Shown here: positions 1 through 64,000 of the stretch, one piece after another | Numbering within the stretch: the stretch's first letter is position 1 | Layout of the letters: each line of letters begins with the position of its first letter | Origin: a virus | DNA: 64,000 nt | Strand: one strand, 5' to 3' | Virus record (IMG/VR): IMGVR_UViG_3300037961_005106 | Span: 15,235 to 79,234 of that record | Program-made: the position numbers and the translations under genes | The notes under the pieces: model-generated | Seen by the model: the letters and a program-made list of their open reading frames with translations, nothing else | Told to the model about the DNA's origin: nothing | Databases searched by the model: none

Positions 1-225
1 AAAACCGTAAGGTTCGTTATAAACCGGACCACCTAATAGGCCAACAGCTTTGCAAAGACCTTCTTCGATTTCATGAGCAATGTCATTGACTGTAAATGGT
101 TTGTTTTGCCAGCCTGTTTTGTATGGGTTTTTATTTTCTCCTAAAGGGGTCAACGGCCAGTCAACAGGTATTAAGGAAAGATTAATTTCGCCGGGCTTAA
201 GCGCATTGAAATTTTGATTTGACAT
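1..225 (-). CDS. Bifunctional primase-polymerase (Prim-Pol) N-terminus, runs off window edge
   Basis: Hand translation MSNQNFNALKPGEINLSLIPVDWPLTPLGENKNPYKTGWQNKPF...KAVGLLGG; the WPLTPL..K.P...GWQ pattern is typical of Prim-Pol N-termini. Confidence 0.7.
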   Translation of the reverse strand, partial: MSNQNFNALKPGEINLSLIPVDWPLTPLGENKNPYKTGWQNKPFTVNDIAHEIEEGLCKAVGLLGGPVYNEPYGF

Positions 226-230
226 CAGGC

Positions 231-404
231 TCATTGTTCGATCTTTACTCTAAAACTTTTTGAAGAATTTGTTGTAGTTTTTGCTATTTCATAAGCATGT
301 AGATGTGCTTCAGTAGGCAGCAGAAAGCAGTCACCATCACTAGCCGAAGCCATGGTGTGAAGGATATGAGCAATCCACTGGCCCATTTGGATCTTGTGGA
401 CCAT
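231..404 (-). CDS. Hypothetical protein, 57 aa (not in ORF track)
   Basis: Hand translation MVHKIQMGQWIAHILHTMASASDGDCFLLPT...; stops just before the primase start. Confidence 0.5.
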   Translation of the reverse strand: MVHKIQMGQWIAHILHTMASASDGDCFLLPTEAHLHAYEIAKTTTNSSKSFRVKIEQ

Positions 405-502
405 GAGATAGATTGTTTTTGTGTTTCCTTATCTTAGTTGAATGAAATCCAAAAAGACCTGTAAATATTTTGTCTTAAAATAAGGATAAAGAATGACAAG
501 TT

Positions 503-1795
503 ATGGCTTACAATCCCAATCCTCCCTTTAATCCTTCTGATTATGGCAATAGGCCAGGGGGTATTGATTATGACAAAATGAAAGAAAGTTTACAAGATGT
601 AAGAGATCAAATTGCTAGTCTTAATACACCAATTAGAGATACAGGTGCAGCATTAGAAGGACGTTTGCACGGTCAACCTACTTATGGAGAGGGAGTACCT
701 GGCTATCAGTCAAGAGTGAAAGATAAAAGTGAATATGCAGCTAAAGGAAACTATAGTTTGCCAGACTATGCACAAAAAGCATTAGATGAAAATACTGCTT
801 ATGTGGATATGTATAGACAAAGTCTCGCCGGAGTAGGCGACGATGACAGTAGTGGAGGTTCCCCTGGAGGTGGAAATAACGAAGGCAACCAAGATGACAA
901 AGGAGGCAAAGGCGGTAAAGGCGGTAAAGATGGTTTGAAATTACCTGACTTAGATGAAACTGGTGAAGTTCCTTCTTTTAATACACCAAAACGTTTTTTA
1001 GAGGGAAAAAGCGGAGGGAAGGATACGCCTGACTTTAATAAGAAACCTAGTTTTGATGGAAGAAGTTTTGACGAATTTTTAAAATTAGCCAAAGGAGAAG
1101 GAGGGCATTATGGAAAAGATGGGCAAACAGTAAATGAACTTATGGGTGCAAGTAATAACCCAGAATTAACTAAGCTATATAGCAAACTAAAAGATAAAGG
1201 CATGTCAGAAGATGACATGTTTAAAGCAGCTCAATATGCTGGCTTAACCAATATTAGAACTGGTAAAGAAGGAAAGAGTGATTATAAACAAATGGTTAAA
1301 GCTTTTGAAAATGATTTTTATCAAAATCAAAAATCAGGAGGAGGAGATAGACCCGGAGCAAGTAAGAAAAATATGTATCAGTGGTATTTAGATGAAGGAG
1401 GAGAAGACAAAGGTATGAACAAAATGTTAAGGCGTTCAGGTGTTAAAGATTTTGATTCAGGTAAAGATGGAGCAACATTTGCTACTTATTTAACTGAACA
1501 ATTAAATCGTAATGCTACAGCTCCAAACATTGGGATGGATAAAGCAAGAGAAGCCTTTGGTAAAGGGTTTGGCAAAAAGGATTATAAAGCTGCTCTGGAC
1601 TATGAAGGGCAAGATAAAAAATATATTAAAAAGTATTTAAAAGATTATGCAGAACGAGGAGGAAAAGTCTCGAACAAAGTACAAGCTTTATTCCCCAAAG
1701 CATTTCCAAATAGCCCATCAAACCTAAGCAATCTCTTTGGGGTAAGCCTGGGAGATTTTGGGAACCAAAGCAACATGGGACCTTTTGCCCCTTAA
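503..1795 (+). CDS. Hypothetical Gly/Lys/Asp-rich protein, possibly virion-associated
   Basis: 430 aa ORF, low complexity (GGKGGKGGK), TAAAAT upstream. Confidence 0.6.
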   Translation: MAYNPNPPFNPSDYGNRPGGIDYDKMKESLQDVRDQIASLNTPIRDTGAALEGRLHGQPTYGEGVPGYQSRVKDKSEYAAKGNYSLPDYAQKALDENTAYVDMYRQSLAGVGDDDSSGGSPGGGNNEGNQDDKGGKGGKGGKDGLKLPDLDETGEVPSFNTPKRFLEGKSGGKDTPDFNKKPSFDGRSFDEFLKLAKGEGGHYGKDGQTVNELMGASNNPELTKLYSKLKDKGMSEDDMFKAAQYAGLTNIRTGKEGKSDYKQMVKAFENDFYQNQKSGGGDRPGASKKNMYQWYLDEGGEDKGMNKMLRRSGVKDFDSGKDGATFATYLTEQLNRNATAPNIGMDKAREAFGKGFGKKDYKAALDYEGQDKKYIKKYLKDYAERGGKVSNKVQALFPKAFPNSPSNLSNLFGVSLGDFGNQSNMGPFAP

Positions 1796-1798
1796 GAA

Positions 1799-2647
1799 TT
1801 AAATATTATCAATGTCGTAAACAATACAGTTGTCGATCTGGTTGTAGTATTCAGCTACAACCTTTAACCATTTCTGTTGGCAGCTATCAAGATGACGACG
1901 CGAGATTTTAAACAATTGCGTGTCTTCGGGTGTCGAGACAATGATAGCGGCTTGCTGTACTTTCATATTAAGTGTCTGCTCGATTCCGAGAGCATAAGCT
2001 CCGAGTTGAAGACAGCACTTTTGGAATTTCATATAACCACCGAGTCTGGCCCTCCATTCGGGGGAACCCTTTTCTAATTCTTTAGGCCACCAACGACAGT
2101 AAGGTTTCACACTAGTCTTAAGATCAGCAAGCGTTAGTTTGTTGCCAGCAACTCCAATGATGTCAGGGCTACCAACCCATGGTCTCTCTTCCTCGTCCCG
2201 CCCCCACACACGCCCAATACCATCTTCGGATAAAGCGAACTGGTGGTCATCCCTCAAGGGTGTTTCTGCCCAAAGGACTTCTTGAAATTGTCCGAGAATC
2301 TCAGGCATACCAGTCCAAAATTCTTGATACTCCTGAGGAACGTCAACGTCTTCTTTCTTCAGGAACATCTCCATACAGCTATGTATCGCAGTACCACGTT
2401 CTGCTGCAGCTTCTTTCACGCCAGGGTTCTGTTTTGCCCACATCTCTAACTTCTTCTTATTGGCTTCAGACGCTGTCTCAGAAATAATTGTAGTAACAGA
2501 AGCGGCTGGGCCTGTTTGAAATGGGGTTTCGTAATGACGTTTACCGTTAATTGAAACCCTAGCTGGCTTTGAATTTAAATCAAGAAAAGTTTCTGGATCT
2601 TCGTTGAATAGTTCGTAGACAGTTGCAGATTTATCCGTATCAACCAC
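1799..2647 (-). CDS. PD-(D/E)XK exonuclease (RecB/Cas4/MGME1-like phage exonuclease)
   Basis: SVTTII, ERGTAIH, GSPD..LADLKTS, QLGAYALG motifs. Confidence 0.85.
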   Translation of the reverse strand: MVDTDKSATVYELFNEDPETFLDLNSKPARVSINGKRHYETPFQTGPAASVTTIISETASEANKKKLEMWAKQNPGVKEAAAERGTAIHSCMEMFLKKEDVDVPQEYQEFWTGMPEILGQFQEVLWAETPLRDDHQFALSEDGIGRVWGRDEEERPWVGSPDIIGVAGNKLTLADLKTSVKPYCRWWPKELEKGSPEWRARLGGYMKFQKCCLQLGAYALGIEQTLNMKVQQAAIIVSTPEDTQLFKISRRHLDSCQQKWLKVVAEYYNQIDNCIVYDIDNI

Positions 2648-2687
2648 GGTAAGTTGTGTATATTAATTTAATTGTAGCTTGAAAATC

Positions 2688-3413
2688 ATGGAGTGCTTGG
2701 ATCTTATTGCTGTGCCAGTTATGGTTCAGGGTGAGAAATTAGTACGTCATTTCAAGACCATTGATGTTCCTACAAAGCGCTATTACGTCCTAGATAATTC
2801 AATGGGACTAGATCCGTCCGTAGATGAAGCCATCGATTGGATTTGTGATAACAAGCCAGAACACATTAAAGAAATCGTTGTCGTTAGTAACAATCAAAAC
2901 TCTGGGTACCCTGGTGCGGTGAACCAAATCATACGTGACAATACTGATTGTGACCACTGGATTGTCACAGGCTTTGATTGGTGGGTAGCTAAAAACCAAT
3001 ATAAAACCCTACTAGAGGTGGATTTTAAAGAGGGGGTATTTTTAGGAGTAGGTATTGACGACATGTGCGGGTTTATTTTTACGCCAGCCCTTATTGAGAA
3101 AGTCGGACTGCTTGATGAGAATTTCTTTCCTGGTTACTTTGAAGACAATGATTACAAACGTCGGATTCAGTTAGCTAAAGCCGACGTCATACACCTGCCT
3201 TTATTCAATACACACGACAGATCGAGCACTTTAAATAGCTCAAGCAAATTCAAAAAGAAAAATCAATATACATTTCAAGAAAATTATATGTATTATGTAA
3301 ACAAATGGGGCGGAAAACCCGGCCAAGAAAAGTATGAAACTCCCTTCAACAAAGGATTACCCATCAACTACTGGGCGTTCAATCCCGCACGTCGAGAAAA
3401 ACTCCGTTGGTGA
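2688..3413 (+). CDS. Glycosyltransferase family 2-like protein
   Basis: LDNS, NSGYPGAVNQII, VGLLDENFFPGYFEDNDY. Confidence 0.8.
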   Translation: MECLDLIAVPVMVQGEKLVRHFKTIDVPTKRYYVLDNSMGLDPSVDEAIDWICDNKPEHIKEIVVVSNNQNSGYPGAVNQIIRDNTDCDHWIVTGFDWWVAKNQYKTLLEVDFKEGVFLGVGIDDMCGFIFTPALIEKVGLLDENFFPGYFEDNDYKRRIQLAKADVIHLPLFNTHDRSSTLNSSSKFKKKNQYTFQENYMYYVNKWGGKPGQEKYETPFNKGLPINYWAFNPARREKLRW

Positions 3414-3414
3414 A

Positions 3415-4557
3415 ATGATTTTATTAAACTTAGGTGTTCAACCTTTGGTTAATAACCTTTGTAAATCAAAAGAAGCTGCGCTTAACGCCAAACAATATCA
3501 GCTTTGCGCCACAATTGATGATGATCTTTTGGTCAAACTAGATACAACAGTACCTAGTGATGAACTATACAAAGATTATTTGTATCACTCTGGCGTAAGC
3601 ATGCCTTATACCTATCATTGCCGGGAACTGTGGCATGATATTAAACACCTACGACATCAGACCATTATTGACATCGGTGGCAATGACGGTACGTTGCTTA
3701 GTGCTTTTCAGTCACAAACAAAAGAAAAATTAAATTTATATAATGTAGACGCTAGCGCTTCGTTTAAAAAAGAAAACGAAACAAAGGGTATTACTTACGT
3801 CAACGATTACTTTAATAAGGATACAGACGTACCTAAAGCAGACCTTATTACATCAACAAATGTTTTTCAGCACACTCCCAATGCTGAAAAGTTTGTTGAA
3901 GGCATTGCTGAAAAGCTTGACGGCACCTGGATTCTTGAGTTTCCTTATACATTACGTACGATTCAAACACTTCAGTTTGATCAGTTCTACCACGAACATT
4001 ATTACTACTGGATGGTCAAACCTCTAAAAAAATTATTATCCCAATTTGGTCTTAATATCTATCATGCAGAAGAAGTAGATATCCATGGGGGATCAATGCG
4101 TTTATGGATTACTAACAAAGAATTTTATGCTGATACAGAAGCAGCAGAAAAATTTATTGCACAAGAAGAAGCCTACGATTATAAATCTTTTTACAGCCAG
4201 TCCTATCGAAAAATTATTGATGACAGTGTTTTCTTAAACAAACTAGAAGGCAAGACAGTTTTCTTTGGGGCAGCAGCAAAAGGTTGTGTCTATTTGAATG
4301 CACTGCAAAAGACAGCAGAGAATGGTGAGTATGTTGTTGACGACACACCAGAGAAGCAAGGTAAATTTGTACCTGGTACTGGCATGAAAATCCATAGCCG
4401 TACGTTCATGCTGGAAGATGAGCCAGATAATGTTGTGATTTTGGCACACAATTTTGCCGGTTACATTACAACAAAGTTACGCCACGATGGATATAAAGGT
4501 AAGATCATTACAATGATGCCGGACATTTACATCGACGAAGTACAGGATCACCAATGA
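3415..4557 (+). CDS. NDP-sugar C-methyltransferase-like SAM-dependent methyltransferase
   Basis: LGVQPLVN, IDIGGNDGTLL, FDQFYHEHYYY, IHGGSMR, FGAAAKG, DDTPEKQG; ATG 3415 follows the upstream stop. Confidence 0.85.
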   Translation: MILLNLGVQPLVNNLCKSKEAALNAKQYQLCATIDDDLLVKLDTTVPSDELYKDYLYHSGVSMPYTYHCRELWHDIKHLRHQTIIDIGGNDGTLLSAFQSQTKEKLNLYNVDASASFKKENETKGITYVNDYFNKDTDVPKADLITSTNVFQHTPNAEKFVEGIAEKLDGTWILEFPYTLRTIQTLQFDQFYHEHYYYWMVKPLKKLLSQFGLNIYHAEEVDIHGGSMRLWITNKEFYADTEAAEKFIAQEEAYDYKSFYSQSYRKIIDDSVFLNKLEGKTVFFGAAAKGCVYLNALQKTAENGEYVVDDTPEKQGKFVPGTGMKIHSRTFMLEDEPDNVVILAHNFAGYITTKLRHDGYKGKIITMMPDIYIDEVQDHQ

Positions 4558-5861
4558 AATATGCAGTGTTTTATCATGTCTTCCCAGGTGATAACTGGGA
4601 GGACATGTATCTAGAACAATTAGGTGCCCTCCTTGCAAGTAAGCTTTATGAACAACTGGATCATTTCTACATTGGGTTTAACGGCAGCCTTGACTTATTG
4701 TCTCTTCCAGGTAAAGCTATTGCGTGCGAGAATCAGAATAAGCAGGAGGAGACTGAGACGTTAGAAGCACTACATCAATGGTGCAAAGAGAATGATGATG
4801 CCGCTGTGCTGTATATGCACACTAAAGGTGTATCACGTCGAACACAATACACTGATGACTGGCGTCATCTAATGGAATTTTTCTGTATTCATCAATGGGA
4901 AGAATGTCTCAATCGTCTTGTTTTAGGTGATACTGCATTGAAACCACCGTCAGATGTAGTCGGTGTTAACTGGCAAGAACAAACATCAATGGGTTATCAC
5001 CCTCATTTCTCTGGTGGTTTTTGGTGGGCTAAGTCTAGTTATGTAGCTGGGTTATCAGATGAATATCTAAAGCATCCCAATCGTTATTGGCGAGAGTTTT
5101 GGATTGGTACAGGAGAACCTATTGCTAGTAATTTGTGGGAAAGTAATTTAAATCGTATTGATAAAGCGATGCATTACACACAACCTTATGAGAAAAAATT
5201 GTATAGTAATAGATATTTAAACGAACAAGTGATGAAACAAAGAAACAAGTGGGAGGAACCTGATACTGGCCTTGTCAAACTGATTGACAATTTAAATGTT
5301 AACGGATTTGAAGTAGCTGGAGGAACAGATAAAAATACAATCCATAACTACACAGGTATTTATGCAGAATTGTTAAAGCCTTATCGTGAGAAACAACGAG
5401 GCACTCTGTTAGAAATTGGCGTACAACATGGAGGATCTTCCTTGTTGTGGCATGAATATCTACCCCAGTTTTATTTGTTCCTTTCAGATATCCAGGATAT
5501 TGTTCCTGATTCTATCTGGGATCAAATGGACCCTGATCGTTATGACTTCTATCAAGGTGATGCATACAACGGAGGCAGCTTAAAAATGTTTTCTGATGAA
5601 TGCGCAGAAGGATTTGATGTGATTATTGATGATGGACCACATACATTACAGTCACAAGTATTTGCTGTTGAGCATTATTACCCAATGGTTAAACCTGGTG
5701 GTGTTCTAATCATTGAAGATATCCAAGATATTAATCATGTCGATGTATTAACCGAAGCTGTACCAGAAGAAGAACGTAACAACATAAGAGTTTATGACAA
5801 CCGCCCTAGTCGTGGTCGTTACGATGACATTATTTGGGCTATAGTTGCACCAGCCCGATAG
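4554..5861 (+). CDS. Fusion of a glycosyltransferase-like N-domain and a class I SAM O-methyltransferase
   Basis: N-half YMHTKGVS..DWR..M, HFSGGFWW; C-half TDK..HNY, LLEIGVQHGGS, DVIIDDGPH, GGVLIIED. Confidence 0.75.
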   Translation: MKYAVFYHVFPGDNWEDMYLEQLGALLASKLYEQLDHFYIGFNGSLDLLSLPGKAIACENQNKQEETETLEALHQWCKENDDAAVLYMHTKGVSRRTQYTDDWRHLMEFFCIHQWEECLNRLVLGDTALKPPSDVVGVNWQEQTSMGYHPHFSGGFWWAKSSYVAGLSDEYLKHPNRYWREFWIGTGEPIASNLWESNLNRIDKAMHYTQPYEKKLYSNRYLNEQVMKQRNKWEEPDTGLVKLIDNLNVNGFEVAGGTDKNTIHNYTGIYAELLKPYREKQRGTLLEIGVQHGGSSLLWHEYLPQFYLFLSDIQDIVPDSIWDQMDPDRYDFYQGDAYNGGSLKMFSDECAEGFDVIIDDGPHTLQSQVFAVEHYYPMVKPGGVLIIEDIQDINHVDVLTEAVPEEERNNIRVYDNRPSRGRYDDIIWAIVAPAR

Positions 5862-5919
5862 TCGAAGGGCTTTAACTTCTAGTACAAGATGTTCAAGACG
5901 GGACGGTTAAGGAATAAAT

Positions 5920-5943
5920 AGCGGGCTAGTCACCCGCTTTTTT
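5920..5943 (+). terminator. Intrinsic terminator
   Basis: AGCGGG-CTAGTCA-CCCGCT followed by a T-tract. Confidence 0.75.
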
Positions 5944-5972
5944 GTTATCATTTAGAAAAGTAAATACTTTTA

Positions 5973-6233
5973 GTGTCTTCTCGTAAACGTAATCTTAAAC
6001 ATCGGTATGGGATTACAGAACAAGAATATGATGAAATGGCAGCCGCACAAAATCATTGCTGCAAGATTTGTAAGTGTAAACCAATTAAATCTTTGTACGT
6101 AGACCATTGCCATAGCACTAATAAAGTGCGTGGTCTTTTATGTCACAATTGCAACGTAGCTTTGGGCCATATGAATGATGACCCAAAACAATTATTAAAT
6201 GCAGTGGAGTATCTTAGTTCTTGCGTAGCGTAG
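5973..6233 (+). CDS. Endonuclease VII-like protein
   Basis: YGIT..EY, CKIC, VDHCH.T.KVRGLLCHNCN.ALG. Confidence 0.85.
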   Translation: MSSRKRNLKHRYGITEQEYDEMAAAQNHCCKICKCKPIKSLYVDHCHSTNKVRGLLCHNCNVALGHMNDDPKQLLNAVEYLSSCVA

Positions 6234-6753
6234 CTTTAATCATCCAAGAAGATTTGAATGCATCTTCGATAAGTTCCCCACAATAATTTTCAATGTCGTA
6301 AGCTTCTTGCTTAGCCGCTAGCTTGGCAACCTTTTTGCAGTTCATTCCAAACTCTTCAAGGTTCTTATAATAGACATAGAGCATTGATCCACCAGCATAT
6401 GAATCAATATGATCAAATTTTTTATACGCACTAAACAAACCTTTGCAACACATTGGCATCATGAAATCAAGAGAGCGCACCAATTCGCCAAGGCGATCCA
6501 GTTGTTCCTGGTGCTTCTCATATTGTTTCTTGGTGAACTTATGCACACCAAAAAAATTAGCTGCTTCGTAGTTGAAGTGTATCAAATGAGATTGCAACAT
6601 GAGGTGCGCCACCTCACTAGAAAGATTGATGAGTTCATTGGCAAGTCTTCCTACGGGTTCACGCTTACTCTTGGGCTGTGGATCATTGGATACTGGATCC
6701 TCTTGCCGCTCTACAGTTTGTTCAGGTTGTTCCAAAGGGATTCCACTATACAT
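6214..6753 (-). CDS. dps: Dps/ferritin-like protein
   Basis: QSHLIHFNY...FFGVH.F...QY.....QLDRLGE.VR.L matches the Dps HWNV..LH..D...E pattern; C-terminal WMIKATL. Confidence 0.75.
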   Translation of the reverse strand: MYSGIPLEQPEQTVERQEDPVSNDPQPKSKREPVGRLANELINLSSEVAHLMLQSHLIHFNYEAANFFGVHKFTKKQYEKHQEQLDRLGELVRSLDFMMPMCCKGLFSAYKKFDHIDSYAGGSMLYVYYKNLEEFGMNCKKVAKLAAKQEAYDIENYCGELIEDAFKSSWMIKATLRKN

Positions 6754-6797
6754 AGCCCAGCTATTATATTGTTGTTTTCTATTCTACTAAGATAGAT

Positions 6798-6968
6798 ATG
6801 GAGGAGTTACGTGAGTTATTAGAAAAGAATGAAGACGATTACTTTCTTCTTCCACACTATGGATTAATAGCTGATTGGTACCAAAGATATTGGCAGCTAC
6901 ATGAAGTTGTAGCAAAACATATAGAATATAATGAATATTACATACCAGACAATATAGAAAGAGATTGA
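6798..6968 (+). CDS. Hypothetical protein, 56 aa (not in ORF track)
   Basis: Hand translation MEELRELLEKNEDDYFLLPHYGLIADWYQRYW...; stop overlaps the next start. Confidence 0.4.
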   Translation: MEELRELLEKNEDDYFLLPHYGLIADWYQRYWQLHEVVAKHIEYNEYYIPDNIERD

Positions 6969-7186
6969 ATCTATCGCAAAAAGAAAAGGTACTTTTAAGT
7001 TTTTTAGGAGTAATTTTTGCGTCTCAATTATTTTTCTTGGGTCATTCTTTGTTCTATTGCATGGACCATGGCGGTCTAAAGGCATGCCCAGAAATGGGTA
7101 AAAGATTAGAGATGACATTTGCTGGACAAGTGGCTACTGTGTTAGCTCTCATTACAAACATCGGAACCGGGAGGTCTAGTAAATGA
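6965..7186 (+). CDS. Small membrane protein with two hydrophobic segments
   Basis: LLSFLGVIFASQLFFLG and VATVLALIT, two Cys in the loop. Confidence 0.55.
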   Translation: MNLSQKEKVLLSFLGVIFASQLFFLGHSLFYCMDHGGLKACPEMGKRLEMTFAGQVATVLALITNIGTGRSSK

Positions 7187-7356
7187 AACCATTAAAACAA
7201 TATAAAAAATTACAAACACTTAATGTAAAAGCTGAGCGTTGTTTATCGAGAGAAGAAGCTCAACGGCTTATTCGTAAAGCAGACAAGGCTCAACGTAAAC
7301 TTGACTTTGCTAATTACTGTGGATCAATACACAAGGGACAATTGGGAGAAAATTAA
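7183..7356 (+). CDS. Small basic cyanobacterial/cyanophage-type hypothetical protein
   Basis: Hand translation ...KAERCLSREEAQRLIRKADKAQRKL; ATGA overlap with the upstream ORF. Confidence 0.5.
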   Translation: MKPLKQYKKLQTLNVKAERCLSREEAQRLIRKADKAQRKLDFANYCGSIHKGQLGEN

Positions 7357-7483
7357 AACCCACCTTGAAGCGGTGGGTCAAACAAACAATATGTTTTATA
7401 AAAGAGCACAAGCTATTATTAATGATCAGTCTGATCCTTTGAAGCACCCGTCACTAACCACTGAAGATCAAGAAGAGTCCTAA
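7301..7483 (+). CDS. Cyanophage-type hypothetical protein (likely GTG start at 7319)
   Basis: NWEKIK..LE..G.T.NMFYKRA..I.....DPL pattern recalled from cyanophages. Confidence 0.6.
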   Translation: MTLLITVDQYTRDNWEKIKTHLEAVGQTNNMFYKRAQAIINDQSDPLKHPSLTTEDQEES

Positions 7484-7616
7484 GTTCAGCGTTGTGCCAG
7501 GCAATTTGTTTAACAATAGCTTCATTTAAAGCATCATAAATTTCTTGTGCGGTAAACATTTCTGTTGCCCCACAGATGATGTCTTCAAAGTCAGAGACAA
7601 GATCATTATTAATCAT
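7419..7616 (-). CDS. Hypothetical protein
   Basis: ORF track; coupled to the upstream minus-strand ORF. Confidence 0.5.
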   Translation of the reverse strand: MINNDLVSDFEDIICGATEMFTAQEIYDALNEAIVKQIAWHNAELRTLLDLQWLVTGASKDQTDH

Positions 7617-7881
7617 GGAGGGTAGCCATAAACTGCTCTCCTTTTTTTAATTCCTCCATGTTAATGAATTGTTCAATCGCATTTAAACGATCGAAATACA
7701 TTTGACGACAAGTAGGACCAGCTTCTTTTAAACAGAAGTCTTGCCAAAGTCCAGTGTAAACACCATGAAGAGGATGGTCTTTTGACTCACGCCCAGAGCA
7801 CTTGTACATGTGTGCCATAAATGTTACTCTTTGCTGTTGCTCAGTAACATTCCAGCCCTGAAGGTAGGAAGTGTCCATCAT
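7609..7881 (-). CDS. Hypothetical protein (cyanophage type)
   Basis: MY..SGR....HP.HG.YTGLWQ motif; operon packing. Confidence 0.6.
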   Translation of the reverse strand: MMDTSYLQGWNVTEQQQRVTFMAHMYKCSGRESKDHPLHGVYTGLWQDFCLKEAGPTCRQMYFDRLNAIEQFINMEELKKGEQFMATLHD

Positions 7882-8072
7882 TCACCAATTACTTCAACTG
7901 ATTTTACATCGGTGAACAAGCCTTGCACGGTACCATTTCGCATTTCCCATAAAGAATCAATTAAATCATCATGGACAATCTCTGCAAATTCTTTAGCGGT
8001 ACGTCCTTGAAAAGGATCGTATTCAATTTCAATATCAACAGAGAATGTAATCTGAGCGATAGGTTTGGTCAC
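7878..8072 (-). CDS. Hypothetical protein
   Basis: ORF track; 4-nt overlap with the next gene. Confidence 0.55.
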   Translation of the reverse strand: MTKPIAQITFSVDIEIEYDPFQGRTAKEFAEIVHDDLIDSLWEMRNGTVQGLFTDVKSVEVIGE

Positions 8073-8101
8073 TGATCAGTAAGTTACTTTTTAAAATTAT
8101 A

Positions 8102-8374
8102 TTACTTATCTAGTAAATGTTCTAGGTTATTTACCTTGGAATCTTGATAGTAACCTAAACGTGATTGAATGATGTTGACATAGTTAATAGCAGCATCAAC
8201 AAGGTCTTCAGCATCAAGAGAAGAAGAGACGTGCTCATTAGCAAGCAGGCCAGCCACTAACGTGGTGACCTGCCATTCAAGCTTGTTACCAATTAAAGCC
8301 GGGAGAGGAGTGCCACCTTTCGTAAAATGATCGAGGATGTAGTAAATATGTTCCTCGTAATTTTTTGAATTCAT
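8102..8374 (-). CDS. Hypothetical protein
   Basis: ORF track; operon packing. Confidence 0.6.
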   Translation of the reverse strand: MNSKNYEEHIYYILDHFTKGGTPLPALIGNKLEWQVTTLVAGLLANEHVSSSLDAEDLVDAAINYVNIIQSRLGYYQDSKVNNLEHLLDK

Positions 8375-8389
8375 GACACTCCTTTTCGA

Positions 8390-8710
8390 CTATCCTACCG
8401 CAACTTGCATGTAATACCAGTAAGCATTAGCTGCATTGTTGTGATAGCGCTTGGCCTTCATTAGCTTTAGTTTGTGTTCTCGAAAGTCATCTACCTTACT
8501 GTCGTTGTAAGGAACTTCCTGTTCGTTTTCCAAAGCAATTTCTTGATCAACAATTGTAAGTTGAAGATCAATATCTTCTACTGCTTGGCGTGAACACTGC
8601 ATACGCAACTCAGCATCTTTAATGTTTTTAGGTACATCAAGATTTTGATAGAAGCTTGCTTGTAGATTTGGATGGTGTTTGATCCAGGATGATTCGAGTT
8701 CTGATGGCAT
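8390..8710 (-). CDS. Hypothetical coiled-coil protein (start reassigned to ATG 8710)
   Basis: In-frame Met MPSELE minimises the overlap with the Gp157-like gene. Confidence 0.55.
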   Translation of the reverse strand: MPSELESSWIKHHPNLQASFYQNLDVPKNIKDAELRMQCSRQAVEDIDLQLTIVDQEIALENEQEVPYNDSKVDDFREHKLKLMKAKRYHNNAANAYWYYMQVAVG

Positions 8711-9308
8711 AGTTTGGTACGATTTTGACTCCCGTGGGAAGTAGTTCACCTTTTTCGTAGGCGTTGAAAATGGCATCTGGATTAGGTATGGTTTCAAATT
8801 TAACCTTTTCGTCAGTGTACAAAACATCCCCATCAATGTTTGTACAATCAGTTAAGGTTGTGGTCTTCTTCACCATAGCGTACTTGGTACGTTCGTCAGC
8901 AGACCAGTCATCAACAGCACTAGAAATTTCTAATTTATCTTTGACGGGTGAAATAGTAAATTCATAATCTTTACCTATGAGCTTATTGTCTTTTGCAAAA
9001 CCTCTACGCCTTAACTCCATAAGCATGGAACGCATAGAGTTAACTTGTGCTTGATGATGTTTGATTGCATCATCAATTTCCTTTTTAATTTCTTTGCCAC
9101 GTTCTACTGCAGCTTCATTCTTTTTGATTTGATAGTAAAGACCATCAATTTTTCTAGAACGAAGAAGAGAACAAGCTTCTAGTTCAGCAAGAACTAACTC
9201 TTGAGATTCAGGTGTAAGAAAATCAAAGCTACTTTTTAATGCAGCATGATGTTGATACAACTCAAATGTATTGAGCTTATCAAGTTTGGTTGAAGTGATC
9301 TGAGTCAT
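8637..9308 (-). CDS. Siphovirus Gp157-like protein
   Basis: KIDGL..coiled coil..LM, C-terminal PNPDAI...EKGE.LP.GV.I. Confidence 0.6.
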   Translation of the reverse strand: MTQITSTKLDKLNTFELYQHHAALKSSFDFLTPESQELVLAELEACSLLRSRKIDGLYYQIKKNEAAVERGKEIKKEIDDAIKHHQAQVNSMRSMLMELRRRGFAKDNKLIGKDYEFTISPVKDKLEISSAVDDWSADERTKYAMVKKTTTLTDCTNIDGDVLYTDEKVKFETIPNPDAIFNAYEKGELLPTGVKIVPNYAIRTRIILDQTPSKSTSKLLSKS

Positions 9309-9418
9309 GAGAAGAAAGAAGTGACATAGTTAATAGCAAAAGCACAAGCTGCTCCCATAGCTGCATACGCAACTTCACGGAACAAATCTGTAGCTACACC
9401 AAGAACGAAACCAAACAT
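9305..9418 (-). CDS. Small hydrophobic protein, 37 aa (not in ORF track)
   Basis: Hand translation MFGFVLGVATDLFREVAYAAMGAACAFAINYVTSFFS; ATGA coupling. Confidence 0.5.
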   Translation of the reverse strand: MFGFVLGVATDLFREVAYAAMGAACAFAINYVTSFFS

Positions 9419-9443
9419 TGAATGAAATGATAAAGGGTTGACG

Positions 9444-9468
9444 CTAGGGCTTACGCAAAGCTGCCTAG
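9444..9468 (-). repeat. Family I structured spacer element, copy 1
   Basis: CUAGG-CA-GCUUUGC-GUAAGC-CCUAG; contains the stop codon of the upstream gene. Confidence 0.75.
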
Positions 9469-10400
9469 TTTTTTTTATTGAAGAAAGGTTTAAGTTGAGT
9501 TAATGCTGGAGCAGGGAAAGGAATGAATTCGTTTTCAAGCATAGCTTCAAACAAAGACCAAGCATCGTGTTGGCTATACCTTGTATCTTTGCGATACAGC
9601 TTCCACTTATTAAGAGGAGCCATTTGGCCAGACGTTGTGTAGAGAACTTGGAACTGACCAAGCTCTTGTCCTTCCCCTGGAGGAGCATACGACCAAGCTG
9701 TTGCCTTCTGACTCATCGTGCCACGTGCTGAATCAAATAGAGCAGCCCGTTTAGAAAGGAGTTCTCGCCAACGATTGATCCAAGTCAAGTGTTTACATGT
9801 AGGCTCATAGCCAGGGATTTCGGCTTGGATTTCTTTTAGGTGTAACTTTTGTTGCAAGAAAGAACCACAAGAACATTGAGGAGAATGATCTGGTTCAGTG
9901 GCAACTTCATCTGAATCATCAATACTTAAGGGAGGATTTGGATATAAGACACCATCAGGTGCAACCAAATAGCCAAAAGAATAATCAGGATTTTCTAAGA
10001 AAGCTTTCATGCCTTCTTCGTTTTGAATGTGATCAAGTTTATCTCCCCAACGTTGTTGCATAATTGATTGAGGTAAACGATATGATCCTTGAAATTGATA
10101 GTTCCAACCTTTGAATAAGACATAACAGTTGTTACGCCAAAAGCTTGGCCCCTTTAAATCAGGCCCAAGATATGAAAAGAAGTCAGGACAACGTGAACGA
10201 AAATCTTTGAAAGAATCTTTTACTTTTTGTTTGTCATATTCTTTTTCGGTTCCATCATTGTAAACAACAACCAAGTTGTTATCAACCATACAAATAGCAG
10301 AGATATCTGTATCATCAAAGTCATCAAAGGCTCTTCTAATATTTGAACGGGAATAAATAATAGATTGACCAGAATTAAGTTGTTCAATAGTTGAAGTCAT
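9465..10400 (-). CDS. SWIM zinc-finger-containing protein
   Basis: QCSCGSF...TCKHL. Confidence 0.65.
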   Translation of the reverse strand: MTSTIEQLNSGQSIIYSRSNIRRAFDDFDDTDISAICMVDNNLVVVYNDGTEKEYDKQKVKDSFKDFRSRCPDFFSYLGPDLKGPSFWRNNCYVLFKGWNYQFQGSYRLPQSIMQQRWGDKLDHIQNEEGMKAFLENPDYSFGYLVAPDGVLYPNPPLSIDDSDEVATEPDHSPQCSCGSFLQQKLHLKEIQAEIPGYEPTCKHLTWINRWRELLSKRAALFDSARGTMSQKATAWSYAPPGEGQELGQFQVLYTTSGQMAPLNKWKLYRKDTRYSQHDAWSLFEAMLENEFIPFPAPALTQLKPFFNKKN

Positions 10401-10431
10401 GGTTAGAATGAGTTAAATTAAATTAGATTAA

Positions 10432-10638
10432 ATGGCACTGAGCTTTGAATCAAGTCCAGAAGAAGAGTTCTGGAGTGTACGAATGAATCGTCACATTGAA
10501 GACTGTAGCTCAGTCAGTGAATTAAAGCAGATCGCTACGTTGCTTGTCAAGCTTGCAGCGACCCGCCAGTGCGTGATCAAAGGTCTAGTAAAAGAATCAC
10601 TAGACCGTATGGAATCAGAATTTATTATCGGCTCCTAG
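10432..10638 (+). CDS. NblA-like phycobilisome degradation protein (candidate)
   Basis: SPEEEF..RM..HIEDCSSVSELKQIA..LVK....RQ.VIK.LV fits the NblA helix-loop-helix size and pattern. Confidence 0.5.
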   Translation: MALSFESSPEEEFWSVRMNRHIEDCSSVSELKQIATLLVKLAATRQCVIKGLVKESLDRMESEFIIGS

Positions 10639-11604
10639 ATCATCACGAGATGAACTAAGAACTTGAACTTCTGTTACTCCAGCACGAGATTCAGGAAGAA
10701 TGTTTACTCCTTCCTTAATCCCATACGCCCCATTAAGACGACTAGCATCTTGCTTGGCATGTTGGTTAATGTAGTCATAGTACATCTCTTGGAATTTCCA
10801 AGTCGATTCACGATCTTCATCAGGAATGGAAAGCTTATCGAGAGAAGATAAAGCTACTTCCTGATTCTGATATTCAGGAATGTCAAATGATTCAACAGCG
10901 CAAATTTCAACGTTGTTGTTACCACGCATATCACCAGCAAGAGTGGGGCAAAAGACAGTTGTTGCGTGAAACTTCTCATTGAAATTTAAAGGCACTTCAG
11001 AATCCATGGCACGAGAAAGACACTTTGACATTTCTTTCTCATACAGTTTGATCTTCTCAGATAAATCTGTACCATTAAGACCTTTAAGCGTTAAGACCAT
11101 AGGGATCTTATGCGCACGTTTATTTTCTTTGGTAAGAATGTAAACAAGGTATTTAGTACGTACTGCATACTTACGCTTGTACATTTCATTCTTACTATTA
11201 GCAAGATCAGAAGCAGTTTTATCTGCATCCCAAAGTTCTTTAACGTCAGGATCGTTAAAGATTCCAATTATCTGACGCATGCCAGATGTTTCTTCGATCA
11301 TTAATGGTGAACGAAGGAGGATTTGGAGTCGTGGTGATTGGAGGTTGAGGCCGAGTTCTTTGCTGGTGTTTGGTGGCATGCCAAATGCATGCTCGTAGTC
11401 AAAGATAATGGAGCCTTTGTCAAAGTCACTGGGATCTGCAGTCCAACTGCAAGAGTCAAGATCTGTGTTGCGAATAAACCAACCACGTTTCTTTGATTTG
11501 TTGAGAGGTTGAATAGTAATTAAATTTTGGTATCCAGAAACAAATTTTTTGTCGCTGAATAAAGCAAACGAATCAATGTTGCGTTTAGCAAGAGCGCTTG
11601 TCAT
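10615..11604 (-). CDS. DUF5895-like protein (cyanobacterial, replication/recombination context)
   Basis: GWFI, PRLQIL.RSPL, YLVYIL...N...H.IP..LTLKG. Confidence 0.6.
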   Translation of the reverse strand: MTSALAKRNIDSFALFSDKKFVSGYQNLITIQPLNKSKKRGWFIRNTDLDSCSWTADPSDFDKGSIIFDYEHAFGMPPNTSKELGLNLQSPRLQILLRSPLMIEETSGMRQIIGIFNDPDVKELWDADKTASDLANSKNEMYKRKYAVRTKYLVYILTKENKRAHKIPMVLTLKGLNGTDLSEKIKLYEKEMSKCLSRAMDSEVPLNFNEKFHATTVFCPTLAGDMRGNNNVEICAVESFDIPEYQNQEVALSSLDKLSIPDEDRESTWKFQEMYYDYINQHAKQDASRLNGAYGIKEGVNILPESRAGVTEVQVLSSSRDDLGADNKF

Positions 11605-11634
11605 AGTGAATTCGTAGTGTGTTCGGTGTGTGAA

Positions 11635-11666
11635 ATCTGGGCCTTACCTCTATAGAGTGCCCAGAT
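11635..11666 (-). repeat. Family I structured spacer element, copy 2
   Basis: AUCUGGG-CA-CUCUAUAGAG-GUAAGG-CCCAGAU. Confidence 0.8.
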
Positions 11667-11680
11667 GTGTGTAGCTTAGC

Positions 11681-12544
11681 TCAGAATGGTTCCTTTGAGT
11701 CGTTGATGTTTAGATTGTTGTCGGGCAAAGGAGGTAAACCATTTGTGTTTGCTCCCCATGGCTCAGCAATTGCCATTGGTTCTTTAGGTTCCGCAATAGC
11801 TGCCTGATGAGGTGACTCAGGTGTTGTTGATTCTGCAGTGCGTCCACCCCATAAAGATTTAGGTGCAGAGTCATTAGCAATTGTTGTTGTTGATTTGATT
11901 GCGTTAGAAGTAACATCAGTCTTAGGTGCCAATGTCATTTGTTTCATTTGAATCTTTGTGTTGTACCGTTGTTGTTTTGAATTGTGATCAAACCAACTAT
12001 CAGTTACAAGCTGCCCCTGGATGGTAATACCAGTTCCTTTCTTGCAAAGATTAACCAAAAGCTCTGCCGGTTTAAAAGCATCATCAACTTTATTCATTGA
12101 TGTGAAGTTAAACAAGTCAGCAGCCATTTTGCCCTTGGTAACAGTCATACTCATATTGGCAATCATCAAACCACTGTCAGTTGTTTTGAATGTCATTGGA
12201 TTAGTAACATCAGGATCTTTTGCAATCCGGCCTGTCAAGATAACTGAGTTATAAATAGGGAATGAATCATCAACAACAGCAGGGTTACCACTGTGTAAAG
12301 AATGCTCACGTGCTTCTAAATCATGATGCAGTTTTGCACCATAGATAAACAAACAAGTTCCTGCTTTGATTAGTGAACGCCAGCGAGCCTGGTCCTGATA
12401 GATGTGATAGTACACCTCTGTTGGTGCTTTATTTGCACTAACAGGAGGCAGTTGTACTTTTACTTTCAAAGCAGTACGAGAGGAATCCAAATAGATTTCT
12501 TTCGGTTCTTCAGTCGCTTGAGCACAAACAAAAACTTGATTCAT
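11681..12544 (-). CDS. ssb: Single-stranded DNA-binding protein (tandem OB folds)
   Basis: NSVILTGRIAKDP, KKGTGITIQGQL.TDSW; C-terminal KEPF tail. Confidence 0.8.
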   Translation of the reverse strand: MNQVFVCAQATEEPKEIYLDSSRTALKVKVQLPPVSANKAPTEVYYHIYQDQARWRSLIKAGTCLFIYGAKLHHDLEAREHSLHSGNPAVVDDSFPIYNSVILTGRIAKDPDVTNPMTFKTTDSGLMIANMSMTVTKGKMAADLFNFTSMNKVDDAFKPAELLVNLCKKGTGITIQGQLVTDSWFDHNSKQQRYNTKIQMKQMTLAPKTDVTSNAIKSTTTIANDSAPKSLWGGRTAESTTPESPHQAAIAEPKEPMAIAEPWGANTNGLPPLPDNNLNINDSKEPF

Positions 12545-12568
12545 GATTTTAAAGTTGGATCAGAAAAG

Positions 12569-12596
12569 CTAGGACTTACATCGTAAGAATGCCTAG
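12569..12596 (-). repeat. Family I structured spacer element, copy 3
   Basis: CUAGG-CA-UUCUUACGAU-GUAAGU-CCUAG. Confidence 0.85.
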
Positions 12597-12599
12597 TAA

Positions 12600-14462
12600 T
12601 CAGTGTGTATCGTACCAGGTATAACCAGTCTTGGCATCACCTTCAATCTTGCATTGAAAGTTAAATGCTTCACCAGCAGCAGGAAAAGCATTCAAAGCAA
12701 GACGAATAATTTCATTTTCAATGCCTGGTCTACAGCTCAATTGAATTTCGTCATGAATCATTCCGTGTTGATGCCAGTCTTGTCCATAGACTAAGCCAGC
12801 ACTACTGAGATTCTTATGGATATTAATGACAACTTGTTTCATTAAAATTGCACCACAAGATTGCAACAAAACATTTAAAGCTTTGAAATCAGAGCGACAA
12901 TAAAGAGGACGCTTATCTAAACCAAGAAGATAACCACGACCAATTAAATTCTCAGCAAGTTTATTCTTTAGTTTTTGTAATGCTGGCACACCATTCATGA
13001 ACGATTGGATAGCAGCTTTGCCTAATTGTTTAAGGGCATCAGGATCCTTTTCATTAGGATCCACGATGCTACCTGCCTTAAGAAATCCAGCTCCATAAAG
13101 AACTGCATAAAGAAGTCGCTTGCTAATATCTCTAGTTTCAACACCAAACTTTTCTTGGTTATAAGTATGGATGTCTACTGAATCATCAGTAACCATTTGT
13201 CCATACTCTCCATCATCCCAGAATGCTAAATACCCAGCAAGACAACGTAATTCCAAGGCTTTAGCATCAGAACCAATAAGGATCCAATCGTCAGGAGCAT
13301 GAAATAATGAACGGCATTCCTTTCCATATGGACTATAAGCTGCGGGAATTTGAGCAGTATTTGGGTTGCGGTGGCTACACCGGCCAGTAATACAACCATT
13401 AGTAACCACGTCGCCGTGAATATAACCATCGGGAGAGACAAGCTTGATCCAAGCGTTGTTGCCATCTTTAATTTGACCTAACCGTTTCTTAAGTAACATG
13501 TATTCTGCCAGAGGTTTAGCTTCTGGATATGGAAGTTTTTCTAAGACATCGTCATTTAATACAGGGTTACCCTTCTCAGTTCTTGTCTCAGGAATCCAAC
13601 CGTATTTATTCTTTAAACGCTGAACAATTTGTTGACGTGATCCTGGATTAAACTTCTCTATTCTTTTCTTACAAAAGGGTACGTCTTTTACATAGCCACG
13701 GGAAGCATTGTTTACCTTGGGAGTAAACCATTCCTCATGTTCAATTGGTGGAAAAAGATTAACTAATTCTGTTTCGAGTTTTGTTTTGAGATGCTCAAGT
13801 TCATCCACAAAAGCAAGAGCTGCATCAATATCAAAAGGAAAACCTGATCGAATTTGTCTCTCAATACATGATGCAAAGGTGTGTTCAAGTTCGAGACAAG
13901 TTGTTGCGATTGTTTGCTTTTGGATGTGCTCAAGTAGTTTTGTTGTGACATTGACGTCTTGAATACAGTAGGACAACATCTCTTCAGAAAAAGCCGAGAA
14001 ATCTTTAAAGTCGATCTTGTAGTCGGATAACCTGTAACCCCAAGCTTTGAGTGAAGCTGACCCTTTGAGTCCACCAGGCACACGTGTGTATGAATTTGTA
14101 TCTGACTCAAGTAACTTTTCTTTCGGCCAAATGAGTCGTGTGCAGATGAGTGTGTCGATGACATGCTGTGTGTTTAGTTTGAAGTTGGGAGCTAGCTTTT
14201 GTAAGACAGGAATGTCGTAGAAAATTATATTGTGTCCGATAAGAGCATCGGCGCTATTGAGAGAATCAATAGCATCATTAATAGTATCAGGCCCGTAAGT
14301 AAAAGTTTGTTGTCGTGTGACATCGTAGATAACGATGCAGAAGATTTTAGTAACATCATCATAGAGTCCGTCAGTTTCTATATCGAATACATACCATTTA
14401 TCATTTAAAGAATTTGGCTTCAGGCTGAACTGATAACTCTTTTGAAGCGAGGTTACTGTCAT
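12600..14462 (-). CDS. polA: DNA polymerase family A, T7 gp5-like, with 3'-5' exonuclease
   Basis: Exo DIETDG, GHNIIFYD, YCIQDV; motif A DAKALELR; motif B KRLLYAVLYG (Tyr at the 762-equivalent position); motif C HDEIQ. Confidence 0.95.
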   Translation of the reverse strand: MTVTSLQKSYQFSLKPNSLNDKWYVFDIETDGLYDDVTKIFCIVIYDVTRQQTFTYGPDTINDAIDSLNSADALIGHNIIFYDIPVLQKLAPNFKLNTQHVIDTLICTRLIWPKEKLLESDTNSYTRVPGGLKGSASLKAWGYRLSDYKIDFKDFSAFSEEMLSYCIQDVNVTTKLLEHIQKQTIATTCLELEHTFASCIERQIRSGFPFDIDAALAFVDELEHLKTKLETELVNLFPPIEHEEWFTPKVNNASRGYVKDVPFCKKRIEKFNPGSRQQIVQRLKNKYGWIPETRTEKGNPVLNDDVLEKLPYPEAKPLAEYMLLKKRLGQIKDGNNAWIKLVSPDGYIHGDVVTNGCITGRCSHRNPNTAQIPAAYSPYGKECRSLFHAPDDWILIGSDAKALELRCLAGYLAFWDDGEYGQMVTDDSVDIHTYNQEKFGVETRDISKRLLYAVLYGAGFLKAGSIVDPNEKDPDALKQLGKAAIQSFMNGVPALQKLKNKLAENLIGRGYLLGLDKRPLYCRSDFKALNVLLQSCGAILMKQVVINIHKNLSSAGLVYGQDWHQHGMIHDEIQLSCRPGIENEIIRLALNAFPAAGEAFNFQCKIEGDAKTGYTWYDTH

Positions 14463-14685
14463 TTTTGTTAATCCAATTGAGTATATTCATAGCACCTGTC
14501 TTGGTTGGAGAACAAAATGCTTTTGAAATTTGAGAGTCTTTTGTTATTGGAATTAACTCAAAGACTTTGGCATCAACGTTGGGAGTGATTGCATGAGGTA
14601 TCCCTTTCAAATATGTAGTAATTAAGTACGACACAAAAAGAATTGCAGGACACATAAATAATACGCATCCTGCAAAAAAGTGCAA
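14401..14685 (-). CDS. Hypothetical protein
   Basis: ORF track; fills the gap between the Gp88-like gene and polA. Confidence 0.45.
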   Translation of the reverse strand: MHFFAGCVLFMCPAILFVSYLITTYLKGIPHAITPNVDAKVFELIPITKDSQISKAFCSPTKTGAMNILNWINKNDSNLASKELSVQPEAKFFK

Positions 14686-14689
14686 CTAA

Positions 14690-15460
14690 TTATTTTGAAT
14701 ATCCTGTCCAGGTTCCCTCACGTTTGCGTGCATTTAATGCAGCTTGCGCAGCAGATCCCTTGCGTTGAACACCATGAACAAGTAGAGCAAAGGGTTTATC
14801 ACCAAAGCAATGACTATCATCATGGTCAATCTCTAAACCAAGATCAGCAGCTTCTTGTTCTGTATAAACTACATGAGCGATGCGCTTAAAGACATGCCCG
14901 TATCTGGAAAGGAGAGGATCGAGATTACCCCCAACTGAAGCAGTGAGAAACAGGTTAGAAGGAATGTCATCTTGATTGTTGAGCCAGTAGCTAAGTTGTT
15001 TTGTGTAGGCATAGAACTTAATTTCAGGGTGTTGACGAGCAACTTCGAGCCAAGCTTTGAAATAGATTTCAGACCAGAAATCACCTGACTCATGGATGCG
15101 ACACAAGTTATATTTAACTTTGTTTTTATTATGCTGCCATATGCCATATGCAATTGTATCTTCTAATGCACCTTGAGGATTTTGTACGCCTTCGCCATAA
15201 AGAGTTTCTTTAATGGCATCCCAATTGTGCCAACGTGCATCGCGGCATGGTTTGCTACGTGCTTCAGACATTGCAGCAAAACATCTGTACTCCTCACCAG
15301 TAGCATGAGCTGATTGTGGCAAGTCACGAATCGTACCTGTAGTTCTGTCTGCAAAAGTTTTGCAATGACCAGCATTAGGACAGGTGTAACCCGCTGGTAA
15401 AGAAAAGATTAGACGTTTACCAAGCTTGGCATTGCCTGTAGAGAACTTTAGGATGTGCAT
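14690..15460 (-). CDS. Gp88-like Cys-rich protein (start reassigned to ATG 15460)
   Basis: GNAKL, FSLPAGYTCP..G.C, CFA, RIHESGDF, YAYTK; the longer ORF-track start runs through a family I element. Confidence 0.7.
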   Translation of the reverse strand: MHILKFSTGNAKLGKRLIFSLPAGYTCPNAGHCKTFADRTTGTIRDLPQSAHATGEEYRCFAAMSEARSKPCRDARWHNWDAIKETLYGEGVQNPQGALEDTIAYGIWQHNKNKVKYNLCRIHESGDFWSEIYFKAWLEVARQHPEIKFYAYTKQLSYWLNNQDDIPSNLFLTASVGGNLDPLLSRYGHVFKRIAHVVYTEQEAADLGLEIDHDDSHCFGDKPFALLVHGVQRKGSAAQAALNARKREGTWTGYSK

Positions 15461-15482
15461 GAGATGAAATGAAGTGGATTGA

Positions 15483-15520
15483 ATGGGACTTACAACACAC
15501 ATTACTGTGTGTATGCCCAT
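15483..15520 (-). repeat. Family I structured spacer element, copy 4
   Basis: AUGGG-CA-UACACACAGUAAUGUGUGUU-GUAAGU-CCCAU. Confidence 0.85.
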
Positions 15521-15524
15521 GAGT

Positions 15525-15950
15525 TTAACTACAATACTCTGTATTTTGTTCTCTTTGGTATTGAGTCATAATTCTTTTTGCTTTCCAAACAGCAGCATCA
15601 TTAATAAATTTATCAAGGGTGCAACCAATTAAAGCAGCAGCTTCTCTCATATCTTTTAACTCTTGTGCTTCAAACTTTACAGTAACTTTAGTCTTTATTT
15701 CTTTAGCTTTTACCCAATCAATATTCTCTTTTACCCAATCATCAACTTCTTTTTTAACGTAATAGTTTGAGCCTTTGGAACCAGGGTTAACAGGCGAAGG
15801 AAAGATACCTTCTTTTGTCTTACGAATCAAAGTGAATCGTGACATTAGTGTCAAGTCAAGTACTTGTTGCGTTGTGTAAAAATTCGATCGCTCTTTCCCC
15901 CTGGGTATGGTTGAAGAAACAGCAGCGTGAAATTGATTTTCTGGAAGCAT
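15525..15950 (-). CDS. AlpA-like HTH regulator with a C-terminal ribbon-helix-helix-like region
   Basis: QVLDLT.MSR.TL.R..KEG.FPSPV......Y...EV..W; VTVKF...E....REAA...G.TL.KFI. Confidence 0.65.
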   Translation of the reverse strand: MLPENQFHAAVSSTIPRGKERSNFYTTQQVLDLTLMSRFTLIRKTKEGIFPSPVNPGSKGSNYYVKKEVDDWVKENIDWVKAKEIKTKVTVKFEAQELKDMREAAALIGCTLDKFINDAAVWKAKRIMTQYQREQNTEYCS

Positions 15951-15980
15951 GATGGATTGATTTGGTCTAGGATAAAGGAA

Positions 15981-16031
15981 CGTTCACCTCAGTGCGAGGC
16001 GCAATTCACTAGGCAAGGAACGGGGCCTAGG
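15981..16031 (+). ncRNA. Glutamine-II (Downstream-peptide) riboswitch
   Basis: CGUUC/GAACG P1, CCUC/GAGG P2, CGCA linker, pseudoknot CUAGGC(16009-14)/GCCUAG(16025-30), GGAACGGGG core; directly upstream of an LTYRGV.Y peptide. Confidence 0.85.
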
Positions 16032-16049
16032 CTTTAGCGGAGAACTCTC

Positions 16050-16193
16050 ATGCAACTCACCTACCGTGGGGTTAAGTACCAGGCACAGACTGGTTTGATG
16101 GCTCATCTTCTCAAAAAACATGAGGAAGAGTTACGTGCAAAAAAAGAATTAGCACGTGACAAAGAGTCCATGAAAGCAACCTCAGTCTTTTAA
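16050..16193 (+). CDS. DUF4278 family small protein, 47 aa (not in ORF track)
   Basis: Hand translation MQLTYRGVKYQAQTGLMAHLLKKHEEELRAKKELARDKESMKATSVF; GGAG upstream. Confidence 0.85.
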   Translation: MQLTYRGVKYQAQTGLMAHLLKKHEEELRAKKELARDKESMKATSVF

Positions 16194-16387
16194 GACCAAG
16201 GCCAGCTTAACTCAACGTCAGCTTGCCAGACATCTGGATCAATCTGACGTTCACTAACATATTGATTGAATAGGCGTTTCATTTCTTCTAATGAGATGCC
16301 TATTTCTTTTGCTTTAACGGCTACATTAGTTTGCCCACGGTAGATAAGATCAAGAGCATCTTCCAAAGAGGTTACAGTCTTGTGCAT
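16190..16387 (-). CDS. Hypothetical protein
   Basis: ORF track; HTH-like AKEIGISLEEMKR. Confidence 0.55.
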   Translation of the reverse strand: MHKTVTSLEDALDLIYRGQTNVAVKAKEIGISLEEMKRLFNQYVSERQIDPDVWQADVELSWPWS

Positions 16388-16844
16388 CAGGAGTCATGTA
16401 CTCAGGAATATCAAAATCACAACAGTCATTCTCTTGGTGATAATGCTTACAGTTTAAACATATAATTGCTTTCTTGTTTAAATATTTTCCAGCATCTGCT
16501 TCAGGAAGTTCAATCGTTGTAATGCGATAATCACAAGCCTGGCATTGCTTTTGTCGTCGTCGATAACCACTACCATTTAATCTGCTTTCAATAACTTTTA
16601 GAAAACGCCTCCCACAATTGGGACACTTTTCCATGATGGATGCTCTTGCTGCTTTGAGTTGATCTGCTGTTGGCATTACAAAAGGTTTACGAGAAAAAAT
16701 ACCTGAGCATTGTCGTGAACAAAAAATTTTAAGACGCCCACGTTTTATGTTTGCTTTATGCAACCACTTTGAACGTTTAAAAAGTTTTCCACAACACTCA
16801 CATTTCAGTTGAAGCTCACTTTTATTTAACAGAGTGTGTTCCAC
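16350..16844 (-). CDS. Multi zinc-finger protein with an NrdR-like Zn ribbon
   Basis: CECC..FCSRQC; CPNCG...VIESR.....RRRQKQCQACDYRITTIE; CLNC..CC..C. Confidence 0.65.
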   Translation of the reverse strand: MEHTLLNKSELQLKCECCGKLFKRSKWLHKANIKRGRLKIFCSRQCSGIFSRKPFVMPTADQLKAARASIMEKCPNCGRRFLKVIESRLNGSGYRRRQKQCQACDYRITTIELPEADAGKYLNKKAIICLNCKHYHQENDCCDFDIPEYMTPDAQDCNLFGRCS

Positions 16845-17500
16845 ATTGCCTCCGAAATAATTGGAAACTGCTGCATAAAAATTGTTTTACATTTTTGAGC
16901 AATCTCTTTGTGTTCTTCTTGCGTACCGTTGGCGGTGCGAAGATCAATGTAATGAAGCCAAGAACGAAGAGTACCATTCATGTACATTTTTGTAGGGGCA
17001 TTAGGCAAGACAGAACGAGCACATTCTTTTGCAATGCCGTCACTTAACATCTCTTGGTATAGATGTTCAGCATCTTCAAAGAGAACGCCAATGCGACGGT
17101 AATACTCAGAGACTTTAGGTTTACCTAAACGTTCTTCTAAATCATCAAATGATTTTTGACGATTCTTCAGATCTTGTGAGCGTAAATGTGGAATCAATGG
17201 ACGACCAATTTCATTTGTATTGGCATAGCGTTGTGAAAATTCCTGGAATGAAAATGATCTGTGCCTTAATATTTGAGGACTAATTGTCCGTGTAGTGTGT
17301 ACTTCTAAGCACATGTTGGCCATTTCAAAAGGAGACCAATGGCCATGTTTAATTAAATAACGTAAGAGCTTTGGACCTGTGTCCATGTTGTCTTCGTTTC
17401 TTGGAGCTGAGACTCTTGCAGTACGTACGATCATACGCTCTGCTTCATCAGTACGCCAAACTAATGAGACGGTGTGAGGTGAGAACATAGCGGATGTCAA
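16826..17500 (-). CDS. thyX: Flavin-dependent thymidylate synthase
   Basis: HWSPFE, QILRHRSFSFQEFSQRY, ECARSVLP, LR...TQ.EH. Confidence 0.95.
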   Translation of the reverse strand: MTSAMFSPHTVSLVWRTDEAERMIVRTARVSAPRNEDNMDTGPKLLRYLIKHGHWSPFEMANMCLEVHTTRTISPQILRHRSFSFQEFSQRYANTNEIGRPLIPHLRSQDLKNRQKSFDDLEERLGKPKVSEYYRRIGVLFEDAEHLYQEMLSDGIAKECARSVLPNAPTKMYMNGTLRSWLHYIDLRTANGTQEEHKEIAQKCKTIFMQQFPIISEAMWNTLC

Positions 17501-17784
17501 TTGATTTTCTCTCGTTCATTCTTAACAACTGCGTCGATTGCTGCCTGATTAGGAGCTAAAGCAATACGCATTGTCATATGCCATTCAGAAGAGGATGAAC
17601 CATCCCATTGAATGAGGAGCCAAGGCATAAGAGTGCCCCTTGCATTTGATTTGTATTGAACTTCGTGGACAGTACCTAGCTTTGTTCTTGGAGGAAGAGC
17701 GCCTTTAATGTTGCTCATCATTGATCTAGGTTTGTGGATGACTCGGTCACCAACATTGAATTGAACTTGTTTGCGTTTAGTCAT
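17497..17784 (-). CDS. Hypothetical SH3/KOW-like protein
   Basis: FNVGDRV...GTV..V...IQWDG. Confidence 0.55.
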   Translation of the reverse strand: MTKRKQVQFNVGDRVIHKPRSMMSNIKGALPPRTKLGTVHEVQYKSNARGTLMPWLLIQWDGSSSSEWHMTMRIALAPNQAAIDAVVKNEREKIN

Positions 17785-17940
17785 TGAGAATTAGTATGCA
17801 GAGAAATACCCGGCTGCAGCAACAACCGGGTAAGTAGTACACGCCCCTACCGAAGGATAGATCAGGTGCTAAGGCTGATCTGGACGTATCTTAGTGAGTG
17901 CAATTAGGTGGGTCAAGTTGAAAAGTATTAAGTTAATTGT

Positions 17941-18028
17941 TGGTAGGAGTGGCGAGACTTGAACTCGCACGGCCATAGTGGCCCACAGATTTTAAGTCTG
18001 ATGTGTCTACCGATTCCACCACACTCCC
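17941..18028 (-). tRNA. trnL: tRNA-Leu(UAA) with encoded CCA
   Basis: GGGAGTG/CACTCCT acceptor, GGAATCGGTAGAC D-arm, CTTAAAA anticodon loop, long variable arm GGCCACTATGGCC, GCGAG-TTCAAGT-CTCGC T-arm, ACCA end. Confidence 0.95.
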
Positions 18029-18031
18029 AGG

Positions 18032-18068
18032 CTAGGACTTACACCAAAACTTTGTATTGGATGCCTAG
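18032..18068 (-). repeat. Family I structured spacer element, copy 5 (3 nt before the tRNA 5' end)
   Basis: CUAGG-CA-UCCAAUACAAAGUUUUGGU-GUAAGU-CCUAG. Confidence 0.85.
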
Positions 18069-18082
18069 ACGGTTACCTTTGT

Positions 18083-18364
18083 TTACTCATCGAGTTGCCA
18101 GTCAAGATCTAATTCTTCTAAGAATTGAATCTTGTCATAGTCAGTACCATCAATAGGTGGTGGTAGATCATCATGTTCTAGTGAAAAGCATGCACTACAA
18201 ATCCCTGGGCCATACTCTGCAGGATGTGCAAGCTCTGGTGGATTGTAACAAGGAGCAAGTGTTTGCACCATGTTATCAATTTGGGCAGTAGCAATCCAGT
18301 GAGTAGTTCCATTAGAGTCTGTTTGATCTAAATCAATGTCGTAAACAAGAAGAATAAGTTTCAT
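18083..18364 (-). CDS. Hypothetical acidic protein
   Basis: PAEYGPGIC motif; ATGA coupling. Confidence 0.6.
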   Translation of the reverse strand: MKLILLVYDIDLDQTDSNGTTHWIATAQIDNMVQTLAPCYNPPELAHPAEYGPGICSACFSLEHDDLPPPIDGTDYDKIQFLEELDLDWQLDE

Positions 18365-18600
18365 TTGCGCACCGTAAGATGTTTAACCATGGTGTAACCC
18401 ATAGATTTGATGTCAGTAGCTTTAGAAGCAAAGATTCCATTAGGCCCGTACTCCTCAAAGAGTTCGGGCCATGTGGTTAAGATCTTTTGCTGGTTACGTA
18501 AATCAGATCTACGGTAGAGAGCAGCAAGTCCTTTGACAAAACCGCCACCATAGGTTTCCATTCGATCAAGAGTTTGATCAAGGTGTTGAGTAGTAATCAT
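18361..18600 (-). CDS. Hypothetical protein
   Basis: M..YGGGFVK.LA..Y..SD..NQ..I...WPE.F..Y, a common phage early-gene pattern. Confidence 0.65.
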   Translation of the reverse strand: MITTQHLDQTLDRMETYGGGFVKGLAALYRRSDLRNQQKILTTWPELFEEYGPNGIFASKATDIKSMGYTMVKHLTVRK

Positions 18601-18627
18601 GAATTGAATTGAATGAACAGTGAGAGT

Positions 18628-18660
18628 CTAGGACTTACATGTTGGGGATACAATGCCTAG
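18628..18660 (-). repeat. Family I structured spacer element, copy 6
   Basis: CUAGG-CA-UUGUAUCCCCAACAU-GUAAGU-CCUAG. Confidence 0.85.
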
Positions 18661-18723
18661 TAATAAGTATTTACTTAAAGGTATATAAGTATTCTTGGTG
18701 GCCCTCCGGGGGTGCAGGGGGCT

Positions 18724-18915
18724 TTATTGTTCCTTAATGTTTGCCAAGTATCTAGCATATGCTCCCCTCTTTGGGGCACGATACTTTCTATTCTGTGGCT
18801 GTGGCTTCTTAGTTACATAGACACGCTGTCCGTTTCGCATGTAGTAAAGACCTCCGCGTTTACCTTCGATGAGCTCAACGTTAGTAGGCAATGCGCTTAC
18901 ATGATTCAACGTCAT
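18724..18915 (-). CDS. Small basic hypothetical protein
   Basis: G.RGGLYY...G.RVYV motif; ATGA coupling. Confidence 0.6.
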   Translation of the reverse strand: MTLNHVSALPTNVELIEGKRGGLYYMRNGQRVYVTKKPQPQNRKYRAPKRGAYARYLANIKEQ

Positions 18916-19184
18916 TCGTTGTCAGACCACATGTCAGGTTTAGAGTTGTGCTCCGGCAGATCAGGAGTCCTGAAGTCTGGGAGCTCAGTCGATACTACAT
19001 TACGGAAGCTGATTCCGGTACCGGGGAGCCCTAAAGATCCCCGGATGCCGTGTTCGCTAAGGTTTGCTGTGACTTGGAAGGGACCAACCTTGATTGTCTT
19101 GGAGTAGGACTTAACACCACGTTCAGTGATGTTGATGCCTGCAATAGTTTTGTCAAAGTTGATCAGTGATTTCTTTCGTGCCAT
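18912..19184 (-). CDS. DUF4236-like protein
   Basis: KTIKVGPF...NLS..GI..S.G.PGTGISFR. Confidence 0.55.
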   Translation of the reverse strand: MARKKSLINFDKTIAGINITERGVKSYSKTIKVGPFQVTANLSEHGIRGSLGLPGTGISFRNVVSTELPDFRTPDLPEHNSKPDMWSDNE

Positions 19185-19350
19185 GGTTTGTGTGTTGGAG
19201 TGAAGTGACAAAGAAGTAACTAGCTGTATCTCTATGATGTTTGATATGTACGTCAGTCTTGGAGCATCTGATTCTTAACTCAGTGCCATCCGGTAAGATA
19301 ACAAAGAGTGTTTGCTCAGGTAGTGCATCAATTGTTGGCATAGAATACAA
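19153..19350 (-). CDS. Hypothetical protein
   Basis: ORF track. Confidence 0.45.
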   Translation of the reverse strand: MYSMPTIDALPEQTLFVILPDGTELRIRCSKTDVHIKHHRDTASYFFVTSLQHTNHGTKEITDQL

Positions 19351-19381
19351 TGAATGATAAGGTTTGCTTATGTCCTGGATG

Positions 19382-19633
19382 TTATTTCCAGTACATTTGA
19401 CGGATGTAATACCAAAGTACTTCTTCAGTTAAGCTGCACCCTGGGTTCTCCGCCAATAACTTAACTGCTTCGTCAAGTTCTTTTTGTGAACCATTGGCAT
19501 AAGTAACGGACCATGCAACATCTTCCATGCGTTCCCATAAAGCTGTAGCTTCTGGGGTTAACTTGGAATGACGAGGTAGATCACGTCCTTTTGCTTCATA
19601 ATGTTCACCATAAATGTCTTTAACTGTGTCCAT
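19382..19633 (-). CDS. Hypothetical protein
   Basis: ORF track; preceded by a family I element. Confidence 0.6.
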   Translation of the reverse strand: MDTVKDIYGEHYEAKGRDLPRHSKLTPEATALWERMEDVAWSVTYANGSQKELDEAVKLLAENPGCSLTEEVLWYYIRQMYWK

Positions 19634-19661
19634 AAATTAAGTTAAGTTGACATGAAAAAGC

Positions 19662-19689
19662 CTGGGACTTACGCATGATAGCTGCCCAG
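19662..19689 (-). repeat. Family I structured spacer element, copy 7
   Basis: CUGGG-CA-GCUAUCAUGC-GUAAGU-CCCAG. Confidence 0.85.
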
Positions 19690-19716
19690 AAGTGAGTTAG
19701 AGTCTGTTGTTAGTAT

Positions 19717-20085
19717 CTAGCAATAGTGAGGCCGCTCGGTGGGATAGTGTGTTGCATACCCTGAGCCGAGGGTGGCCTGAGTTGCGGAAAGATTTCGACT
19801 GTCACAGATGCTTCCTTGGTTGAATAGGTCGTAATGTTTCGTGAGTTCGAGGCAACGTCTGATGCATTGCTTTTTGGAGAAGATGCAGTGGGTGGCGATG
19901 GCTTGACCAACTTCGTACCACCATCCTCCTTCTTCTGGCCCACCGTACGCTTGGTAGACTTCGTGGATTTTGATTGTCTTTGGGGCTTCACCACTAAAGC
20001 TTTCTGCCCAGTTGTATTGGTCAATCCAATATCTTGTTGCGCCTGTACGGGGGTAACGTTTGAGGTAGGCGTTTGCGAGGGCCAT
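19717..20085 (-). CDS. Hypothetical protein
   Basis: AYGGPEEGGWWY and YP..RPHYC motifs, recalled from phage early proteins. Confidence 0.7.
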   Translation of the reverse strand: MALANAYLKRYPRTGATRYWIDQYNWAESFSGEAPKTIKIHEVYQAYGGPEEGGWWYEVGQAIATHCIFSKKQCIRRCLELTKHYDLFNQGSICDSRNLSATQATLGSGYATHYPTERPHYC

Positions 20086-20139
20086 AGAAGAAGTGATAGA
20101 AGAGCAAGAATGTGATCGATGATGTGGTATTCAGTTGTG

Positions 20140-20319
20140 TTAGAACTTCCCATCAGGATGCTGTGAGATAAAGTTTTCGTAGTCAGGATCAATGCCTTCG
20201 GGAGGATCCATTTCCTCTCGCATTGCTTGCTCCTGTTGATAGGCGATGTCAGCAAGGATGTCAATCTCATCCTGCTTAATTTGTTTAGTGAGGCGGTCGA
20301 GTTCAGACATGGTTGACAT
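20140..20319 (-). CDS. Hypothetical acidic protein (start reassigned to ATG 20319)
   Basis: The ORF-track N-terminal extension runs through family I copy 8. Confidence 0.55.
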   Translation of the reverse strand: MSTMSELDRLTKQIKQDEIDILADIAYQQEQAMREEMDPPEGIDPDYENFISQHPDGKF

Positions 20320-20345
20320 GATGTTAAATTGAATGGGTATTAAAG

Positions 20346-20410
20346 ACTGGGACTTACGTTGTTGAGGTACTCCAGGTATTGGCCTGATGTAATTCGACAT
20401 ACTGCCCAGT
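20346..20410 (-). repeat. Family I structured spacer element, copy 8 (long apical insert)
   Basis: ACUGGG-CA-GU...AC-GUAAGU-CCCAGU. Confidence 0.75.
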
Positions 20411-20415
20411 GCATT

Positions 20416-20775
20416 TTACTGAGGTGGACTACATGCATCAGCGTAGAGAAAACTACCGCTCCAGTCAGCCTTATGTAACGCAGCCGCATAAGAACTGTCG
20501 TTTAATAAGTTGTAACGTACTTGACGTATTGGAGAACAATAGGAGGCAGGCTTGTAAACATTCCCTTTGCTATCAATGAAGCACCATGTTTCAGTAGTAG
20601 GACCACCCAACATGTTCTTCCATGAGATTGTTAGCTCAAGTCTGATGTACTTTCTACCTTGGTATTGACGGAATGTAAGAGATTTCTCACGTTCCTTAAC
20701 ACCTTTTCGATAGTACTTACTGATGGCAGACTCAGTAAGGTTGTTGATGCGTTCTTGAAGGATTGATGTTGTCAT
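20416..20775 (-). CDS. Cyanophage-type hypothetical protein
   Basis: GRKY.R...FID..G.VYKPAS...P...VRY.L...DW.G.FLY. Confidence 0.7.
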   Translation of the reverse strand: MTTSILQERINNLTESAISKYYRKGVKEREKSLTFRQYQGRKYIRLELTISWKNMLGGPTTETWCFIDSKGNVYKPASYCSPIRQVRYNLLNDSSYAAALHKADWSGSFLYADACSPPQ

Positions 20776-20777
20776 GA

Positions 20778-20975
20778 TTAACAGGCAGGTCCATAGTATT
20801 TCTCCAGCCCCCTGGGACAGACCGGTGACTCATAGTTGAGTGCATAAGTGCCTGCACCTATCAGTGCTAGGCATGTAATGACACCAACAATGATGGGCGC
20901 TGTGAGAGGGGGACGGGAGTATGAATCGAGTGTGACGTACTTGTTCTTGCCAAGACGTACTGTGTGAATTGCCAT
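20778..20975 (-). CDS. Small membrane protein (likely start MAIHTV)
   Basis: Hydrophobic IIVGVITCLALIGAG; ATG just after the upstream stop. Confidence 0.5.
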   Translation of the reverse strand: MAIHTVRLGKNKYVTLDSYSRPPLTAPIIVGVITCLALIGAGTYALNYESPVCPRGLEKYYGPAC

Positions 20976-20976
20976 G

Positions 20977-21240
20977 TCAAGTCTGCGTATTGAGTTTGAA
21001 GGTGTCAAGATGTTTAGTAATGAAACCAGAATCCCAGATAGTAGGTAAGCATTGCTCACTTACTGTTTCTTGGATGCCATCGACAATGGTCATGACACGA
21101 CACCAATTAGTGTTCTTGTCAGGATGATGTGCGATAACGCAGGCAGTATAGTCATCTCCTTCTGAGAAGACCATCCACTTAAGTTCCTGGGCTTGTTTGA
21201 TTGCCCATTCCCTAAGCTCACTAGTCGTTGGTGAAGTCAT
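20977..21240 (-). CDS. Hypothetical protein
   Basis: ORF track; preceded by a family I element. Confidence 0.6.
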   Translation of the reverse strand: MTSPTTSELREWAIKQAQELKWMVFSEGDDYTACVIAHHPDKNTNWCRVMTIVDGIQETVSEQCLPTIWDSGFITKHLDTFKLNTQT

Positions 21241-21259
21241 TTGGAATTGAATGAGGTGT

Positions 21260-21295
21260 ACCCTGGGACTTATACACTGATGTGATGCCCAGGGT
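21260..21295 (-). repeat. Family I structured spacer element, copy 9
   Basis: ACCCUGGG-CA-UCACAUCAGUGU-AUAAGU-CCCAGGGU. Confidence 0.8.
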
Positions 21296-21416
21296 GTAGT
21301 TATAGTTACAATTTAGTTGTAAAGAGATGCATACAATTACTACAGTTGAATTAATAGAATGGCAGTAGCAACAGTTGTATGCATGCTCGGGATGAGTGCG
21401 TTAGGTGCTTGGTTAT

Positions 21417-21776
21417 TTACACCGCGTACTCGTATGTGAACTGACGCTCTAGTTGATGCCAAGCATTACGACAAGCGTCATAGATCTCCTTGCGATTCTT
21501 ATACACAATCACTGCTCCTTCCCAGGTAAGCTGAGTTAGCAGAATGATTAATGCAATCGCATGGATAATTAACCACCGTAGTGGTTTATGTAGATGTCTA
21601 CGGTAGAACTTACCTACCTGGTAGCCAGCATTGTATGTGTGACGAACGAGGTTCGCCATGAAGTTGAGGCAGAACAGAATAGCTGTGATGCTAAACAGTT
21701 CGCCGCCGATAGCGTAAAGACGTACGGCAGCAGTGATGAAGCTGTCAACATGAGACAGCAGATGAAGAGTAGTCAT
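21417..21776 (-). CDS. Hypothetical membrane protein
   Basis: Two hydrophobic segments; TY.AG..VG..Y motif. Confidence 0.6.
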   Translation of the reverse strand: MTTLHLLSHVDSFITAAVRLYAIGGELFSITAILFCLNFMANLVRHTYNAGYQVGKFYRRHLHKPLRWLIIHAIALIILLTQLTWEGAVIVYKNRKEIYDACRNAWHQLERQFTYEYAV

Positions 21777-21798
21777 GAGTTTGAATTGAATAAAGGAT

Positions 21799-21852
21799 TG
21801 TGCAGGAGTGAGTCCTGCAGAAAACCCCCGAAGGGGCTTAGTGCAGAAGTCA
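21799..21852 (-). repeat. Family II structured spacer element, copy 1
   Basis: UGACUU-CUGCA-CU-AAGCCCC-UUCG-GGGGUUU-UC-UGCAG-GACUCACUCCUGCACA. Confidence 0.75.
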
Positions 21853-22176
21853 TTTAGACATAAGACTTTCTAGGTATTCACGTTCAAGGCAAATACCGTA
21901 GTTGTAGTAGTCTTTCATCTCTTCCCATAGATCTTTAACCCTGGTAGGCATCTCCATCAATGTACGAACATCGATGTCAATCCATTCATAGTTACCATCG
22001 AAGTTTGGCGTTGCAACGATGCCCCACTTTTGGAAGTGAAGCTGTGTTGATTCACCACCGTACCAAGCGATACGATAGATACGTTTGTCAGCATCGACAG
22101 GACGATCAGGTTGATAGATAAGAAGATCACGTTTGATAGACGGCCAGGTGGATGGGTCGTCAGTGTATTCAGTCAT
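21850..22176 (-). CDS. Hypothetical protein
   Basis: ORF track; flanked by the two family II elements. Confidence 0.6.
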   Translation of the reverse strand: MTEYTDDPSTWPSIKRDLLIYQPDRPVDADKRIYRIAWYGGESTQLHFQKWGIVATPNFDGNYEWIDIDVRTLMEMPTRVKDLWEEMKDYYNYGICLEREYLESLMSK

Positions 22177-22200
22177 TGGTTTGACTTAAGTTGAGTTGAA

Positions 22201-22254
22201 CACAGGATGTAGAGTCCTGCAGAGAAGGGCCGAAGCCCCTCAGTGCAGAAGTCA
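22201..22254 (-). repeat. Family II structured spacer element, copy 2
   Basis: UGACUU-CUGCA-CU-GAGGGGC-UUCG-GCCCUUC-UC-UGCAG-GACUCUACAUCCUGUG. Confidence 0.75.
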
Positions 22255-22256
22255 GG

Positions 22257-22403
22257 TTACTTCCTTCTACCTTGATAGATTTTGAAAGCAAGGAAAGCAC
22301 ATGCAGCACCAACTGGTAGGCCGACTAAAGCAGCCATACCAATAATGCCAGCACTTGTTCCATAAGATACAAGATCATCGGTAGATTTAGAGAGTTTGGT
22401 CAT
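22257..22403 (-). CDS. Small membrane protein, 48 aa (not in ORF track)
   Basis: Hand translation MTKLSKSTDDLVSYGTSAGIIGMAALVGLPVGAACAFLAFKIYQGRRK; ATGA coupling. Confidence 0.5.
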   Translation of the reverse strand: MTKLSKSTDDLVSYGTSAGIIGMAALVGLPVGAACAFLAFKIYQGRRK

Positions 22404-22594
22404 TGACCTAGATAGCGAATGTGCATACAAGCTTTAGCATCACCTACCCACGATGTTAACGTGACTATGCGATGGTAATCAGGTTGAGCTCTGCAAGTCT
22501 CTATTGCACGTTGGTTCAGATGCTTCTGACCAGCAACAGATAGAAGACCTCCTAAACCTATGCCTAGAATTACAGCAAGGTACGACTTAGCCAT
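22400..22594 (-). CDS. Small protein with N-terminal TM/signal segment
   Basis: LAVILGIGLGGLLSVAG. Confidence 0.55.
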   Translation of the reverse strand: MAKSYLAVILGIGLGGLLSVAGQKHLNQRAIETCRAQPDYHRIVTLTSWVGDAKACMHIRYLGQ

Positions 22595-22614
22595 AGTTAC
22601 AAATAAGAATGAAG

Positions 22615-22638
22615 AAAAAAGGGGACTTTACAGCCCCC
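22615..22638 (-). terminator. Terminator-like hairpin that is also a minimal family I variant
   Basis: GGGGG-CU-GUAAAGU-CCCC-UUUUUU on the minus strand. Confidence 0.55.
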
Positions 22639-22646
22639 TGGTTTGG

Positions 22647-23012
22647 TCAGGAAACAATAGATGCTTCAACAACTACTGCTTCAACATCTGGAGCACCATG
22701 GTGGCGTGTGTGTGCTTGTTGATACTTCACTTCACGCTCATCACGTGAGCGCTTATAGGTATCACCCTGTTCTGCTGAGCAGGTATGCACGTTGCCACGG
22801 GCACTGACATAGATGTAACAGTTATGTTCTTGTGACCACTGACCTTGATGATAAGCAAGGGCTTCATCGTTGTACTCATAACCGAACTTGACGGTATGAG
22901 TTTTCTTGAAGCCATCCTCATCTGTCCAACAGGCTGAGAGCCTGGTGAGACGATCAGCTTCTTCTTCGATCATCTGGATGGAAGGAACCATCAGTCGCAA
23001 TGCGTTAAGCAT
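22647..23012 (-). CDS. Hypothetical protein (start reassigned to ATG 23012, MLNALR)
   Basis: The ORF-track extension runs through family III copy C. Confidence 0.6.
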   Translation of the reverse strand: MLNALRLMVPSIQMIEEEADRLTRLSACWTDEDGFKKTHTVKFGYEYNDEALAYHQGQWSQEHNCYIYVSARGNVHTCSAEQGDTYKRSRDEREVKYQQAHTRHHGAPDVEAVVVEASIVS

Positions 23013-23024
23013 GAGTTGCGTTGA

Positions 23025-23100
23025 GTTGTGTGGTGCCCATCTCCACTGAGGGCAATAACTGGACCAGGGTTTGCACCTGGTCACCCGCTTTAACGGATCA
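23025..23100 (-). repeat. Family III structured element, copy C (T-loop hairpin plus pseudoknot-like module)
   Basis: CCGUUAAAGCGG-GU-GACCAGG UGCAAAC CCUGGUC-CAGUUAU-UGCCC UCA GUGG AGAU GGGCA CCAC ACA. Confidence 0.85.
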
Positions 23101-23331
23101 GCTAAGCAGCTTGATTGCATACTTGGCAATCTCTGCTGCATGTTCCCTGGTTAGTACCTGGGAGTGTCCGTCCTCCATCAGATTTCTAATCTGTTGGAAG
23201 ACAATCTCGCCAGACTCTTCACGAGTAGGAACGTGAGTTTCCTCACGAAGGCGAGTGGGTAACCCCATCTCTTGTGCTGCCATCGCATCAGGCGATGTAG
23301 CGTAAAGAGCGGAGTTGGTGTAGTTGGTCAC
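23098..23331 (-). CDS. Hypothetical protein (GTG start 23331)
   Basis: AGGAG 7 nt upstream of the GTG; in frame with ORF track 23098..23391. Confidence 0.6.
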   Translation of the reverse strand: MTNYTNSALYATSPDAMAAQEMGLPTRLREETHVPTREESGEIVFQQIRNLMEDGHSQVLTREHAAEIAKYAIKLLS

Positions 23332-23345
23332 AGGTATTCTCCTGT

Positions 23346-23418
23346 GTGTGCAGTGCCTATCTCTGCTGGAGGCAATAACTGTCAGGGGCATTGAACCCCT
23401 GATGCCAGCCTTTACTGG
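23346..23418 (-). repeat. Family III structured element, copy B
   Basis: CCAGUAAAGGCUGG-CA-UCAGGGG UUCAAUG CCCCUGA-CAGUUAU-UGCCU CCA GCAG AGAU AGGCA CUGC ACAC. Confidence 0.85.
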
Positions 23419-23603
23419 TCAGCTAAGGCAGCTAACTCTGCACGAGTTGGCAGTCCGGCTTCAATGTCAATTAAATCCTGTTCGCATTCAATGACAGTGT
23501 CACCCCCGTAGACGTACGGAGGCTGACCATCTTTCTCAGCCATCTCATTGAGAGTGGTTGGAAAGGTAAGGTCATAACCGGGAACCTTGTTGTTGGTGCT
23601 CAC
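23412..23603 (-). CDS. Hypothetical acidic protein (GTG start 23603)
   Basis: AGGAG 6 nt upstream of the GTG; C-terminal part of ORF track 23412..23843. Confidence 0.6.
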   Translation of the reverse strand: MSTNNKVPGYDLTFPTTLNEMAEKDGQPPYVYGGDTVIECEQDLIDIEAGLPTRAELAALADQ

Positions 23604-23616
23604 AGGTAACTCCTGC

Positions 23617-23691
23617 GTGTGCGGTACCCATCTCCGCTGTGGGTAAGAAGTGCCAGGGGGATTGCACCCCTGGTCCCGCTTTAACGGATCA
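23617..23691 (-). repeat. Family III structured element, copy A
   Basis: CCGUUAAAGCGG-GA-CCAGGGG UGCAAUC CCCCUGG-CACUUCU-UACCC ACA GCGG AGAU GGGUA CCGC ACAC. Confidence 0.85.
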
Positions 23692-23856
23692 CTTGTTAAG
23701 CAGTTGCTGGTACCAACGGCGAGCCATAGCAACACTGCAACGTGCTTGTTGATCTCTTCCTTGCTGTCCTTTACGGACAAGCTTGGATACAAGTGCTTGA
23801 TCTCCTTTGATCTCAAAGAAGTAAACAGCTTGTTTAGTCTCAAGTGCGTAAGACAT
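23689..23856 (-). CDS. First gene of the leftward early unit, 55 aa (not in ORF track)
   Basis: Hand translation MSYALETKQAVYFFEIKGDQALVSKLVRKGQQGRDQQARCSVAMARRWYQQLLNK; its stop begins family III copy A. Confidence 0.55.
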   Translation of the reverse strand: MSYALETKQAVYFFEIKGDQALVSKLVRKGQQGRDQQARCSVAMARRWYQQLLNK

Positions 23857-23994
23857 GATGTTGAAGTGAATGGAACGTTGCTACGTTTAACGTCCAGCTT
23901 GACGGTTGTTGATCGCTACAATCTTTCTTGGACTTCAGCGCTAGAGAGCGCGAAATAACGAGTAAAAGGCGGCAAACAACAGATGGAAAGACTG

Positions 23995-24034
23995 TTTTCC
24001 ACAGGATTGTGGATTAATTACTGAGTTTTCCACA
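23995..24034. promoter_or_regulatory. Cluster of DnaA-box-like 9-mers at the strand switch
   Basis: TTTTCCACA at 23995 and 24026; inverted TGTGGATTA (1 mismatch) at 24008. Confidence 0.55.
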
Positions 24035-24399
24035 TGACAATTGAATTATTGTCTGTGAAATTCACACTGTCCTCCTGACTTCCCACCCAATTCATTCCTT
24101 TCATATATACAAAGGCCCACCCTTATTTTTTTTCTATACGCATTCGCAGTCGGACAACGTGTGTGAGGAGTGTTAGGTAATTATTAACCCATTTCGGGTA
24201 AAAAGTTGGCGTTTTAAACAAAAAATAGGTTGCACAAAAAGTCGTCGTTTAGGTATCCCCCTGGTAATAATTAGCCCAAACTTTTGTTATTAAAAACTAT
24301 TGTTTTAATTTACTAATATAACTTTTCATATAAAATTTTGTAGCCCAAAACGTCGTCAAAACTGACGTTTACCCCAAACAATTACCCCAAAGTTGCGGG

Positions 24400-24639
24400 T
24401 TACTTCCGTGCTAAATCTTTATATGCTTTAGCTGCTTTAGCTGCTTCTCCCATTTTTCCGGTATCACCAATTTCACGGGCTAATTCACGCTTAGCACCCT
24501 GGGCAAAAGTCTGTACTTCTAGGGGTGTAGCCCCTTTATCAGCCATATCCTGCGCTGCAGTAGCAATACCTTCCAGTGCAACACCGCGTTGTAGGTTTTG
24601 TTCTTTTGTAAGCGGGGCTTCTAACATGTTATCTGCCAC
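24400..24639 (-). CDS. Small Ala-rich protein ending AAKAAKAYK
   Basis: ORF track. Confidence 0.6.
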   Translation of the reverse strand: MADNMLEAPLTKEQNLQRGVALEGIATAAQDMADKGATPLEVQTFAQGAKRELAREIGDTGKMGEAAKAAKAYKDLARK

Positions 24640-24731
24640 TTTTTATAGATATAGTCTATCTTAAGTACAATTTTCTAAATTTTTCGGCTTAAAATAAGTT
24701 TATTAGTCAATAATTAGTTGATATTAAGTAA

Positions 24732-27095
24732 ATGGCTCTTTCTCCTGCTGATTTTGCCGCATATAGCCGTGCAACCGGTACTTCTTACCCTGAATCACCG
24801 GAAGAACGGGCTCAATTAGTTCCTGAAGTCCGTGCATTCCGTCAAAGGCAACTTCAACCGCCTGAAAAACAGGAATCAAACTCTCTTGCCTTAGGTCTTG
24901 GCATTGGATTAGGTCTTGCAGGGGTTGGTGGAGGTTTAATGACCCTGCGTGGACGGGCTAAGAAAGGAATTAAAGCAGATACTGCTGGTAAAAGTAGTGT
25001 AAAAATGACTGATCTTAGTGATCAGCAAGTACCAAAGTCTAAAACGCAAGTATATAGAGATGTAGCAGCTAAAGCTGAAGAAGATCTACCGCAAGTAACT
25101 CGTCCTTCTGGTGGTGTAGATGAATCAATGTTAGTTACTGATCCTGAAACGGGAGAAGTATATCGTCGTGGTGGAGATGCTTCGATTCGATCAAAACAAG
25201 CACAAGAAAATTTAAGTGATCGTGTTGATGAGCTTTTAGCAGAAGTCAGTGTTGGTGAAGCAGGTCAAATGCTTGCCGGACGTGAAGTAGCAGCAGAAGC
25301 TGGTCAAATGATGGGGACTGAATCAAGTCGTCAGTCAAACGTTGTCCGTCGCTTAGAAAAGGAAGAAGAAAGACAGGCAAAAAATATATTATCCGAATTG
25401 GCCCAAGAAACTCTGAGTCAAGCAGACTCCGAAAAAGCTGCTCGTATTGCACGTAATCAAGCAAAAGATAGAGCGCAAGTTTCTGACTATATGTCAGATG
25501 TACTTGAATCAGTTATTGATGAAAATTATCAGTACCCAGAAGAAGTTCCAAGTAACTTAATGGGTTTAGCACGTCGTGCCAAGCAAAATAAACTTACAGA
25601 TAGCGATTTTAGTTCTATTCAGCAGTGGGCTCAGACTGAGTTTAAGAATGATCCAACTGTCTTAGGTGAAATAAATGAAAATTTATCTTCTCTTCCTAAA
25701 ACATCAACCCTTACAGAAACGTATGAAGCTTTTGGTGAACCTGCAGCACAAGTACAAAACATTGAAGCTCTAAATACTGCTTCTGATCAAGCTGCTGCAC
25801 CTATTGAACGTGCGGTACAAAGAAATGAAGATATTGATGTTAGTGCTGCTCAGTCTTTCTTGAATCAACAACGTGATAAGTTGCAAGCTAAAGGTTTATC
25901 TCCTACACGTGTTGAACGTGTTCTTGCTTCTAACCCTGAATTAATTGAAGCAGCAGAGTTATATGCAAGTACAGGTGATGAAGCAGTGTTATCTCGTTTT
26001 TCAGAACAACCTGCATCTCCTGTAACAGTTAAACCTAAGTCTGTACTGTCTTTAGATTCAGACGAACTAGCAACAGGTTCTTTGTTTAAATCAGGAACTT
26101 TTGGTGAATTTGTAGATGACCTTGAAGGTAAAGACGTAGATTTAACAAATCGTATTTCTTCTCTTGGTGCAGAGCAGCAACAGCTTGCCGGACGCCGTAA
26201 ACAATTAGAAGAAGATTCATTAATGATTAAATCTGCAATGGATCGTGAGCCTATTGATAAAGATGATTACAGCCGTATGTATGGTCAGATGCAATATGAA
26301 ATGCAGAATATGCCTGATCCCGCAAGTTTAAATGTAGACATTGGTGATGCAATGGCAGAACGAGATCATGTACGCGCTCAATTAAAAGGTTTAAAAGAAG
26401 TAGGTGCTCAACAATTTTTAATTGATCAAACAGAAGGATCACGTGCATTTTATGAAGTTAATCCAGCCACTAATGAAATTATTCCTGAAACACTGGAAGT
26501 ACGTGGTGGACGTAAATCAATCGAACAGAAAAAAGGTGGAGGTGGTCGGAATATAGCGGAGTATTCCGCTGGTGATCGTATAGCAGAAGAAGTGCGCAGT
26601 ATTCAACAAGGAGGTCGTTTACGTGACTATGACGACACAGGTGCTGCTAAGCAAGTTTTTGAAGGAGATCGCACACAAACTGGTGGTCGCCTTGGTTTAT
26701 ACGGTTCAGAACGTACCGAGCGCAAAGGAGAACGTGCTACTGCAGGTCAACGTCCTACGCAAGTAACAGAAGACGAATTAATTAATCAAGCATTAATGGA
26801 TTCAAGAGCTGATGAACTAGGAATTCCCACTCCACCAGATCGCGATTTAGTTTTTGTTGATGAACAAAAATATCAAAAGCCTGACAGACAGAACCGTTTG
26901 TTAGATTCTGAAATTCTGCGTCGGACTGCTATTGAAGGTCGTAATCCACAATCTTCATTAGCAGGAAGAGCACAACGGCAAAGTCGTCCTAGAATTGCAG
27001 CATTACGTCAGGAAGCAACACGCAGAAAAGCTGCTGGTGAGCCTTTAATGTCTAAAGCAGAAGCTTTTAATTTCCTCAGTAACTACGCTAAATAA
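24732..27095 (+). CDS. Large helical protein, putative internal virion/ejection protein
   Basis: 787 aa; N-terminal hydrophobic Gly-rich segment LALGLGIGLGLAGVGGG, coiled coils. Confidence 0.55.
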   Translation: MALSPADFAAYSRATGTSYPESPEERAQLVPEVRAFRQRQLQPPEKQESNSLALGLGIGLGLAGVGGGLMTLRGRAKKGIKADTAGKSSVKMTDLSDQQVPKSKTQVYRDVAAKAEEDLPQVTRPSGGVDESMLVTDPETGEVYRRGGDASIRSKQAQENLSDRVDELLAEVSVGEAGQMLAGREVAAEAGQMMGTESSRQSNVVRRLEKEEERQAKNILSELAQETLSQADSEKAARIARNQAKDRAQVSDYMSDVLESVIDENYQYPEEVPSNLMGLARRAKQNKLTDSDFSSIQQWAQTEFKNDPTVLGEINENLSSLPKTSTLTETYEAFGEPAAQVQNIEALNTASDQAAAPIERAVQRNEDIDVSAAQSFLNQQRDKLQAKGLSPTRVERVLASNPELIEAAELYASTGDEAVLSRFSEQPASPVTVKPKSVLSLDSDELATGSLFKSGTFGEFVDDLEGKDVDLTNRISSLGAEQQQLAGRRKQLEEDSLMIKSAMDREPIDKDDYSRMYGQMQYEMQNMPDPASLNVDIGDAMAERDHVRAQLKGLKEVGAQQFLIDQTEGSRAFYEVNPATNEIIPETLEVRGGRKSIEQKKGGGGRNIAEYSAGDRIAEEVRSIQQGGRLRDYDDTGAAKQVFEGDRTQTGGRLGLYGSERTERKGERATAGQRPTQVTEDELINQALMDSRADELGIPTPPDRDLVFVDEQKYQKPDRQNRLLDSEILRRTAIEGRNPQSSLAGRAQRQSRPRIAALRQEATRRKAAGEPLMSKAEAFNFLSNYAK

Positions 27096-27097
27096 TC

Positions 27098-27325
27098 ATG
27101 ACTGAAAAGAAAAAGAAAACTAAGAAAGATAAGAAGTGGATTCAATCCGCAATCAAACGCCCTGGAACGTTTACCGCTAAAGCAAAGAAGAAAGGAATTA
27201 CTTCTGCACAGCTTCAAGCGAATGTGGAAAAGAATCCTGATGATTATGATGAGAAGACACGGAAGCAAGCACAGCTTCGTGAAACTCTTGTAAAATTAAA
27301 CAAGAAGAAAAAAACTAAGAAATAG
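27098..27325 (+). CDS. Small Lys-rich protein
   Basis: KWIQ.AIK.PG....A...A.L.ETL.KL pattern of phage small basic proteins. Confidence 0.7.
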   Translation: MTEKKKKTKKDKKWIQSAIKRPGTFTAKAKKKGITSAQLQANVEKNPDDYDEKTRKQAQLRETLVKLNKKKKTKK

Positions 27326-27327
27326 TT

Positions 27328-27930
27328 ATGCCACGCGATAGTCGCTTAAGTCGTCCTGAAGATTATTTAGACGAAGTTTCTCTTTTCTTTCGTAAAGGAA
27401 GAAGAGGACCACGTAAGATTGATTATGAAGAATCTTTTCGTGCTAAATCAGATAAACCTCCTTTTGCTTTTAATCGTTTTGGTGTAGACGAGCTTAGAAA
27501 TAAATTAGTTAGTAAGAAACCAATTCTTAATGCACGACTAGATTTTGTAAATGAAAATCCTGCTAACTTTGAATTGTTTACAGGCTTGGGTCGTTTTGAT
27601 GTAGGACGAACTAATAAAGAAGATCCTGCAGCTAGTCTTTATAGTTTTGATGAAGGCCGTGGTAATACAAAGTTAGATTTTAGACAATCACCAGAGTTTC
27701 AAGCAATTGGTGAAATGTGGCGTGAAAGATATAACTTAAGTCCTACTATTTCTCCTGGTGATCGAATTAAAAACCCGATGCCACGTGCAACTAATCCTGA
27801 CCCTAAAGGTTATTTGATGGCAACAGCAGAACAACGTGCAGAAAACGAAATGGAAGGCAACATGAATATTGCACAGTTGTTATCTGCATCTAAAGGAGAG
27901 ATCGCAGAAGCTGAAAGTAAAGGGGCTTAG
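27328..27930 (+). CDS. Hypothetical protein
   Basis: ORF track; operon packing. Confidence 0.65.
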   Translation: MPRDSRLSRPEDYLDEVSLFFRKGRRGPRKIDYEESFRAKSDKPPFAFNRFGVDELRNKLVSKKPILNARLDFVNENPANFELFTGLGRFDVGRTNKEDPAASLYSFDEGRGNTKLDFRQSPEFQAIGEMWRERYNLSPTISPGDRIKNPMPRATNPDPKGYLMATAEQRAENEMEGNMNIAQLLSASKGEIAEAESKGA

Positions 27931-27955
27931 AATTAGAAATAATAGTTATGAGTAG

Positions 27956-28513
27956 ATGGCAGGCGGATTACTAAAATTAGCAGGAAGTCTTTTAAAAAAC
28001 AAAGGCTTAATGAAAGGTATTCGTAATGAAGCTTTAGTTAGTGGAGGACTTAATACTGGCGTTAATCTTTTAACAGGTGCAGATCCTCTTACTGCATTAG
28101 CTTATGGTTTGTCTGACACGGTTCTTTCAGGAACAGCACAAGGAGCAGTCCGTGGTTTAAGAGGAAAAAAATCACGTTTAGAGTTACCAGCTAACGTTGC
28201 AGGTTCTGTTCTATCTGGGATACCCGTAGCAGCTATTGATCCTCGTATGAAACAAGAAGTAGGTACACCACCGCCCCTTATGGTTCCTGCTGACGCAGTC
28301 ATTAACGATAATCAGGCTGCACAAATTGAACAACAAAATATTCAAAGAATGTTGTTAAATAATGATTTGCTAGCAGGACAATATATGCCTGGGACAATGT
28401 TTCAGCAAATGGGTGGAAGCAATACGAGAGCAACTTTACAACAGTATTTAAATGATAAAGGGCCAACTATAGAAATGGATCCTAGAGCAATGGCATCAAT
28501 CGTGGGGCTTTAA
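27956..28513 (+). CDS. Gly/Ala-rich putative virion protein
   Basis: ORF track; contains LLAGQY. Confidence 0.6.
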   Translation: MAGGLLKLAGSLLKNKGLMKGIRNEALVSGGLNTGVNLLTGADPLTALAYGLSDTVLSGTAQGAVRGLRGKKSRLELPANVAGSVLSGIPVAAIDPRMKQEVGTPPPLMVPADAVINDNQAAQIEQQNIQRMLLNNDLLAGQYMPGTMFQQMGGSNTRATLQQYLNDKGPTIEMDPRAMASIVGL

Positions 28514-28515
28514 TT

Positions 28516-29595
28516 ATGGGACTCCGTACAGACTATTTAAAAGGCTGGCAGAAAGCTGTCAGTGAAATGGGAACAAGAGGAGATCGTGGCCATAGTGTTC
28601 TACCTATTACACAAGGAGCAAGAAAGTTTTACAAAGGTTTAGCTGATCAAGGGGTAACAACAGAAACACCTGTTCAGCTTGCTGGTGCAATGGGTGCAAG
28701 GCTGTTAACTGATGTTGGAGAAGATGCAACGAGGCATTTATATTGGCGGTACAATCACCCAATGGCGCTTGCAGATAAATTAGCAGAACAAGCAATAGGC
28801 GATCGTCTTCTCAATTACACACCAACACAACGAGCAGCAATTTCTTTAGCTGCAGTTGGTGTTCCTGTTAGTGCTTCTTTAGGAACGTTTGATGCAACTA
28901 ATATTGGTGAGTTAGGTCGTCCTAAAGGTTTTGCACAGACTTATGCAGAGCAAGGTTCAGAAGATCGACGACAAACAGGACAAATTGCACCAGAACTGTT
29001 AGATCGTTTTGTTTTAGGTCGTCAAGGTCGTCCTTTAAAGTTTGAAACAGCTAAAGAAGATATTCCAGATTTAACAAAACAACGGTATGCAAATTATATG
29101 GATTTCTTGTATAACGAAAAAGGACCTTTAGGTGTTGGCATTATTAAAGGAACGATGGAAAATTTACAGGGAGAACCTGAAGCACGTATTGTTGGTTTTC
29201 CTGTTGGTCTTCAAGCTGTAGGAGCTTTAACGGGTGGAGCACTTGCCACCGGCGCTGCACTAAGGCAACAGACTCCAGAAACAGTCCCTGGAGGAATTGG
29301 GCCTAAACAACCAAGAACAATTAAAACCGAAGATACTTCTGAATCAGTTCCAGGTAAAAAATATGTAGATAAACAAGTGTATAGAGAAGGAGATACAAAA
29401 GTAAAAAGAGGCAAGAGTGTTACGAACAGAATGGGAAGCCGAACTGATTACATTGGTCCCAAGACACGTACTCTTGCTCTTATGGGAGGAGCAGGAGCCC
29501 TTACAGGTGCTTTAGCCGGTAAGTTAGCCAATACTTTATTAGCTTCAACTGGTCAATCTGATTTACCAACAACACAAGAGTATGGTATTAGTTGA
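28516..29595 (+). CDS. Putative virion protein with glycine-zipper segments
   Basis: GALTGGALATGAAL, GGAGALTGALAG. Confidence 0.6.
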   Translation: MGLRTDYLKGWQKAVSEMGTRGDRGHSVLPITQGARKFYKGLADQGVTTETPVQLAGAMGARLLTDVGEDATRHLYWRYNHPMALADKLAEQAIGDRLLNYTPTQRAAISLAAVGVPVSASLGTFDATNIGELGRPKGFAQTYAEQGSEDRRQTGQIAPELLDRFVLGRQGRPLKFETAKEDIPDLTKQRYANYMDFLYNEKGPLGVGIIKGTMENLQGEPEARIVGFPVGLQAVGALTGGALATGAALRQQTPETVPGGIGPKQPRTIKTEDTSESVPGKKYVDKQVYREGDTKVKRGKSVTNRMGSRTDYIGPKTRTLALMGGAGALTGALAGKLANTLLASTGQSDLPTTQEYGIS

Positions 29596-29632
29596 GATAG
29601 AATTTAAGTAATAAAGATATTTGTTATTAAAG

Positions 29633-30481
29633 ATGGTTGCCGGTAGAACAGATCCCAATCGTATCGCACAAGGAATGCCTTTAGCCATCGATGATCCGAT
29701 GCTGCGTTTGCAAGGTGCATTTCGTAATCCACAACAGTTTGCTGATTATTATCGGAACACTGTTCAAAATGTAATGGAGCCTACTGCTAAACGGGCTCAA
29801 GTTATTCAAAATAGTCTTGTCAATAATCCTGGCCGTTATGGTGTAATGGCAGGAGCACTGCTCCCTGGTGTTGGCACTGCTATTGGTGAACTACAAGCTG
29901 AACGTCCTGTAGGAGCTGCAGGCGCTGTTGTTGGTGCTGGAGTCGGTGCTGGTCTTGGTTATGGTCTTGCCAGCATGTTGCCAGGTGGTTATGGAAAAGT
30001 AGCCAAGGCAGCGTTACCTGTAATTGGTGGTCTAATTGGAGCCCCCTCTGGTGCGCAGGGAGCCGAATATGCTAAGCGTAAAATTACAAACCAACCGACA
30101 AAAGGTAAAGAAACTGAATTAGGCAGTCAACTTGCAGCGCGAGAAAAAATTTTTGGTCAAAATCTCAGTCAACTTGAGCGCACTTTAGGTGTTAATACTT
30201 CCAGTCTTAAAGATTTAACTCAGTTCTATATGCAAGCAGAACTAGAGCAGTTGCAAAAAATGAATCCAACGATTCAGAAGATGAAGAATGCTGAGATGAT
30301 TCGTCAACAGGCGTTGATGAATACTCAAGCTAGTAACTACGCAATGCTGGGCACAGTAGCTACAGCAGGCCGTCTAGCAACTGGCGCACAGGCAGAAGCA
30401 GGTGCAAATCTACGCACTGCGTTAACTGCCGCTCCTTATGCTGGCAGTGTGCTGCAAGCACCCAACATTAGCTTTGGTTGA
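29633..30481 (+). CDS. Glycine-zipper protein, putative ejection/pilot protein
   Basis: GAAGAVVGAGVGAGLGYGLA followed by a Gln-rich coil. Confidence 0.6.
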   Translation: MVAGRTDPNRIAQGMPLAIDDPMLRLQGAFRNPQQFADYYRNTVQNVMEPTAKRAQVIQNSLVNNPGRYGVMAGALLPGVGTAIGELQAERPVGAAGAVVGAGVGAGLGYGLASMLPGGYGKVAKAALPVIGGLIGAPSGAQGAEYAKRKITNQPTKGKETELGSQLAAREKIFGQNLSQLERTLGVNTSSLKDLTQFYMQAELEQLQKMNPTIQKMKNAEMIRQQALMNTQASNYAMLGTVATAGRLATGAQAEAGANLRTALTAAPYAGSVLQAPNISFG

Positions 30482-30489
30482 GGTTAACA

Positions 30490-30999
30490 ATGACAAAATC
30501 AAGTTCTAGTTTTTACAACCCGTCAATGCTTGCAAACCCTTTATTTGAAGGGATTGATATGAACTTGGGTCTTCCTCAATTAGCAGGACAATATATAGAT
30601 TTTCCTTTTAACAGTGAAGAAGATGATGACGATGATAATGAAAAAACTACAAATAAACAACGAACTCCAATGGAAGAGCTTCTCTATAAAATGTATGGAG
30701 ATGCCCAAGAGGAAAAAAAATACTATCGTTCTCCAGAATATTTAGATGATATGTATAAACGAGCAGATGATTTGAACGCAAAGCAAATGGCCCGTGCTCA
30801 GAAGTACGGTAAAGAATCTGCTTTCTATGGCTTTATGTACCAGGGTCTACCTAAGTTAATGGCTCAAGCAGCCTTCTCAAAATATGCGTTTGCACCAGAA
30901 ATGGTCAAAGGTGTACGGGATGCTTATAGTCGTATCCAAGCAACTCCTGCTGGATCCACTCAATACATGGCAGTTAATCCAATGGGAGGTATTGGATAA
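30490..30999 (+). CDS. Hypothetical protein
   Basis: ORF track; contains QLAGQY and an acidic run. Confidence 0.6.
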   Translation: MTKSSSSFYNPSMLANPLFEGIDMNLGLPQLAGQYIDFPFNSEEDDDDDNEKTTNKQRTPMEELLYKMYGDAQEEKKYYRSPEYLDDMYKRADDLNAKQMARAQKYGKESAFYGFMYQGLPKLMAQAAFSKYAFAPEMVKGVRDAYSRIQATPAGSTQYMAVNPMGGIG

Positions 31000-31553
31000 T
31001 GAATTTAAATCTTGATGCTATTGGTAGTTATTCAGGAATTGGTGCTAACACCAATTTAGGTGCAGGTTTTGGTGGAGGTTCTGGTATTGGTTTTGATACC
31101 GGAGGTTTTACTTTTGGAGATCCTCTTCCATCCGTAACAGGGGCTTTTGGAGGCGGCTCTGGAACAGGAGGAGGCGGCGGCTTTTTACAAGGTCTTGGTA
31201 ACTTTTTTGGTGGCAATAACCTTGGTTCTAGTCTAGCTGGGCCTTTGTTATCAGGAGCTTTATCTCGTGATTATATTAATCAAGCAGCTAGAGGATATGG
31301 ACAAAGTGCATATCAAGCAACAGGGATAGGAGCATTAGCAGGTAAGAATGCAGCCATCATGGACTTTGCCTTTGGCAATAAAAATGCAGATCGTGCACAA
31401 CAACGTCGTTACGATGATTCTATATTTCAACTTAATCTGCAAAAAAGTAAGCCATTCCAAGATTTAGTTAATAAAGGAGTATTTTTGAATATAGCTTCGC
31501 AAGATGCCCCAGGAGCAATTCAACGTGCAAGTCGAGTTAGTCTATTTGGTTGA
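30999..31553 (+). CDS. Gly-rich putative virion protein
   Basis: TAATG coupling; GF/GG repeats. Confidence 0.6.
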   Translation: MNLNLDAIGSYSGIGANTNLGAGFGGGSGIGFDTGGFTFGDPLPSVTGAFGGGSGTGGGGGFLQGLGNFFGGNNLGSSLAGPLLSGALSRDYINQAARGYGQSAYQATGIGALAGKNAAIMDFAFGNKNADRAQQRRYDDSIFQLNLQKSKPFQDLVNKGVFLNIASQDAPGAIQRASRVSLFG

Positions 31554-31595
31554 CTTGGGTCTGCGATAATTAGTAAATAATAAGATGTTAGTTAA

Positions 31596-32318
31596 ATGGT
31601 TTTCGACTTTATAAAAGGAGCGATAGGAGGAGCGGGAGCAGGTTCGGTTTTTGGCCCCTGGGGAGCAGGTGTTGGAGCATTATTAGGTGGCGTTTCTTCC
31701 TTCGGAGGCGGCGGTGGTAGTGGTTCGTCAGGCGGAGGAGGAGGAGGAATTGATTTTGACGCTCTTCAAGACATCATTGCTCCCCCTGATTTTCTTTCTT
31801 CTTATACGGAAAATCAATTTAATGTTAAGCCTAGGCTTGGTCCAAAAGATCTGGAGAAATATGAAAAGGCAATGGATAAGGGAAAGATAGATAAATATTC
31901 GCTTTTAGGTTTGTATGATAGTGGCGGTTTAGATCCAAGTGATAAAGCTTATCGTAATATATTGACAAGCACAATTGGTAGAGAACGTGGTGAAGAATTA
32001 GCGGACGTTATTGGTGGAACTATGCTTGGAGGAGGAACACCTTCTCGGGAACAAGTAAAAGACGCTTACAAGTATGCTTTAGTAACAGGTTCTACTGGTA
32101 GTCCAAAAGATGCGCAACAAGCTTTTGCATCTTATTTTGCACAAACTAATCCGGAACATAGAATGCCATCTTCTCAAGAACTTCTTGCTGGAATGAGGTA
32201 TGGTCCTCTTGTCGGGACCAAAAGTGGAGTTAAGTTATTTGAAGGAACGCCAGGTATAGATAGAATGTTTGATAGACAAGAATCAGCGCGAAGGTTCCGC
32301 GCTAATTCTTTAGCTTAA
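31596..32318 (+). CDS. Glycine-zipper protein, putative ejection/pilot protein
   Basis: GAIGGAGAGSVFGPWGAGVGALLGG. Confidence 0.6.
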   Translation: MVFDFIKGAIGGAGAGSVFGPWGAGVGALLGGVSSFGGGGGSGSSGGGGGGIDFDALQDIIAPPDFLSSYTENQFNVKPRLGPKDLEKYEKAMDKGKIDKYSLLGLYDSGGLDPSDKAYRNILTSTIGRERGEELADVIGGTMLGGGTPSREQVKDAYKYALVTGSTGSPKDAQQAFASYFAQTNPEHRMPSSQELLAGMRYGPLVGTKSGVKLFEGTPGIDRMFDRQESARRFRANSLA

Positions 32319-32336
32319 CACTCAAGGTAAGTAACA

Positions 32337-33056
32337 ATGAAGTTTCAAGATTTTATGGATAAATATGGTGGTAAAGGGGGAACCAAAATCACCAGTAAAA
32401 GCATTAACAAAGCTAAAAAAGATGGTATTTCTGCTGATAAATTAAATAAATTTATTAATAAAGCAGAAAATAAAAACATCAAAACAAGTGTTCCCAAAGG
32501 ACACAGTGGTGCGTATCTCACAGGAGGTGGAAGCTCTTCTTCTAGTGATGCTCAAGGGCGTACTTCTACAGAGATTGATTTAGGTGTTTATGAAGCAATG
32601 GCAGGTATTGATACTGCCAATCAAGACTTTTTAAATCAAGGTGCTTATAACAATGCTCAAATTATTGCTGGCATTCGTTCAGATGCGGATAAATATGTAG
32701 CTGATGCTCAAGCGGGTGCATCAATGTATGCATCAGACGCCAGTGTTGATATTGCAGGAATTACGTCATCAGCAGAAGAACGTTGGCGTAAGTATTTAGC
32801 TGACCAGCAACGACTTGGCGCAGAAAATGTAGCAACAATTCAAGGCGAATACAGCCTTTCTTTACAGAATATTGTTACTGCTGGTTTAAAAGACGTTGAA
32901 AAAATCCGTGGTGAGTTTGGTTTAGAAAGCGATAAAGTCCGTGGTGAATATGCACTTGAAGGAGAGCGCATCAAAGGTGATGCTGCACGTGATGTTGCAT
33001 CAAGACAAAAAGATGCACAGATCTTCGGTTCTTTAATGTCAGGCTTCTGGGCTTGA
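32337..33056 (+). CDS. Putative DNA pilot-like protein with 11-residue helical repeats
   Basis: ADKYVADAQAGASMYASDA; VEKIRGEFGLE/SDKVRGEYALE/GERIKGD. Confidence 0.55.
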   Translation: MKFQDFMDKYGGKGGTKITSKSINKAKKDGISADKLNKFINKAENKNIKTSVPKGHSGAYLTGGGSSSSSDAQGRTSTEIDLGVYEAMAGIDTANQDFLNQGAYNNAQIIAGIRSDADKYVADAQAGASMYASDASVDIAGITSSAEERWRKYLADQQRLGAENVATIQGEYSLSLQNIVTAGLKDVEKIRGEFGLESDKVRGEYALEGERIKGDAARDVASRQKDAQIFGSLMSGFWA

Positions 33057-33105
33057 TAGTATTGAGCTATATTATAATTTTTATAGTTAACTAAAGACTT
33101 TTACA

Positions 33106-33288
33106 ATGGCAAACGATCCGGGCGACTCAGGTTCCAATACACAGGATGCAGCGGTAGACCTGGAAACGTTCCAGCAACTGCTTGACAAACTGGAAGGCTC
33201 TAAAAAGCGTCAACAACGTCAAAAGTCTGTTGAAGGACGCCGTGATATTTATTCACAGGGCTTAGCTTCAATGATGTCTAATTTCTGA
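33106..33288 (+). CDS. Hypothetical protein
   Basis: ORF track. Confidence 0.6.
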   Translation: MANDPGDSGSNTQDAAVDLETFQQLLDKLEGSKKRQQRQKSVEGRRDIYSQGLASMMSNF

Positions 33289-33310
33289 TCTACACTCATA
33301 GGTTATTTCA

Positions 33311-33553
33311 ATGGCTGCTGTCGATAGTACTTACGCAGAAGATGATTACTTTGATCTTGACAAATATCGTCAAGCTGCAGGAGTAGCCTATGAATTTAGT
33401 AAGAAGAAAATGGAAGATGCTGGTGAGCAAGAACGTGCAACAATAGGTAAAGGAGCACAAGAAAAGCGCACGACTAATGAGCAAATGCAAAAGTTCTCAG
33501 AAAAGGACGAAGCAAGAGATTACAACCAAGCACAGAAAGCTTACCGATTCTGA
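33311..33553 (+). CDS. Hypothetical protein
   Basis: ORF track. Confidence 0.6.
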   Translation: MAAVDSTYAEDDYFDLDKYRQAAGVAYEFSKKKMEDAGEQERATIGKGAQEKRTTNEQMQKFSEKDEARDYNQAQKAYRF

Positions 33554-34052
33554 TATCGACATTGAAGTTTTTCAGTGTTGGGTTGACAATTTAGATAGCG
33601 CAACGAAAGAGTCCTTCTGTTCTTTTGCAGAAGAGACTTTTTCTGCTATTCAGGTTTATTTGTATGCAAAATTTTTAGGGTATAACAGCAGTATTGTTGC
33701 TGTTGATTTATGGTTAAAAGATAATTTTTCCAAACCCGATCACTTAAAAGTTTTGTTAAACGAAATTGAAGAGATGCAAGACGATATTAGAAAATTAAGA
33801 ATTGATATTGAAAATTTTGTTATTAAAAGGGATGTCGGTGTAGCTCGAATTGCTGCAATGCAAAAAGAACTCCGTGGAACTATTTCCCAAGTTGATTCTT
33901 TTGTTTCTTCTCGTGACCGCAAAGGTTTATTAATGGCAGGAGCTGATCGTGCATTAAGAGAATTAGCTTCTATTTTTAAAGATGATCCTATCGAAGGTCC
34001 ATTACAAGAAGCTTCAATGAGTGTGTGGGCTAGAATGCAGTTTGAAGATTAA
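33477..34052 (+). CDS. Helical protein, terminase small subunit candidate by position
   Basis: Coiled coil, upstream of TerL; function inferred only. Confidence 0.4.
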   Translation: MSKCKSSQKRTKQEITTKHRKLTDSDIDIEVFQCWVDNLDSATKESFCSFAEETFSAIQVYLYAKFLGYNSSIVAVDLWLKDNFSKPDHLKVLLNEIEEMQDDIRKLRIDIENFVIKRDVGVARIAAMQKELRGTISQVDSFVSSRDRKGLLMAGADRALRELASIFKDDPIEGPLQEASMSVWARMQFED

Positions 34053-34056
34053 TATT

Positions 34057-34299
34057 ATGGAAGTAAACACGCCCCCTTTTGATAAACAATCCGTCAACAA
34101 TATGTTGGCTGAGATTGCTAAAAACAGGAGGTATAGTCCTGAGCTACCTTCTGCTCCCCCTCGACAAGCAGATCAAGAGGCTTTTCAGGATTTAATGAAT
34201 AACTCTCCTGAGCAAACAGAAGGTCCTGGACCACAACCGTTTCAGAATTTATTAAACGAACAACCACCTACACCTGAACAAGAAGAAGACGATGTCTAA
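34057..34299 (+). CDS. Hypothetical Pro/Gln/Glu-rich protein
   Basis: In-frame ATG after the upstream stop. Confidence 0.55.
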   Translation: MEVNTPPFDKQSVNNMLAEIAKNRRYSPELPSAPPRQADQEAFQDLMNNSPEQTEGPGPQPFQNLLNEQPPTPEQEEDDV

Positions 34300-34453
34300 A
34301 AAGAAAATGCCTCCACAATTACTGGAGCACTTTAAGAAAAAGAATGAATCAAAAGAAGGGAAAAAAGCAGAGGAATCTGCTGAGAAAGGATTGAAAGCAG
34401 CTAAAGCAGCTAAGAAATACAAAGACAAAGATAAAGACGAAGATAAAAAATAA
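34292..34453 (+). CDS. Small Lys-rich protein, 53 aa (not in ORF track)
   Basis: Hand translation MSKKKMPPQLLEHFKKKNESKEGKKAEESAEKGLKAAKAAKKYKDKDKDEDKK. Confidence 0.65.
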   Translation: MSKKKMPPQLLEHFKKKNESKEGKKAEESAEKGLKAAKAAKKYKDKDKDEDKK

Positions 34454-34483
34454 GGTAGTATTTAAACAGTAATAGTTTAAATA

Positions 34484-36010
34484 GTGCCTTCTCATCGTCA
34501 CCTTGCTTATAGACGTAATGCTCAAGCTGCTGCTAAAAAGCATAAAGTACGCAAGAGTGACAAAGAACAATTATTTGAAAAAGCTAGAGATGATTTTGGT
34601 TTCTTTTGTGAATATGTAGCGGATAAACCTCCAGCAGCACACCACAAAGAATGGCATCGTCAACTAGTAACAAATAACGATAGTTCGTGTCTTCTTAAGA
34701 TTGCAGGACCGAACATTGACCTATTAGGCCCTAGAGGGTCTGCTAAATCGACTGTACTTGGCTTGTTTACTGCCTGGGCAATAGGTATTCATACGCAAGC
34801 CAAGAAGCCCTTACAGATCCTTTATCTAAGCTATACAGTTGATATCGCACGTTCTAAATCAGCAACCATTAAACGTATTATTGAATCAAAAAAATATCAA
34901 GAAGTTTTCCCTACAGTTAAGTTGCTCAAAAATGTTACGAGTAATGAGTACTGGTCAATCGACCATAAATTTGCTGGTATTGATGTTACAGGTGAAGAAC
35001 AATTTACTTTATGTGCAGCAGGACTTAAAGGATCGGTGACTTCCAAACGTTCTCAACTTGTGATAATTGATGACCCGATAAAATCTGCTTCAGATATTGG
35101 CAACCCAGACATCCGAAAGATGATGCAGGATAACTGGAATGCTGTGATTGCTCCAACAATGTTTGAGGGTGGTCGTGCAATTTGTCTTGGTACTCGCTTC
35201 CGTCATGATGACATTCATTCGACCACGTTCTGTCAGCAAAATAATTGGATGCAGATTGTTCTTTCTGCCATTTTAAATAACGAGGTGACCGGCGAGGAAG
35301 AGTCATATTGGCCTGAGATGTGGTCCCTAGACTATCTAAAAGAGAAGAAAAGGCAAGCCCCTATTGCTTTTTCTTTTCAATATATGAATCAAATTGTTAG
35401 GCAAAACGAACTTTCACTGGCACCAGAGCTTTTAGTTAAAGCAGAAATTGCTACTGAATTTGACACTCTTGGAATTGGTGTTGACCTTTCTGCTGGCACT
35501 AAAGAAAAGAATGACTACACCGTAATGGTTCTTGGTGGTCGAATTGGCGATAAAATACATATTATTGATTACCGTAGGTTACGTGTAATGGGTAACCTAG
35601 AAAAATTAGATGCATTAAAAGAGCTTTTAAATGATTGGTCTGTGATCGGTCAACAACAAGATGGTGTTTACTTTCCTACATATTCAACTTGTGATATTTG
35701 GTCAGAAGCTGTGCAGTATCAAGCTTCTTTAGAGGCTGACTTTAAACGTATTTGCTTAAATAATGAGGGGCTTTATAATTTAATCTGGCATCCTGTTAAA
35801 GGTTTCCGTGCAGATAAATTAGCCAGGTTTAGAGGCATCATGGGAATGTTTGAGGATCGTAAAATAGTTTTTAACAGGTACCGTAACTTTACGACAATGT
35901 TTGAAGAGCTAACTAATTTTGGTGTTAGCAGTCACGATGATTGTGTTGATGCTTTAGTTTGGCTTGTAACAGGCTTAACACGCAAAGGAAAATTGCAATT
36001 GGATTACTGA
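34484..36010 (+). CDS. terL: Terminase large subunit
   Basis: Walker A GPRGSAKST, Walker B VIIDDP, LGTRF, nuclease GVDL and HDDCVDAL. Confidence 0.92.
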   Translation: MPSHRHLAYRRNAQAAAKKHKVRKSDKEQLFEKARDDFGFFCEYVADKPPAAHHKEWHRQLVTNNDSSCLLKIAGPNIDLLGPRGSAKSTVLGLFTAWAIGIHTQAKKPLQILYLSYTVDIARSKSATIKRIIESKKYQEVFPTVKLLKNVTSNEYWSIDHKFAGIDVTGEEQFTLCAAGLKGSVTSKRSQLVIIDDPIKSASDIGNPDIRKMMQDNWNAVIAPTMFEGGRAICLGTRFRHDDIHSTTFCQQNNWMQIVLSAILNNEVTGEEESYWPEMWSLDYLKEKKRQAPIAFSFQYMNQIVRQNELSLAPELLVKAEIATEFDTLGIGVDLSAGTKEKNDYTVMVLGGRIGDKIHIIDYRRLRVMGNLEKLDALKELLNDWSVIGQQQDGVYFPTYSTCDIWSEAVQYQASLEADFKRICLNNEGLYNLIWHPVKGFRADKLARFRGIMGMFEDRKIVFNRYRNFTTMFEELTNFGVSSHDDCVDALVWLVTGLTRKGKLQLDY

Positions 36011-36234
36011 TGGAACAACTTATAGCACTAGGCATTGCAGCCGTATCAGGCGGCGGTTGGTTTGTGGGAAAAGTCTTTAGCAGAATGCGATCACTAGAAG
36101 ATCGTATTGACCGTTTACCTCTTGAATATGTTTTAAAACAAGATTATATTCGAGAGATGGAAAGAATGAATGATGAATTCAGTGAAATCAACACTAAGCT
36201 TGATAAACTTGTGGAAAAGATTCTTTCCAAATGA
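36010..36234 (+). CDS. TM plus coiled-coil small protein (holin/XhlA-like candidate)
   Basis: N-terminal TM; LPLEYVLKQDY...I..KLDKL. Confidence 0.6.
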   Translation: MEQLIALGIAAVSGGGWFVGKVFSRMRSLEDRIDRLPLEYVLKQDYIREMERMNDEFSEINTKLDKLVEKILSK

Positions 36235-36410
36235 GTTACTTTATTGAGGTTGAAGAACTGGAAAATGGTGATTTATACATCCAAATTCCTGAAGAAGTTA
36301 TTGAAACTTTAGGCTGGGAGCCTGAAACACTATTGTCTTGGGATATTAAAGGTGACGGGATTATTGTTCAACGTTTGAATGGGGAATCAGGTTACGAACA
36401 GGTAGAATAA
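36231..36410 (+). CDS. AbrB/MazE-like swapped-hairpin protein, 59 aa (not in ORF track)
   Basis: Hand translation ...NGDLYIQIPEEVIETLGWEPETLLSWDIKGDGIIVQRL. Confidence 0.7.
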   Translation: MSYFIEVEELENGDLYIQIPEEVIETLGWEPETLLSWDIKGDGIIVQRLNGESGYEQVE

Positions 36411-36428
36411 TTAAAAAGTTCTTAGCCA

Positions 36429-36620
36429 ATGGAATTAGCTTATAAATATATGAGTCAAATTCCCCCTAGAGGAAAGAAGAAGTTTGACGAAGAATTTATG
36501 TACACCTCAGAAGGTAACATCAGTTCTCCCCGTCCTTCTCGTAATGTCGCACCTGCGTCTTTTTTAGGACCAGGAAGTAAAGGTGCTGGCTTTGGTAATG
36601 TTTCTACCAGAGGTATCTAA
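36429..36620 (+). CDS. Hypothetical protein starting MELAYKY
   Basis: ORF track. Confidence 0.55.
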   Translation: MELAYKYMSQIPPRGKKKFDEEFMYTSEGNISSPRPSRNVAPASFLGPGSKGAGFGNVSTRGI

Positions 36621-37060
36621 TGAATAGTTTAGTAGCGCAGCAGCAAGGATACACTTTTCCGATGGATGAAATTCCTAGAACGTATTATCCTGGGCGAGGC
36701 TTTTTAAGTGATCAAGAAGCTTATCCAGAAAATCCTTTTTATCGACCACCCACGTATGGTGGCGGAATGAATATTCCTGGTGCCCCTGGTAATGTTGCAG
36801 GAACAGGTGGGTTTACAAAGCTTCCTTATTATGGCGGCCCTACTAATCCAATGCTAATGCCTTATTATCCAGGGCAAGATTATGGTGGTGTGCAACAGTT
36901 AACAGCCGATCCTAGTTATGCAATTCCGGGAGGACAAACGCCTTATAGAAGAGGGCCTTATCTTCCCTTTGAAGACATTCCAGAAGATAATGCACCTTTT
37001 ATTCCAATCCCCAGGGCGCAAGGACTTCCTATGGGATTTCAAAATAAATTTGTAAGCTAA
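36620..37060 (+). CDS. Pro/Gly/Tyr-rich protein
   Basis: TAATG coupling at both ends. Confidence 0.6.
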   Translation: MNSLVAQQQGYTFPMDEIPRTYYPGRGFLSDQEAYPENPFYRPPTYGGGMNIPGAPGNVAGTGGFTKLPYYGGPTNPMLMPYYPGQDYGGVQQLTADPSYAIPGGQTPYRRGPYLPFEDIPEDNAPFIPIPRAQGLPMGFQNKFVS

Positions 37061-37350
37061 TGGCACAAGACGACTCTAAATATACAAAGCCAGGACTGCG
37101 TGAATCCATCAAGAAACGCATTACGGCTGGCAGTAAAGGCGGTAAGCCTGGTCAGTGGTCTGCTCGGAAAGCACAAATGGTTGCTGCTGAGTACAAGAAG
37201 AAAGGAGGTGGGTATAAAGGTGGTGAAGGTAAGAAACAAAAAGATCTAAAGAAGTGGGGCAAAGAAGATTGGCAGACTAAAGATCAATACGAAAAAAGTA
37301 AAGCAAAGAAAGCAGTCACAGCAGCTAAAAAAGCTAAGGAGAAAAAATAG
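37060..37350 (+). CDS. DUF5872-like protein, N-terminal half
   Basis: YTKP.LRE.IK...GSKGGKPGQWSARKAQM.A.EYKKKGGGY...LKKW.KEDWQTK. Confidence 0.75.
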   Translation: MAQDDSKYTKPGLRESIKKRITAGSKGGKPGQWSARKAQMVAAEYKKKGGGYKGGEGKKQKDLKKWGKEDWQTKDQYEKSKAKKAVTAAKKAKEKK

Positions 37351-38039
37351 TGTCTTTATTTAATCTTGCTGGCAAATATAAAAGACTTTGGACTAAAGCA
37401 GATGAAGCGCTTGGCGGAATTTTACCCGGAGGAGGCGTACCAGTTAAATCAGAAATTTTGAATAAACTAGATCCAAATGTAAACCTTGCCTATCGTTATA
37501 TGACTGGTATGGGTATAGATGATTTGGAATTATCACCTGAGTTTAAACAAGGTGCTGTTAATTTAGCAATTAGTCCAGGTCCAGAAACAACTTACATAAA
37601 TCTAGACGGTTCAATTGCTTACAAAGAAAGGGCAAATAAAACGCCGGGTGAAATACAACCAGGTGAAACAAGAGCTGTTAACTCATATAGAGCGGCAGGA
37701 ATGCTTGCTCCTTATTGGGATACTTTAGGCGGGCCTTTTGGTGGGGTGCGTCCTTTAGACAGAGAGCGTGAAGCAGCACCTTATCGATACAGCTTGGGAC
37801 GTTATAACGTAACAGGTAATCCTGATTCTTATACAGTTACTGATACATATGATTTTATTAATGAGTTTGAAAACCCTGAGCTAAGCACACCGGGCAGAAA
37901 ACCTTGGAGAGCATTGGGAGAAACAGTAGCGGGTTTCATGGATCCAAGTCGTTTTGTGCGTGCTTATTTATATTCAAGAGATCAACCACCTAAACCCATT
38001 CCTTTGGAATTCACTGTACCCAGGGAGAAAAGACCATGA
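37350..38039 (+). CDS. Hypothetical protein starting MSLFNLAGKY
   Basis: SLGRY.V......V.D.YDF motif. Confidence 0.6.
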   Translation: MSLFNLAGKYKRLWTKADEALGGILPGGGVPVKSEILNKLDPNVNLAYRYMTGMGIDDLELSPEFKQGAVNLAISPGPETTYINLDGSIAYKERANKTPGEIQPGETRAVNSYRAAGMLAPYWDTLGGPFGGVRPLDREREAAPYRYSLGRYNVTGNPDSYTVTDTYDFINEFENPELSTPGRKPWRALGETVAGFMDPSRFVRAYLYSRDQPPKPIPLEFTVPREKRP

Positions 38040-38167
38040 AAAAACAAATAAAGGACTTAAAAAAAATTAAAAAACAGTTGCATGGTAGCGCTAAAATGCA
38101 TAAAGCACAAGCCAATAAGATTGACAGCGTTATTAAAGTCGCTGGCAAATACATGGAGAAAAACTAA
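38036..38167 (+). CDS. Small Lys-rich protein, 43 aa (not in ORF track)
   Basis: Hand translation MKKQIKDLKKIKKQLHGSAKMHKAQANKIDSVIKVAGKYMEKN; ATGA and TAATG coupling. Confidence 0.65.
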   Translation: MKKQIKDLKKIKKQLHGSAKMHKAQANKIDSVIKVAGKYMEKN

Positions 38168-38880
38168 TGTCTTACTTATCTGAACTAGAGAAAATTTCTA
38201 AAATCCAAGACAAATTAAAAGACAACAAGGAAAGAGCAGATGATAATTTGCTCGTTGCTGGTTTTGTTAAGCAAATGAAACCAACAAAAGAAAATATCAA
38301 AAACGAGAAAGAAGCAAAAAATCTTTATAAAGATATTGATAATGCTCTTAACGATTTAAAAGATACAAAAAAAGATATTAAAAAAGCACAAGGAGGAGGA
38401 AAAGAGTCAAAGAAGTTAGCGAAACGTTTTGAAGGATTTTTAAAATCAGGGAAATTAGATAGAGCTGAAAATCTTCTAGGGTATATTGACAACAAACAAG
38501 GTGTTGATATTTCTCCTTACTTATCTAAAAACTTTGGCAAGATTGCAGGCAAATCAGGCATTGATTTAAAAATGAATTTTGATATGCCGCAACAACAACT
38601 AATTGCACAAGCAGATTTAAGCAACCCGCAAAAAAATTATTTTGACGCTCTTTCAAACCCTGTCAAATTTATTGACGACGTTAGGGGTTTAGTTGATAAG
38701 TTAAACCAACAAACTAGAGATAAAGAACAATTCATTCAAGATACTCTTGGACCAGGCAAGAAAGATCAATCGGCAGCCTTTGGCGATTTGTTAGCAGGAG
38801 GCAGCTTTAATAATTTTTCTACTCCTACAGTAGATCCATCTTCCTTGGCAGGAATTAACTTTGATTTCTCTTATGCATAA
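38167..38880 (+). CDS. Lys-rich hypothetical protein
   Basis: ORF track. Confidence 0.6.
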   Translation: MSYLSELEKISKIQDKLKDNKERADDNLLVAGFVKQMKPTKENIKNEKEAKNLYKDIDNALNDLKDTKKDIKKAQGGGKESKKLAKRFEGFLKSGKLDRAENLLGYIDNKQGVDISPYLSKNFGKIAGKSGIDLKMNFDMPQQQLIAQADLSNPQKNYFDALSNPVKFIDDVRGLVDKLNQQTRDKEQFIQDTLGPGKKDQSAAFGDLLAGGSFNNFSTPTVDPSSLAGINFDFSYA

Positions 38881-38896
38881 CGGAGACGTAACAAGG

Positions 38897-39106
38897 ATGG
38901 CAGATAAAGCAATTCAAAAAGACGGTACGACTAAACGCTATCTTCCTAAGAAAGCATGGGCCAAGCTTTCCAAAGAAGAAAGAGAAGATACTGATCGCAA
39001 GAAACGAGCCGGTTCTCGTAAAGGAAAACAGTTTATTCCTAACACAGATAAAGCTAAAAAAGCAGGCAGAGCTGCTAGGATGTATAAACAAAAGGGCAGT
39101 AAATAG
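38897..39106 (+). CDS. DUF5872-like protein, C-terminal half
   Basis: A.QKDGTTKRYLPKKAWAKLS.EERE.TDRKK..GS.KGKQF..NT.KAK. Confidence 0.7.
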   Translation: MADKAIQKDGTTKRYLPKKAWAKLSKEEREDTDRKKRAGSRKGKQFIPNTDKAKKAGRAARMYKQKGSK

Positions 39107-39110
39107 TTAA

Positions 39111-41435
39111 ATGGCTGACGCTAAAGCTCGTCTTAAAGAAATCATTGATGCTTACGTAGAGCGTGATGGTGGAGCTGGTATCGATACCGGTATTGTTGCG
39201 TCACATATTGCCCAGATGAAACTCTTTGGTATCCGCCAAGGAGTTGAGTTTTTCCCGTCACAAGATAACTTTGGTAATCAACGCAAAGACTTTATCGATA
39301 AAGTTGTCAAATATAACAAATTAGATACTCGTCTTGATTCAATATGGGATTATTTCCTGTGTGATGGAAAAGGACTTTTTTATATCCGGCCTACTGAGAA
39401 TAATTATCGTCTCTATTATTTTCGTAGTCATGAGTATCGTTCTTATTACAACGTCGATGGTGAACTAGAAGAAGTTGTAATTATCTACAGTTATAAAGTC
39501 AAGAAACCAAACTCTGGTTTCCAAGATATTGGTACTTATAACTTAACTGGGGATCCAAACCAAACCCCTGGTCAGAAACGTTATATTCGTTTGTCAATTA
39601 AAGCAAACACAATTGAAGAGACACACTCAGAAGGCGAGATGTCTTTTGATAATGTCAATATTCAAATGCCAGGCAAGACAGAAAAGTTTCCTAATACCTT
39701 GCGTTTTATTCCTTGTGTAGAAATCTTTAATAACCCGAAAGGGTTTTCTATGGAAGGCAGTGGAGAGTTTGATGCGTTAGCTAATCATATTGTTATTCAC
39801 GATAGTCTTGTTCATAACATGCGAAAGAACTTACAGTTCTTTGGTAATCCAACATTACTATCTTCCCGTCCTAAAACTGACTTAATGGAGTCAGGTGGTG
39901 ACGGTGCAGTACAGCGACCTTCTATTGCAGCAAACTCAGGCTTTACTAGTCCTGCAAATCTAAGTCGTTCTACCTTTAAACAAGATCCAATTAATCGTGG
40001 TGTAGATGGACAGATCCGCGTTCCACGGGTAATCGCCAACCTAGAACCGAATGATCGTGTGGGCTATATAGTACCCGACGCCATCTCTGGTGACCAGAAT
40101 GCATTTGTACGCCAATACAGAGAAGAGATAAGAACATCACTAGGCGGAGTTGATGAGCTGTCAATTTCAGCAGGTGTAACGGCAACAGAGTATAAGTCTC
40201 TTTTCGGTCGTGTGTCAGCAACTTCTAAAAAGAAAGCAAACGCAATTTATACCCATGGTTTATGCCGTTGTCTTGAATTAATTATTTATCAAGAGGAACA
40301 ACTTTTTAAAGATACTCTTGCAGCAGCAGCAAAATTTGAAAAGCCTATTCCTCCACAAGAAGGAGCTTCTGCAGAAGAACTGCAAATGTATAACCAAGCA
40401 TTAGCAGAATTTGACGCCCGCATGAAACAACTTATGATGGCGTGTGTACAAGCACAAATGATTCCCCCTGGTGTTAAAGGTTTAATTCCAGATGGTGATA
40501 TTACAATGCTTTGGCGCTGGTTGGGTCCAGTTTATGAGGACTCAACACAAGATATCCTGAACAACTCTATTGTTGTAAGAAACTTACAGGAATTAGGAGT
40601 TGATAGCATAGAAGCACTGAAATATCTTTTCCCATCCAAAACAGATGAGGAAAGAGCGGAAATGCTTTCGGGCTTCCCGTTCAGGATGGTCAACGAATTA
40701 CAGGGAGCTTATTCCCAGTTTTCTCGTTTAGTGGGGGGAATGATGCAGACCCCTCACCCACAAGCACCAGATTTGCCCATGGCGGCAGATCCTCGTTTGG
40801 ACTTAACTCCATATCTGTATCGAACCTTAGAAGCATTACAAAAGGAGATGAGTTATGCAGGACGCTACCGTCCAATCGATCCCACAGACGAGCCCCCAAG
40901 CGGCAGTGGCTCCGAGCAACTACGTGGCGGCAGCACCGGCAGCACCGGCAGCTCCGACCCAAGTGGCTCCGACATCAGTGGGAACGTACTACCCCCAGGC
41001 AGTACCCCAGGCCGCACCGCAGGGACTTACCAGTTACCAACCAAGCCCGTCAGTATCCGCCCCCCAATCCCAGGATTCGGCGGTACCCCAGGGCAATCCA
41101 TGGGAGTCGGCATTCAACAAGGTGGTGAACCTGTTGGGAAGCCCGGTTCAATCCCCATTCCAGGGTCAACCGTCACAACCGACTCAGTACAGCCCGGCCA
41201 ATTACGGAGCAACACAAGCCCAGGTACCGACCTCGGCACCATCGGCTCCGCAGACCTGGCAAACAAACCAGACCTCATCCAGCAGCTCTTCCCAAACCTC
41301 CTCGATCAACTCCTTAGAGGACGTGGCGAATCTCCTGGAGTGGAGTCCGGAAAGCCGGATGGTGGTGGCGAATTACGGAACAGAGGCTCCGGCAATTCTA
41401 AATCAGTACGCCCTAAACCTGGAAGGAATGCTTGA
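39111..41435 (+). CDS. Portal protein with a ~195 aa low-complexity C-terminal extension
   Basis: Size and position between TerL and scaffold/capsid; FIPCVEI.N...GSGEF and SAG.TATE patterns. Confidence 0.75.
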   Translation: MADAKARLKEIIDAYVERDGGAGIDTGIVASHIAQMKLFGIRQGVEFFPSQDNFGNQRKDFIDKVVKYNKLDTRLDSIWDYFLCDGKGLFYIRPTENNYRLYYFRSHEYRSYYNVDGELEEVVIIYSYKVKKPNSGFQDIGTYNLTGDPNQTPGQKRYIRLSIKANTIEETHSEGEMSFDNVNIQMPGKTEKFPNTLRFIPCVEIFNNPKGFSMEGSGEFDALANHIVIHDSLVHNMRKNLQFFGNPTLLSSRPKTDLMESGGDGAVQRPSIAANSGFTSPANLSRSTFKQDPINRGVDGQIRVPRVIANLEPNDRVGYIVPDAISGDQNAFVRQYREEIRTSLGGVDELSISAGVTATEYKSLFGRVSATSKKKANAIYTHGLCRCLELIIYQEEQLFKDTLAAAAKFEKPIPPQEGASAEELQMYNQALAEFDARMKQLMMACVQAQMIPPGVKGLIPDGDITMLWRWLGPVYEDSTQDILNNSIVVRNLQELGVDSIEALKYLFPSKTDEERAEMLSGFPFRMVNELQGAYSQFSRLVGGMMQTPHPQAPDLPMAADPRLDLTPYLYRTLEALQKEMSYAGRYRPIDPTDEPPSGSGSEQLRGGSTGSTGSSDPSGSDISGNVLPPGSTPGRTAGTYQLPTKPVSIRPPIPGFGGTPGQSMGVGIQQGGEPVGKPGSIPIPGSTVTTDSVQPGQLRSNTSPGTDLGTIGSADLANKPDLIQQLFPNLLDQLLRGRGESPGVESGKPDGGGELRNRGSGNSKSVRPKPGRNA

Positions 41436-41838
41436 TAGTGCAGTTGCTTGGGGACATGAAGCAACTGATACTCTCAAAGGTTATGCCAATTTTGCAGTGC
41501 AAGAGCACCAAGAAAATCTGGCTTACAACGAGATCCTGACCAATCCTGACGTTCTGTCTGATTACACCTTGAAGTTCTTCGGTCCCGAAGGTCCTTATCC
41601 GGTGTATGAATCTGAGCAAGATTTGGAAACCCCTGGTTATCCTACCGCTCCTGTTCAACAGCCAGGCATGAATGTTGCTGGTCTTCCTGCTCCTCCAATG
41701 GCAGAAGCACCTCAAGCTCCCCAAGATTTCTGGGGTGCCTTTAAGCAACAAATGGATGTTGATCCCAGCCAAGCTTGGCGGATTATGAACCAGGCAGATC
41801 CTCGCGTCATGTCAAACAAACTGTTTGTTATGGAGTGA
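40855..41838 (+). CDS. Putative capsid scaffolding protein
   Basis: AAGGAG RBS; Pro/Gln/Ala-rich N-half and helical C-half; upstream of the MCP. Confidence 0.65.
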   Translation: MQDATVQSIPQTSPQAAVAPSNYVAAAPAAPAAPTQVAPTSVGTYYPQAVPQAAPQGLTSYQPSPSVSAPQSQDSAVPQGNPWESAFNKVVNLLGSPVQSPFQGQPSQPTQYSPANYGATQAQVPTSAPSAPQTWQTNQTSSSSSSQTSSINSLEDVANLLEWSPESRMVVANYGTEAPAILNQYALNLEGMLDSAVAWGHEATDTLKGYANFAVQEHQENLAYNEILTNPDVLSDYTLKFFGPEGPYPVYESEQDLETPGYPTAPVQQPGMNVAGLPAPPMAEAPQAPQDFWGAFKQQMDVDPSQAWRIMNQADPRVMSNKLFVME

Positions 41839-41842
41839 TCTA

Positions 41843-42418
41843 ATGCAATTGGCAGGAAAATATTTGCAAAAAGCAAATGAAAAAATTAAGCCTATGCTTA
41901 ATGACCCTCGCCAAGCAGCAATGGCTGGCGGCGCTGCTGCTGCTGGCCTTGCAACTCTAGGTAATATTACGTCTGGGGAAGCTTCTCAAGAAGGCCCCGG
42001 ACGTTTATTATTTGAAGCTGGAAATGCTGCTCTTTTGGGCAGTATGGCTGGCGCTGCTATTCCTTCAATGCGTAGGCTTGTTTCAAAACGCACTATTGCG
42101 CAAAATTTACGAGCTGACGATATGGGCAAAAGGGCAACTGGACAAGGTGTTGAACTTGGCGCTCAATTTAGTTCCCCCGAAGGAGCTAAAATGCGTGAAG
42201 CTGCAAATACCTATATGGCTGGCATACCTTATGCACAAGGAGCTTTAGGCGCAGGAATGATTACTGCAGCAGGAGGTCTAGGCGGCCTATCAGGTGGTGG
42301 TTCAGCAAACTTCTATCAATCCATGGGAGTCCCTGGATTCCAAGGTGCGATTGATCCTGAATTACCTGGTTCATCTAATACGATGAACTCACGCCTTAAC
42401 ATGCGAGGTTATGTTTAA
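41843..42418 (+). CDS. Gly/Ala-rich protein starting MQLAGKY
   Basis: In-frame ATG after the scaffold stop. Confidence 0.6.
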   Translation: MQLAGKYLQKANEKIKPMLNDPRQAAMAGGAAAAGLATLGNITSGEASQEGPGRLLFEAGNAALLGSMAGAAIPSMRRLVSKRTIAQNLRADDMGKRATGQGVELGAQFSSPEGAKMREAANTYMAGIPYAQGALGAGMITAAGGLGGLSGGGSANFYQSMGVPGFQGAIDPELPGSSNTMNSRLNMRGYV

Positions 42419-42529
42419 AACAGTCTAATAAATTACAGACTGCTAAAATTTTCTTTAGATAGGGCAATAGACTGCCTGAATCTTTCACCCGATTACTTAC
42501 TTTTCCGAATATCTGGAGGATAAAAGAAA

Positions 42530-43693
42530 GTGTTTCTTGATAACGATTTTCCTAAAATCTTAGGCGCGGAATTATACCGTCCGCATCCCGCCTATGTCTG
42601 TGAAATGGCAGTTGAACCTGTCGTTGTACATGACTTTACTTCCCAGCCAGGCCAAACGGTCCAGCTTGATCGCTACAAGTTTTGGGGAGCACCTGGTACA
42701 AAGGATAGCCGTGAGCGTATTGCGGATCAAACAATTGGTACTGCTAATAGCCGCAACATCACTAAAGAGAAAGTGTTGGTTGTGCTGAAAGAGTACACAG
42801 GCCCTGCAGATCCGGGTGATCCGACTCAGCCTTCTACTTTTAAGATTGCTCGTGAGACTCTGATTACTGCTCAGCGTTTGCTGCTTGATACCGGCAACCT
42901 GAACATGTTCCACCAGAGCATTGGTTCACTGACTCTGTTAGACGACTATAGGCGTTGGCGCGACCGCGTCTTTATTGACGAGCTTGCTAAAGCTGAAGCC
43001 AATGGTGCCGCTTCTTCTAGCCAAGGTGGTTACTACTTTGCTGGTGGTAAAGAAAAAGATGCTACTGGCCGTGTTTCTTACACTGCTGCTGAGTATGCTG
43101 ACCAAATTCAACAGTTCTCTGTTCGCACTGACCTGTTAGAAGTTGTTAAGGACTTGCGTAAGCGCAACGTGCCTACTTTTGCTGATGGCCTGTATCGCTG
43201 TATTTGCGATCCTGTCTTCATGCTGCACCTGCGTCGTGATCCTGACTTCCGCGAGATCGCCCGTTACGCAGGCAATCCTGGTCAAGGCATGTACATGGCT
43301 AACCCCATGATGCCTAACAACTCCAGCTTCTACATGGGTCCTCAAGCTGGTCAGGGCTACTTCCTGGCTGGTGAGCCTGTGATGCCAACTGGTGTGCAAT
43401 TTGAAGGCGTTAAGTTCTTCGAGTCAACCAACTTCCCCAACAAGAACGTCACCGCTTCATTCGATGCTGGTGCTAACTATGCATCTAAAGAAGTTGCCCA
43501 AGGTTTCTTCTTCGGTCCTCAGTCTGTTGGTGTTGGTATTGGCGGCCCTAACGCTCAGGTGCTAATTAACAACAATGATGACTTCTCACGATTCATCATT
43601 CTGATTTGGCAGCTCTATGCTGGTTTTGAGATCTTGAACAAAGATTTCATCACTAATGCATTCAGTTTCGTCCAAGATGACGGTTCTGTTTGA
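42530..43693 (+). CDS. Major capsid protein (HK97 fold inferred)
   Basis: 387 aa, GGAGG RBS, HDF..QPGQTV.L, GV.F.ES.N.P, C-ending codon bias typical of high expression. Confidence 0.85.
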   Translation: MFLDNDFPKILGAELYRPHPAYVCEMAVEPVVVHDFTSQPGQTVQLDRYKFWGAPGTKDSRERIADQTIGTANSRNITKEKVLVVLKEYTGPADPGDPTQPSTFKIARETLITAQRLLLDTGNLNMFHQSIGSLTLLDDYRRWRDRVFIDELAKAEANGAASSSQGGYYFAGGKEKDATGRVSYTAAEYADQIQQFSVRTDLLEVVKDLRKRNVPTFADGLYRCICDPVFMLHLRRDPDFREIARYAGNPGQGMYMANPMMPNNSSFYMGPQAGQGYFLAGEPVMPTGVQFEGVKFFESTNFPNKNVTASFDAGANYASKEVAQGFFFGPQSVGVGIGGPNAQVLINNNDDFSRFIILIWQLYAGFEILNKDFITNAFSFVQDDGSV

Positions 43694-43731
43694 TAAGAAT
43701 AAAAGTCAAAATTATTAATTTGGAGAAATAG

Positions 43732-44487
43732 ATGGCTTATTTATCTGCCAAGAAAATTTATCCGGGTAACTTCAACGAGCCTTTAAACGGTTGGTACAAA
43801 AACATTGATACCAACGACAGTGGCTCTAACGACGCTTCAAACGGTGGTCCTACTTCAGTTCTTGCTAACCCCGGTTGGCAGTTCTATCAACTGCGTGGTT
43901 ATGTCCCTGTGACTACCACCGGTTACACCTCTTCTGCCAGCGTTATCATTCCTTCCCCTTATCGGAATGATGATACTCGCACTGACATCACTGGCATGGT
44001 TGTCTCTGCTGACACCACTCGCCCTGCTTATGTCTATCGCACAAACCTTTCCGTGGCCCAAGGCTGGGGTGATGGTCGTGTTGCAGAAAGTGGCTTGATG
44101 ACCTCTGGTGCTACTCAAGTCGTTGCTTTCGGCCCTGCAGGCCCCGTGAGCACGTCTGGTGTTGTCGAAGGTGCCAACCTTGTTGCTGCCTCTAACAACA
44201 TCGCTGCAGGCTCCGCTGGTTATGGTACTAATCCTTTCCAGAACATCACTGGCATTGTTACCAAAGAGTGGCTGTATGAAGAGTTGACTACGGATACCAC
44301 CTTCGAGGTGTATTCCAAGGCAACAACCAACGCAACTGCACTGAATGGCGGCTTCTCCATTCACGCTGATGATGTTGCTGCTGGACGTACTGGTTACATC
44401 CTGGTTGAAGTTTGCTACATCCGTCCTGATACGGCTGTTGCTTACGCCGACATGGAACAGTATCTGCCTAACCGTACTGTTAGCTGA
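43732..44487 (+). CDS. Structural protein (capsid decoration/minor capsid candidate)
   Basis: Follows the MCP with the same codon bias; beta-rich. Confidence 0.6.
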   Translation: MAYLSAKKIYPGNFNEPLNGWYKNIDTNDSGSNDASNGGPTSVLANPGWQFYQLRGYVPVTTTGYTSSASVIIPSPYRNDDTRTDITGMVVSADTTRPAYVYRTNLSVAQGWGDGRVAESGLMTSGATQVVAFGPAGPVSTSGVVEGANLVAASNNIAAGSAGYGTNPFQNITGIVTKEWLYEELTTDTTFEVYSKATTNATALNGGFSIHADDVAAGRTGYILVEVCYIRPDTAVAYADMEQYLPNRTVS

Positions 44488-44528
44488 TAATTAAGGTAAT
44501 ATAGGACCAGAGAGTTAATCTGGTCCTT

Positions 44529-44939
44529 ATGCTTTATCAGCACGTAAAAACAGGAGCGCGAGTTAAAGTTGTTAGTGAGTGGGATGATGGCGACTGGTTC
44601 ATGATCGAAGATCAAGATGGTCGAGTCTTTACCGCTTACAAAACAGAAGTTGTACCAGACGAGAAGGCAACTAAAAAAGTTAAAACCCTTCAAGTCAAAG
44701 ATGCAGCAGCGAAAGAAGAAGTTCGTAAGTTCCCTCCTGAGACACGCCTTAATATCAATTCAGCGACCGCCCAAATGATTGCTGATCATATTAAAGGAAT
44801 TGGTTTAAAGACTGCTCGCGAAATCAAGGATCTGCAACTTTCTTTGTCGGGTGAAAGATTCCATAGTTTGGATCAGTTAAAACAAATCAAACGTGTTGAT
44901 TGGGATTCTGTTTTTGCGGCTGATTTGGTTAGAGTTTGA
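44529..44939 (+). CDS. Helix-hairpin-helix (ComEA-like) DNA-binding protein
   Basis: LNINSAT......IKGIG.KTA.EI.......F.SLDQL..I. Confidence 0.75.
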   Translation: MLYQHVKTGARVKVVSEWDDGDWFMIEDQDGRVFTAYKTEVVPDEKATKKVKTLQVKDAAAKEEVRKFPPETRLNINSATAQMIADHIKGIGLKTAREIKDLQLSLSGERFHSLDQLKQIKRVDWDSVFAADLVRV

Positions 44940-44941
44940 TT

Positions 44942-44963
44942 AAAGCCCTTCGGGGCTTTTTTT
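44942..44963 (+). terminator. Intrinsic terminator after the capsid operon
   Basis: AAAGCCC-TTCG-GGGCTTT followed by further T residues. Confidence 0.85.
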
Positions 44964-45003
44964 ATTAACGCAAAGTATAATAAAAAAATACTGGCGGCTT
45001 ACA

Positions 45004-45483
45004 GTGCAACTATCTGATTTTAATAAAAGTCGTGTTCGATATCATTTGGGATACTACGTTGTTAGTGTTCCAGCAGGTGATTATGCACGCCTGGAAGAGT
45101 CATTAAACTCTGTTCCAGATGCAGTGTTTCACGACAAAATTATTCTTCAGATTGGTCGTTGTGATGCTGCAGAAAAGAAAACCCAACTTGCTTCGTTTGA
45201 GGACACGTTCCAAGTACCAAGTACTAGGGTTGAAGGAATTATTGGCGACGTTGATCGTACCATTCGTTCCAGCAGTATTAAAGAAGCCCTGAAGCTTTGG
45301 GACGAGGTCTACATGTATGAGACCAACCGTCTTGCTCAGATTCTTTATGTTCCTAACTATAAGGATCCTATGCAAGCCCGGTATCGCTATGAGCGATCAG
45401 GAGCTGAATTTATCCAGGCATTACCTGGCCCTGCTGATACTGCAATCGGCGCAAACATCTACCTTCACGCTACGACTAGATAA
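45004..45483 (+). CDS. Head-tail adaptor/completion protein candidate
   Basis: K.RVRYHLGY N-terminus; position after the capsid operon. Confidence 0.55.
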   Translation: MQLSDFNKSRVRYHLGYYVVSVPAGDYARLEESLNSVPDAVFHDKIILQIGRCDAAEKKTQLASFEDTFQVPSTRVEGIIGDVDRTIRSSSIKEALKLWDEVYMYETNRLAQILYVPNYKDPMQARYRYERSGAEFIQALPGPADTAIGANIYLHATTR

Positions 45484-45485
45484 TC

Positions 45486-46658
45486 ATGACTTCTTCTTAT
45501 AATCCTATGCAATTTGGCGGAATTGGTGGACGACGTGTTCCAGCAGCACAGCCTTTTGTAATGCCTAGTTTCAACGCTCCCCCTGGGCCTTGGAACCAAG
45601 CTGTTCCTACTTCTGTTTCTCCTGCTTCCATTATTACTCGATCTGCACCTAAACAAGTAGTACAGCAAGGCGGTAAAACAGTATTAAAACAAGGAGCAAG
45701 AGGAGTAGGACGATTTCTTGGACCAGCAGTAGATCTTGGATATGGAGCATATGAAGCACAACAAGCAGCTAAAGAAGGTAGAAATCCTCTTCGACAATTA
45801 GCAAAAACAGCAACTGGAGCTGCCGCAGGAGGTCTTGCAGTAGCTGGAGGAGGAATGGTTGGGGTACCCACTACTGGACCTGTTGGTGCGGCGGCTGCTA
45901 TAGGTTTATACACACCTACTTCCCTGGGAGCAGAAGCTTTATTTGATGTTATGTTCCCAGAACAAGTTACTAAAAAAGATGATTTTGTATATGGAAGAAC
46001 ACCCGGAACATTCCAACCTAAAAAAAATGGGAAAGGTGTAGACTTCTTGCCCGGACAAGATGTTATTGGGCCAGTACCACAACCACGCACAGGTAAAGGT
46101 GGTTTTGTAGTAGTACCTAAAAAAGAAGGTGGAGGAATTCGTTGGGATCCTAATTTTGATCAATCTTCTATTTATAAAAAAGAACCAGTTGTTCAAGAAA
46201 CACTTCCTCCTTTTAATCCCAACCAAGACCTTCCTGCTTCTGCTGAACAGTCTGTTGATACTGCTCCTTTCCAGCATCAAATGGCTATTTATGAGCAAGG
46301 AAGGAATGCTGCTCAAACACAAGCAGAACGTAATCAAGTACGTGATTTAGGACTTGCTATTCATAAAGCACATAACCCACAGCTTTATAGCAACTTCCAA
46401 ACACCAATGGCATCAGATCGAACCTTTAATCCTTTAATGGCTAATATGTTCCCTGATACTTATCCTCAAACAAGAGAAGCGTTTATTCAAGAACGTGGTG
46501 TACAAATGCCACAAACAATGACTAATGTTGATGCACGTAATGAACTTATTGAAGGTAATCGTTTAGAAGGAGAACGAATTGCTGGAGAGCTAGCTAGTAA
46601 TTTAGAAGTACAAGATTTTATGAAGAAGTTCTTAAGCGCACAAACGGGGGCACAATAA
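45486..46658 (+). CDS. Putative virion protein with a hydrophobic Gly/Ala segment
   Basis: ATGAAAGGLAVAGGGMVG...AAAAIG. Confidence 0.55.
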   Translation: MTSSYNPMQFGGIGGRRVPAAQPFVMPSFNAPPGPWNQAVPTSVSPASIITRSAPKQVVQQGGKTVLKQGARGVGRFLGPAVDLGYGAYEAQQAAKEGRNPLRQLAKTATGAAAGGLAVAGGGMVGVPTTGPVGAAAAIGLYTPTSLGAEALFDVMFPEQVTKKDDFVYGRTPGTFQPKKNGKGVDFLPGQDVIGPVPQPRTGKGGFVVVPKKEGGGIRWDPNFDQSSIYKKEPVVQETLPPFNPNQDLPASAEQSVDTAPFQHQMAIYEQGRNAAQTQAERNQVRDLGLAIHKAHNPQLYSNFQTPMASDRTFNPLMANMFPDTYPQTREAFIQERGVQMPQTMTNVDARNELIEGNRLEGERIAGELASNLEVQDFMKKFLSAQTGAQ

Positions 46659-47290
46659 TGTCTACAACACTAAGTAAAAAACAACTAGCAAAACTTTTGT
46701 TGCAAGGTGGTTTTACTGAGCAACAAGTACCAGCAATGTTAGAAATTGCTAGGCGTGAATCGTCATTAAACCCCTTGGCTTTAAATCCTAATGCTGATAC
46801 AGGAGACTTAAGCTACGGTTTATTTCAAATTAATATGCTTGGAGGCATGGGGCCAGAAAGAAGGAAAGCATTAGGTTTAAAATCTAATGAAGAACTTTAT
46901 GATCCAGCAACAAATGTAAGAGCTGCTAAATATATTTATGACATGCAAGGTCCGCAAGCATGGTCAGTATATGACGCAACAGACCCTGCTTTTACTAATT
47001 TAAATTTTAATGATGATACTTCATCAAGGCAGGGAAATACCTATAACATTAATGTTGAAGCTCCTAAAGAAAAACCCAAACAAAAAAAAGATCCTTTTGA
47101 ACAGTTATTGCTAGGGCAATTCTTTAATAATCCTACTGGTACTACTGGTCACCCTTTTCAGCAAATGTTGGGAGCAATTCAAAGGCAAGGACAAGGACCA
47201 GGAACTGTATTTAAACAACTTCAAGACCAAGGACAAAAACTTGCAGATAATTTGCTCAAACAGTATCAAAGCTTTAGTGGATTTAATTAA
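46658..47290 (+). CDS. Lytic transglycosylase (SLT-like), probably virion-associated
   Basis: IA.RESS.NP.A.N...DLSYGLFQIN...L.DP.TN.RAA..IY...G..AWSVY. Confidence 0.85.
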   Translation: MSTTLSKKQLAKLLLQGGFTEQQVPAMLEIARRESSLNPLALNPNADTGDLSYGLFQINMLGGMGPERRKALGLKSNEELYDPATNVRAAKYIYDMQGPQAWSVYDATDPAFTNLNFNDDTSSRQGNTYNINVEAPKEKPKQKKDPFEQLLLGQFFNNPTGTTGHPFQQMLGAIQRQGQGPGTVFKQLQDQGQKLADNLLKQYQSFSGFN

Positions 47291-47327
47291 TAGTAGGATA
47301 AAATAGATAGATAAGACAGTAACGTAA

Positions 47328-48122
47328 ATGACAGCCACTAATACCAATAAGCAACCTGTGTTTGTTGATCGTCCGTTGCTGGCACGGACACGACTAACAA
47401 ATCAAGTTGTTGGTAATAACACGGATCTTAATGTACAAGGTGGCCAAAGTCCTGGCTTACTTGTTGACATGGATGCAACTTTAAGTTCAGACAACAATAG
47501 TGGCGGTGTTGTTGATTCAATTACGATTCTTCGTGATGATACTTCAAATGCTGTTCATACTGATTACACCATTAATGCAGATACATCAGGCACCTTTATT
47601 GGTTTAACAAAGGGCCAAATTGTTTACGTAGAAAACACAGGTGTCTTAACAACTCCTGCAGAAAGTGGCCAAGGTTATTACACCTATACAGGTGACACAG
47701 CATTAAATGTTGTTAATACAGCTATTCATTTTTCTGGTGTTGCATCCCCCACTGCCTCAGGTTTTACCTTTACTTCCTTAAGTGCAACGACTCTTCCCGC
47801 TGTTACATTCGTTGTCTACCACACTCGCGGTACAACAGTACCGATCCCTGGTGACGGTGACTATGTTCCTGTTTTTAGCAAAACTGTTCCTACTAATTCT
47901 GGTTTTGTTGATTGTTCGGATGTAATGCCTGAACTTGCAACACCGGTACCACAACAAGGTAATACCGGAGGTTTAGGACCGAGGACACCACTTAAGAATC
48001 GTGGTATTTATTTGCAGCGTGGAGATAGGCTTTATGTTGGTGTTCTTCAACGTGGTGTTTACAATACTGCTTCTGGCTATATTCCTGGTGCTCACATTGT
48101 GGCGCAAGGCGGATACTATTGA
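47328..48122 (+). CDS. Structural protein (beta-rich, tail-associated candidate)
   Basis: TNKQP.FVDRP start, AQGGYY end. Confidence 0.6.
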   Translation: MTATNTNKQPVFVDRPLLARTRLTNQVVGNNTDLNVQGGQSPGLLVDMDATLSSDNNSGGVVDSITILRDDTSNAVHTDYTINADTSGTFIGLTKGQIVYVENTGVLTTPAESGQGYYTYTGDTALNVVNTAIHFSGVASPTASGFTFTSLSATTLPAVTFVVYHTRGTTVPIPGDGDYVPVFSKTVPTNSGFVDCSDVMPELATPVPQQGNTGGLGPRTPLKNRGIYLQRGDRLYVGVLQRGVYNTASGYIPGAHIVAQGGYY

Positions 48123-48125
48123 TCC

Positions 48126-49778
48126 ATGGCAAAAAAGAATAAAAACACATTCGGTGGAGGTAGTTCTTTTGGACGCTTCCAAGGATCTGTTTTTAGTGGA
48201 GGTACACCAGAAGTAAAAAAATATAAAGTAGAACCTGTTGAAGGTGTTTTTGGTGGTTCAATACCTAACTCTTTATACACTGTTGAACGAGAAGCTACCT
48301 GGTCACGATGGCGTCGGGGTTGGGAGTTAGGTGCAGCAAACCTTGCAAACACGGCTTATGAATATCCATTTGAATATATTATTCCAACGACAACAGGAGC
48401 AGTTGATCAAATTGGAGCAAGAGAACCATTGATGTCAGGTGTCTTTAGAGGATTCCCAACAAAAAATAAAGAGTTAGGTATTCACTGGGCGGGAAAGATT
48501 GAGCCTGGGAACCTACGGTTCGATCGTTTAACCGATAGTTCAGGAACATTACTAGCGATTTCAGGAGAGGTAAACAAAAATACTTTGTATTTAGGAGTAC
48601 CACAAGACAATGAAAACTATTGGTACATGCAGCTAAGTGGCACGTTTAATACAGTTAATCCTGTACCACCTCCACTGTACGTAACCTTTTCTGGTACAAA
48701 TCAAACATTAAAACCAATTGTTGGGGATATTCTTGAAGATAAAATTATTACTGCTTCAGGACAAGCTATTGATCTTGAAAGCAGAGACCCAGCAACAAAC
48801 CGTCGTTTTGGGTTTGTTCAGGCTGTGTTAGCTGGTGTAGATCAGTTCCAAGGCATTTTAAAATTAGAAAAATTAGGTTCTGTACAAGGAACAATCGATG
48901 GAATTTTAGCTACACCATCAAGAATCCCACCACATAGTGGACGTTTTTTACAAACAGGAGCAAGATATTGTTGTTCATGTCAAGACTTTACAAGAAGAGA
49001 CTATGCTTATCTATCTAATTTAGGAGTAAGAAAGAAACCTTTATTCCCAAGAGCCAATGTTTCAAGCATAAAACCAGGACGTATTGAAGAGGTTTTTGAA
49101 CTTGGACAACTGTCAAACGCAATGATGACAGAAGTTAATGAAAAGATTGTACAAAATAGATCCCTGACAATTGTTGCACCTAGTGGTTATCAGTTGGTAG
49201 GTATATCTGCCAGTGGGGAAACAAAAGACGTAAGAGATCCTAAAGCACTCTATCGAGACTCTCCAGGACAATATAATGATTTTGGTAAAGTATATCGCCG
49301 TGGATTTGGTGATAACCCATCACCAACACAGGTAGCAGAAGGGATGCCAAAGTATGGAGATTACAAACAAAGCGGATTAGATATTACTGAAATTTCTGAT
49401 GATTGGACATATGTTTTAGATCAGTATCGTTATTGCAAACACATCTATGCAATGAAATATATTGCCGGAGAATTTCCTATTGAACCTTCTGACTTCCCTA
49501 TTGATGCAGGTTTAATGTCGGAATGGGAAAGTTCTTTAATAGATAAAACAGTAACAGAACAAACTAAATCATTACGTGAATTTATAAATTATGGTGTTAG
49601 TCACATGGACATTCCACCATTTAATTGTCAATCTCCGGTTATGATACCGATGCTACAAAAGCTTTTTAATTTTCCTTCAGAATTTATTGAGCTACAACAA
49701 TTCATTATGCGAGACAAAAACGGGATTGCTTATATTCCAGCCTCTGGACAAAAACCAAACGCAGATGGTCAATCATAA
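48126..49778 (+). CDS. Large protein with split SWIM-type Zn ligands
   Basis: YCCSCQDF ... about 150 aa ... YCKHIYA. Confidence 0.6.
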   Translation: MAKKNKNTFGGGSSFGRFQGSVFSGGTPEVKKYKVEPVEGVFGGSIPNSLYTVEREATWSRWRRGWELGAANLANTAYEYPFEYIIPTTTGAVDQIGAREPLMSGVFRGFPTKNKELGIHWAGKIEPGNLRFDRLTDSSGTLLAISGEVNKNTLYLGVPQDNENYWYMQLSGTFNTVNPVPPPLYVTFSGTNQTLKPIVGDILEDKIITASGQAIDLESRDPATNRRFGFVQAVLAGVDQFQGILKLEKLGSVQGTIDGILATPSRIPPHSGRFLQTGARYCCSCQDFTRRDYAYLSNLGVRKKPLFPRANVSSIKPGRIEEVFELGQLSNAMMTEVNEKIVQNRSLTIVAPSGYQLVGISASGETKDVRDPKALYRDSPGQYNDFGKVYRRGFGDNPSPTQVAEGMPKYGDYKQSGLDITEISDDWTYVLDQYRYCKHIYAMKYIAGEFPIEPSDFPIDAGLMSEWESSLIDKTVTEQTKSLREFINYGVSHMDIPPFNCQSPVMIPMLQKLFNFPSEFIELQQFIMRDKNGIAYIPASGQKPNADGQS

Positions 49779-49899
49779 GTAAATCTTAATAATATAGAAT
49801 ACTTGTATCAAGTTTCCAGAAGGTTCCTTGAGATCACTATTTTTACACCACTGCCCGTTCCCAGCGATGGGTATAGTAAGCACACTATCCCCTTAACTC

Positions 49900-50337
49900 A
49901 TGACTATCCGTAATGTGCCCAGGGATCAAGACATTCTAGATGAATTTTTTTCTTTGATGACTAAACCAGGACTAGAAAAAGTGGCCTGGTTGTTTGGTAT
50001 GGTGGCTGTATATGGTAAGACTCCTGAAGACTTAAAAGACTTCTCTTGGAATGAAGATTACTCGATTAATCTTCAATGCAAAAAAAGAGCCGTGCGCCCA
50101 CTCCATCCTCAGTGGGTGTTTTTGTTTCAGCTCAAAGAAAAACAGCCCTCCAAAACGAAGAGCTGTTGGGAAAGTCTCTCCAAGGCATTAAACCAAACAC
50201 AAGACGATGGTCTTGTTTCACAGCTCGACGAAGTCCTCCTGGCCCATAAGGTCCGTAAGATTTATTACACACCAACTAAGCAGCGTCGGACAATCGGCTC
50301 TCGAAAGAAACAATGTCGGCAGTTGTGTGCGGCTTAG
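49900..50337 (+). CDS. Degenerate miniature tyrosine-recombinase-like protein
   Basis: W.FGM.A.YGKTPED and R.VRPLHPQWV.LF.L resemble cyanobacterial integrase TYGLRPHE/PLHPEWV; catalytic Arg absent. Confidence 0.55.
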   Translation: MTIRNVPRDQDILDEFFSLMTKPGLEKVAWLFGMVAVYGKTPEDLKDFSWNEDYSINLQCKKRAVRPLHPQWVFLFQLKEKQPSKTKSCWESLSKALNQTQDDGLVSQLDEVLLAHKVRKIYYTPTKQRRTIGSRKKQCRQLCAA

Positions 50338-50536
50338 CTTCTAGCTGAGTTGCTAGCAGCTTTTTGACTTTAGGAAGATTCCAACGGTAGTTATCCCTTG
50401 ACCTAGTCTCGGGGAATGCGGCATAATGCGTACCAAGTTTGCACGTACCGTCATCCCTCATCTGGAATAGCTGGGCACGATCAATACCAAGCTCTTCCAA
50501 TGCCTGCTTAACAGGAACCCAAGTTTTTTGTGTCAT
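50276..50536 (-). CDS. Excisionase-like winged HTH protein
   Basis: WV....A.E.LGI....L..MR..G..KLG.HY...YRWNL. Confidence 0.7.
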   Translation of the reverse strand: MTQKTWVPVKQALEELGIDRAQLFQMRDDGTCKLGTHYAAFPETRSRDNYRWNLPKVKKLLATQLEAKPHTTADIVSFESRLSDAA

Positions 50537-50665
50537 TGGGAAATAGAAACTACATACTTAAGGTACTTTTGCAAAACAAAACGTCAAGGTAGTTTACCTT
50601 AATTTAAGGGCGATGTATTTTTATGAAGTTTGGTGGACTTAAAATAACATAACGGCTAACAAAAC

Positions 50666-51025
50666 ATGTTCAGAACGGAGCACGAACCCCTCGCCCTCCT
50701 TGTTGAACTGTCGCCTCGATTAGCCAAGAAACGATTTAGAGAAGAAATATATAAAGATTGGGATCATAAATGTGCTTATTGCGGTGCTCCAGCAACATCT
50801 TTAGATCACATTGTACCTAAATACAAATCAGGTTGTAGCAATAGGCATAATTTAGTTCCTGCTTGTCGTCGTTGTAATTCAAATAAAGCTAGTCAACCAA
50901 TGGAAGAATGGTATCGACAACAAGATTTTTTTACTGAAATAAGGTTAGATGCAGTTCTTACTTGGGTCAAGTCAAATACTTTAGAATTGGTAGATAATTA
51001 TCTTTGCAACAAAGCAACAGCATAA
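50666..51025 (+). CDS. HNH endonuclease
   Basis: CAYCG...LDHIVP..K.G.....NLVPACRRCN..K. Confidence 0.9.
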   Translation: MFRTEHEPLALLVELSPRLAKKRFREEIYKDWDHKCAYCGAPATSLDHIVPKYKSGCSNRHNLVPACRRCNSNKASQPMEEWYRQQDFFTEIRLDAVLTWVKSNTLELVDNYLCNKATA

Positions 51026-54000
51026 TGTCTAATATTTATGCAGATTATGTCAGAAGGGAAGCTGATTTAACGCCACACTTTGATAGTATGGCACTTGATC
51101 CTAATCGAGGAGATGTTTATTATAACGGCAGGATTAAAGGCTGGGACGAATATTATGACAAACATAGAACTTATTTAAATGGTTTATGGAAAGCATTATC
51201 ACCTGAACGAAAAGATAAATTTATAGACATAGCCAAATCAAATGCCTTTATTGATTTAAATGGAGGTAGCAGTACAGATGTAAACGAACGTGCTATACGT
51301 GCGGCAAAACGTGTGATGGCGCGAGACTGGCATAAAGGAGTACGTTATTTTGCAGGAGAAGGTTTATTTAAAGATGAAAACGTTGTTGGAATGGAAGGAG
51401 GATCAGGCCAACAAAGAGGTCTTCATACGTACAGTGTTTTAAACCATGACAAAGTAGGAAATACACCTGTTAAAAACGTAGTTGTATTAACTTCAAATGG
51501 ACAAAACTATTTAAATGAAGGAGAACAAACAAAAGCTTATAACACTTATGGTAATTCGCATTGGAATAATTATGGAAAAAACGAAGCAAGAGCATTACCT
51601 GGAGCAAAGTTTAGTATAAAAAACGGAAAGTTATCTTACGAAAGCAGTCTTGTTGGTTCTGGATTAAAACAAAACTACGACAATATTGCAAAAAGTTTTA
51701 ATGATTCAGAGGGAGGAAATTATAAAGCTTTAATGGAAGGAGCCCTTGGCTCTTTATATAATACTTATCAAAGTGATTTTACAGACGGAGACTTTAATAC
51801 TTTTAGTGGTTACTATTTAGAAAATAAAGTACCTAAAAAAGCATCAAGTGATTATGCACAACCCCCTATGGGGACATTTGATTCCACCTATTATGCAGGA
51901 ACAAGCCGAGGACAAGCAGCATTACAGCGTTGGAATGATGCACAACAATCCGTATTAGGTTATCTTCCAGATTTAGATGTTGTTGGAGGATATGGTGTTG
52001 AGAATACAGAAAACAATATAAGACTTTTTCTTCATGGAACATATACAGATATTAAAAATTCAGGTATTGCGGATAAAGATAATCGAGGCAATAAACAAGA
52101 AGAAACCACAGCTTCTGATAACTATTATGAAAACTGGAATAAGTTATCAGATGCAGAACAACAAGCCTTTCGTGACAACCTTTTAGGTTTAACGCAAGGG
52201 ACAGCAAGTGGTGGTTTAACAGTTGATTGGGATAGTCCATATGTAACAACAATAAATGAAGATGGAGAAGAAGAAATTGTTTATGAGATAGATGCGGATG
52301 GAAACCGTGTCCCTGTTGTTAATACAGATGCTGTTAGTTTTTTAGAGAGTAGTGTCTTTAATATCTTTGGGCAAAAAGATTTAGAACAACAAGATAGGTT
52401 TCAAGCTCTAGCTTTAGATGTTTTAAAAACAGCCGTAGATAAATTAAACGCAGAAAGAAAACGAGAAAGTGAATTAAATATATATAGAGGTCTCCCTGGT
52501 TTTAATGAAATTTATGGTGCGAATGCAAGCATTGCTAATTCGTTAATAGGCGATAGCGGAATTGGTGGCTATTTATCAATGGCAGGAGTTAACGTTGATC
52601 GCTTAACCGAATCTTTTGAAGATCAGCTTTCAGGTGCTACGGGTATTTCTAATAACAGTAGTGTATATAACTGGCAAAAATGGTTTGACGAAACCATGCT
52701 GGAAAGATATCAAAATATAGAAGAAATAACTGGGAATATGCAAGCCAGTATTGAAGGCTTAGACCCTATTTTAGATGCTACTAAATGGGCTAGCTTCCAG
52801 GAAAAGGTTAATACTTTAGATCCAGAAACGCAAACAGAAGAATGGAATGCGTTAATGGATGCGAATAATTTAGCCCGTGGATTAACTAAAGATAGAGCAC
52901 TTGAAATTAAAAACCCAGACAATTGGAAAGCTTTATTAGAAAGATATGACTTAGATACTGCTTTAAACAAAGAAGAAGCGCAAGCTATTTTAGAAGCAGA
53001 TGAATCAAATATTAAACGAATTTATGCGATTGAAGATGACTTTAGGGATCGCTTTATTGATGACTATATTAAGCCGCGTTTTGATCAGTCTAAATCTATG
53101 GATGAATTTATTTCTTATTTAGACACATTAGACGAAGACGAACAGAACGTTTTTCAAACACAAGATGCCATGACGGCACTTAAAAATGTAGCGTCTGCTC
53201 ATGCAGCAGCAAAATTAAGTATGATTCAGGCCACGCCTGATCAAACGTTTGATCATACGTTTTACTTTGATCCAACTACTGCAATTGATACAAGAGAAGG
53301 TTTTGAAGGGCCTAGAGATGATGATTATAGAAAACAAGCAGAGCGTGTTCAAGCTGATTACGCCACTGCTATTTCCAACCCTAATGCTGTTATAGAAGGA
53401 ACAAAGACAGAAGCTTATCCAAATGGGATTACCTGGAATCAATATGCTTACTATTATGGTGTTGATTTAAATAACAAAGAACAATTTTCACGTTTACATT
53501 ATGATGCAATTGGTAAAAATTTAGCTTATGATCCAGCTAAAGATATTACTAGCGTTGCTGATATTAAAGGCTACATTGTTGATACAGTTATTCCAAAAGT
53601 AGCTGAAGCAAAATTAGATTTAGGAGACGCTTCTTTTTCTGCTTTTACTACGCCAGAAGAATTTGCTGATCACCTTTTAGAGGGTATTGATCCAACAGAA
53701 AACAACCCTGAGTGGAAAGAAATATTAGAAGAATTTGGCTTAGACCTAGAAACAAGTCTTGATGAATTAAAAGAATATATTATTGATATCACTAGAACTG
53801 GTGCAGCAAAAGAGATTAGAGAATCAATTAAATATTTAAATGAAAAAAAATTAAAGCCGACACAAGATCGTTTAGGAGTTACTTATATTGAAAGAGATGA
53901 AGATCAAAAAGATATTGATCCAGAAAACCAAAGTAGTTTATATCAGATTTTTGCTAATGCTGGCTATGCAGGAACAGAAGATGAGTTCTTTACTGATTTC

Positions 54001-54285
54001 ATGCCAGACGCTGATCGTGGAGATATCCAAATGATTACCCAAGCATTGCCAGGGGGAACCGGCTTTAATTTAAATGAAATATCCAGTGATCCATTTGCAG
54101 CAATGTCTCAGATTGGTTCTTTTATGGGGACCACAGATAGTGATTTATTTGGTGGAGGAGATAAAGAAAAAGAAGACAAAGATGATACAGAAAACTATTT
54201 TAATCTTTTTGATGATAAAAAGGAAGATTATTATAGTGATGCTGGGAGGGATTATATTAGTGAATATACTACTTTCTTTAAGTAA
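51025..54285 (+). CDS. Very large acidic protein, putative internal virion protein
   Basis: About 1086 aa; recurring FD..YY and H[YW]...GK motifs. Confidence 0.6.
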   Translation: MSNIYADYVRREADLTPHFDSMALDPNRGDVYYNGRIKGWDEYYDKHRTYLNGLWKALSPERKDKFIDIAKSNAFIDLNGGSSTDVNERAIRAAKRVMARDWHKGVRYFAGEGLFKDENVVGMEGGSGQQRGLHTYSVLNHDKVGNTPVKNVVVLTSNGQNYLNEGEQTKAYNTYGNSHWNNYGKNEARALPGAKFSIKNGKLSYESSLVGSGLKQNYDNIAKSFNDSEGGNYKALMEGALGSLYNTYQSDFTDGDFNTFSGYYLENKVPKKASSDYAQPPMGTFDSTYYAGTSRGQAALQRWNDAQQSVLGYLPDLDVVGGYGVENTENNIRLFLHGTYTDIKNSGIADKDNRGNKQEETTASDNYYENWNKLSDAEQQAFRDNLLGLTQGTASGGLTVDWDSPYVTTINEDGEEEIVYEIDADGNRVPVVNTDAVSFLESSVFNIFGQKDLEQQDRFQALALDVLKTAVDKLNAERKRESELNIYRGLPGFNEIYGANASIANSLIGDSGIGGYLSMAGVNVDRLTESFEDQLSGATGISNNSSVYNWQKWFDETMLERYQNIEEITGNMQASIEGLDPILDATKWASFQEKVNTLDPETQTEEWNALMDANNLARGLTKDRALEIKNPDNWKALLERYDLDTALNKEEAQAILEADESNIKRIYAIEDDFRDRFIDDYIKPRFDQSKSMDEFISYLDTLDEDEQNVFQTQDAMTALKNVASAHAAAKLSMIQATPDQTFDHTFYFDPTTAIDTREGFEGPRDDDYRKQAERVQADYATAISNPNAVIEGTKTEAYPNGITWNQYAYYYGVDLNNKEQFSRLHYDAIGKNLAYDPAKDITSVADIKGYIVDTVIPKVAEAKLDLGDASFSAFTTPEEFADHLLEGIDPTENNPEWKEILEEFGLDLETSLDELKEYIIDITRTGAAKEIRESIKYLNEKKLKPTQDRLGVTYIERDEDQKDIDPENQSSLYQIFANAGYAGTEDEFFTDFMPDADRGDIQMITQALPGGTGFNLNEISSDPFAAMSQIGSFMGTTDSDLFGGGDKEKEDKDDTENYFNLFDDKKEDYYSDAGRDYISEYTTFFK

Positions 54286-54287
54286 TA

Positions 54288-54587
54288 ATGGCAGAAAAAC
54301 ATAAGAAAGCAGCTAAAGCTGCTAAATTAAGCAAAGACAAAATGGCTTGCAACAAGCCAAAGAAAACACCAGGACATAAAACTAAGTCTCACGTTGTAAA
54401 AGCTTGCGATAAAGGGAAAGAAAAAGTTGTTCGATTCGGTCAACAGGGCGTAAAGGGTGCGGGAAAAAATCCGAAGACAGCCAAAGACAAAGCACGTAAG
54501 AAGTCATACTATGCGAGACACGATGCACAAGATAGCAAACCAAGTAAAATGAGTGCTAGATATTGGTCACATAAAGTGAAATGGTGA
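54288..54587 (+). CDS. Small Lys-rich phage protein
   Basis: KSHVVKAC...VRFGQQG...RKKSYYARH...SARYWSHKVKW. Confidence 0.75.
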   Translation: MAEKHKKAAKAAKLSKDKMACNKPKKTPGHKTKSHVVKACDKGKEKVVRFGQQGVKGAGKNPKTAKDKARKKSYYARHDAQDSKPSKMSARYWSHKVKW

Positions 54588-54760
54588 ACGTAGAAATTAA
54601 TTTAAGTATTGCAGATTGCCGTACTCTTTATCAAGCTGTTTCAGATGCTCTTGAGCATTGGCCAGGTTCACCAGCAAGACCGCCTGAAGAACAAGAAAGA
54701 TATATGCAACTAAAGGTTTTTTTGTTTAGTATTATGTGTGAAGCTTCTTTGGATTTATGA
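54581..54760 (+). CDS. Hypothetical protein, 59 aa (not in ORF track)
   Basis: Hand translation ...ALEHWPGSPARPPEEQERYMQLK... Confidence 0.6.
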   Translation: MVNVEINLSIADCRTLYQAVSDALEHWPGSPARPPEEQERYMQLKVFLFSIMCEASLDL

Positions 54761-54879
54761 GCAAGAACATTAAAGGCGGTGGTTACGTTATTGGTGCACC
54801 AAAGAAAACAAATCAAGGACAAGGAAAACATTCTCGACCAAATCACGGACGCAAAAAACTCCGTGGACAAGGAAAATAA
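54757..54879 (+). CDS. Small basic protein, 40 aa (not in ORF track)
   Basis: Hand translation MSKNIKGGGYVIGAPKKTNQGQGKHSRPNHGRKKLRGQGK; cyanophage-type PKKT.QG...RGQG. Confidence 0.6.
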   Translation: MSKNIKGGGYVIGAPKKTNQGQGKHSRPNHGRKKLRGQGK

Positions 54880-54908
54880 TATATAGTATAAAAATATGCA
54901 GGTCTCCG

Positions 54909-55562
54909 ATGTATCTTTATCAGGATGCAATTTCTATTATTAAAGCATTTGAAGGCTTTAATGAAAAAGCTTATCCTGATCCTGTAACAGGAGGAGACCC
55001 CTATACCCTAGGTTATGGTACTCAGTTCTATCCTGATGGCTCACAGGTCAAGCAAGGCCATTGTTGCACCAGGCAAAAGGCTTTAGAGTATTTGCTTTAT
55101 GAAATTAATGTCATTTCGGAAGAGCTTGATTGTTTAAATCTTGAACTTGACCTACACATGAAGCAAGGTCTTATTTCATTTATTCATTCAGTCGGTTGGG
55201 ATTCTTTTTTATACAGCTCTATTATTGACTATTGCGAAAATGAAGACTATGTTTTAGCTGCCCAAGAATTTGGTAAATGGATCTTTAATGAAGACCATGA
55301 AGTAATAGGTGGTTTATTAGATAGAAGAAGGCAAGAAGCTTGTTTATTTTTAGATACAAATTGTTTGACAGGAGATGTCTTGTTAAAAGCGTTTAGAACT
55401 TATGAAGCTTCCCCAGAACAAGTAGCAGCCATACGACAACTAGAAGCAGAGATTAATCCCTATGCATTGTCAGAATTTGCTAACAAATACAATGCTAATG
55501 ATGCCGGTGATTTCGACCTTTCAGAAGATGATTTGCGTTTGATTTTTGAATTTCAAAAGTAA
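54909..55562 (+). CDS. Endolysin, GH24 lysozyme
   Basis: IKAFEG....AYPDP...P.TLGYG ... GL.DRR..EA.LF. Confidence 0.85.
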   Translation: MYLYQDAISIIKAFEGFNEKAYPDPVTGGDPYTLGYGTQFYPDGSQVKQGHCCTRQKALEYLLYEINVISEELDCLNLELDLHMKQGLISFIHSVGWDSFLYSSIIDYCENEDYVLAAQEFGKWIFNEDHEVIGGLLDRRRQEACLFLDTNCLTGDVLLKAFRTYEASPEQVAAIRQLEAEINPYALSEFANKYNANDAGDFDLSEDDLRLIFEFQK

Positions 55563-55600
55563 GTCTATACACTAGAATAAATAGAGTAAAGGCTAAAAGC

Positions 55601-55897
55601 ATGGGTGAGTCAACATCTACTACAGAGTTTGAGTTACCGCTACACTTGCAACTTGCGATGCGTAAAGCAGAGTTAGAAGCAAAGGAATTGACATGGGATC
55701 AACTTTACGTTGCGCTTTTGAATTTGTATCATCAACGTCTCCTGGAAATCCAGGCAGTAAAAGACATGATGCAAGCAGAAAATATTGAATTAGAGTTTGA
55801 TATCCCTAGTGACGTTGAGTTAGCGCAATTGGCAATGACTTTAATGGCTAGTCAAGACGATGAAGATGATGATGAAATCATGCCATTTTTTGGTTGA
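55601..55897 (+). CDS. NblA-like protein with acidic tail (candidate)
   Basis: ELPL..QL.MR..E..AKELT.DQL...LL.LY.Q.L....AVK.MM matches the NblA heptad pattern. Confidence 0.5.
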   Translation: MGESTSTTEFELPLHLQLAMRKAELEAKELTWDQLYVALLNLYHQRLLEIQAVKDMMQAENIELEFDIPSDVELAQLAMTLMASQDDEDDDEIMPFFG

Positions 55898-55933
55898 TTT
55901 TAGGTTTATAATTTAAATAGAAAGACTAAATGT

Positions 55934-56251
55934 ATGTTGTCAACGGAATATCGCCTTCGATTGGAATTTATTTGTAACAAAATTGTAAACAAAGAAGAGG
56001 TTCAATTAGCAGATATGATTTGGGCAGAAAAATTAGCAAAAGCAAATCGTTCTGCAGGTGAGCTAATGAGAAGAGCACGTCGTGTGGCTAACAATCCAGA
56101 AATGCAACAAGGCGGCTTAGATGATTTTATGAATAGTTTAGATCTTGGTGATCCAGACCCAACGAATCATCGCACTGGTTTTAAGAGTGCAGATGACATT
56201 GTTGAGTGGTTTAGTCAAGAAAAAACTGACGACTGGCGTCAGAGAGATTAA
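55934..56251 (+). CDS. Conserved cyanophage hypothetical protein
   Basis: MLST.YRLRLE.IC..I....EV.L.DMIWA.KLAK.N ... LGDPDP.NH..GF...DW.QRD. Confidence 0.75.
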   Translation: MLSTEYRLRLEFICNKIVNKEEVQLADMIWAEKLAKANRSAGELMRRARRVANNPEMQQGGLDDFMNSLDLGDPDPTNHRTGFKSADDIVEWFSQEKTDDWRQRD

Positions 56252-56791
56252 TTACTCTAAAGCAATCAGTCTATTTAGATACCATTGAGCTTTTTTGAGT
56301 GACTCAATACCCCCTTTATGCTTTTCGCGCCAAACATATTTTGCTACGTTACCTTTTAGGTAGCCTTTATATTCTTCTGGCGTTAACTGCGCTTCGATGG
56401 CTTCAATGCACTCAATGGTGCCATCAGTGTAATGGGAAGGATGGTTAACAGTATCTCCCCAAATTTCTTGATGTTTTTCTACATAGTTATTCCATACTTT
56501 TTCGCTGTAAGGTTTTTGTTCTTCTTCTTTTAATTCTTTTTCTTCTTGATCACCACTAGTATCAACAGCCCAAGGCACGGGACAAACTCCCCCTGGGCAA
56601 TCACTAACAGCTAATTCTTCTTCCTCTGTTACTGGTTCAAACCAGCTTTTAGTTTCCGTTGACGTTTCTCGTCCATCTCCATCTCCTCCGGCGCGTAATC
56701 CCCCATGTCCACCATCAATTGTCGTGGTTGAGGCATCGCACCCATTGCTATACCTTGCTCTGCGCTTGGAATTGTGCCCGTTACTCCGCAT
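56252..56791 (-). CDS. DUF3310 (T7 gp1.7-like nucleotide kinase) domain protein; start uncertain
   Basis: VNHPSHY..G.IECIEAI...GYLKGNV.KY.WR..HKGG.E.LKKA.WYL. Confidence 0.8.
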   Translation of the reverse strand: MRSNGHNSKRRARYSNGCDASTTTIDGGHGGLRAGGDGDGRETSTETKSWFEPVTEEEELAVSDCPGGVCPVPWAVDTSGDQEEKELKEEEQKPYSEKVWNNYVEKHQEIWGDTVNHPSHYTDGTIECIEAIEAQLTPEEYKGYLKGNVAKYVWREKHKGGIESLKKAQWYLNRLIALE

Positions 56792-56988
56792 CTTGGTTGT
56801 GCCTCAGGATCAATAGCTAAGTTCATGCGAGGACGCGATTGTTGCGTCACTGCAATTCCTCGATTGAATTGATCATACACTGGAACATCATTATTTTCAT
56901 TATCTAATTCCTGTCCAAAATCTGAAACAGTAGCAAGGCGAGTCTTTAACTCGTCGCTGTCTTTAATAAAGGAGGATAAGAAATCCAT
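56629..56988 (-). CDS. Hypothetical protein
   Basis: ORF track. Confidence 0.55.
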   Translation of the reverse strand: MDFLSSFIKDSDELKTRLATVSDFGQELDNENNDVPVYDQFNRGIAVTQQSRPRMNLAIDPEAQPRCGVTGTIPSAEQGIAMGAMPQPRQLMVDMGDYAPEEMEMDEKRQRKLKAGLNQ

Positions 56989-57055
56989 GCTGTTTTATTC
57001 TCATTAATTAAGTTCAATTATAATTCAACTATGATGATTTTTATGCACAGCAATA

Positions 57056-57397
57056 ATGGCCCTTAGCTCTGGTGGACACGTTACTGATCTAACGCCTGAG
57101 CGTGCGTATGATGTTGACATACGGCGATTAGATGATGAGGAGAAAGGTACTGCATATGCTGGGGACATTCGCAACGAGAAGCAGCAAGATCGTGTTGAAA
57201 AGTTTCTACGAGCAAAGAGGTCAGCCGGAAAGTTTCGGCAGAAGATGAATTACGATCAACCATTTACAGATAAGCAAGGACAAACACCAGCTTTTATTGA
57301 AGGAGATCCCTTTGGCAAAGCTGGTGCCACAAACTACGCTAATAAACCGCAGCCTTCGACAAATCGGTTGTACTACCCATACACAATGTTTTCTTAA
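57056..57397 (+). CDS. Hypothetical protein (contains RAKRSAGKF)
   Basis: ORF track. Confidence 0.6.
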   Translation: MALSSGGHVTDLTPERAYDVDIRRLDDEEKGTAYAGDIRNEKQQDRVEKFLRAKRSAGKFRQKMNYDQPFTDKQGQTPAFIEGDPFGKAGATNYANKPQPSTNRLYYPYTMFS

Positions 57398-57978
57398 ACC
57401 TTAGATAAGACTACTTCATACGGTTGTTTTTGATATTTTCCTTTACGCATTTGGTAGTCAACTTCGCAAGGTTCCCCCTGGTAAAACAAGAGCTGACAAA
57501 TACCTTCATTGGCATAGATCTTATTAAACAAGGGAGTACAATTACTGATCTCCAAAGTTAAATGGCCCTCCCAGCCAGCTTCTGCTGGAGTAATGTTCGC
57601 CATGATTCCAGCGCGGGCGTATGTACTTTTACCCACTGCAACCACGGTAACGTCTCGGGGTAAAGCCAAGCGTTCAACAGCAACGCCAAGACAGTAACCA
57701 AAAGGAGGCAAGATAAAATATTTTCCTCGCTCATCTTCATGAAGCTCCGTCTCCTTTAAAATATCAGGGTCAAAATTTTTGGCATCACACATTCCATGCT
57801 GGACACCCCCGAATAAAAGACACTGATTAGGTGACAAACGAATGTCATAACCATAGGAACTAAGTCCATAGCTAAGGATTGGAACATCGTTTTCTTTACT
57901 AACAAGTTCAGTTTGAAAAGGAGAAATCATTCCTTTTTCTGCAAACTCTCGAATCTCTTTATCGCTTAAAACAGACAT
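57394..57978 (-). CDS. dcd: dCTP deaminase
   Basis: SYGLSSYGYDIRL, GKSTYARAG, TPAEAGWEGHLTLE, YANEGICQ. Confidence 0.95.
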   Translation of the reverse strand: MSVLSDKEIREFAEKGMISPFQTELVSKENDVPILSYGLSSYGYDIRLSPNQCLLFGGVQHGMCDAKNFDPDILKETELHEDERGKYFILPPFGYCLGVAVERLALPRDVTVVAVGKSTYARAGIMANITPAEAGWEGHLTLEISNCTPLFNKIYANEGICQLLFYQGEPCEVDYQMRKGKYQKQPYEVVLSKV

Positions 57979-58001
57979 GACAAATTCTCAGTCTTAATAT
58001 C

Positions 58002-58595
58002 CTACACAAGGATTCGTCCTTTTTCAGAATAAAGATCTACAAATTCTTGAGTGGCATTTGCGATGTTGTTCCTTGGTTGTAAATAAACAATTAAACTTGA
58101 ACCTGTATTCCTTGACAGCACCTTGTCGTCAGCGTAGTAATGGCGAATTAAAGTAGGACGTGACTTCATGATACAAACAGGATGATCAAAAATATCCTGA
58201 CAATACATAGTCATGTCAATAAAATTAGAAAAATATAAACCTTGTTCAATTTCGCCAGAAAGCCATTTACGTTTTAAAGTACGCCACCAAAGAGCATGCC
58301 CTGAAGTAAGGGTAGGCGATAGACCTCGTGTTGTTTTCCAACGCTGGCTTTTCTTATGCCAAAAATAAGACTGGCTTGGTGGAAACAAGTAAACATTGCC
58401 AAACCATTTCTCTTCATTTAAACCATCTTGTTTTGGGGTGTAGTACTGGTTTGCTCCGACGTATTCGTTAGCAAATGCAGAGCTAGCTGGATCGAGATCA
58501 ATTTGGCCCATAAGGAGGTGGGCAGAATCAACCAAATCACGATTGGAAATCCATTCAAAGTCCTCTGAGCGTACGTTACCCCTTTTAAGACCCAT
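58002..58595 (-). CDS. Phage Dam-like DNA N6-adenine methyltransferase homologue with altered motif IV
   Basis: IDLDPASS..AN..V.A..YYT...DGL...W.G.VYLFPPS. Confidence 0.65.
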   Translation of the reverse strand: MGLKRGNVRSEDFEWISNRDLVDSAHLLMGQIDLDPASSAFANEYVGANQYYTPKQDGLNEEKWFGNVYLFPPSQSYFWHKKSQRWKTTRGLSPTLTSGHALWWRTLKRKWLSGEIEQGLYFSNFIDMTMYCQDIFDHPVCIMKSRPTLIRHYYADDKVLSRNTGSSLIVYLQPRNNIANATQEFVDLYSEKGRILV

Positions 58596-58978
58596 TACTC
58601 AGATTCTTTATTGTAATTAATATAGAAGTAACGCATGCCTTGGTGGTCATTCAGAATATAACCAGCGCCAGCGGTAGGGTTGATTTTTTGTACGGATTCT
58701 AAAATTCGCCTAAAAGATTCAGCTAAGTCTCCTTCGTTGCTAGATTCTGCTTGTTCTTTAGCGGAATGTAATTCTTCTAACGTCAACCAAAACATTGTAC
58801 GTTCAGCATTGTTTGGCTGAAAACACATAGCCCCTGGGCCTTCGATCTCCCAGAATTTCATATATTCTTTGCCCATATCACCAAGAATTAATTTAATAGT
58901 TGCATCTGCATAACGCACACTATTACCTTCAAGGTCTTTACCGCATACAGCAGCTAAAAGTTTTTCACGTCTGTCCAT
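58595..58978 (-). CDS. Hypothetical protein
   Basis: ORF track; TAATG coupling. Confidence 0.6.
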   Translation of the reverse strand: MDRREKLLAAVCGKDLEGNSVRYADATIKLILGDMGKEYMKFWEIEGPGAMCFQPNNAERTMFWLTLEELHSAKEQAESSNEGDLAESFRRILESVQKINPTAGAGYILNDHQGMRYFYINYNKESE

Positions 58979-59432
58979 TTTTTAAAAGTTTTTGTTTTTG
59001 TAAAATCAAAAGCATTTTGGGTAATGGTTGATAAATTACAACCATTTTCCCTAAGATACCACGTTTTTTAACAAGCTTGCCATTATCATCTTTTACTTTA
59101 TCAAATTCTCCTGAACGAATTAAATACTCAGCTACACAACGTAAACGTCGCTTTAAAGGTAGATCAGCATTAGGAAAACGACTGCAAATCGTCTCTGGCT
59201 GCATATCTTGAAAAGCAAGACGTAAACGATTCGCTAAAGTCATACTGCTATTTGGATCTTCTAATTCAAAATCACGTATAGATTGTACATAACGACGCAT
59301 AATATTTTCATCAAAAGAACCTTCCGGAGGTAAAAATTTTTCTACTTGTTTTGCCAAGCTAGTTGGAAGCTGCTCTTGATAGTTATCAAAAGTAAGTTCA
59401 GGTATGTTTATTCCCTCAAAACGATGAGTCAT
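58965..59432 (-). CDS. Hypothetical protein
   Basis: ORF track. Confidence 0.6.
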   Translation of the reverse strand: MTHRFEGINIPELTFDNYQEQLPTSLAKQVEKFLPPEGSFDENIMRRYVQSIRDFELEDPNSSMTLANRLRLAFQDMQPETICSRFPNADLPLKRRLRCVAEYLIRSGEFDKVKDDNGKLVKKRGILGKMVVIYQPLPKMLLILQKQKLLKNGQT

Positions 59433-59433
59433 T

Positions 59434-59898
59434 TTAGTCTTCTACATTAGGAACAGAAGGATCCGGTACATGATTTAAATTCCTGCGAGAATCGCCAGAA
59501 TATAAATCAACAGAATTAATTGGGTCAAATGTTCTCAGGTTAACATCTTCTCCTTTCCTATAGGAGAGAATTAGTTGATTCCATGGGATACGAATCATTT
59601 TTTTATGGCTTCCAACAGGCATAACAATGTAATGAACACCCTGTTGCCAACCAAAATCTTTCTTTTTTTTGCCCTGCAGAATCCAGTTACGAATAGTTTG
59701 ATCTGTTACATTCAAACGTCGGGCACACTCTTCAGTAGAAATGTATTCATCTGAATACACTTCTGGAGAAACTAGATCTGTTTCTTCATTTTGGTAGCGG
59801 CTGTGCCACATTGAAGATAAAATATTGCGAATTCCTCTTAGTTCAGCGGTGATAGCACCCATTGCTTTAACGATTCCACCGGTTTCAGTTTTGCTCAT
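59434..59898 (-). CDS. Excisionase/MerR-like HTH protein
   Basis: YISTEECARRLNVTDQTIRNWI..G.....GVHY. Confidence 0.75.
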   Translation of the reverse strand: MSKTETGGIVKAMGAITAELRGIRNILSSMWHSRYQNEETDLVSPEVYSDEYISTEECARRLNVTDQTIRNWILQGKKKKDFGWQQGVHYIVMPVGSHKKMIRIPWNQLILSYRKGEDVNLRTFDPINSVDLYSGDSRRNLNHVPDPSVPNVED

Positions 59899-59909
59899 CG
59901 CAAAAGGTT

Positions 59910-60371
59910 TTGATTAATGCTACACTTTCAATGAACAATAACGCGAGTGTAATGGAAGATCAAGTCCCTTCCAGTAATATTCCTCAAGAGACAGGTAATT
60001 ATTATCAAAACCCTGAAGGGCCTCGCTTTCAAAACCCTGCTGAATATGCTGCTGCACAACAACAACAAGTAGCACAGCAAGCTCCTCCTGTTCCTGATTT
60101 TCAAGAGATGCGGCGTATTGCCCTGGAACAAGCCATCCAACAAGTAACACAACAACCTGCACCCATTCCACAACAACCAGTCCCGCAACCTACTCCTTCT
60201 GTTCAACAATATGTAGAACCAGAAGTAAGAACTGTTTACGTCAGGCGAAATCTAACCTTGGCTGAAGTAGTTGTTGTCTTTGCTATTTCTTGTGGCCTTG
60301 TGTTTGGCATCCAGGGAGTTTGGAATTTTACTACTGATATTCTTCCTCGAATTGAAATTCGTGAGAAATAA
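59910..60371 (+). CDS. Gln/Pro-rich protein with C-terminal TM helix (true start probably downstream)
   Basis: VVVVFAISCGLVFGIQGVW. Confidence 0.6.
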   Translation: MINATLSMNNNASVMEDQVPSSNIPQETGNYYQNPEGPRFQNPAEYAAAQQQQVAQQAPPVPDFQEMRRIALEQAIQQVTQQPAPIPQQPVPQPTPSVQQYVEPEVRTVYVRRNLTLAEVVVVFAISCGLVFGIQGVWNFTTDILPRIEIREK

Positions 60372-60412
60372 GCAGTCCTATAATATCACTTAGGACTTGA
60401 CTTTAGAAATAG

Positions 60413-62845
60413 GTGGCCAATAGAAAGATCTCACAATTTCCGACGATTGAATCGGTAGATATTGCTAATGCAGATCTTCTGACCCTGGTTCACGTCTTTG
60501 AAGTTGATCCTGCGTTAAGGAATAAAAAGATTAGTTTTAGTGGGTTTAGGAGTTACCTAGATCAATATTATATTAACGTAGGCGAAGATCCGACTTATAA
60601 CAATGTAACTATTACAGGAAACCTTGGGGTTAGTGGAGACACTAGCCTCAATACTTTGTCTGTTAGTGGGGCATCAGATTTTCAAGCTGTTCTTATTGGC
60701 GGTGATTTAAGTGTTAGTGGCAGTTTTTCAGTCACTGGTACAATCACTGGCAGTCAAATTGAAGTTGATAATGTTGTAGCTGATTTTATTGAAATCAGTT
60801 CAGGTAATTTTACAATGATTACCGGGACAACAATTGATTTTGTTACCGGTTATTTTGACACAATGTCAGGCGCAACCCTGACAGGTGAAAGTTTTGGTGT
60901 TGTCTCAGGCATTATTGTTGATGCAGATATCAACGATCTTTATGCTCAAGTCGCTCAGATCGATACGTTATCAAATAATAATGCTACTTTTACAGGCATT
61001 CTGACCCATAGTGGGACTATTAATGCCAATGATATTAATGCAACAGGCACTATTTCTGGTGCAACAATTACAGGTGATATTGGTCAGTACACAACCTTAA
61101 CTGGTCAAACAGCAGTCTTTACAACACAAGTTTTTGGTACCAATATCACAGGTGACTCTGCTTATTTTGAACGGACAACAGGTACTTTTATTGATGTTAC
61201 TAATCTGTCAGGTACCACAATTACCGGTGATTACGGACAGTTTTTAAACCTTACAGGTTTTAGTTCACACGCTACTTCATTCTCTGGCACTACGATCACA
61301 GGAGATACAGCTAGTCTTGCTGTTACTTTAGGAACATCAGGTTTCTTTACTTATCTTTCTGGTATAACCGTTACTGGTGCTTCAGGTTTATTTACTAATG
61401 TTCAAGCTCAAACATTAACCGCAGCAAACTTACAGTTTAGTGGTGACCAAACTGTTAGCGGTAGTTTTACTGTCTTAGAAGATTTATTTGTTGGCGGTTC
61501 AGGGTACTTTGCTTCTGGTATTACAGTAACCGGAGAAGTAAGCGGTGAAATCATTACCGCTCAATCAGGTAATTTTGACACAATTATTACAGCTCCACTA
61601 ATTACAGGAACTGTTTCGGGTGACAATGTTTATGTTAGTGGCACCATTACTGGCACAACAATTTCCACAACCAGTGGTCATTTTGTAACAGCTACTGGAA
61701 CGAGCGCAGAGTTTACAACTTTCAATGGTGCTTCAGGCGTCTTTACTAATGTCACTGGCACTTCGTTCTCAGGAACCACAATTCATGCACAGACAGGAGT
61801 GTTTGCTTCTGGTACTGCTCTAAGACCTTCTATTTCTTTTGAAGGACAAGATGACACAGGTATTTTTGTTACAAGCGGTGTTATTGATGGTAACCCAGCA
61901 GAAGAAAAATATTTAGGTTTTACAACCAGTGGACAAGAACGTTTCCGCATTAGCCGTTATGGTGCCCTGGGTATTTCAGGAGAAAACTACGGTGCCCATG
62001 GACAAGTTTTAGTTTCTCAAGGAGCAGGCGAAGCACCAACATGGACAAGCACGATCAGCGGTATTGTCATTAGTGGTGGTGAAATTACAATTACCGGTGA
62101 TTTATTTGTTAGTAATACAATCACTGGCTATCGAATTTCCGGTGAATTTATTGATGCCGTACAGGAAATAACAGCAGCAAGTGGTGCATTTGCTGGTACT
62201 GTCACTGGTTTAACAGTACTTGCTACGACTTTATCGGGTGCTACTGTTTCTGGACAAACAGTTACAGGTACAAGAGCACTCTTTACAACAGGTACATTCC
62301 AAGATTTATTTGTTGACGACGACTTTGTCATTGGAGACAATCTTACTGTTAGTGGTGATTTAGAAGTTAGTGGCAACTCAGTCTTTGATAGTGGAATTGT
62401 TGTTAGTGGTTCTAGTGTATTCCGTGAAGGAATTACGGTTACTGGTACAAGTAATTTTGTTAGCGGTATTCTTATTGGACAAAATTTAACAGTCACTGGA
62501 ACTATTTCTGGTACCACTGTTACAGGCGAAACAGCACTCTTTACAACAGGTCAGTTCAACGATCTTTATATTGATGATGTATTTATTGTTGGTGACAACC
62601 TAACAGTTAGTGGTGATTTAAACGTTAGTGGAGAAGCTTATTTTGAAAGTGGTTTAACAAGTAGAGATCAAGCATTTTTCCCTTCAGGTAGTCAAGCAAA
62701 TCCAGGTATTGCTTTTATTGATGATGCAAATACAGGTTTATATACAAGTTCAGGAGACGCAATTGAATTCACTGCAGGAGCAACTAGAAAAGCAACAATC
62801 TCTTCTGGTACCTATGGTGCGGTCCTAACAATTTGGGGTAACTGA
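60413..62845 (+). CDS. Tail fibre / receptor-binding protein
   Basis: MANRKISQ..; Thr/Gly/Ser beta-repeats; SGT...PSI.F..D.DTG modules. Confidence 0.8.
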   Translation: MANRKISQFPTIESVDIANADLLTLVHVFEVDPALRNKKISFSGFRSYLDQYYINVGEDPTYNNVTITGNLGVSGDTSLNTLSVSGASDFQAVLIGGDLSVSGSFSVTGTITGSQIEVDNVVADFIEISSGNFTMITGTTIDFVTGYFDTMSGATLTGESFGVVSGIIVDADINDLYAQVAQIDTLSNNNATFTGILTHSGTINANDINATGTISGATITGDIGQYTTLTGQTAVFTTQVFGTNITGDSAYFERTTGTFIDVTNLSGTTITGDYGQFLNLTGFSSHATSFSGTTITGDTASLAVTLGTSGFFTYLSGITVTGASGLFTNVQAQTLTAANLQFSGDQTVSGSFTVLEDLFVGGSGYFASGITVTGEVSGEIITAQSGNFDTIITAPLITGTVSGDNVYVSGTITGTTISTTSGHFVTATGTSAEFTTFNGASGVFTNVTGTSFSGTTIHAQTGVFASGTALRPSISFEGQDDTGIFVTSGVIDGNPAEEKYLGFTTSGQERFRISRYGALGISGENYGAHGQVLVSQGAGEAPTWTSTISGIVISGGEITITGDLFVSNTITGYRISGEFIDAVQEITAASGAFAGTVTGLTVLATTLSGATVSGQTVTGTRALFTTGTFQDLFVDDDFVIGDNLTVSGDLEVSGNSVFDSGIVVSGSSVFREGITVTGTSNFVSGILIGQNLTVTGTISGTTVTGETALFTTGQFNDLYIDDVFIVGDNLTVSGDLNVSGEAYFESGLTSRDQAFFPSGSQANPGIAFIDDANTGLYTSSGDAIEFTAGATRKATISSGTYGAVLTIWGN
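62260..62650 (+). repeat. Internal duplication within the tail fibre gene
   Basis: VTGTRALFTTGTFQDLFVDDDFVIGDNLTVSGDLEVSG vs VTGETALFTTGQFNDLYIDDVFIVGDNLTVSGDLNVSG. Confidence 0.75.
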
Positions 62846-62886
62846 GTTAGAATGTATTTAAAAGTAGTAGCTGAGATCCTTTAATC

Positions 62887-63645
62887 ATGCCACAGTTTGG
62901 CGAAGTCCGCGTTGATTTTATAACATTTACGACAGGGGTCTCTCCAAACGAGGCTAGTGTTACTGTTCCTGTTTCAGGACTTCTTCGTAATCCTACTTTT
63001 AGCGGCAATGTCATCATTAATGGTGACTTAGATGTTAAAGGAGATATTACAAATAGCGGTAATTACAATACCGTAACAGGTAATATTACAACAACTAGTG
63101 GCACAATCTCAGGTGCTATTGGAAGATTTACGACAGGCATTGTTGGAGATTTAACAGTCACCGGAACATTGTCTGGTGTTGATCGAATCTACTTTGAAAG
63201 CGGTAGTGCTACTGCTCCGTCAATTACATTTATTGACGATGAAAATACAGGTATTTTTACAGTAGCCCCCAACACAATTTCAATTACAGCCGATGGGGGT
63301 GAATGGTGGCGTATCTCCGGAAATGGTGATACTCATATGTTTAGCAGCGGAGCATTAAAGATTCCGTCTGGTACAACAGCCGCTCGACCAACTACTTCAG
63401 CTACCGGTATGATCCGGTACAACACAACCCTCAATCAATTTGAAGGTTACGACGGAACGTGGGCAATTCTTGGAGGAGGAGCTACAGGTTCTGGCGGTGA
63501 TAGAGTATTCCTATTGAATGAGCAAAATGTAACGACTAGTTATACTTTGCCATCAGGAGAAAATGCCACAAGCTGTGGTCCTATTTATTTAAATTCTGGT
63601 GTCACTGTCACTATTGGCACTGGTGAAAACTGGTCCATCGTTTAA
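62887..63645 (+). CDS. Tail fibre-associated protein
   Basis: PSGTTAARP....GMIRYNTT..QFEGY; GGGATG.G.D.VF..N...VT..YT; GPI....VTI....WSIV. Confidence 0.8.
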   Translation: MPQFGEVRVDFITFTTGVSPNEASVTVPVSGLLRNPTFSGNVIINGDLDVKGDITNSGNYNTVTGNITTTSGTISGAIGRFTTGIVGDLTVTGTLSGVDRIYFESGSATAPSITFIDDENTGIFTVAPNTISITADGGEWWRISGNGDTHMFSSGALKIPSGTTAARPTTSATGMIRYNTTLNQFEGYDGTWAILGGGATGSGGDRVFLLNEQNVTTSYTLPSGENATSCGPIYLNSGVTVTIGTGENWSIV

Positions 63646-63656
63646 TCTAAAGAACA

Positions 63657-64000
63657 ATGACATTACGACTCGGCGGCGACGGTGCAATTACAGGATGTAC
63701 TTCTTTAGAAAATCCTGATCTTACTGTTAGTGGTTTAACTATCAGTGGTAGTTTCGATGCAGAAAAAGTACTTGTAAGTTCTGGTACTGCTGCAGCGCCT
63801 TCTTATACGTTTAGTGGTGATACAGACAACGGTTTATATTATGCAGGCACCAATAGTATTGGTCTGTCTACTGCTGGTTCTAATGCAATTCTTATCGACA
63901 GCGCGGGAAATGTTGGGGTTGGTAACACTTCACCTGGATATAAACTTTCAGTCTTAACAACAGGTACGACTGATACTTCTCTGCACCTAGCAACAACCGG
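63657..64000 (+). CDS. Tail fibre protein, partial (runs off window)
   Basis: Hand translation MTLRLGGDGAITG...SGTAAAPSYTFSGDTDNGLY...IDSAGNVGVGNTSP. Confidence 0.75.
   Translation, partial: MTLRLGGDGAITGCTSLENPDLTVSGLTISGSFDAEKVLVSSGTAAAPSYTFSGDTDNGLYYAGTNSIGLSTAGSNAILIDSAGNVGVGNTSPGYKLSVLTTGTTDTSLHLATT

Follow-up and report, generated by a model that had tools for sequence, protein, structure and literature searches.

Family I, a small conserved RNA hairpin, occurs in nine copies ahead of early and replication genes and of one tRNA in the window, the whole stretch of 64,000 nucleotides of viral DNA that was analysed. The DNA comes from a 79-kb phage related to Synechococcus phage S-EIV1. 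The element is not private to this phage: it was found in at least three mutually unrelated groups of cyanophage-like contigs and represents an uncatalogued, widespread RNA family of cyanophage contigs. Its fold covaries, and its strand and its placement relative to the downstream RNA are constrained. Our tentative reading, at somewhat below even probability, is that Family I is a 5'-boundary module made of RNA: it would fix where the RNA that follows begins and shield that 5' end.

Copies in the window

The preliminary description had listed ten copies. Nine of them were recovered where they had been placed, on the basis of matches to the covariance model R1 together with the exact spans. R1 was built from 18 gap-free copies, three from the window and 15 from relatives, and matched nine minus-strand sites in the window. 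The matches at 12565-12600, 11633-11668 and 19658-19693 are given by construction, since these copies were used to build the model. The sites at 21259-21296, 18624-18664, 18028-18072 and 9440-9472 were matched with E values from 9e-8 to 3.5e-6, the site at 15484-15519 with E 0.004 and the site at 20343-20379 with E 0.07. The true span of the last copy is 20347-20409, and its weak E value is due to the length of its apical insert. On the plus strand and in the late arm R1 found nothing better than E 0.16, in line with the earlier remark that no copy was noticed in the late arm. The 3' half of the element, GTAAGNCCYR, occurs eight times in the window, always on the minus strand, against 1.26 expected occurrences. 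The features are as follows.

21263..21292, minus strand: Family I copy 1, 22 nt before ATG 21240 of an 87-aa ORF; 30.7 bits, E 9e-8
20347..20409, minus strand: Family I copy 2, 27 nt before ATG 20319 of a 59-aa ORF; pattern match, covariance model E 0.07; branched apical insert of 45 nt
19662..19689, minus strand: Family I copy 3, 28 nt before ATG 19633 of an 83-aa ORF; 47.1 bits, in the model
18628..18660, minus strand: Family I copy 4, 27 nt before ATG 18600 of a 79-aa ORF; 30.3 bits
18032..18068, minus strand: Family I copy 5, 3 nt before tRNA-Leu(UAA); 26.4 bits
17941..18028, minus strand: tRNA-Leu(UAA) after copy 5; ARAGORN, Rfam tRNA 56 bits
15483..15520, minus strand: Family I copy 6, 22 nt before ATG 15460; covariance model E 0.004; basal stem AUGGG/CCCAU; the next gene encodes a 256-aa GP88-family protein (Pfam PF17338)
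12569..12596, minus strand: Family I copy 7, 24 nt before ATG 12544 of the SSB gene and 3 nt past the DNA polymerase stop (PHROG annotations); 49 bits, in the model
11637..11664, minus strand: Family I copy 8, 32 nt before ATG 11604 of a gene for a 329-aa DUF5895 protein (Pfam); 47.2 bits, in the model; a homology block shared with the related loci L012 and L014 terminates here
9444..9468, minus strand: Family I copy 9, the shortest (25 nt), 25 nt before ATG 9418 of a 37-aa ORF and overlapping the stop at 9465-9467; 26 bits
22620..22639, minus strand: non-member, a terminator-like hairpin followed by a T-run (terminator scan)

The last of these had been described as a minimal variant at 22621 and is withdrawn from the family, with no R1 match at E<=10. 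The nine copies lie between genes on the minus strand, copy 9 being the one that overlaps a stop, as had been reported. The near-fixed distance to the downstream start was likewise borne out, with 22-32 nt from the end of the hairpin to the ATG in eight copies and 3 nt to tRNA-Leu(UAA) in the ninth.

In a scan of the window against Rfam 15, only a tRNA and a Glutamine-II riboswitch reached the gathering score. No Rfam 15 match overlapped any of the copies at E<=10, in keeping with the preliminary description, which did not recognise a described motif, and five related loci yielded tRNAs only. The terminator scan listed three ordinary terminators in the arm that carries Family I and none of the nine copies. 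No sigma-70-type promoter was found at any window copy, nor did the promoter scan assign the downstream genes promoters of their own. A possible -10 element lies upstream of copies in three other loci (L106, L112 and L150), where a convincing -35 element is absent.

A six-frame search with PF00940 (T7-like RNA polymerase) returned nothing, and the sole tblastn match of the Syn5 RNA polymerase was polA, in the DNA polymerase palm (E 0.001). Pfam, PHROGs and Atlas gave nothing polymerase-like for the proteins of 787, 774, 1093 and 810 aa, the 1093-aa protein being the largest ORF. No RNA-binding family was found among the phage proteins scanned.

Fold and covariation

The fold of Family I can be written as CURGGC / A / variable hairpin / GUAA / G(U)CCYAG. 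A sequence-conserved basal helix of 6-7 bp is formed by CURGGC and G(U)CCYAG, one U of the 3' strand being probably bulged. It is followed by a fixed asymmetric internal loop with A opposite GUAA (linker GUAA or GUAAGU) and by an apical hairpin that is free in sequence and usually closed by a U.U mismatch. Copies are 25-60 nt long; the core is almost invariant, the apical part comprises 6-45 nt and the insert between the conserved halves 7-57 nt. In most copies a basal stem of 5-7 bp and an upper stem of 2-8 bp add up to a total helix of commonly about 9-12 bp with the internal loop. The energy predicted for the hairpins lies between -3 and -19 kcal/mol, which is modest.

Both helices covary, and in two separate sets none of 500 shuffles reached the observed score. 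The basal-stem covariation proposed earlier is therefore real: the R/Y pair was G-C in 41, A-U in 17, G-U in two and U-A in two cases and never unpaired. In the upper stem one covarying pair was C-G 41 times and U-A 20 times, and another was C-G 32, A-U 12, G-C six and U-A three times. True helix columns contained 13 G-U pairs versus two A-C combinations, and the closing pair was G-U 17 times and never U-G. The covariation, the excess of G-U over A-C and the placement on one strand argue that Family I folds as a single (sense) strand. The G-U counts are more informative here than the folding energy, which differed weakly between sense and antisense (-9.9 vs -9.4 kcal/mol). A change from C-G to U-A (GGUA...GUAAAUCC) was confined to a single orthologous tRNA site (L017 and L030), and the pairing of this C with the second G is therefore tentative.

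Mutual information between the variable loop and the flanks was at null level, with no signal for a tertiary loop-flank pairing, a ring closure or a pseudoknot contact, and no conserved positions were found upstream of the helix. The idea that UAAGU pairs with a leader ACUUA was discarded, since ACTTA is only mildly enriched and the leaders of Family II, the second element described below, are likewise enriched. The K-turn, the 11-nt tetraloop receptor, the S8 site of 16S helix 21 and the hammerhead and hairpin-ribozyme cores seem not to match Family I in strand order or core bases.

Placement and downstream RNAs

Placement statistics were obtained from 178 distinct copies. The first ATG lies 25-39 nt past the CC in 71% of them, and the gap from the upstream stop to the element varies from -1 to 127 nt. 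With one distance tight and the other variable, the position of Family I is tied to what follows it, although the tight distance could in part reflect genome compaction and the need for a free leader. A run of at least four T's within 10 nt follows 19 of the 178 copies; the T's begin 2 nt past the stem with an enrichment at +5/+6, and the upstream flank is A-rich.

The downstream RNA is not always an mRNA. Family I precedes tRNA-Leu(UAA) 11 times, in the window and at 10 further genes in related loci, and precedes tRNA-Asn in an unrelated 109-kb contig. The tRNA starts 0-8 nt after the end of the model match, and the hairpin ends 3-11 nt before the mature tRNA. In seven GC-rich loci, 12-16 tandem GGYNN repeats begin 3-4 nt downstream of the element, which is the layout of VIPR vrRNA guide RNAs (preprint 10.64898/2026.04.26.720920), and in contigs resembling S-CBWM1 Family I precedes the major capsid gene. 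Occurrence before mRNA leaders, tRNAs and VIPR guide-RNA repeats suggests a role general to RNA 5' ends. Since the element precedes the capsid gene, tRNA-Asn and the repeats in unrelated phages, it is neither specific to translation, as one of the initial proposals had it, nor tied to one phage lineage.

Occurrence in other phages

The covariance model recovered 211 copies in 95 loci, always on one strand per locus, which upholds the initial view of a strand-specific, structured element tied to a downstream start. The family recurs in hundreds of uncultured cyanophage contigs. Unrelated contigs carrying the same Family I sequence span a G+C content from 0.28 to 0.65, and some carriers share no detectable protein with the window phage in the fetched stretches of up to 15 kb. 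Among 185,579 bacterial genomes there was no match. Two scans of genome collections without covariance-model scoring gave zero and five matches, judged to be at or below chance. Of the cultured phages checked, only S-EIV1 contains Family I, together with Family II; the commonest Family I variant had no match among cultured phages, S-CBWM1 itself being without the element. Conservation in unrelated contigs combined with absence from bacterial genomes is easier to reconcile with an RNA that folds on its own, or with an enzyme common to the hosts, than with a phage protein restricted to one lineage.

Family II occupies the same slots. The slot ahead of the SSB gene holds Family I in L011-L016, and the more distant relatives L017-L027, L030, L031, L033 and S-EIV1 have Family II there; the two elements are thus interchangeable at orthologous slots. 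Copies of both alternate along one strand, and among 339 and 151 loose pattern matches the two fall in one gap only three times. Family II is a covarying H-type pseudoknot, 91.5% paired versus 75.6% in shuffles, with three or more pair types at six of nine pairs and 37 G-U pairs. Its sequence includes GUCC...GACGUUAAACU from the coremin motif GUCCGAAGACGUUAAACUAC (PMC10520033); coremin is an Xrn1-resistant RNA (PMC6546385).

Discussion

The 5'-boundary reading would work as follows. Family I would act in cis, transcribed within early and replication transcripts. It lies immediately outside the region where ribosomes bind for the gene that follows or, with tRNAs and guide RNAs, a few nucleotides ahead of them. 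After an upstream cleavage or an attack on the 5' end of the transcript, the folded element would stop or exclude the 5'-3' exonuclease RNase J and the 5'-sensing RNase E, so that each cistron, pre-tRNA or guide RNA might survive as a separate unit. In favour of the scheme, Family II, with the sequence of a known roadblock, takes the same slots. Bacterial RNase J1 is blocked by a folded xrRNA (PMC5760640), and both RNase E and RNase J are essential in cyanobacteria (PMC8682795). Resistance to nucleases and the identity of the nuclease concerned are the conjectural parts of this scheme. A roadblock would leave a hairpin of 25-60 nt on the 5' ends of VIPR guide RNAs, which speaks against the reading, such a hairpin not being described in the preprint (10.64898/2026.04.26.720920). 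The energies of the hairpin also weigh against the scheme, since we know of no case in which RNase J is stopped by a plain hairpin of -3 to -19 kcal/mol, and so does the lack of any signal for a ring closure or pseudoknot contact.

As modular RNA punctuation, Family I points to a system with which cyanophages set and protect RNA 5' ends in hosts with RNase E and RNase J. Should the protective reading hold, these would be the first xrRNA-type elements in phages and a compact part for stabilising cyanobacterial transcripts. A stronger form, which we consider rather doubtful, would make Family I a new, protein-independent class of nuclease-resistant RNA in cyanobacterial DNA phages, one that shields the 5' ends of mRNAs, pre-tRNAs and VIPR guide RNAs alike and forms a repertoire with coremin-like pseudoknots. 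Such a shield would extend the xrRNA principle from RNA viruses of eukaryotes to bacteriophages and RNase J.

Family I can be compared with coremin or xrRNA-C, known from plant RNA viruses that include beny- and cucumoviruses (PMC6546385, PMC10520033). Both are folded RNAs of which examples are below 50 nt, in both a conserved A-rich linker comes after a short hairpin (coremin has GUUAAAC, Family I has GUAA), and in relatives of the window phage a coremin-like pseudoknot takes the slots of Family I. The hp1 of coremin has 3-4 bp and a YGAD loop, whereas the apical part of Family I is free over 6-45 nt. In place of the 10-nt spacer (GUUAAACUAC) and hp2, Family I has the linker GUAA or GUAAGU and then the 3' strand of its basal helix, and it is the Family II of the relatives that carries GACGUUAAACU. 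The topology of Family I is nested, its 3' strand pairing with sequence 5' of the hairpin, and it stands upstream of genes in a DNA phage, whereas coremin belongs to the 3' UTR of RNA viruses. As these defining features of coremin fail in Family I, its link to xrRNAs is one of association only. The stabiliser hairpins of the E. coli ompA leader and of B. subtilis phage SP82 are 5'-terminal. Like Family I they precede an unstructured leader and its start codon, with a proposed effect on 5'-end-dependent decay; they are individual hairpins without shared sequence, unlike Family I, which is conserved, has a fixed loop, is repeated and also precedes non-coding RNAs.

A processing site and a 5'-stabilising hairpin, both put forward in the preliminary description, remain the two leading readings. 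In the former, a host or phage endoribonuclease would read helix and loop and cut in or just 3' of the hairpin, separating cistrons and freeing the 5' ends of tRNAs and guide RNAs; a new site-specific RNase activity would then be implied. The short distances to the mature tRNA and to the first vrRNA repeat (3-11 and 3-4 nt) suit this proposal, as do the strongly conserved paired and loop bases, and in other VIPR arrays hammerhead ribozymes hold the same position directly at the vrRNA boundary (preprint 10.64898/2026.04.26.720920, section 9 and legend of fig. S19). Family I itself has no hammerhead core and no Rfam ribozyme match. Its smallest copies of 25 nt are, to our knowledge, too small for any known self-cleaving fold. 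We nevertheless regard processing as unlikely: no candidate enzyme is known, the tRNA 5' end is already made by RNase P, a cut would yield the 5'-monophosphate ends preferred by RNase J and RNase E, and the slot shared with a coremin-like roadblock would be left unexplained. The total helix, commonly about 9-12 bp with an internal loop, is also short for an RNase III substrate. T7 RNase III sites (R0.3, R1.1 and others) resemble Family I in that they are hairpins with an asymmetric internal loop, found repeatedly between cistrons in front of early phage genes. They consist of a helix of about 20 bp, some two turns of dsRNA, with little shared sequence; the helices of Family I are too short for a site of this kind, and its loop and basal helix are almost invariant. 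Improbable, too, is an operator at which one phage or host RNA-binding regulator would control the translation or stability of an early/replication regulon. Conserved unpaired bases next to a free apical loop recall protein-bound operators, and the fixed distance to the ATG and the restriction to one arm of the window genome agree with a regulon, but copies also precede tRNAs and guide RNAs, the same sequence recurs in contigs without any detectable protein in common with the window phage (fetched stretches of up to 15 kb), the proteins scanned include no RNA-binding family and a structurally different pseudoknot replaces the element at orthologous sites.

We consider a leaky intrinsic terminator or attenuator between genes the most improbable of the readings. 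T-runs after some copies, the A-rich upstream flank and the T enrichment at +5/+6 recall one, but Family I lacks the G+C-rich stem with an immediate U-run, the T's start 2 nt past the stem, a run of at least four is found in just 19 of 178 copies, the scan that detected three ordinary terminators in the same arm listed none of the nine and the genes that follow lack separate promoters. Very unlikely as well is a function at the DNA level, as a hairpin-type promoter for a phage RNA polymerase or as a recombination or priming hairpin that bounds cassettes. The conserved halves of Family I (TGGGCA and GTAAG) look like the Syn5 promoter ATTGGGCACCCGTAA with G at +1 after it (PMC3950665), and RNAs do begin a few nucleotides downstream of Family I. 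A Syn5-type promoter is a contiguous duplex of 15-23 bp with a cognate RNA polymerase gene; here it would be split by an insert of 7-57 nt, the T7-like polymerase is missing from the phage (PF00940 in six frames; Syn5 RNA polymerase matching the DNA polymerase palm only) and no sigma-70-type promoter coincides with a copy. As the two natural Syn5 promoters have neither the CCCAA/CCCAG arm nor the insert, this resemblance was retained only as a low-probability alternative. N4-type hairpin promoters have a stem of 5-7 bp and a 3-nt loop on the template strand and are used by a giant virion RNA polymerase, whereas the loops of Family I are long and variable and the G-U asymmetry places its fold on the sense strand. 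The idea of shuffled DNA cassettes stood in part, because homology blocks do start and end at copies: by hand count, about 14 of the 74 ends of blocks that the window shares with L012, L014, L015 and L016 lie at copies, with about 4.5 expected. Breakpoints at conserved intergenic sequence are to be expected anyway, and covariation and an excess of G-U over A-C would be meaningless for duplex recognition. The G-U asymmetry and the replacement by an RNA pseudoknot point to a function as RNA, with recombination at the motif as a side effect.

T4-type phages with their PeSL (promoter-early stem-loop) cassettes and Cluster K mycobacteriophages with their start-associated sequences are familiar cases of repeated motifs ahead of genes. 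Family I is similarly repeated ahead of many phage genes, with mosaic breakpoints at its copies. The PeSL is joined to a sigma-70 early promoter, whereas no promoter-like site accompanies any copy of Family I, and the covariation shows that selection acts on its fold, not on a duplex sequence.

Family I copies in the window

The window corresponds to bases 15235-79234 of a virus record that is 79,234 bp long and has direct terminal repeats. Its family-A DNA polymerase shares 66% identity with that of the 79,178-bp Synechococcus phage S-EIV1 and about 43% with the polymerases of T7-like marine podoviruses. A tRNA-Leu(UAA) resembling cyanomyovirus tRNAs, together with a Glutamine-II riboswitch, points to a cyanobacterium as the probable host. 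The riboswitch (15978-16031, plus strand; 43.4 bits against a gathering score of 33) lies opposite in strand to the neighbouring genes and is followed by a 47-aa ORF at 16050-16193 (plus strand). The genes are arranged in two arms.

From about 24.7 kb, minus strand: leftward arm with thymidylate synthase, GP88-family protein, DNA polymerase, SSB and DUF5895 protein
Plus strand: rightward arm with terminase, virion structural protein, major head protein and tail genes

A covariance model was built from a gap-free alignment of 18 Family I hairpins whose apical part is 10 nt long; the window supplied 3 of them and relatives 15. Searched with filters off, the window yielded nine sites, all on the minus strand, while the plus strand and the late arm gave no credible match, a result that agrees with the orientation and distribution reported in the preliminary description. 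Nine of the ten copies claimed there were recovered with exact spans; the tenth, a 'minimal variant' at 22621, had no model match and scans as a G+C-rich hairpin with a T-run. The 3' half of the motif, GTAAGNCCYR, occurs eight times in the window against 1.26 expected, each time on the minus strand.

Family I copies in the window
21263-21292, minus strand, exact span
20347-20409, minus strand, exact span
19662-19689, minus strand, exact span
18628-18660, minus strand, exact span
18032-18068, minus strand, 3 nt ahead of tRNA-Leu
15483-15520, minus strand, exact span
12569-12596, minus strand, exact span
11637-11664, minus strand, exact span
9444-9468, minus strand, overlaps the stop codon of a 311-aa ORF

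The near-fixed spacing described earlier was also found, with 22-32 nt between copy end and ORF-opening ATG in eight of the nine copies and the ninth preceding the tRNA, as was the single overlap with a stop codon.

Fold and leaders

Across 179 distinct copies the core reads C-U-R-G-G-C-A, a variable hairpin, then G-U-A-A-G-U-C-C-Y-A-G, with an apical part of 6 to 45 nt. The R/Y pair of the basal stem was never unpaired in either of two sets (G-C 41, A-U 17, G-U 2 and U-A 2 in the first; G-C 106, U-A 10 and A-U 6 in the second), and the first two full pairs of the apical helix covary as well. Covariation was far above that in shuffle and slide controls, in line with the basal-stem covariation first noticed from the sequence alone. 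The loop-adjacent position holds U.U in 104 copies, G-C in 28, C-G in 20, G-U in 17 and U-G in none. In the real helix columns G-U pairs outnumber A-C 13 to 2, which indicates that the folding strand is the sense strand. A GGUA...GUAAAUCC variant, which precedes a tRNA in the loci L017 and L030 (one orthologous event), suggests that the C of GGCA may pair with the second G of GUAAGU, which would tentatively leave the U bulged and an internal loop of A against GUAA.

From the 'CC' to the first ATG downstream it is 25-39 nt in 71% of the 178 copies measured, and the distance from the upstream stop to the copy ranges from -1 to 127 nt. The leaders that follow Family I are G-poor (6% G) and contain no Shine-Dalgarno sequence, as had been remarked for the window, and they abound in TCAAC and TCATT words. 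Such leaders, built of repeated words, suggest a distinct mode of translation initiation for early and replication genes. Early and replication-gene leaders of the window, for example 18600-18627 and 15460-15482, carry TCAAC, TCATT and ATTCA words.

Distribution of Family I

The strand bias extends to related phages: in 23 IMG/VR loci fetched by their polymerase, S-EIV1 and the window (500 kb, both strands), all 67 model matches lie on the polymerase-sense strand. An exact-pattern scan of the wider IMG/VR returned at least 119 stretches; among the matches listed, 80 of the 119 held 144 model copies, and about half shared no detectable protein with the window phage. The stretches of this unrelated half sort into other groups, among them the 109-kb contig, the G+C-rich loci and the S-CBWM1 relatives described next. 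No locus carried copies on both strands among the model matches of the loci listed. Family I stands 0-8 nt upstream of 12 of the 35 tRNAs in the loci, and abuts a tRNA-Asn in a 109-kb contig. In seven G+C-rich loci it lies 3-4 nt upstream of 12-16 tandem GGYNN units, the layout of VIPR vrRNA, a guide-RNA repeat (preprint 10.64898/2026.04.26.720920). A conserved sequence containing TTTGAAG is found upstream of the hairpin in these seven loci. In contigs akin to the Synechococcus myovirus S-CBWM1, one copy precedes the gene of the major capsid protein, and between the two lie another small palindrome and a Shine-Dalgarno sequence; S-CBWM1 itself lacks Family I.

L035, L046, L060, L073, L085, L137 and L149: G+C-rich viral contigs with Family I and GGYNN repeats
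L069:3780-3860 and about 17 similar loci (e.g. L059, L090, L094, L098): S-CBWM1-like setting of Family I

The motif had not been recognised as a described one, and Rfam 15 contained no match to it, nor did we find a paper describing it. Scanned twice, 185,579 prokaryotic genomes yielded no match the first time and 5 the second, all by pattern; these 5 we judge to be at or below chance. The commonest variant was absent from the deposited phage collection. In L112 and L150 a T-run after Family I is followed by a conserved non-coding stretch ending in ...TAGATTAGCCTTGCGCTC, which may be a small RNA gene; both share a AATGCGCACC box upstream.

Family II in the same slots

Many of the intergenic slots of Family I are filled in S-EIV1 and more distant relatives by a second module, Family II, with the consensus N-G-U-C-C-[YRRGY]-AU-GACN'-UUAAACU-[RCYYR] and 19-31 nt to the start codon. 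A pattern search finds no copy of it in the genome to which the window belongs. S-EIV1, which infects Synechococcus PCCC-A2c, has both modules, with 2 copies of Family I and at least 8 of Family II.

Near 25900, 30494, 33583, 38790, 39509 and 42993 of S-EIV1 (L009), minus strand: Family II copies; also in L016-L033

In 64 copies picked regardless of pairing, its two interleaved helices are 91.5% paired versus 75.6% in shuffles, with at least three standard pair types at six of nine pairs and 37 G-U pairs. Family II is thus an H-type pseudoknot of RNA. In its conserved letters it matches the coremin motif of plant viruses, GUCCGAAGACGUUAAACUAC (PMC10520033), and it carries the GUCC...GACGUUAAACU of that exonuclease-resistant RNA (xrRNA). 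Coremin, whose parts are a short hairpin, a conserved spacer and a second helix, resists Xrn1 (PMC6546385).

The SSB gene is preceded by Family I in the window's clade (L011-L016) and by the pseudoknot in L017-L027, L030, L031, L033 and S-EIV1. The two modules are interleaved along one strand in single genomes and share a gap in only three cases among 339 and 151 loose pattern matches, and thus act as alternatives to each other in a single functional slot. One shared gap, at L079:349-470, contains a tandem pair of Family I and then Family II within 12 nt.

Possible function

Since Family I stands ahead of tRNAs and guide RNAs as well, the job of the slot is not translation as such, and a translation-specific role, among those proposed earlier, is not supported; the job concerns the 5' side of RNAs of whatever kind. 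The alternate of Family I is related in sequence to a known exonuclease roadblock, a folded xrRNA stops the bacterial RNase J1 (PMC5760640), and cyanobacteria rely on both RNase E and RNase J (PMC8682795). On these grounds we tentatively favour, as a reading with somewhat less than an even chance, a 5' boundary module that would halt or exclude 5'-end-dependent decay and in this way set the 5' terminus of every RNA that follows. For Family I the analysis demonstrates fold, strand, position, distribution and interchangeability with the pseudoknot; its resistance to nucleases is inferred. The main weaknesses of this reading are the modest predicted stability of the hairpins and that no ring-closing contact was detected in Family I.

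An endonuclease signal is a less probable explanation, at perhaps one chance in four: the closeness of Family I to tRNA and vrRNA starts speaks for it, as does the same position being held by hammerheads in other VIPR arrays (preprint 10.64898/2026.04.26.720920), but it lacks a candidate enzyme and a cut would leave vulnerable 5'-P ends. The conserved loop would suit a protein operator, which the non-coding contexts and the occurrence in unrelated phages nevertheless make unlikely. Likeness to the Syn5 promoter prompted the idea of a DNA-level promoter; it would leave the covariation unexplained, an RNA polymerase gene was looked for and not found, and we regard it as improbable. T-run statistics exclude a terminator for most copies; this explanation is the least probable.

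A DNA element bounding gene cassettes had also been considered. About 14 of 74 homology-block ends fall within ~40 nt of Family I copies against ~4.5 expected, both being hand counts from the window versus L012, L014, L015 and L016 with an expectation that ignores intergenic position generally; the DUF5895 gene after copy 11637-11664, for instance, is replaced in L012-L015. We read this apparent association as recombination at conserved intergenic sequence, a consequence and not the function.

Other intergenic elements

An ~80-nt element occurs three times between the first early genes (23027-23106, 23347-23427 and 23618-23697), and similar sequence lies upstream of the S-EIV1 genes 43267-43419 and 43496-43732. 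A 43-nt hairpin element is present twice (21810-21852 and 22212-22254); the flanks are the same in both copies, and the inner stem covaries. Two further terminator-like hairpins lie on the minus strand within the leftward arm, one at 17807-17832, 22 nt upstream of the ATG at 17784, and one at 14643-14675, heading an ~180-nt gap upstream of the DNA polymerase gene.
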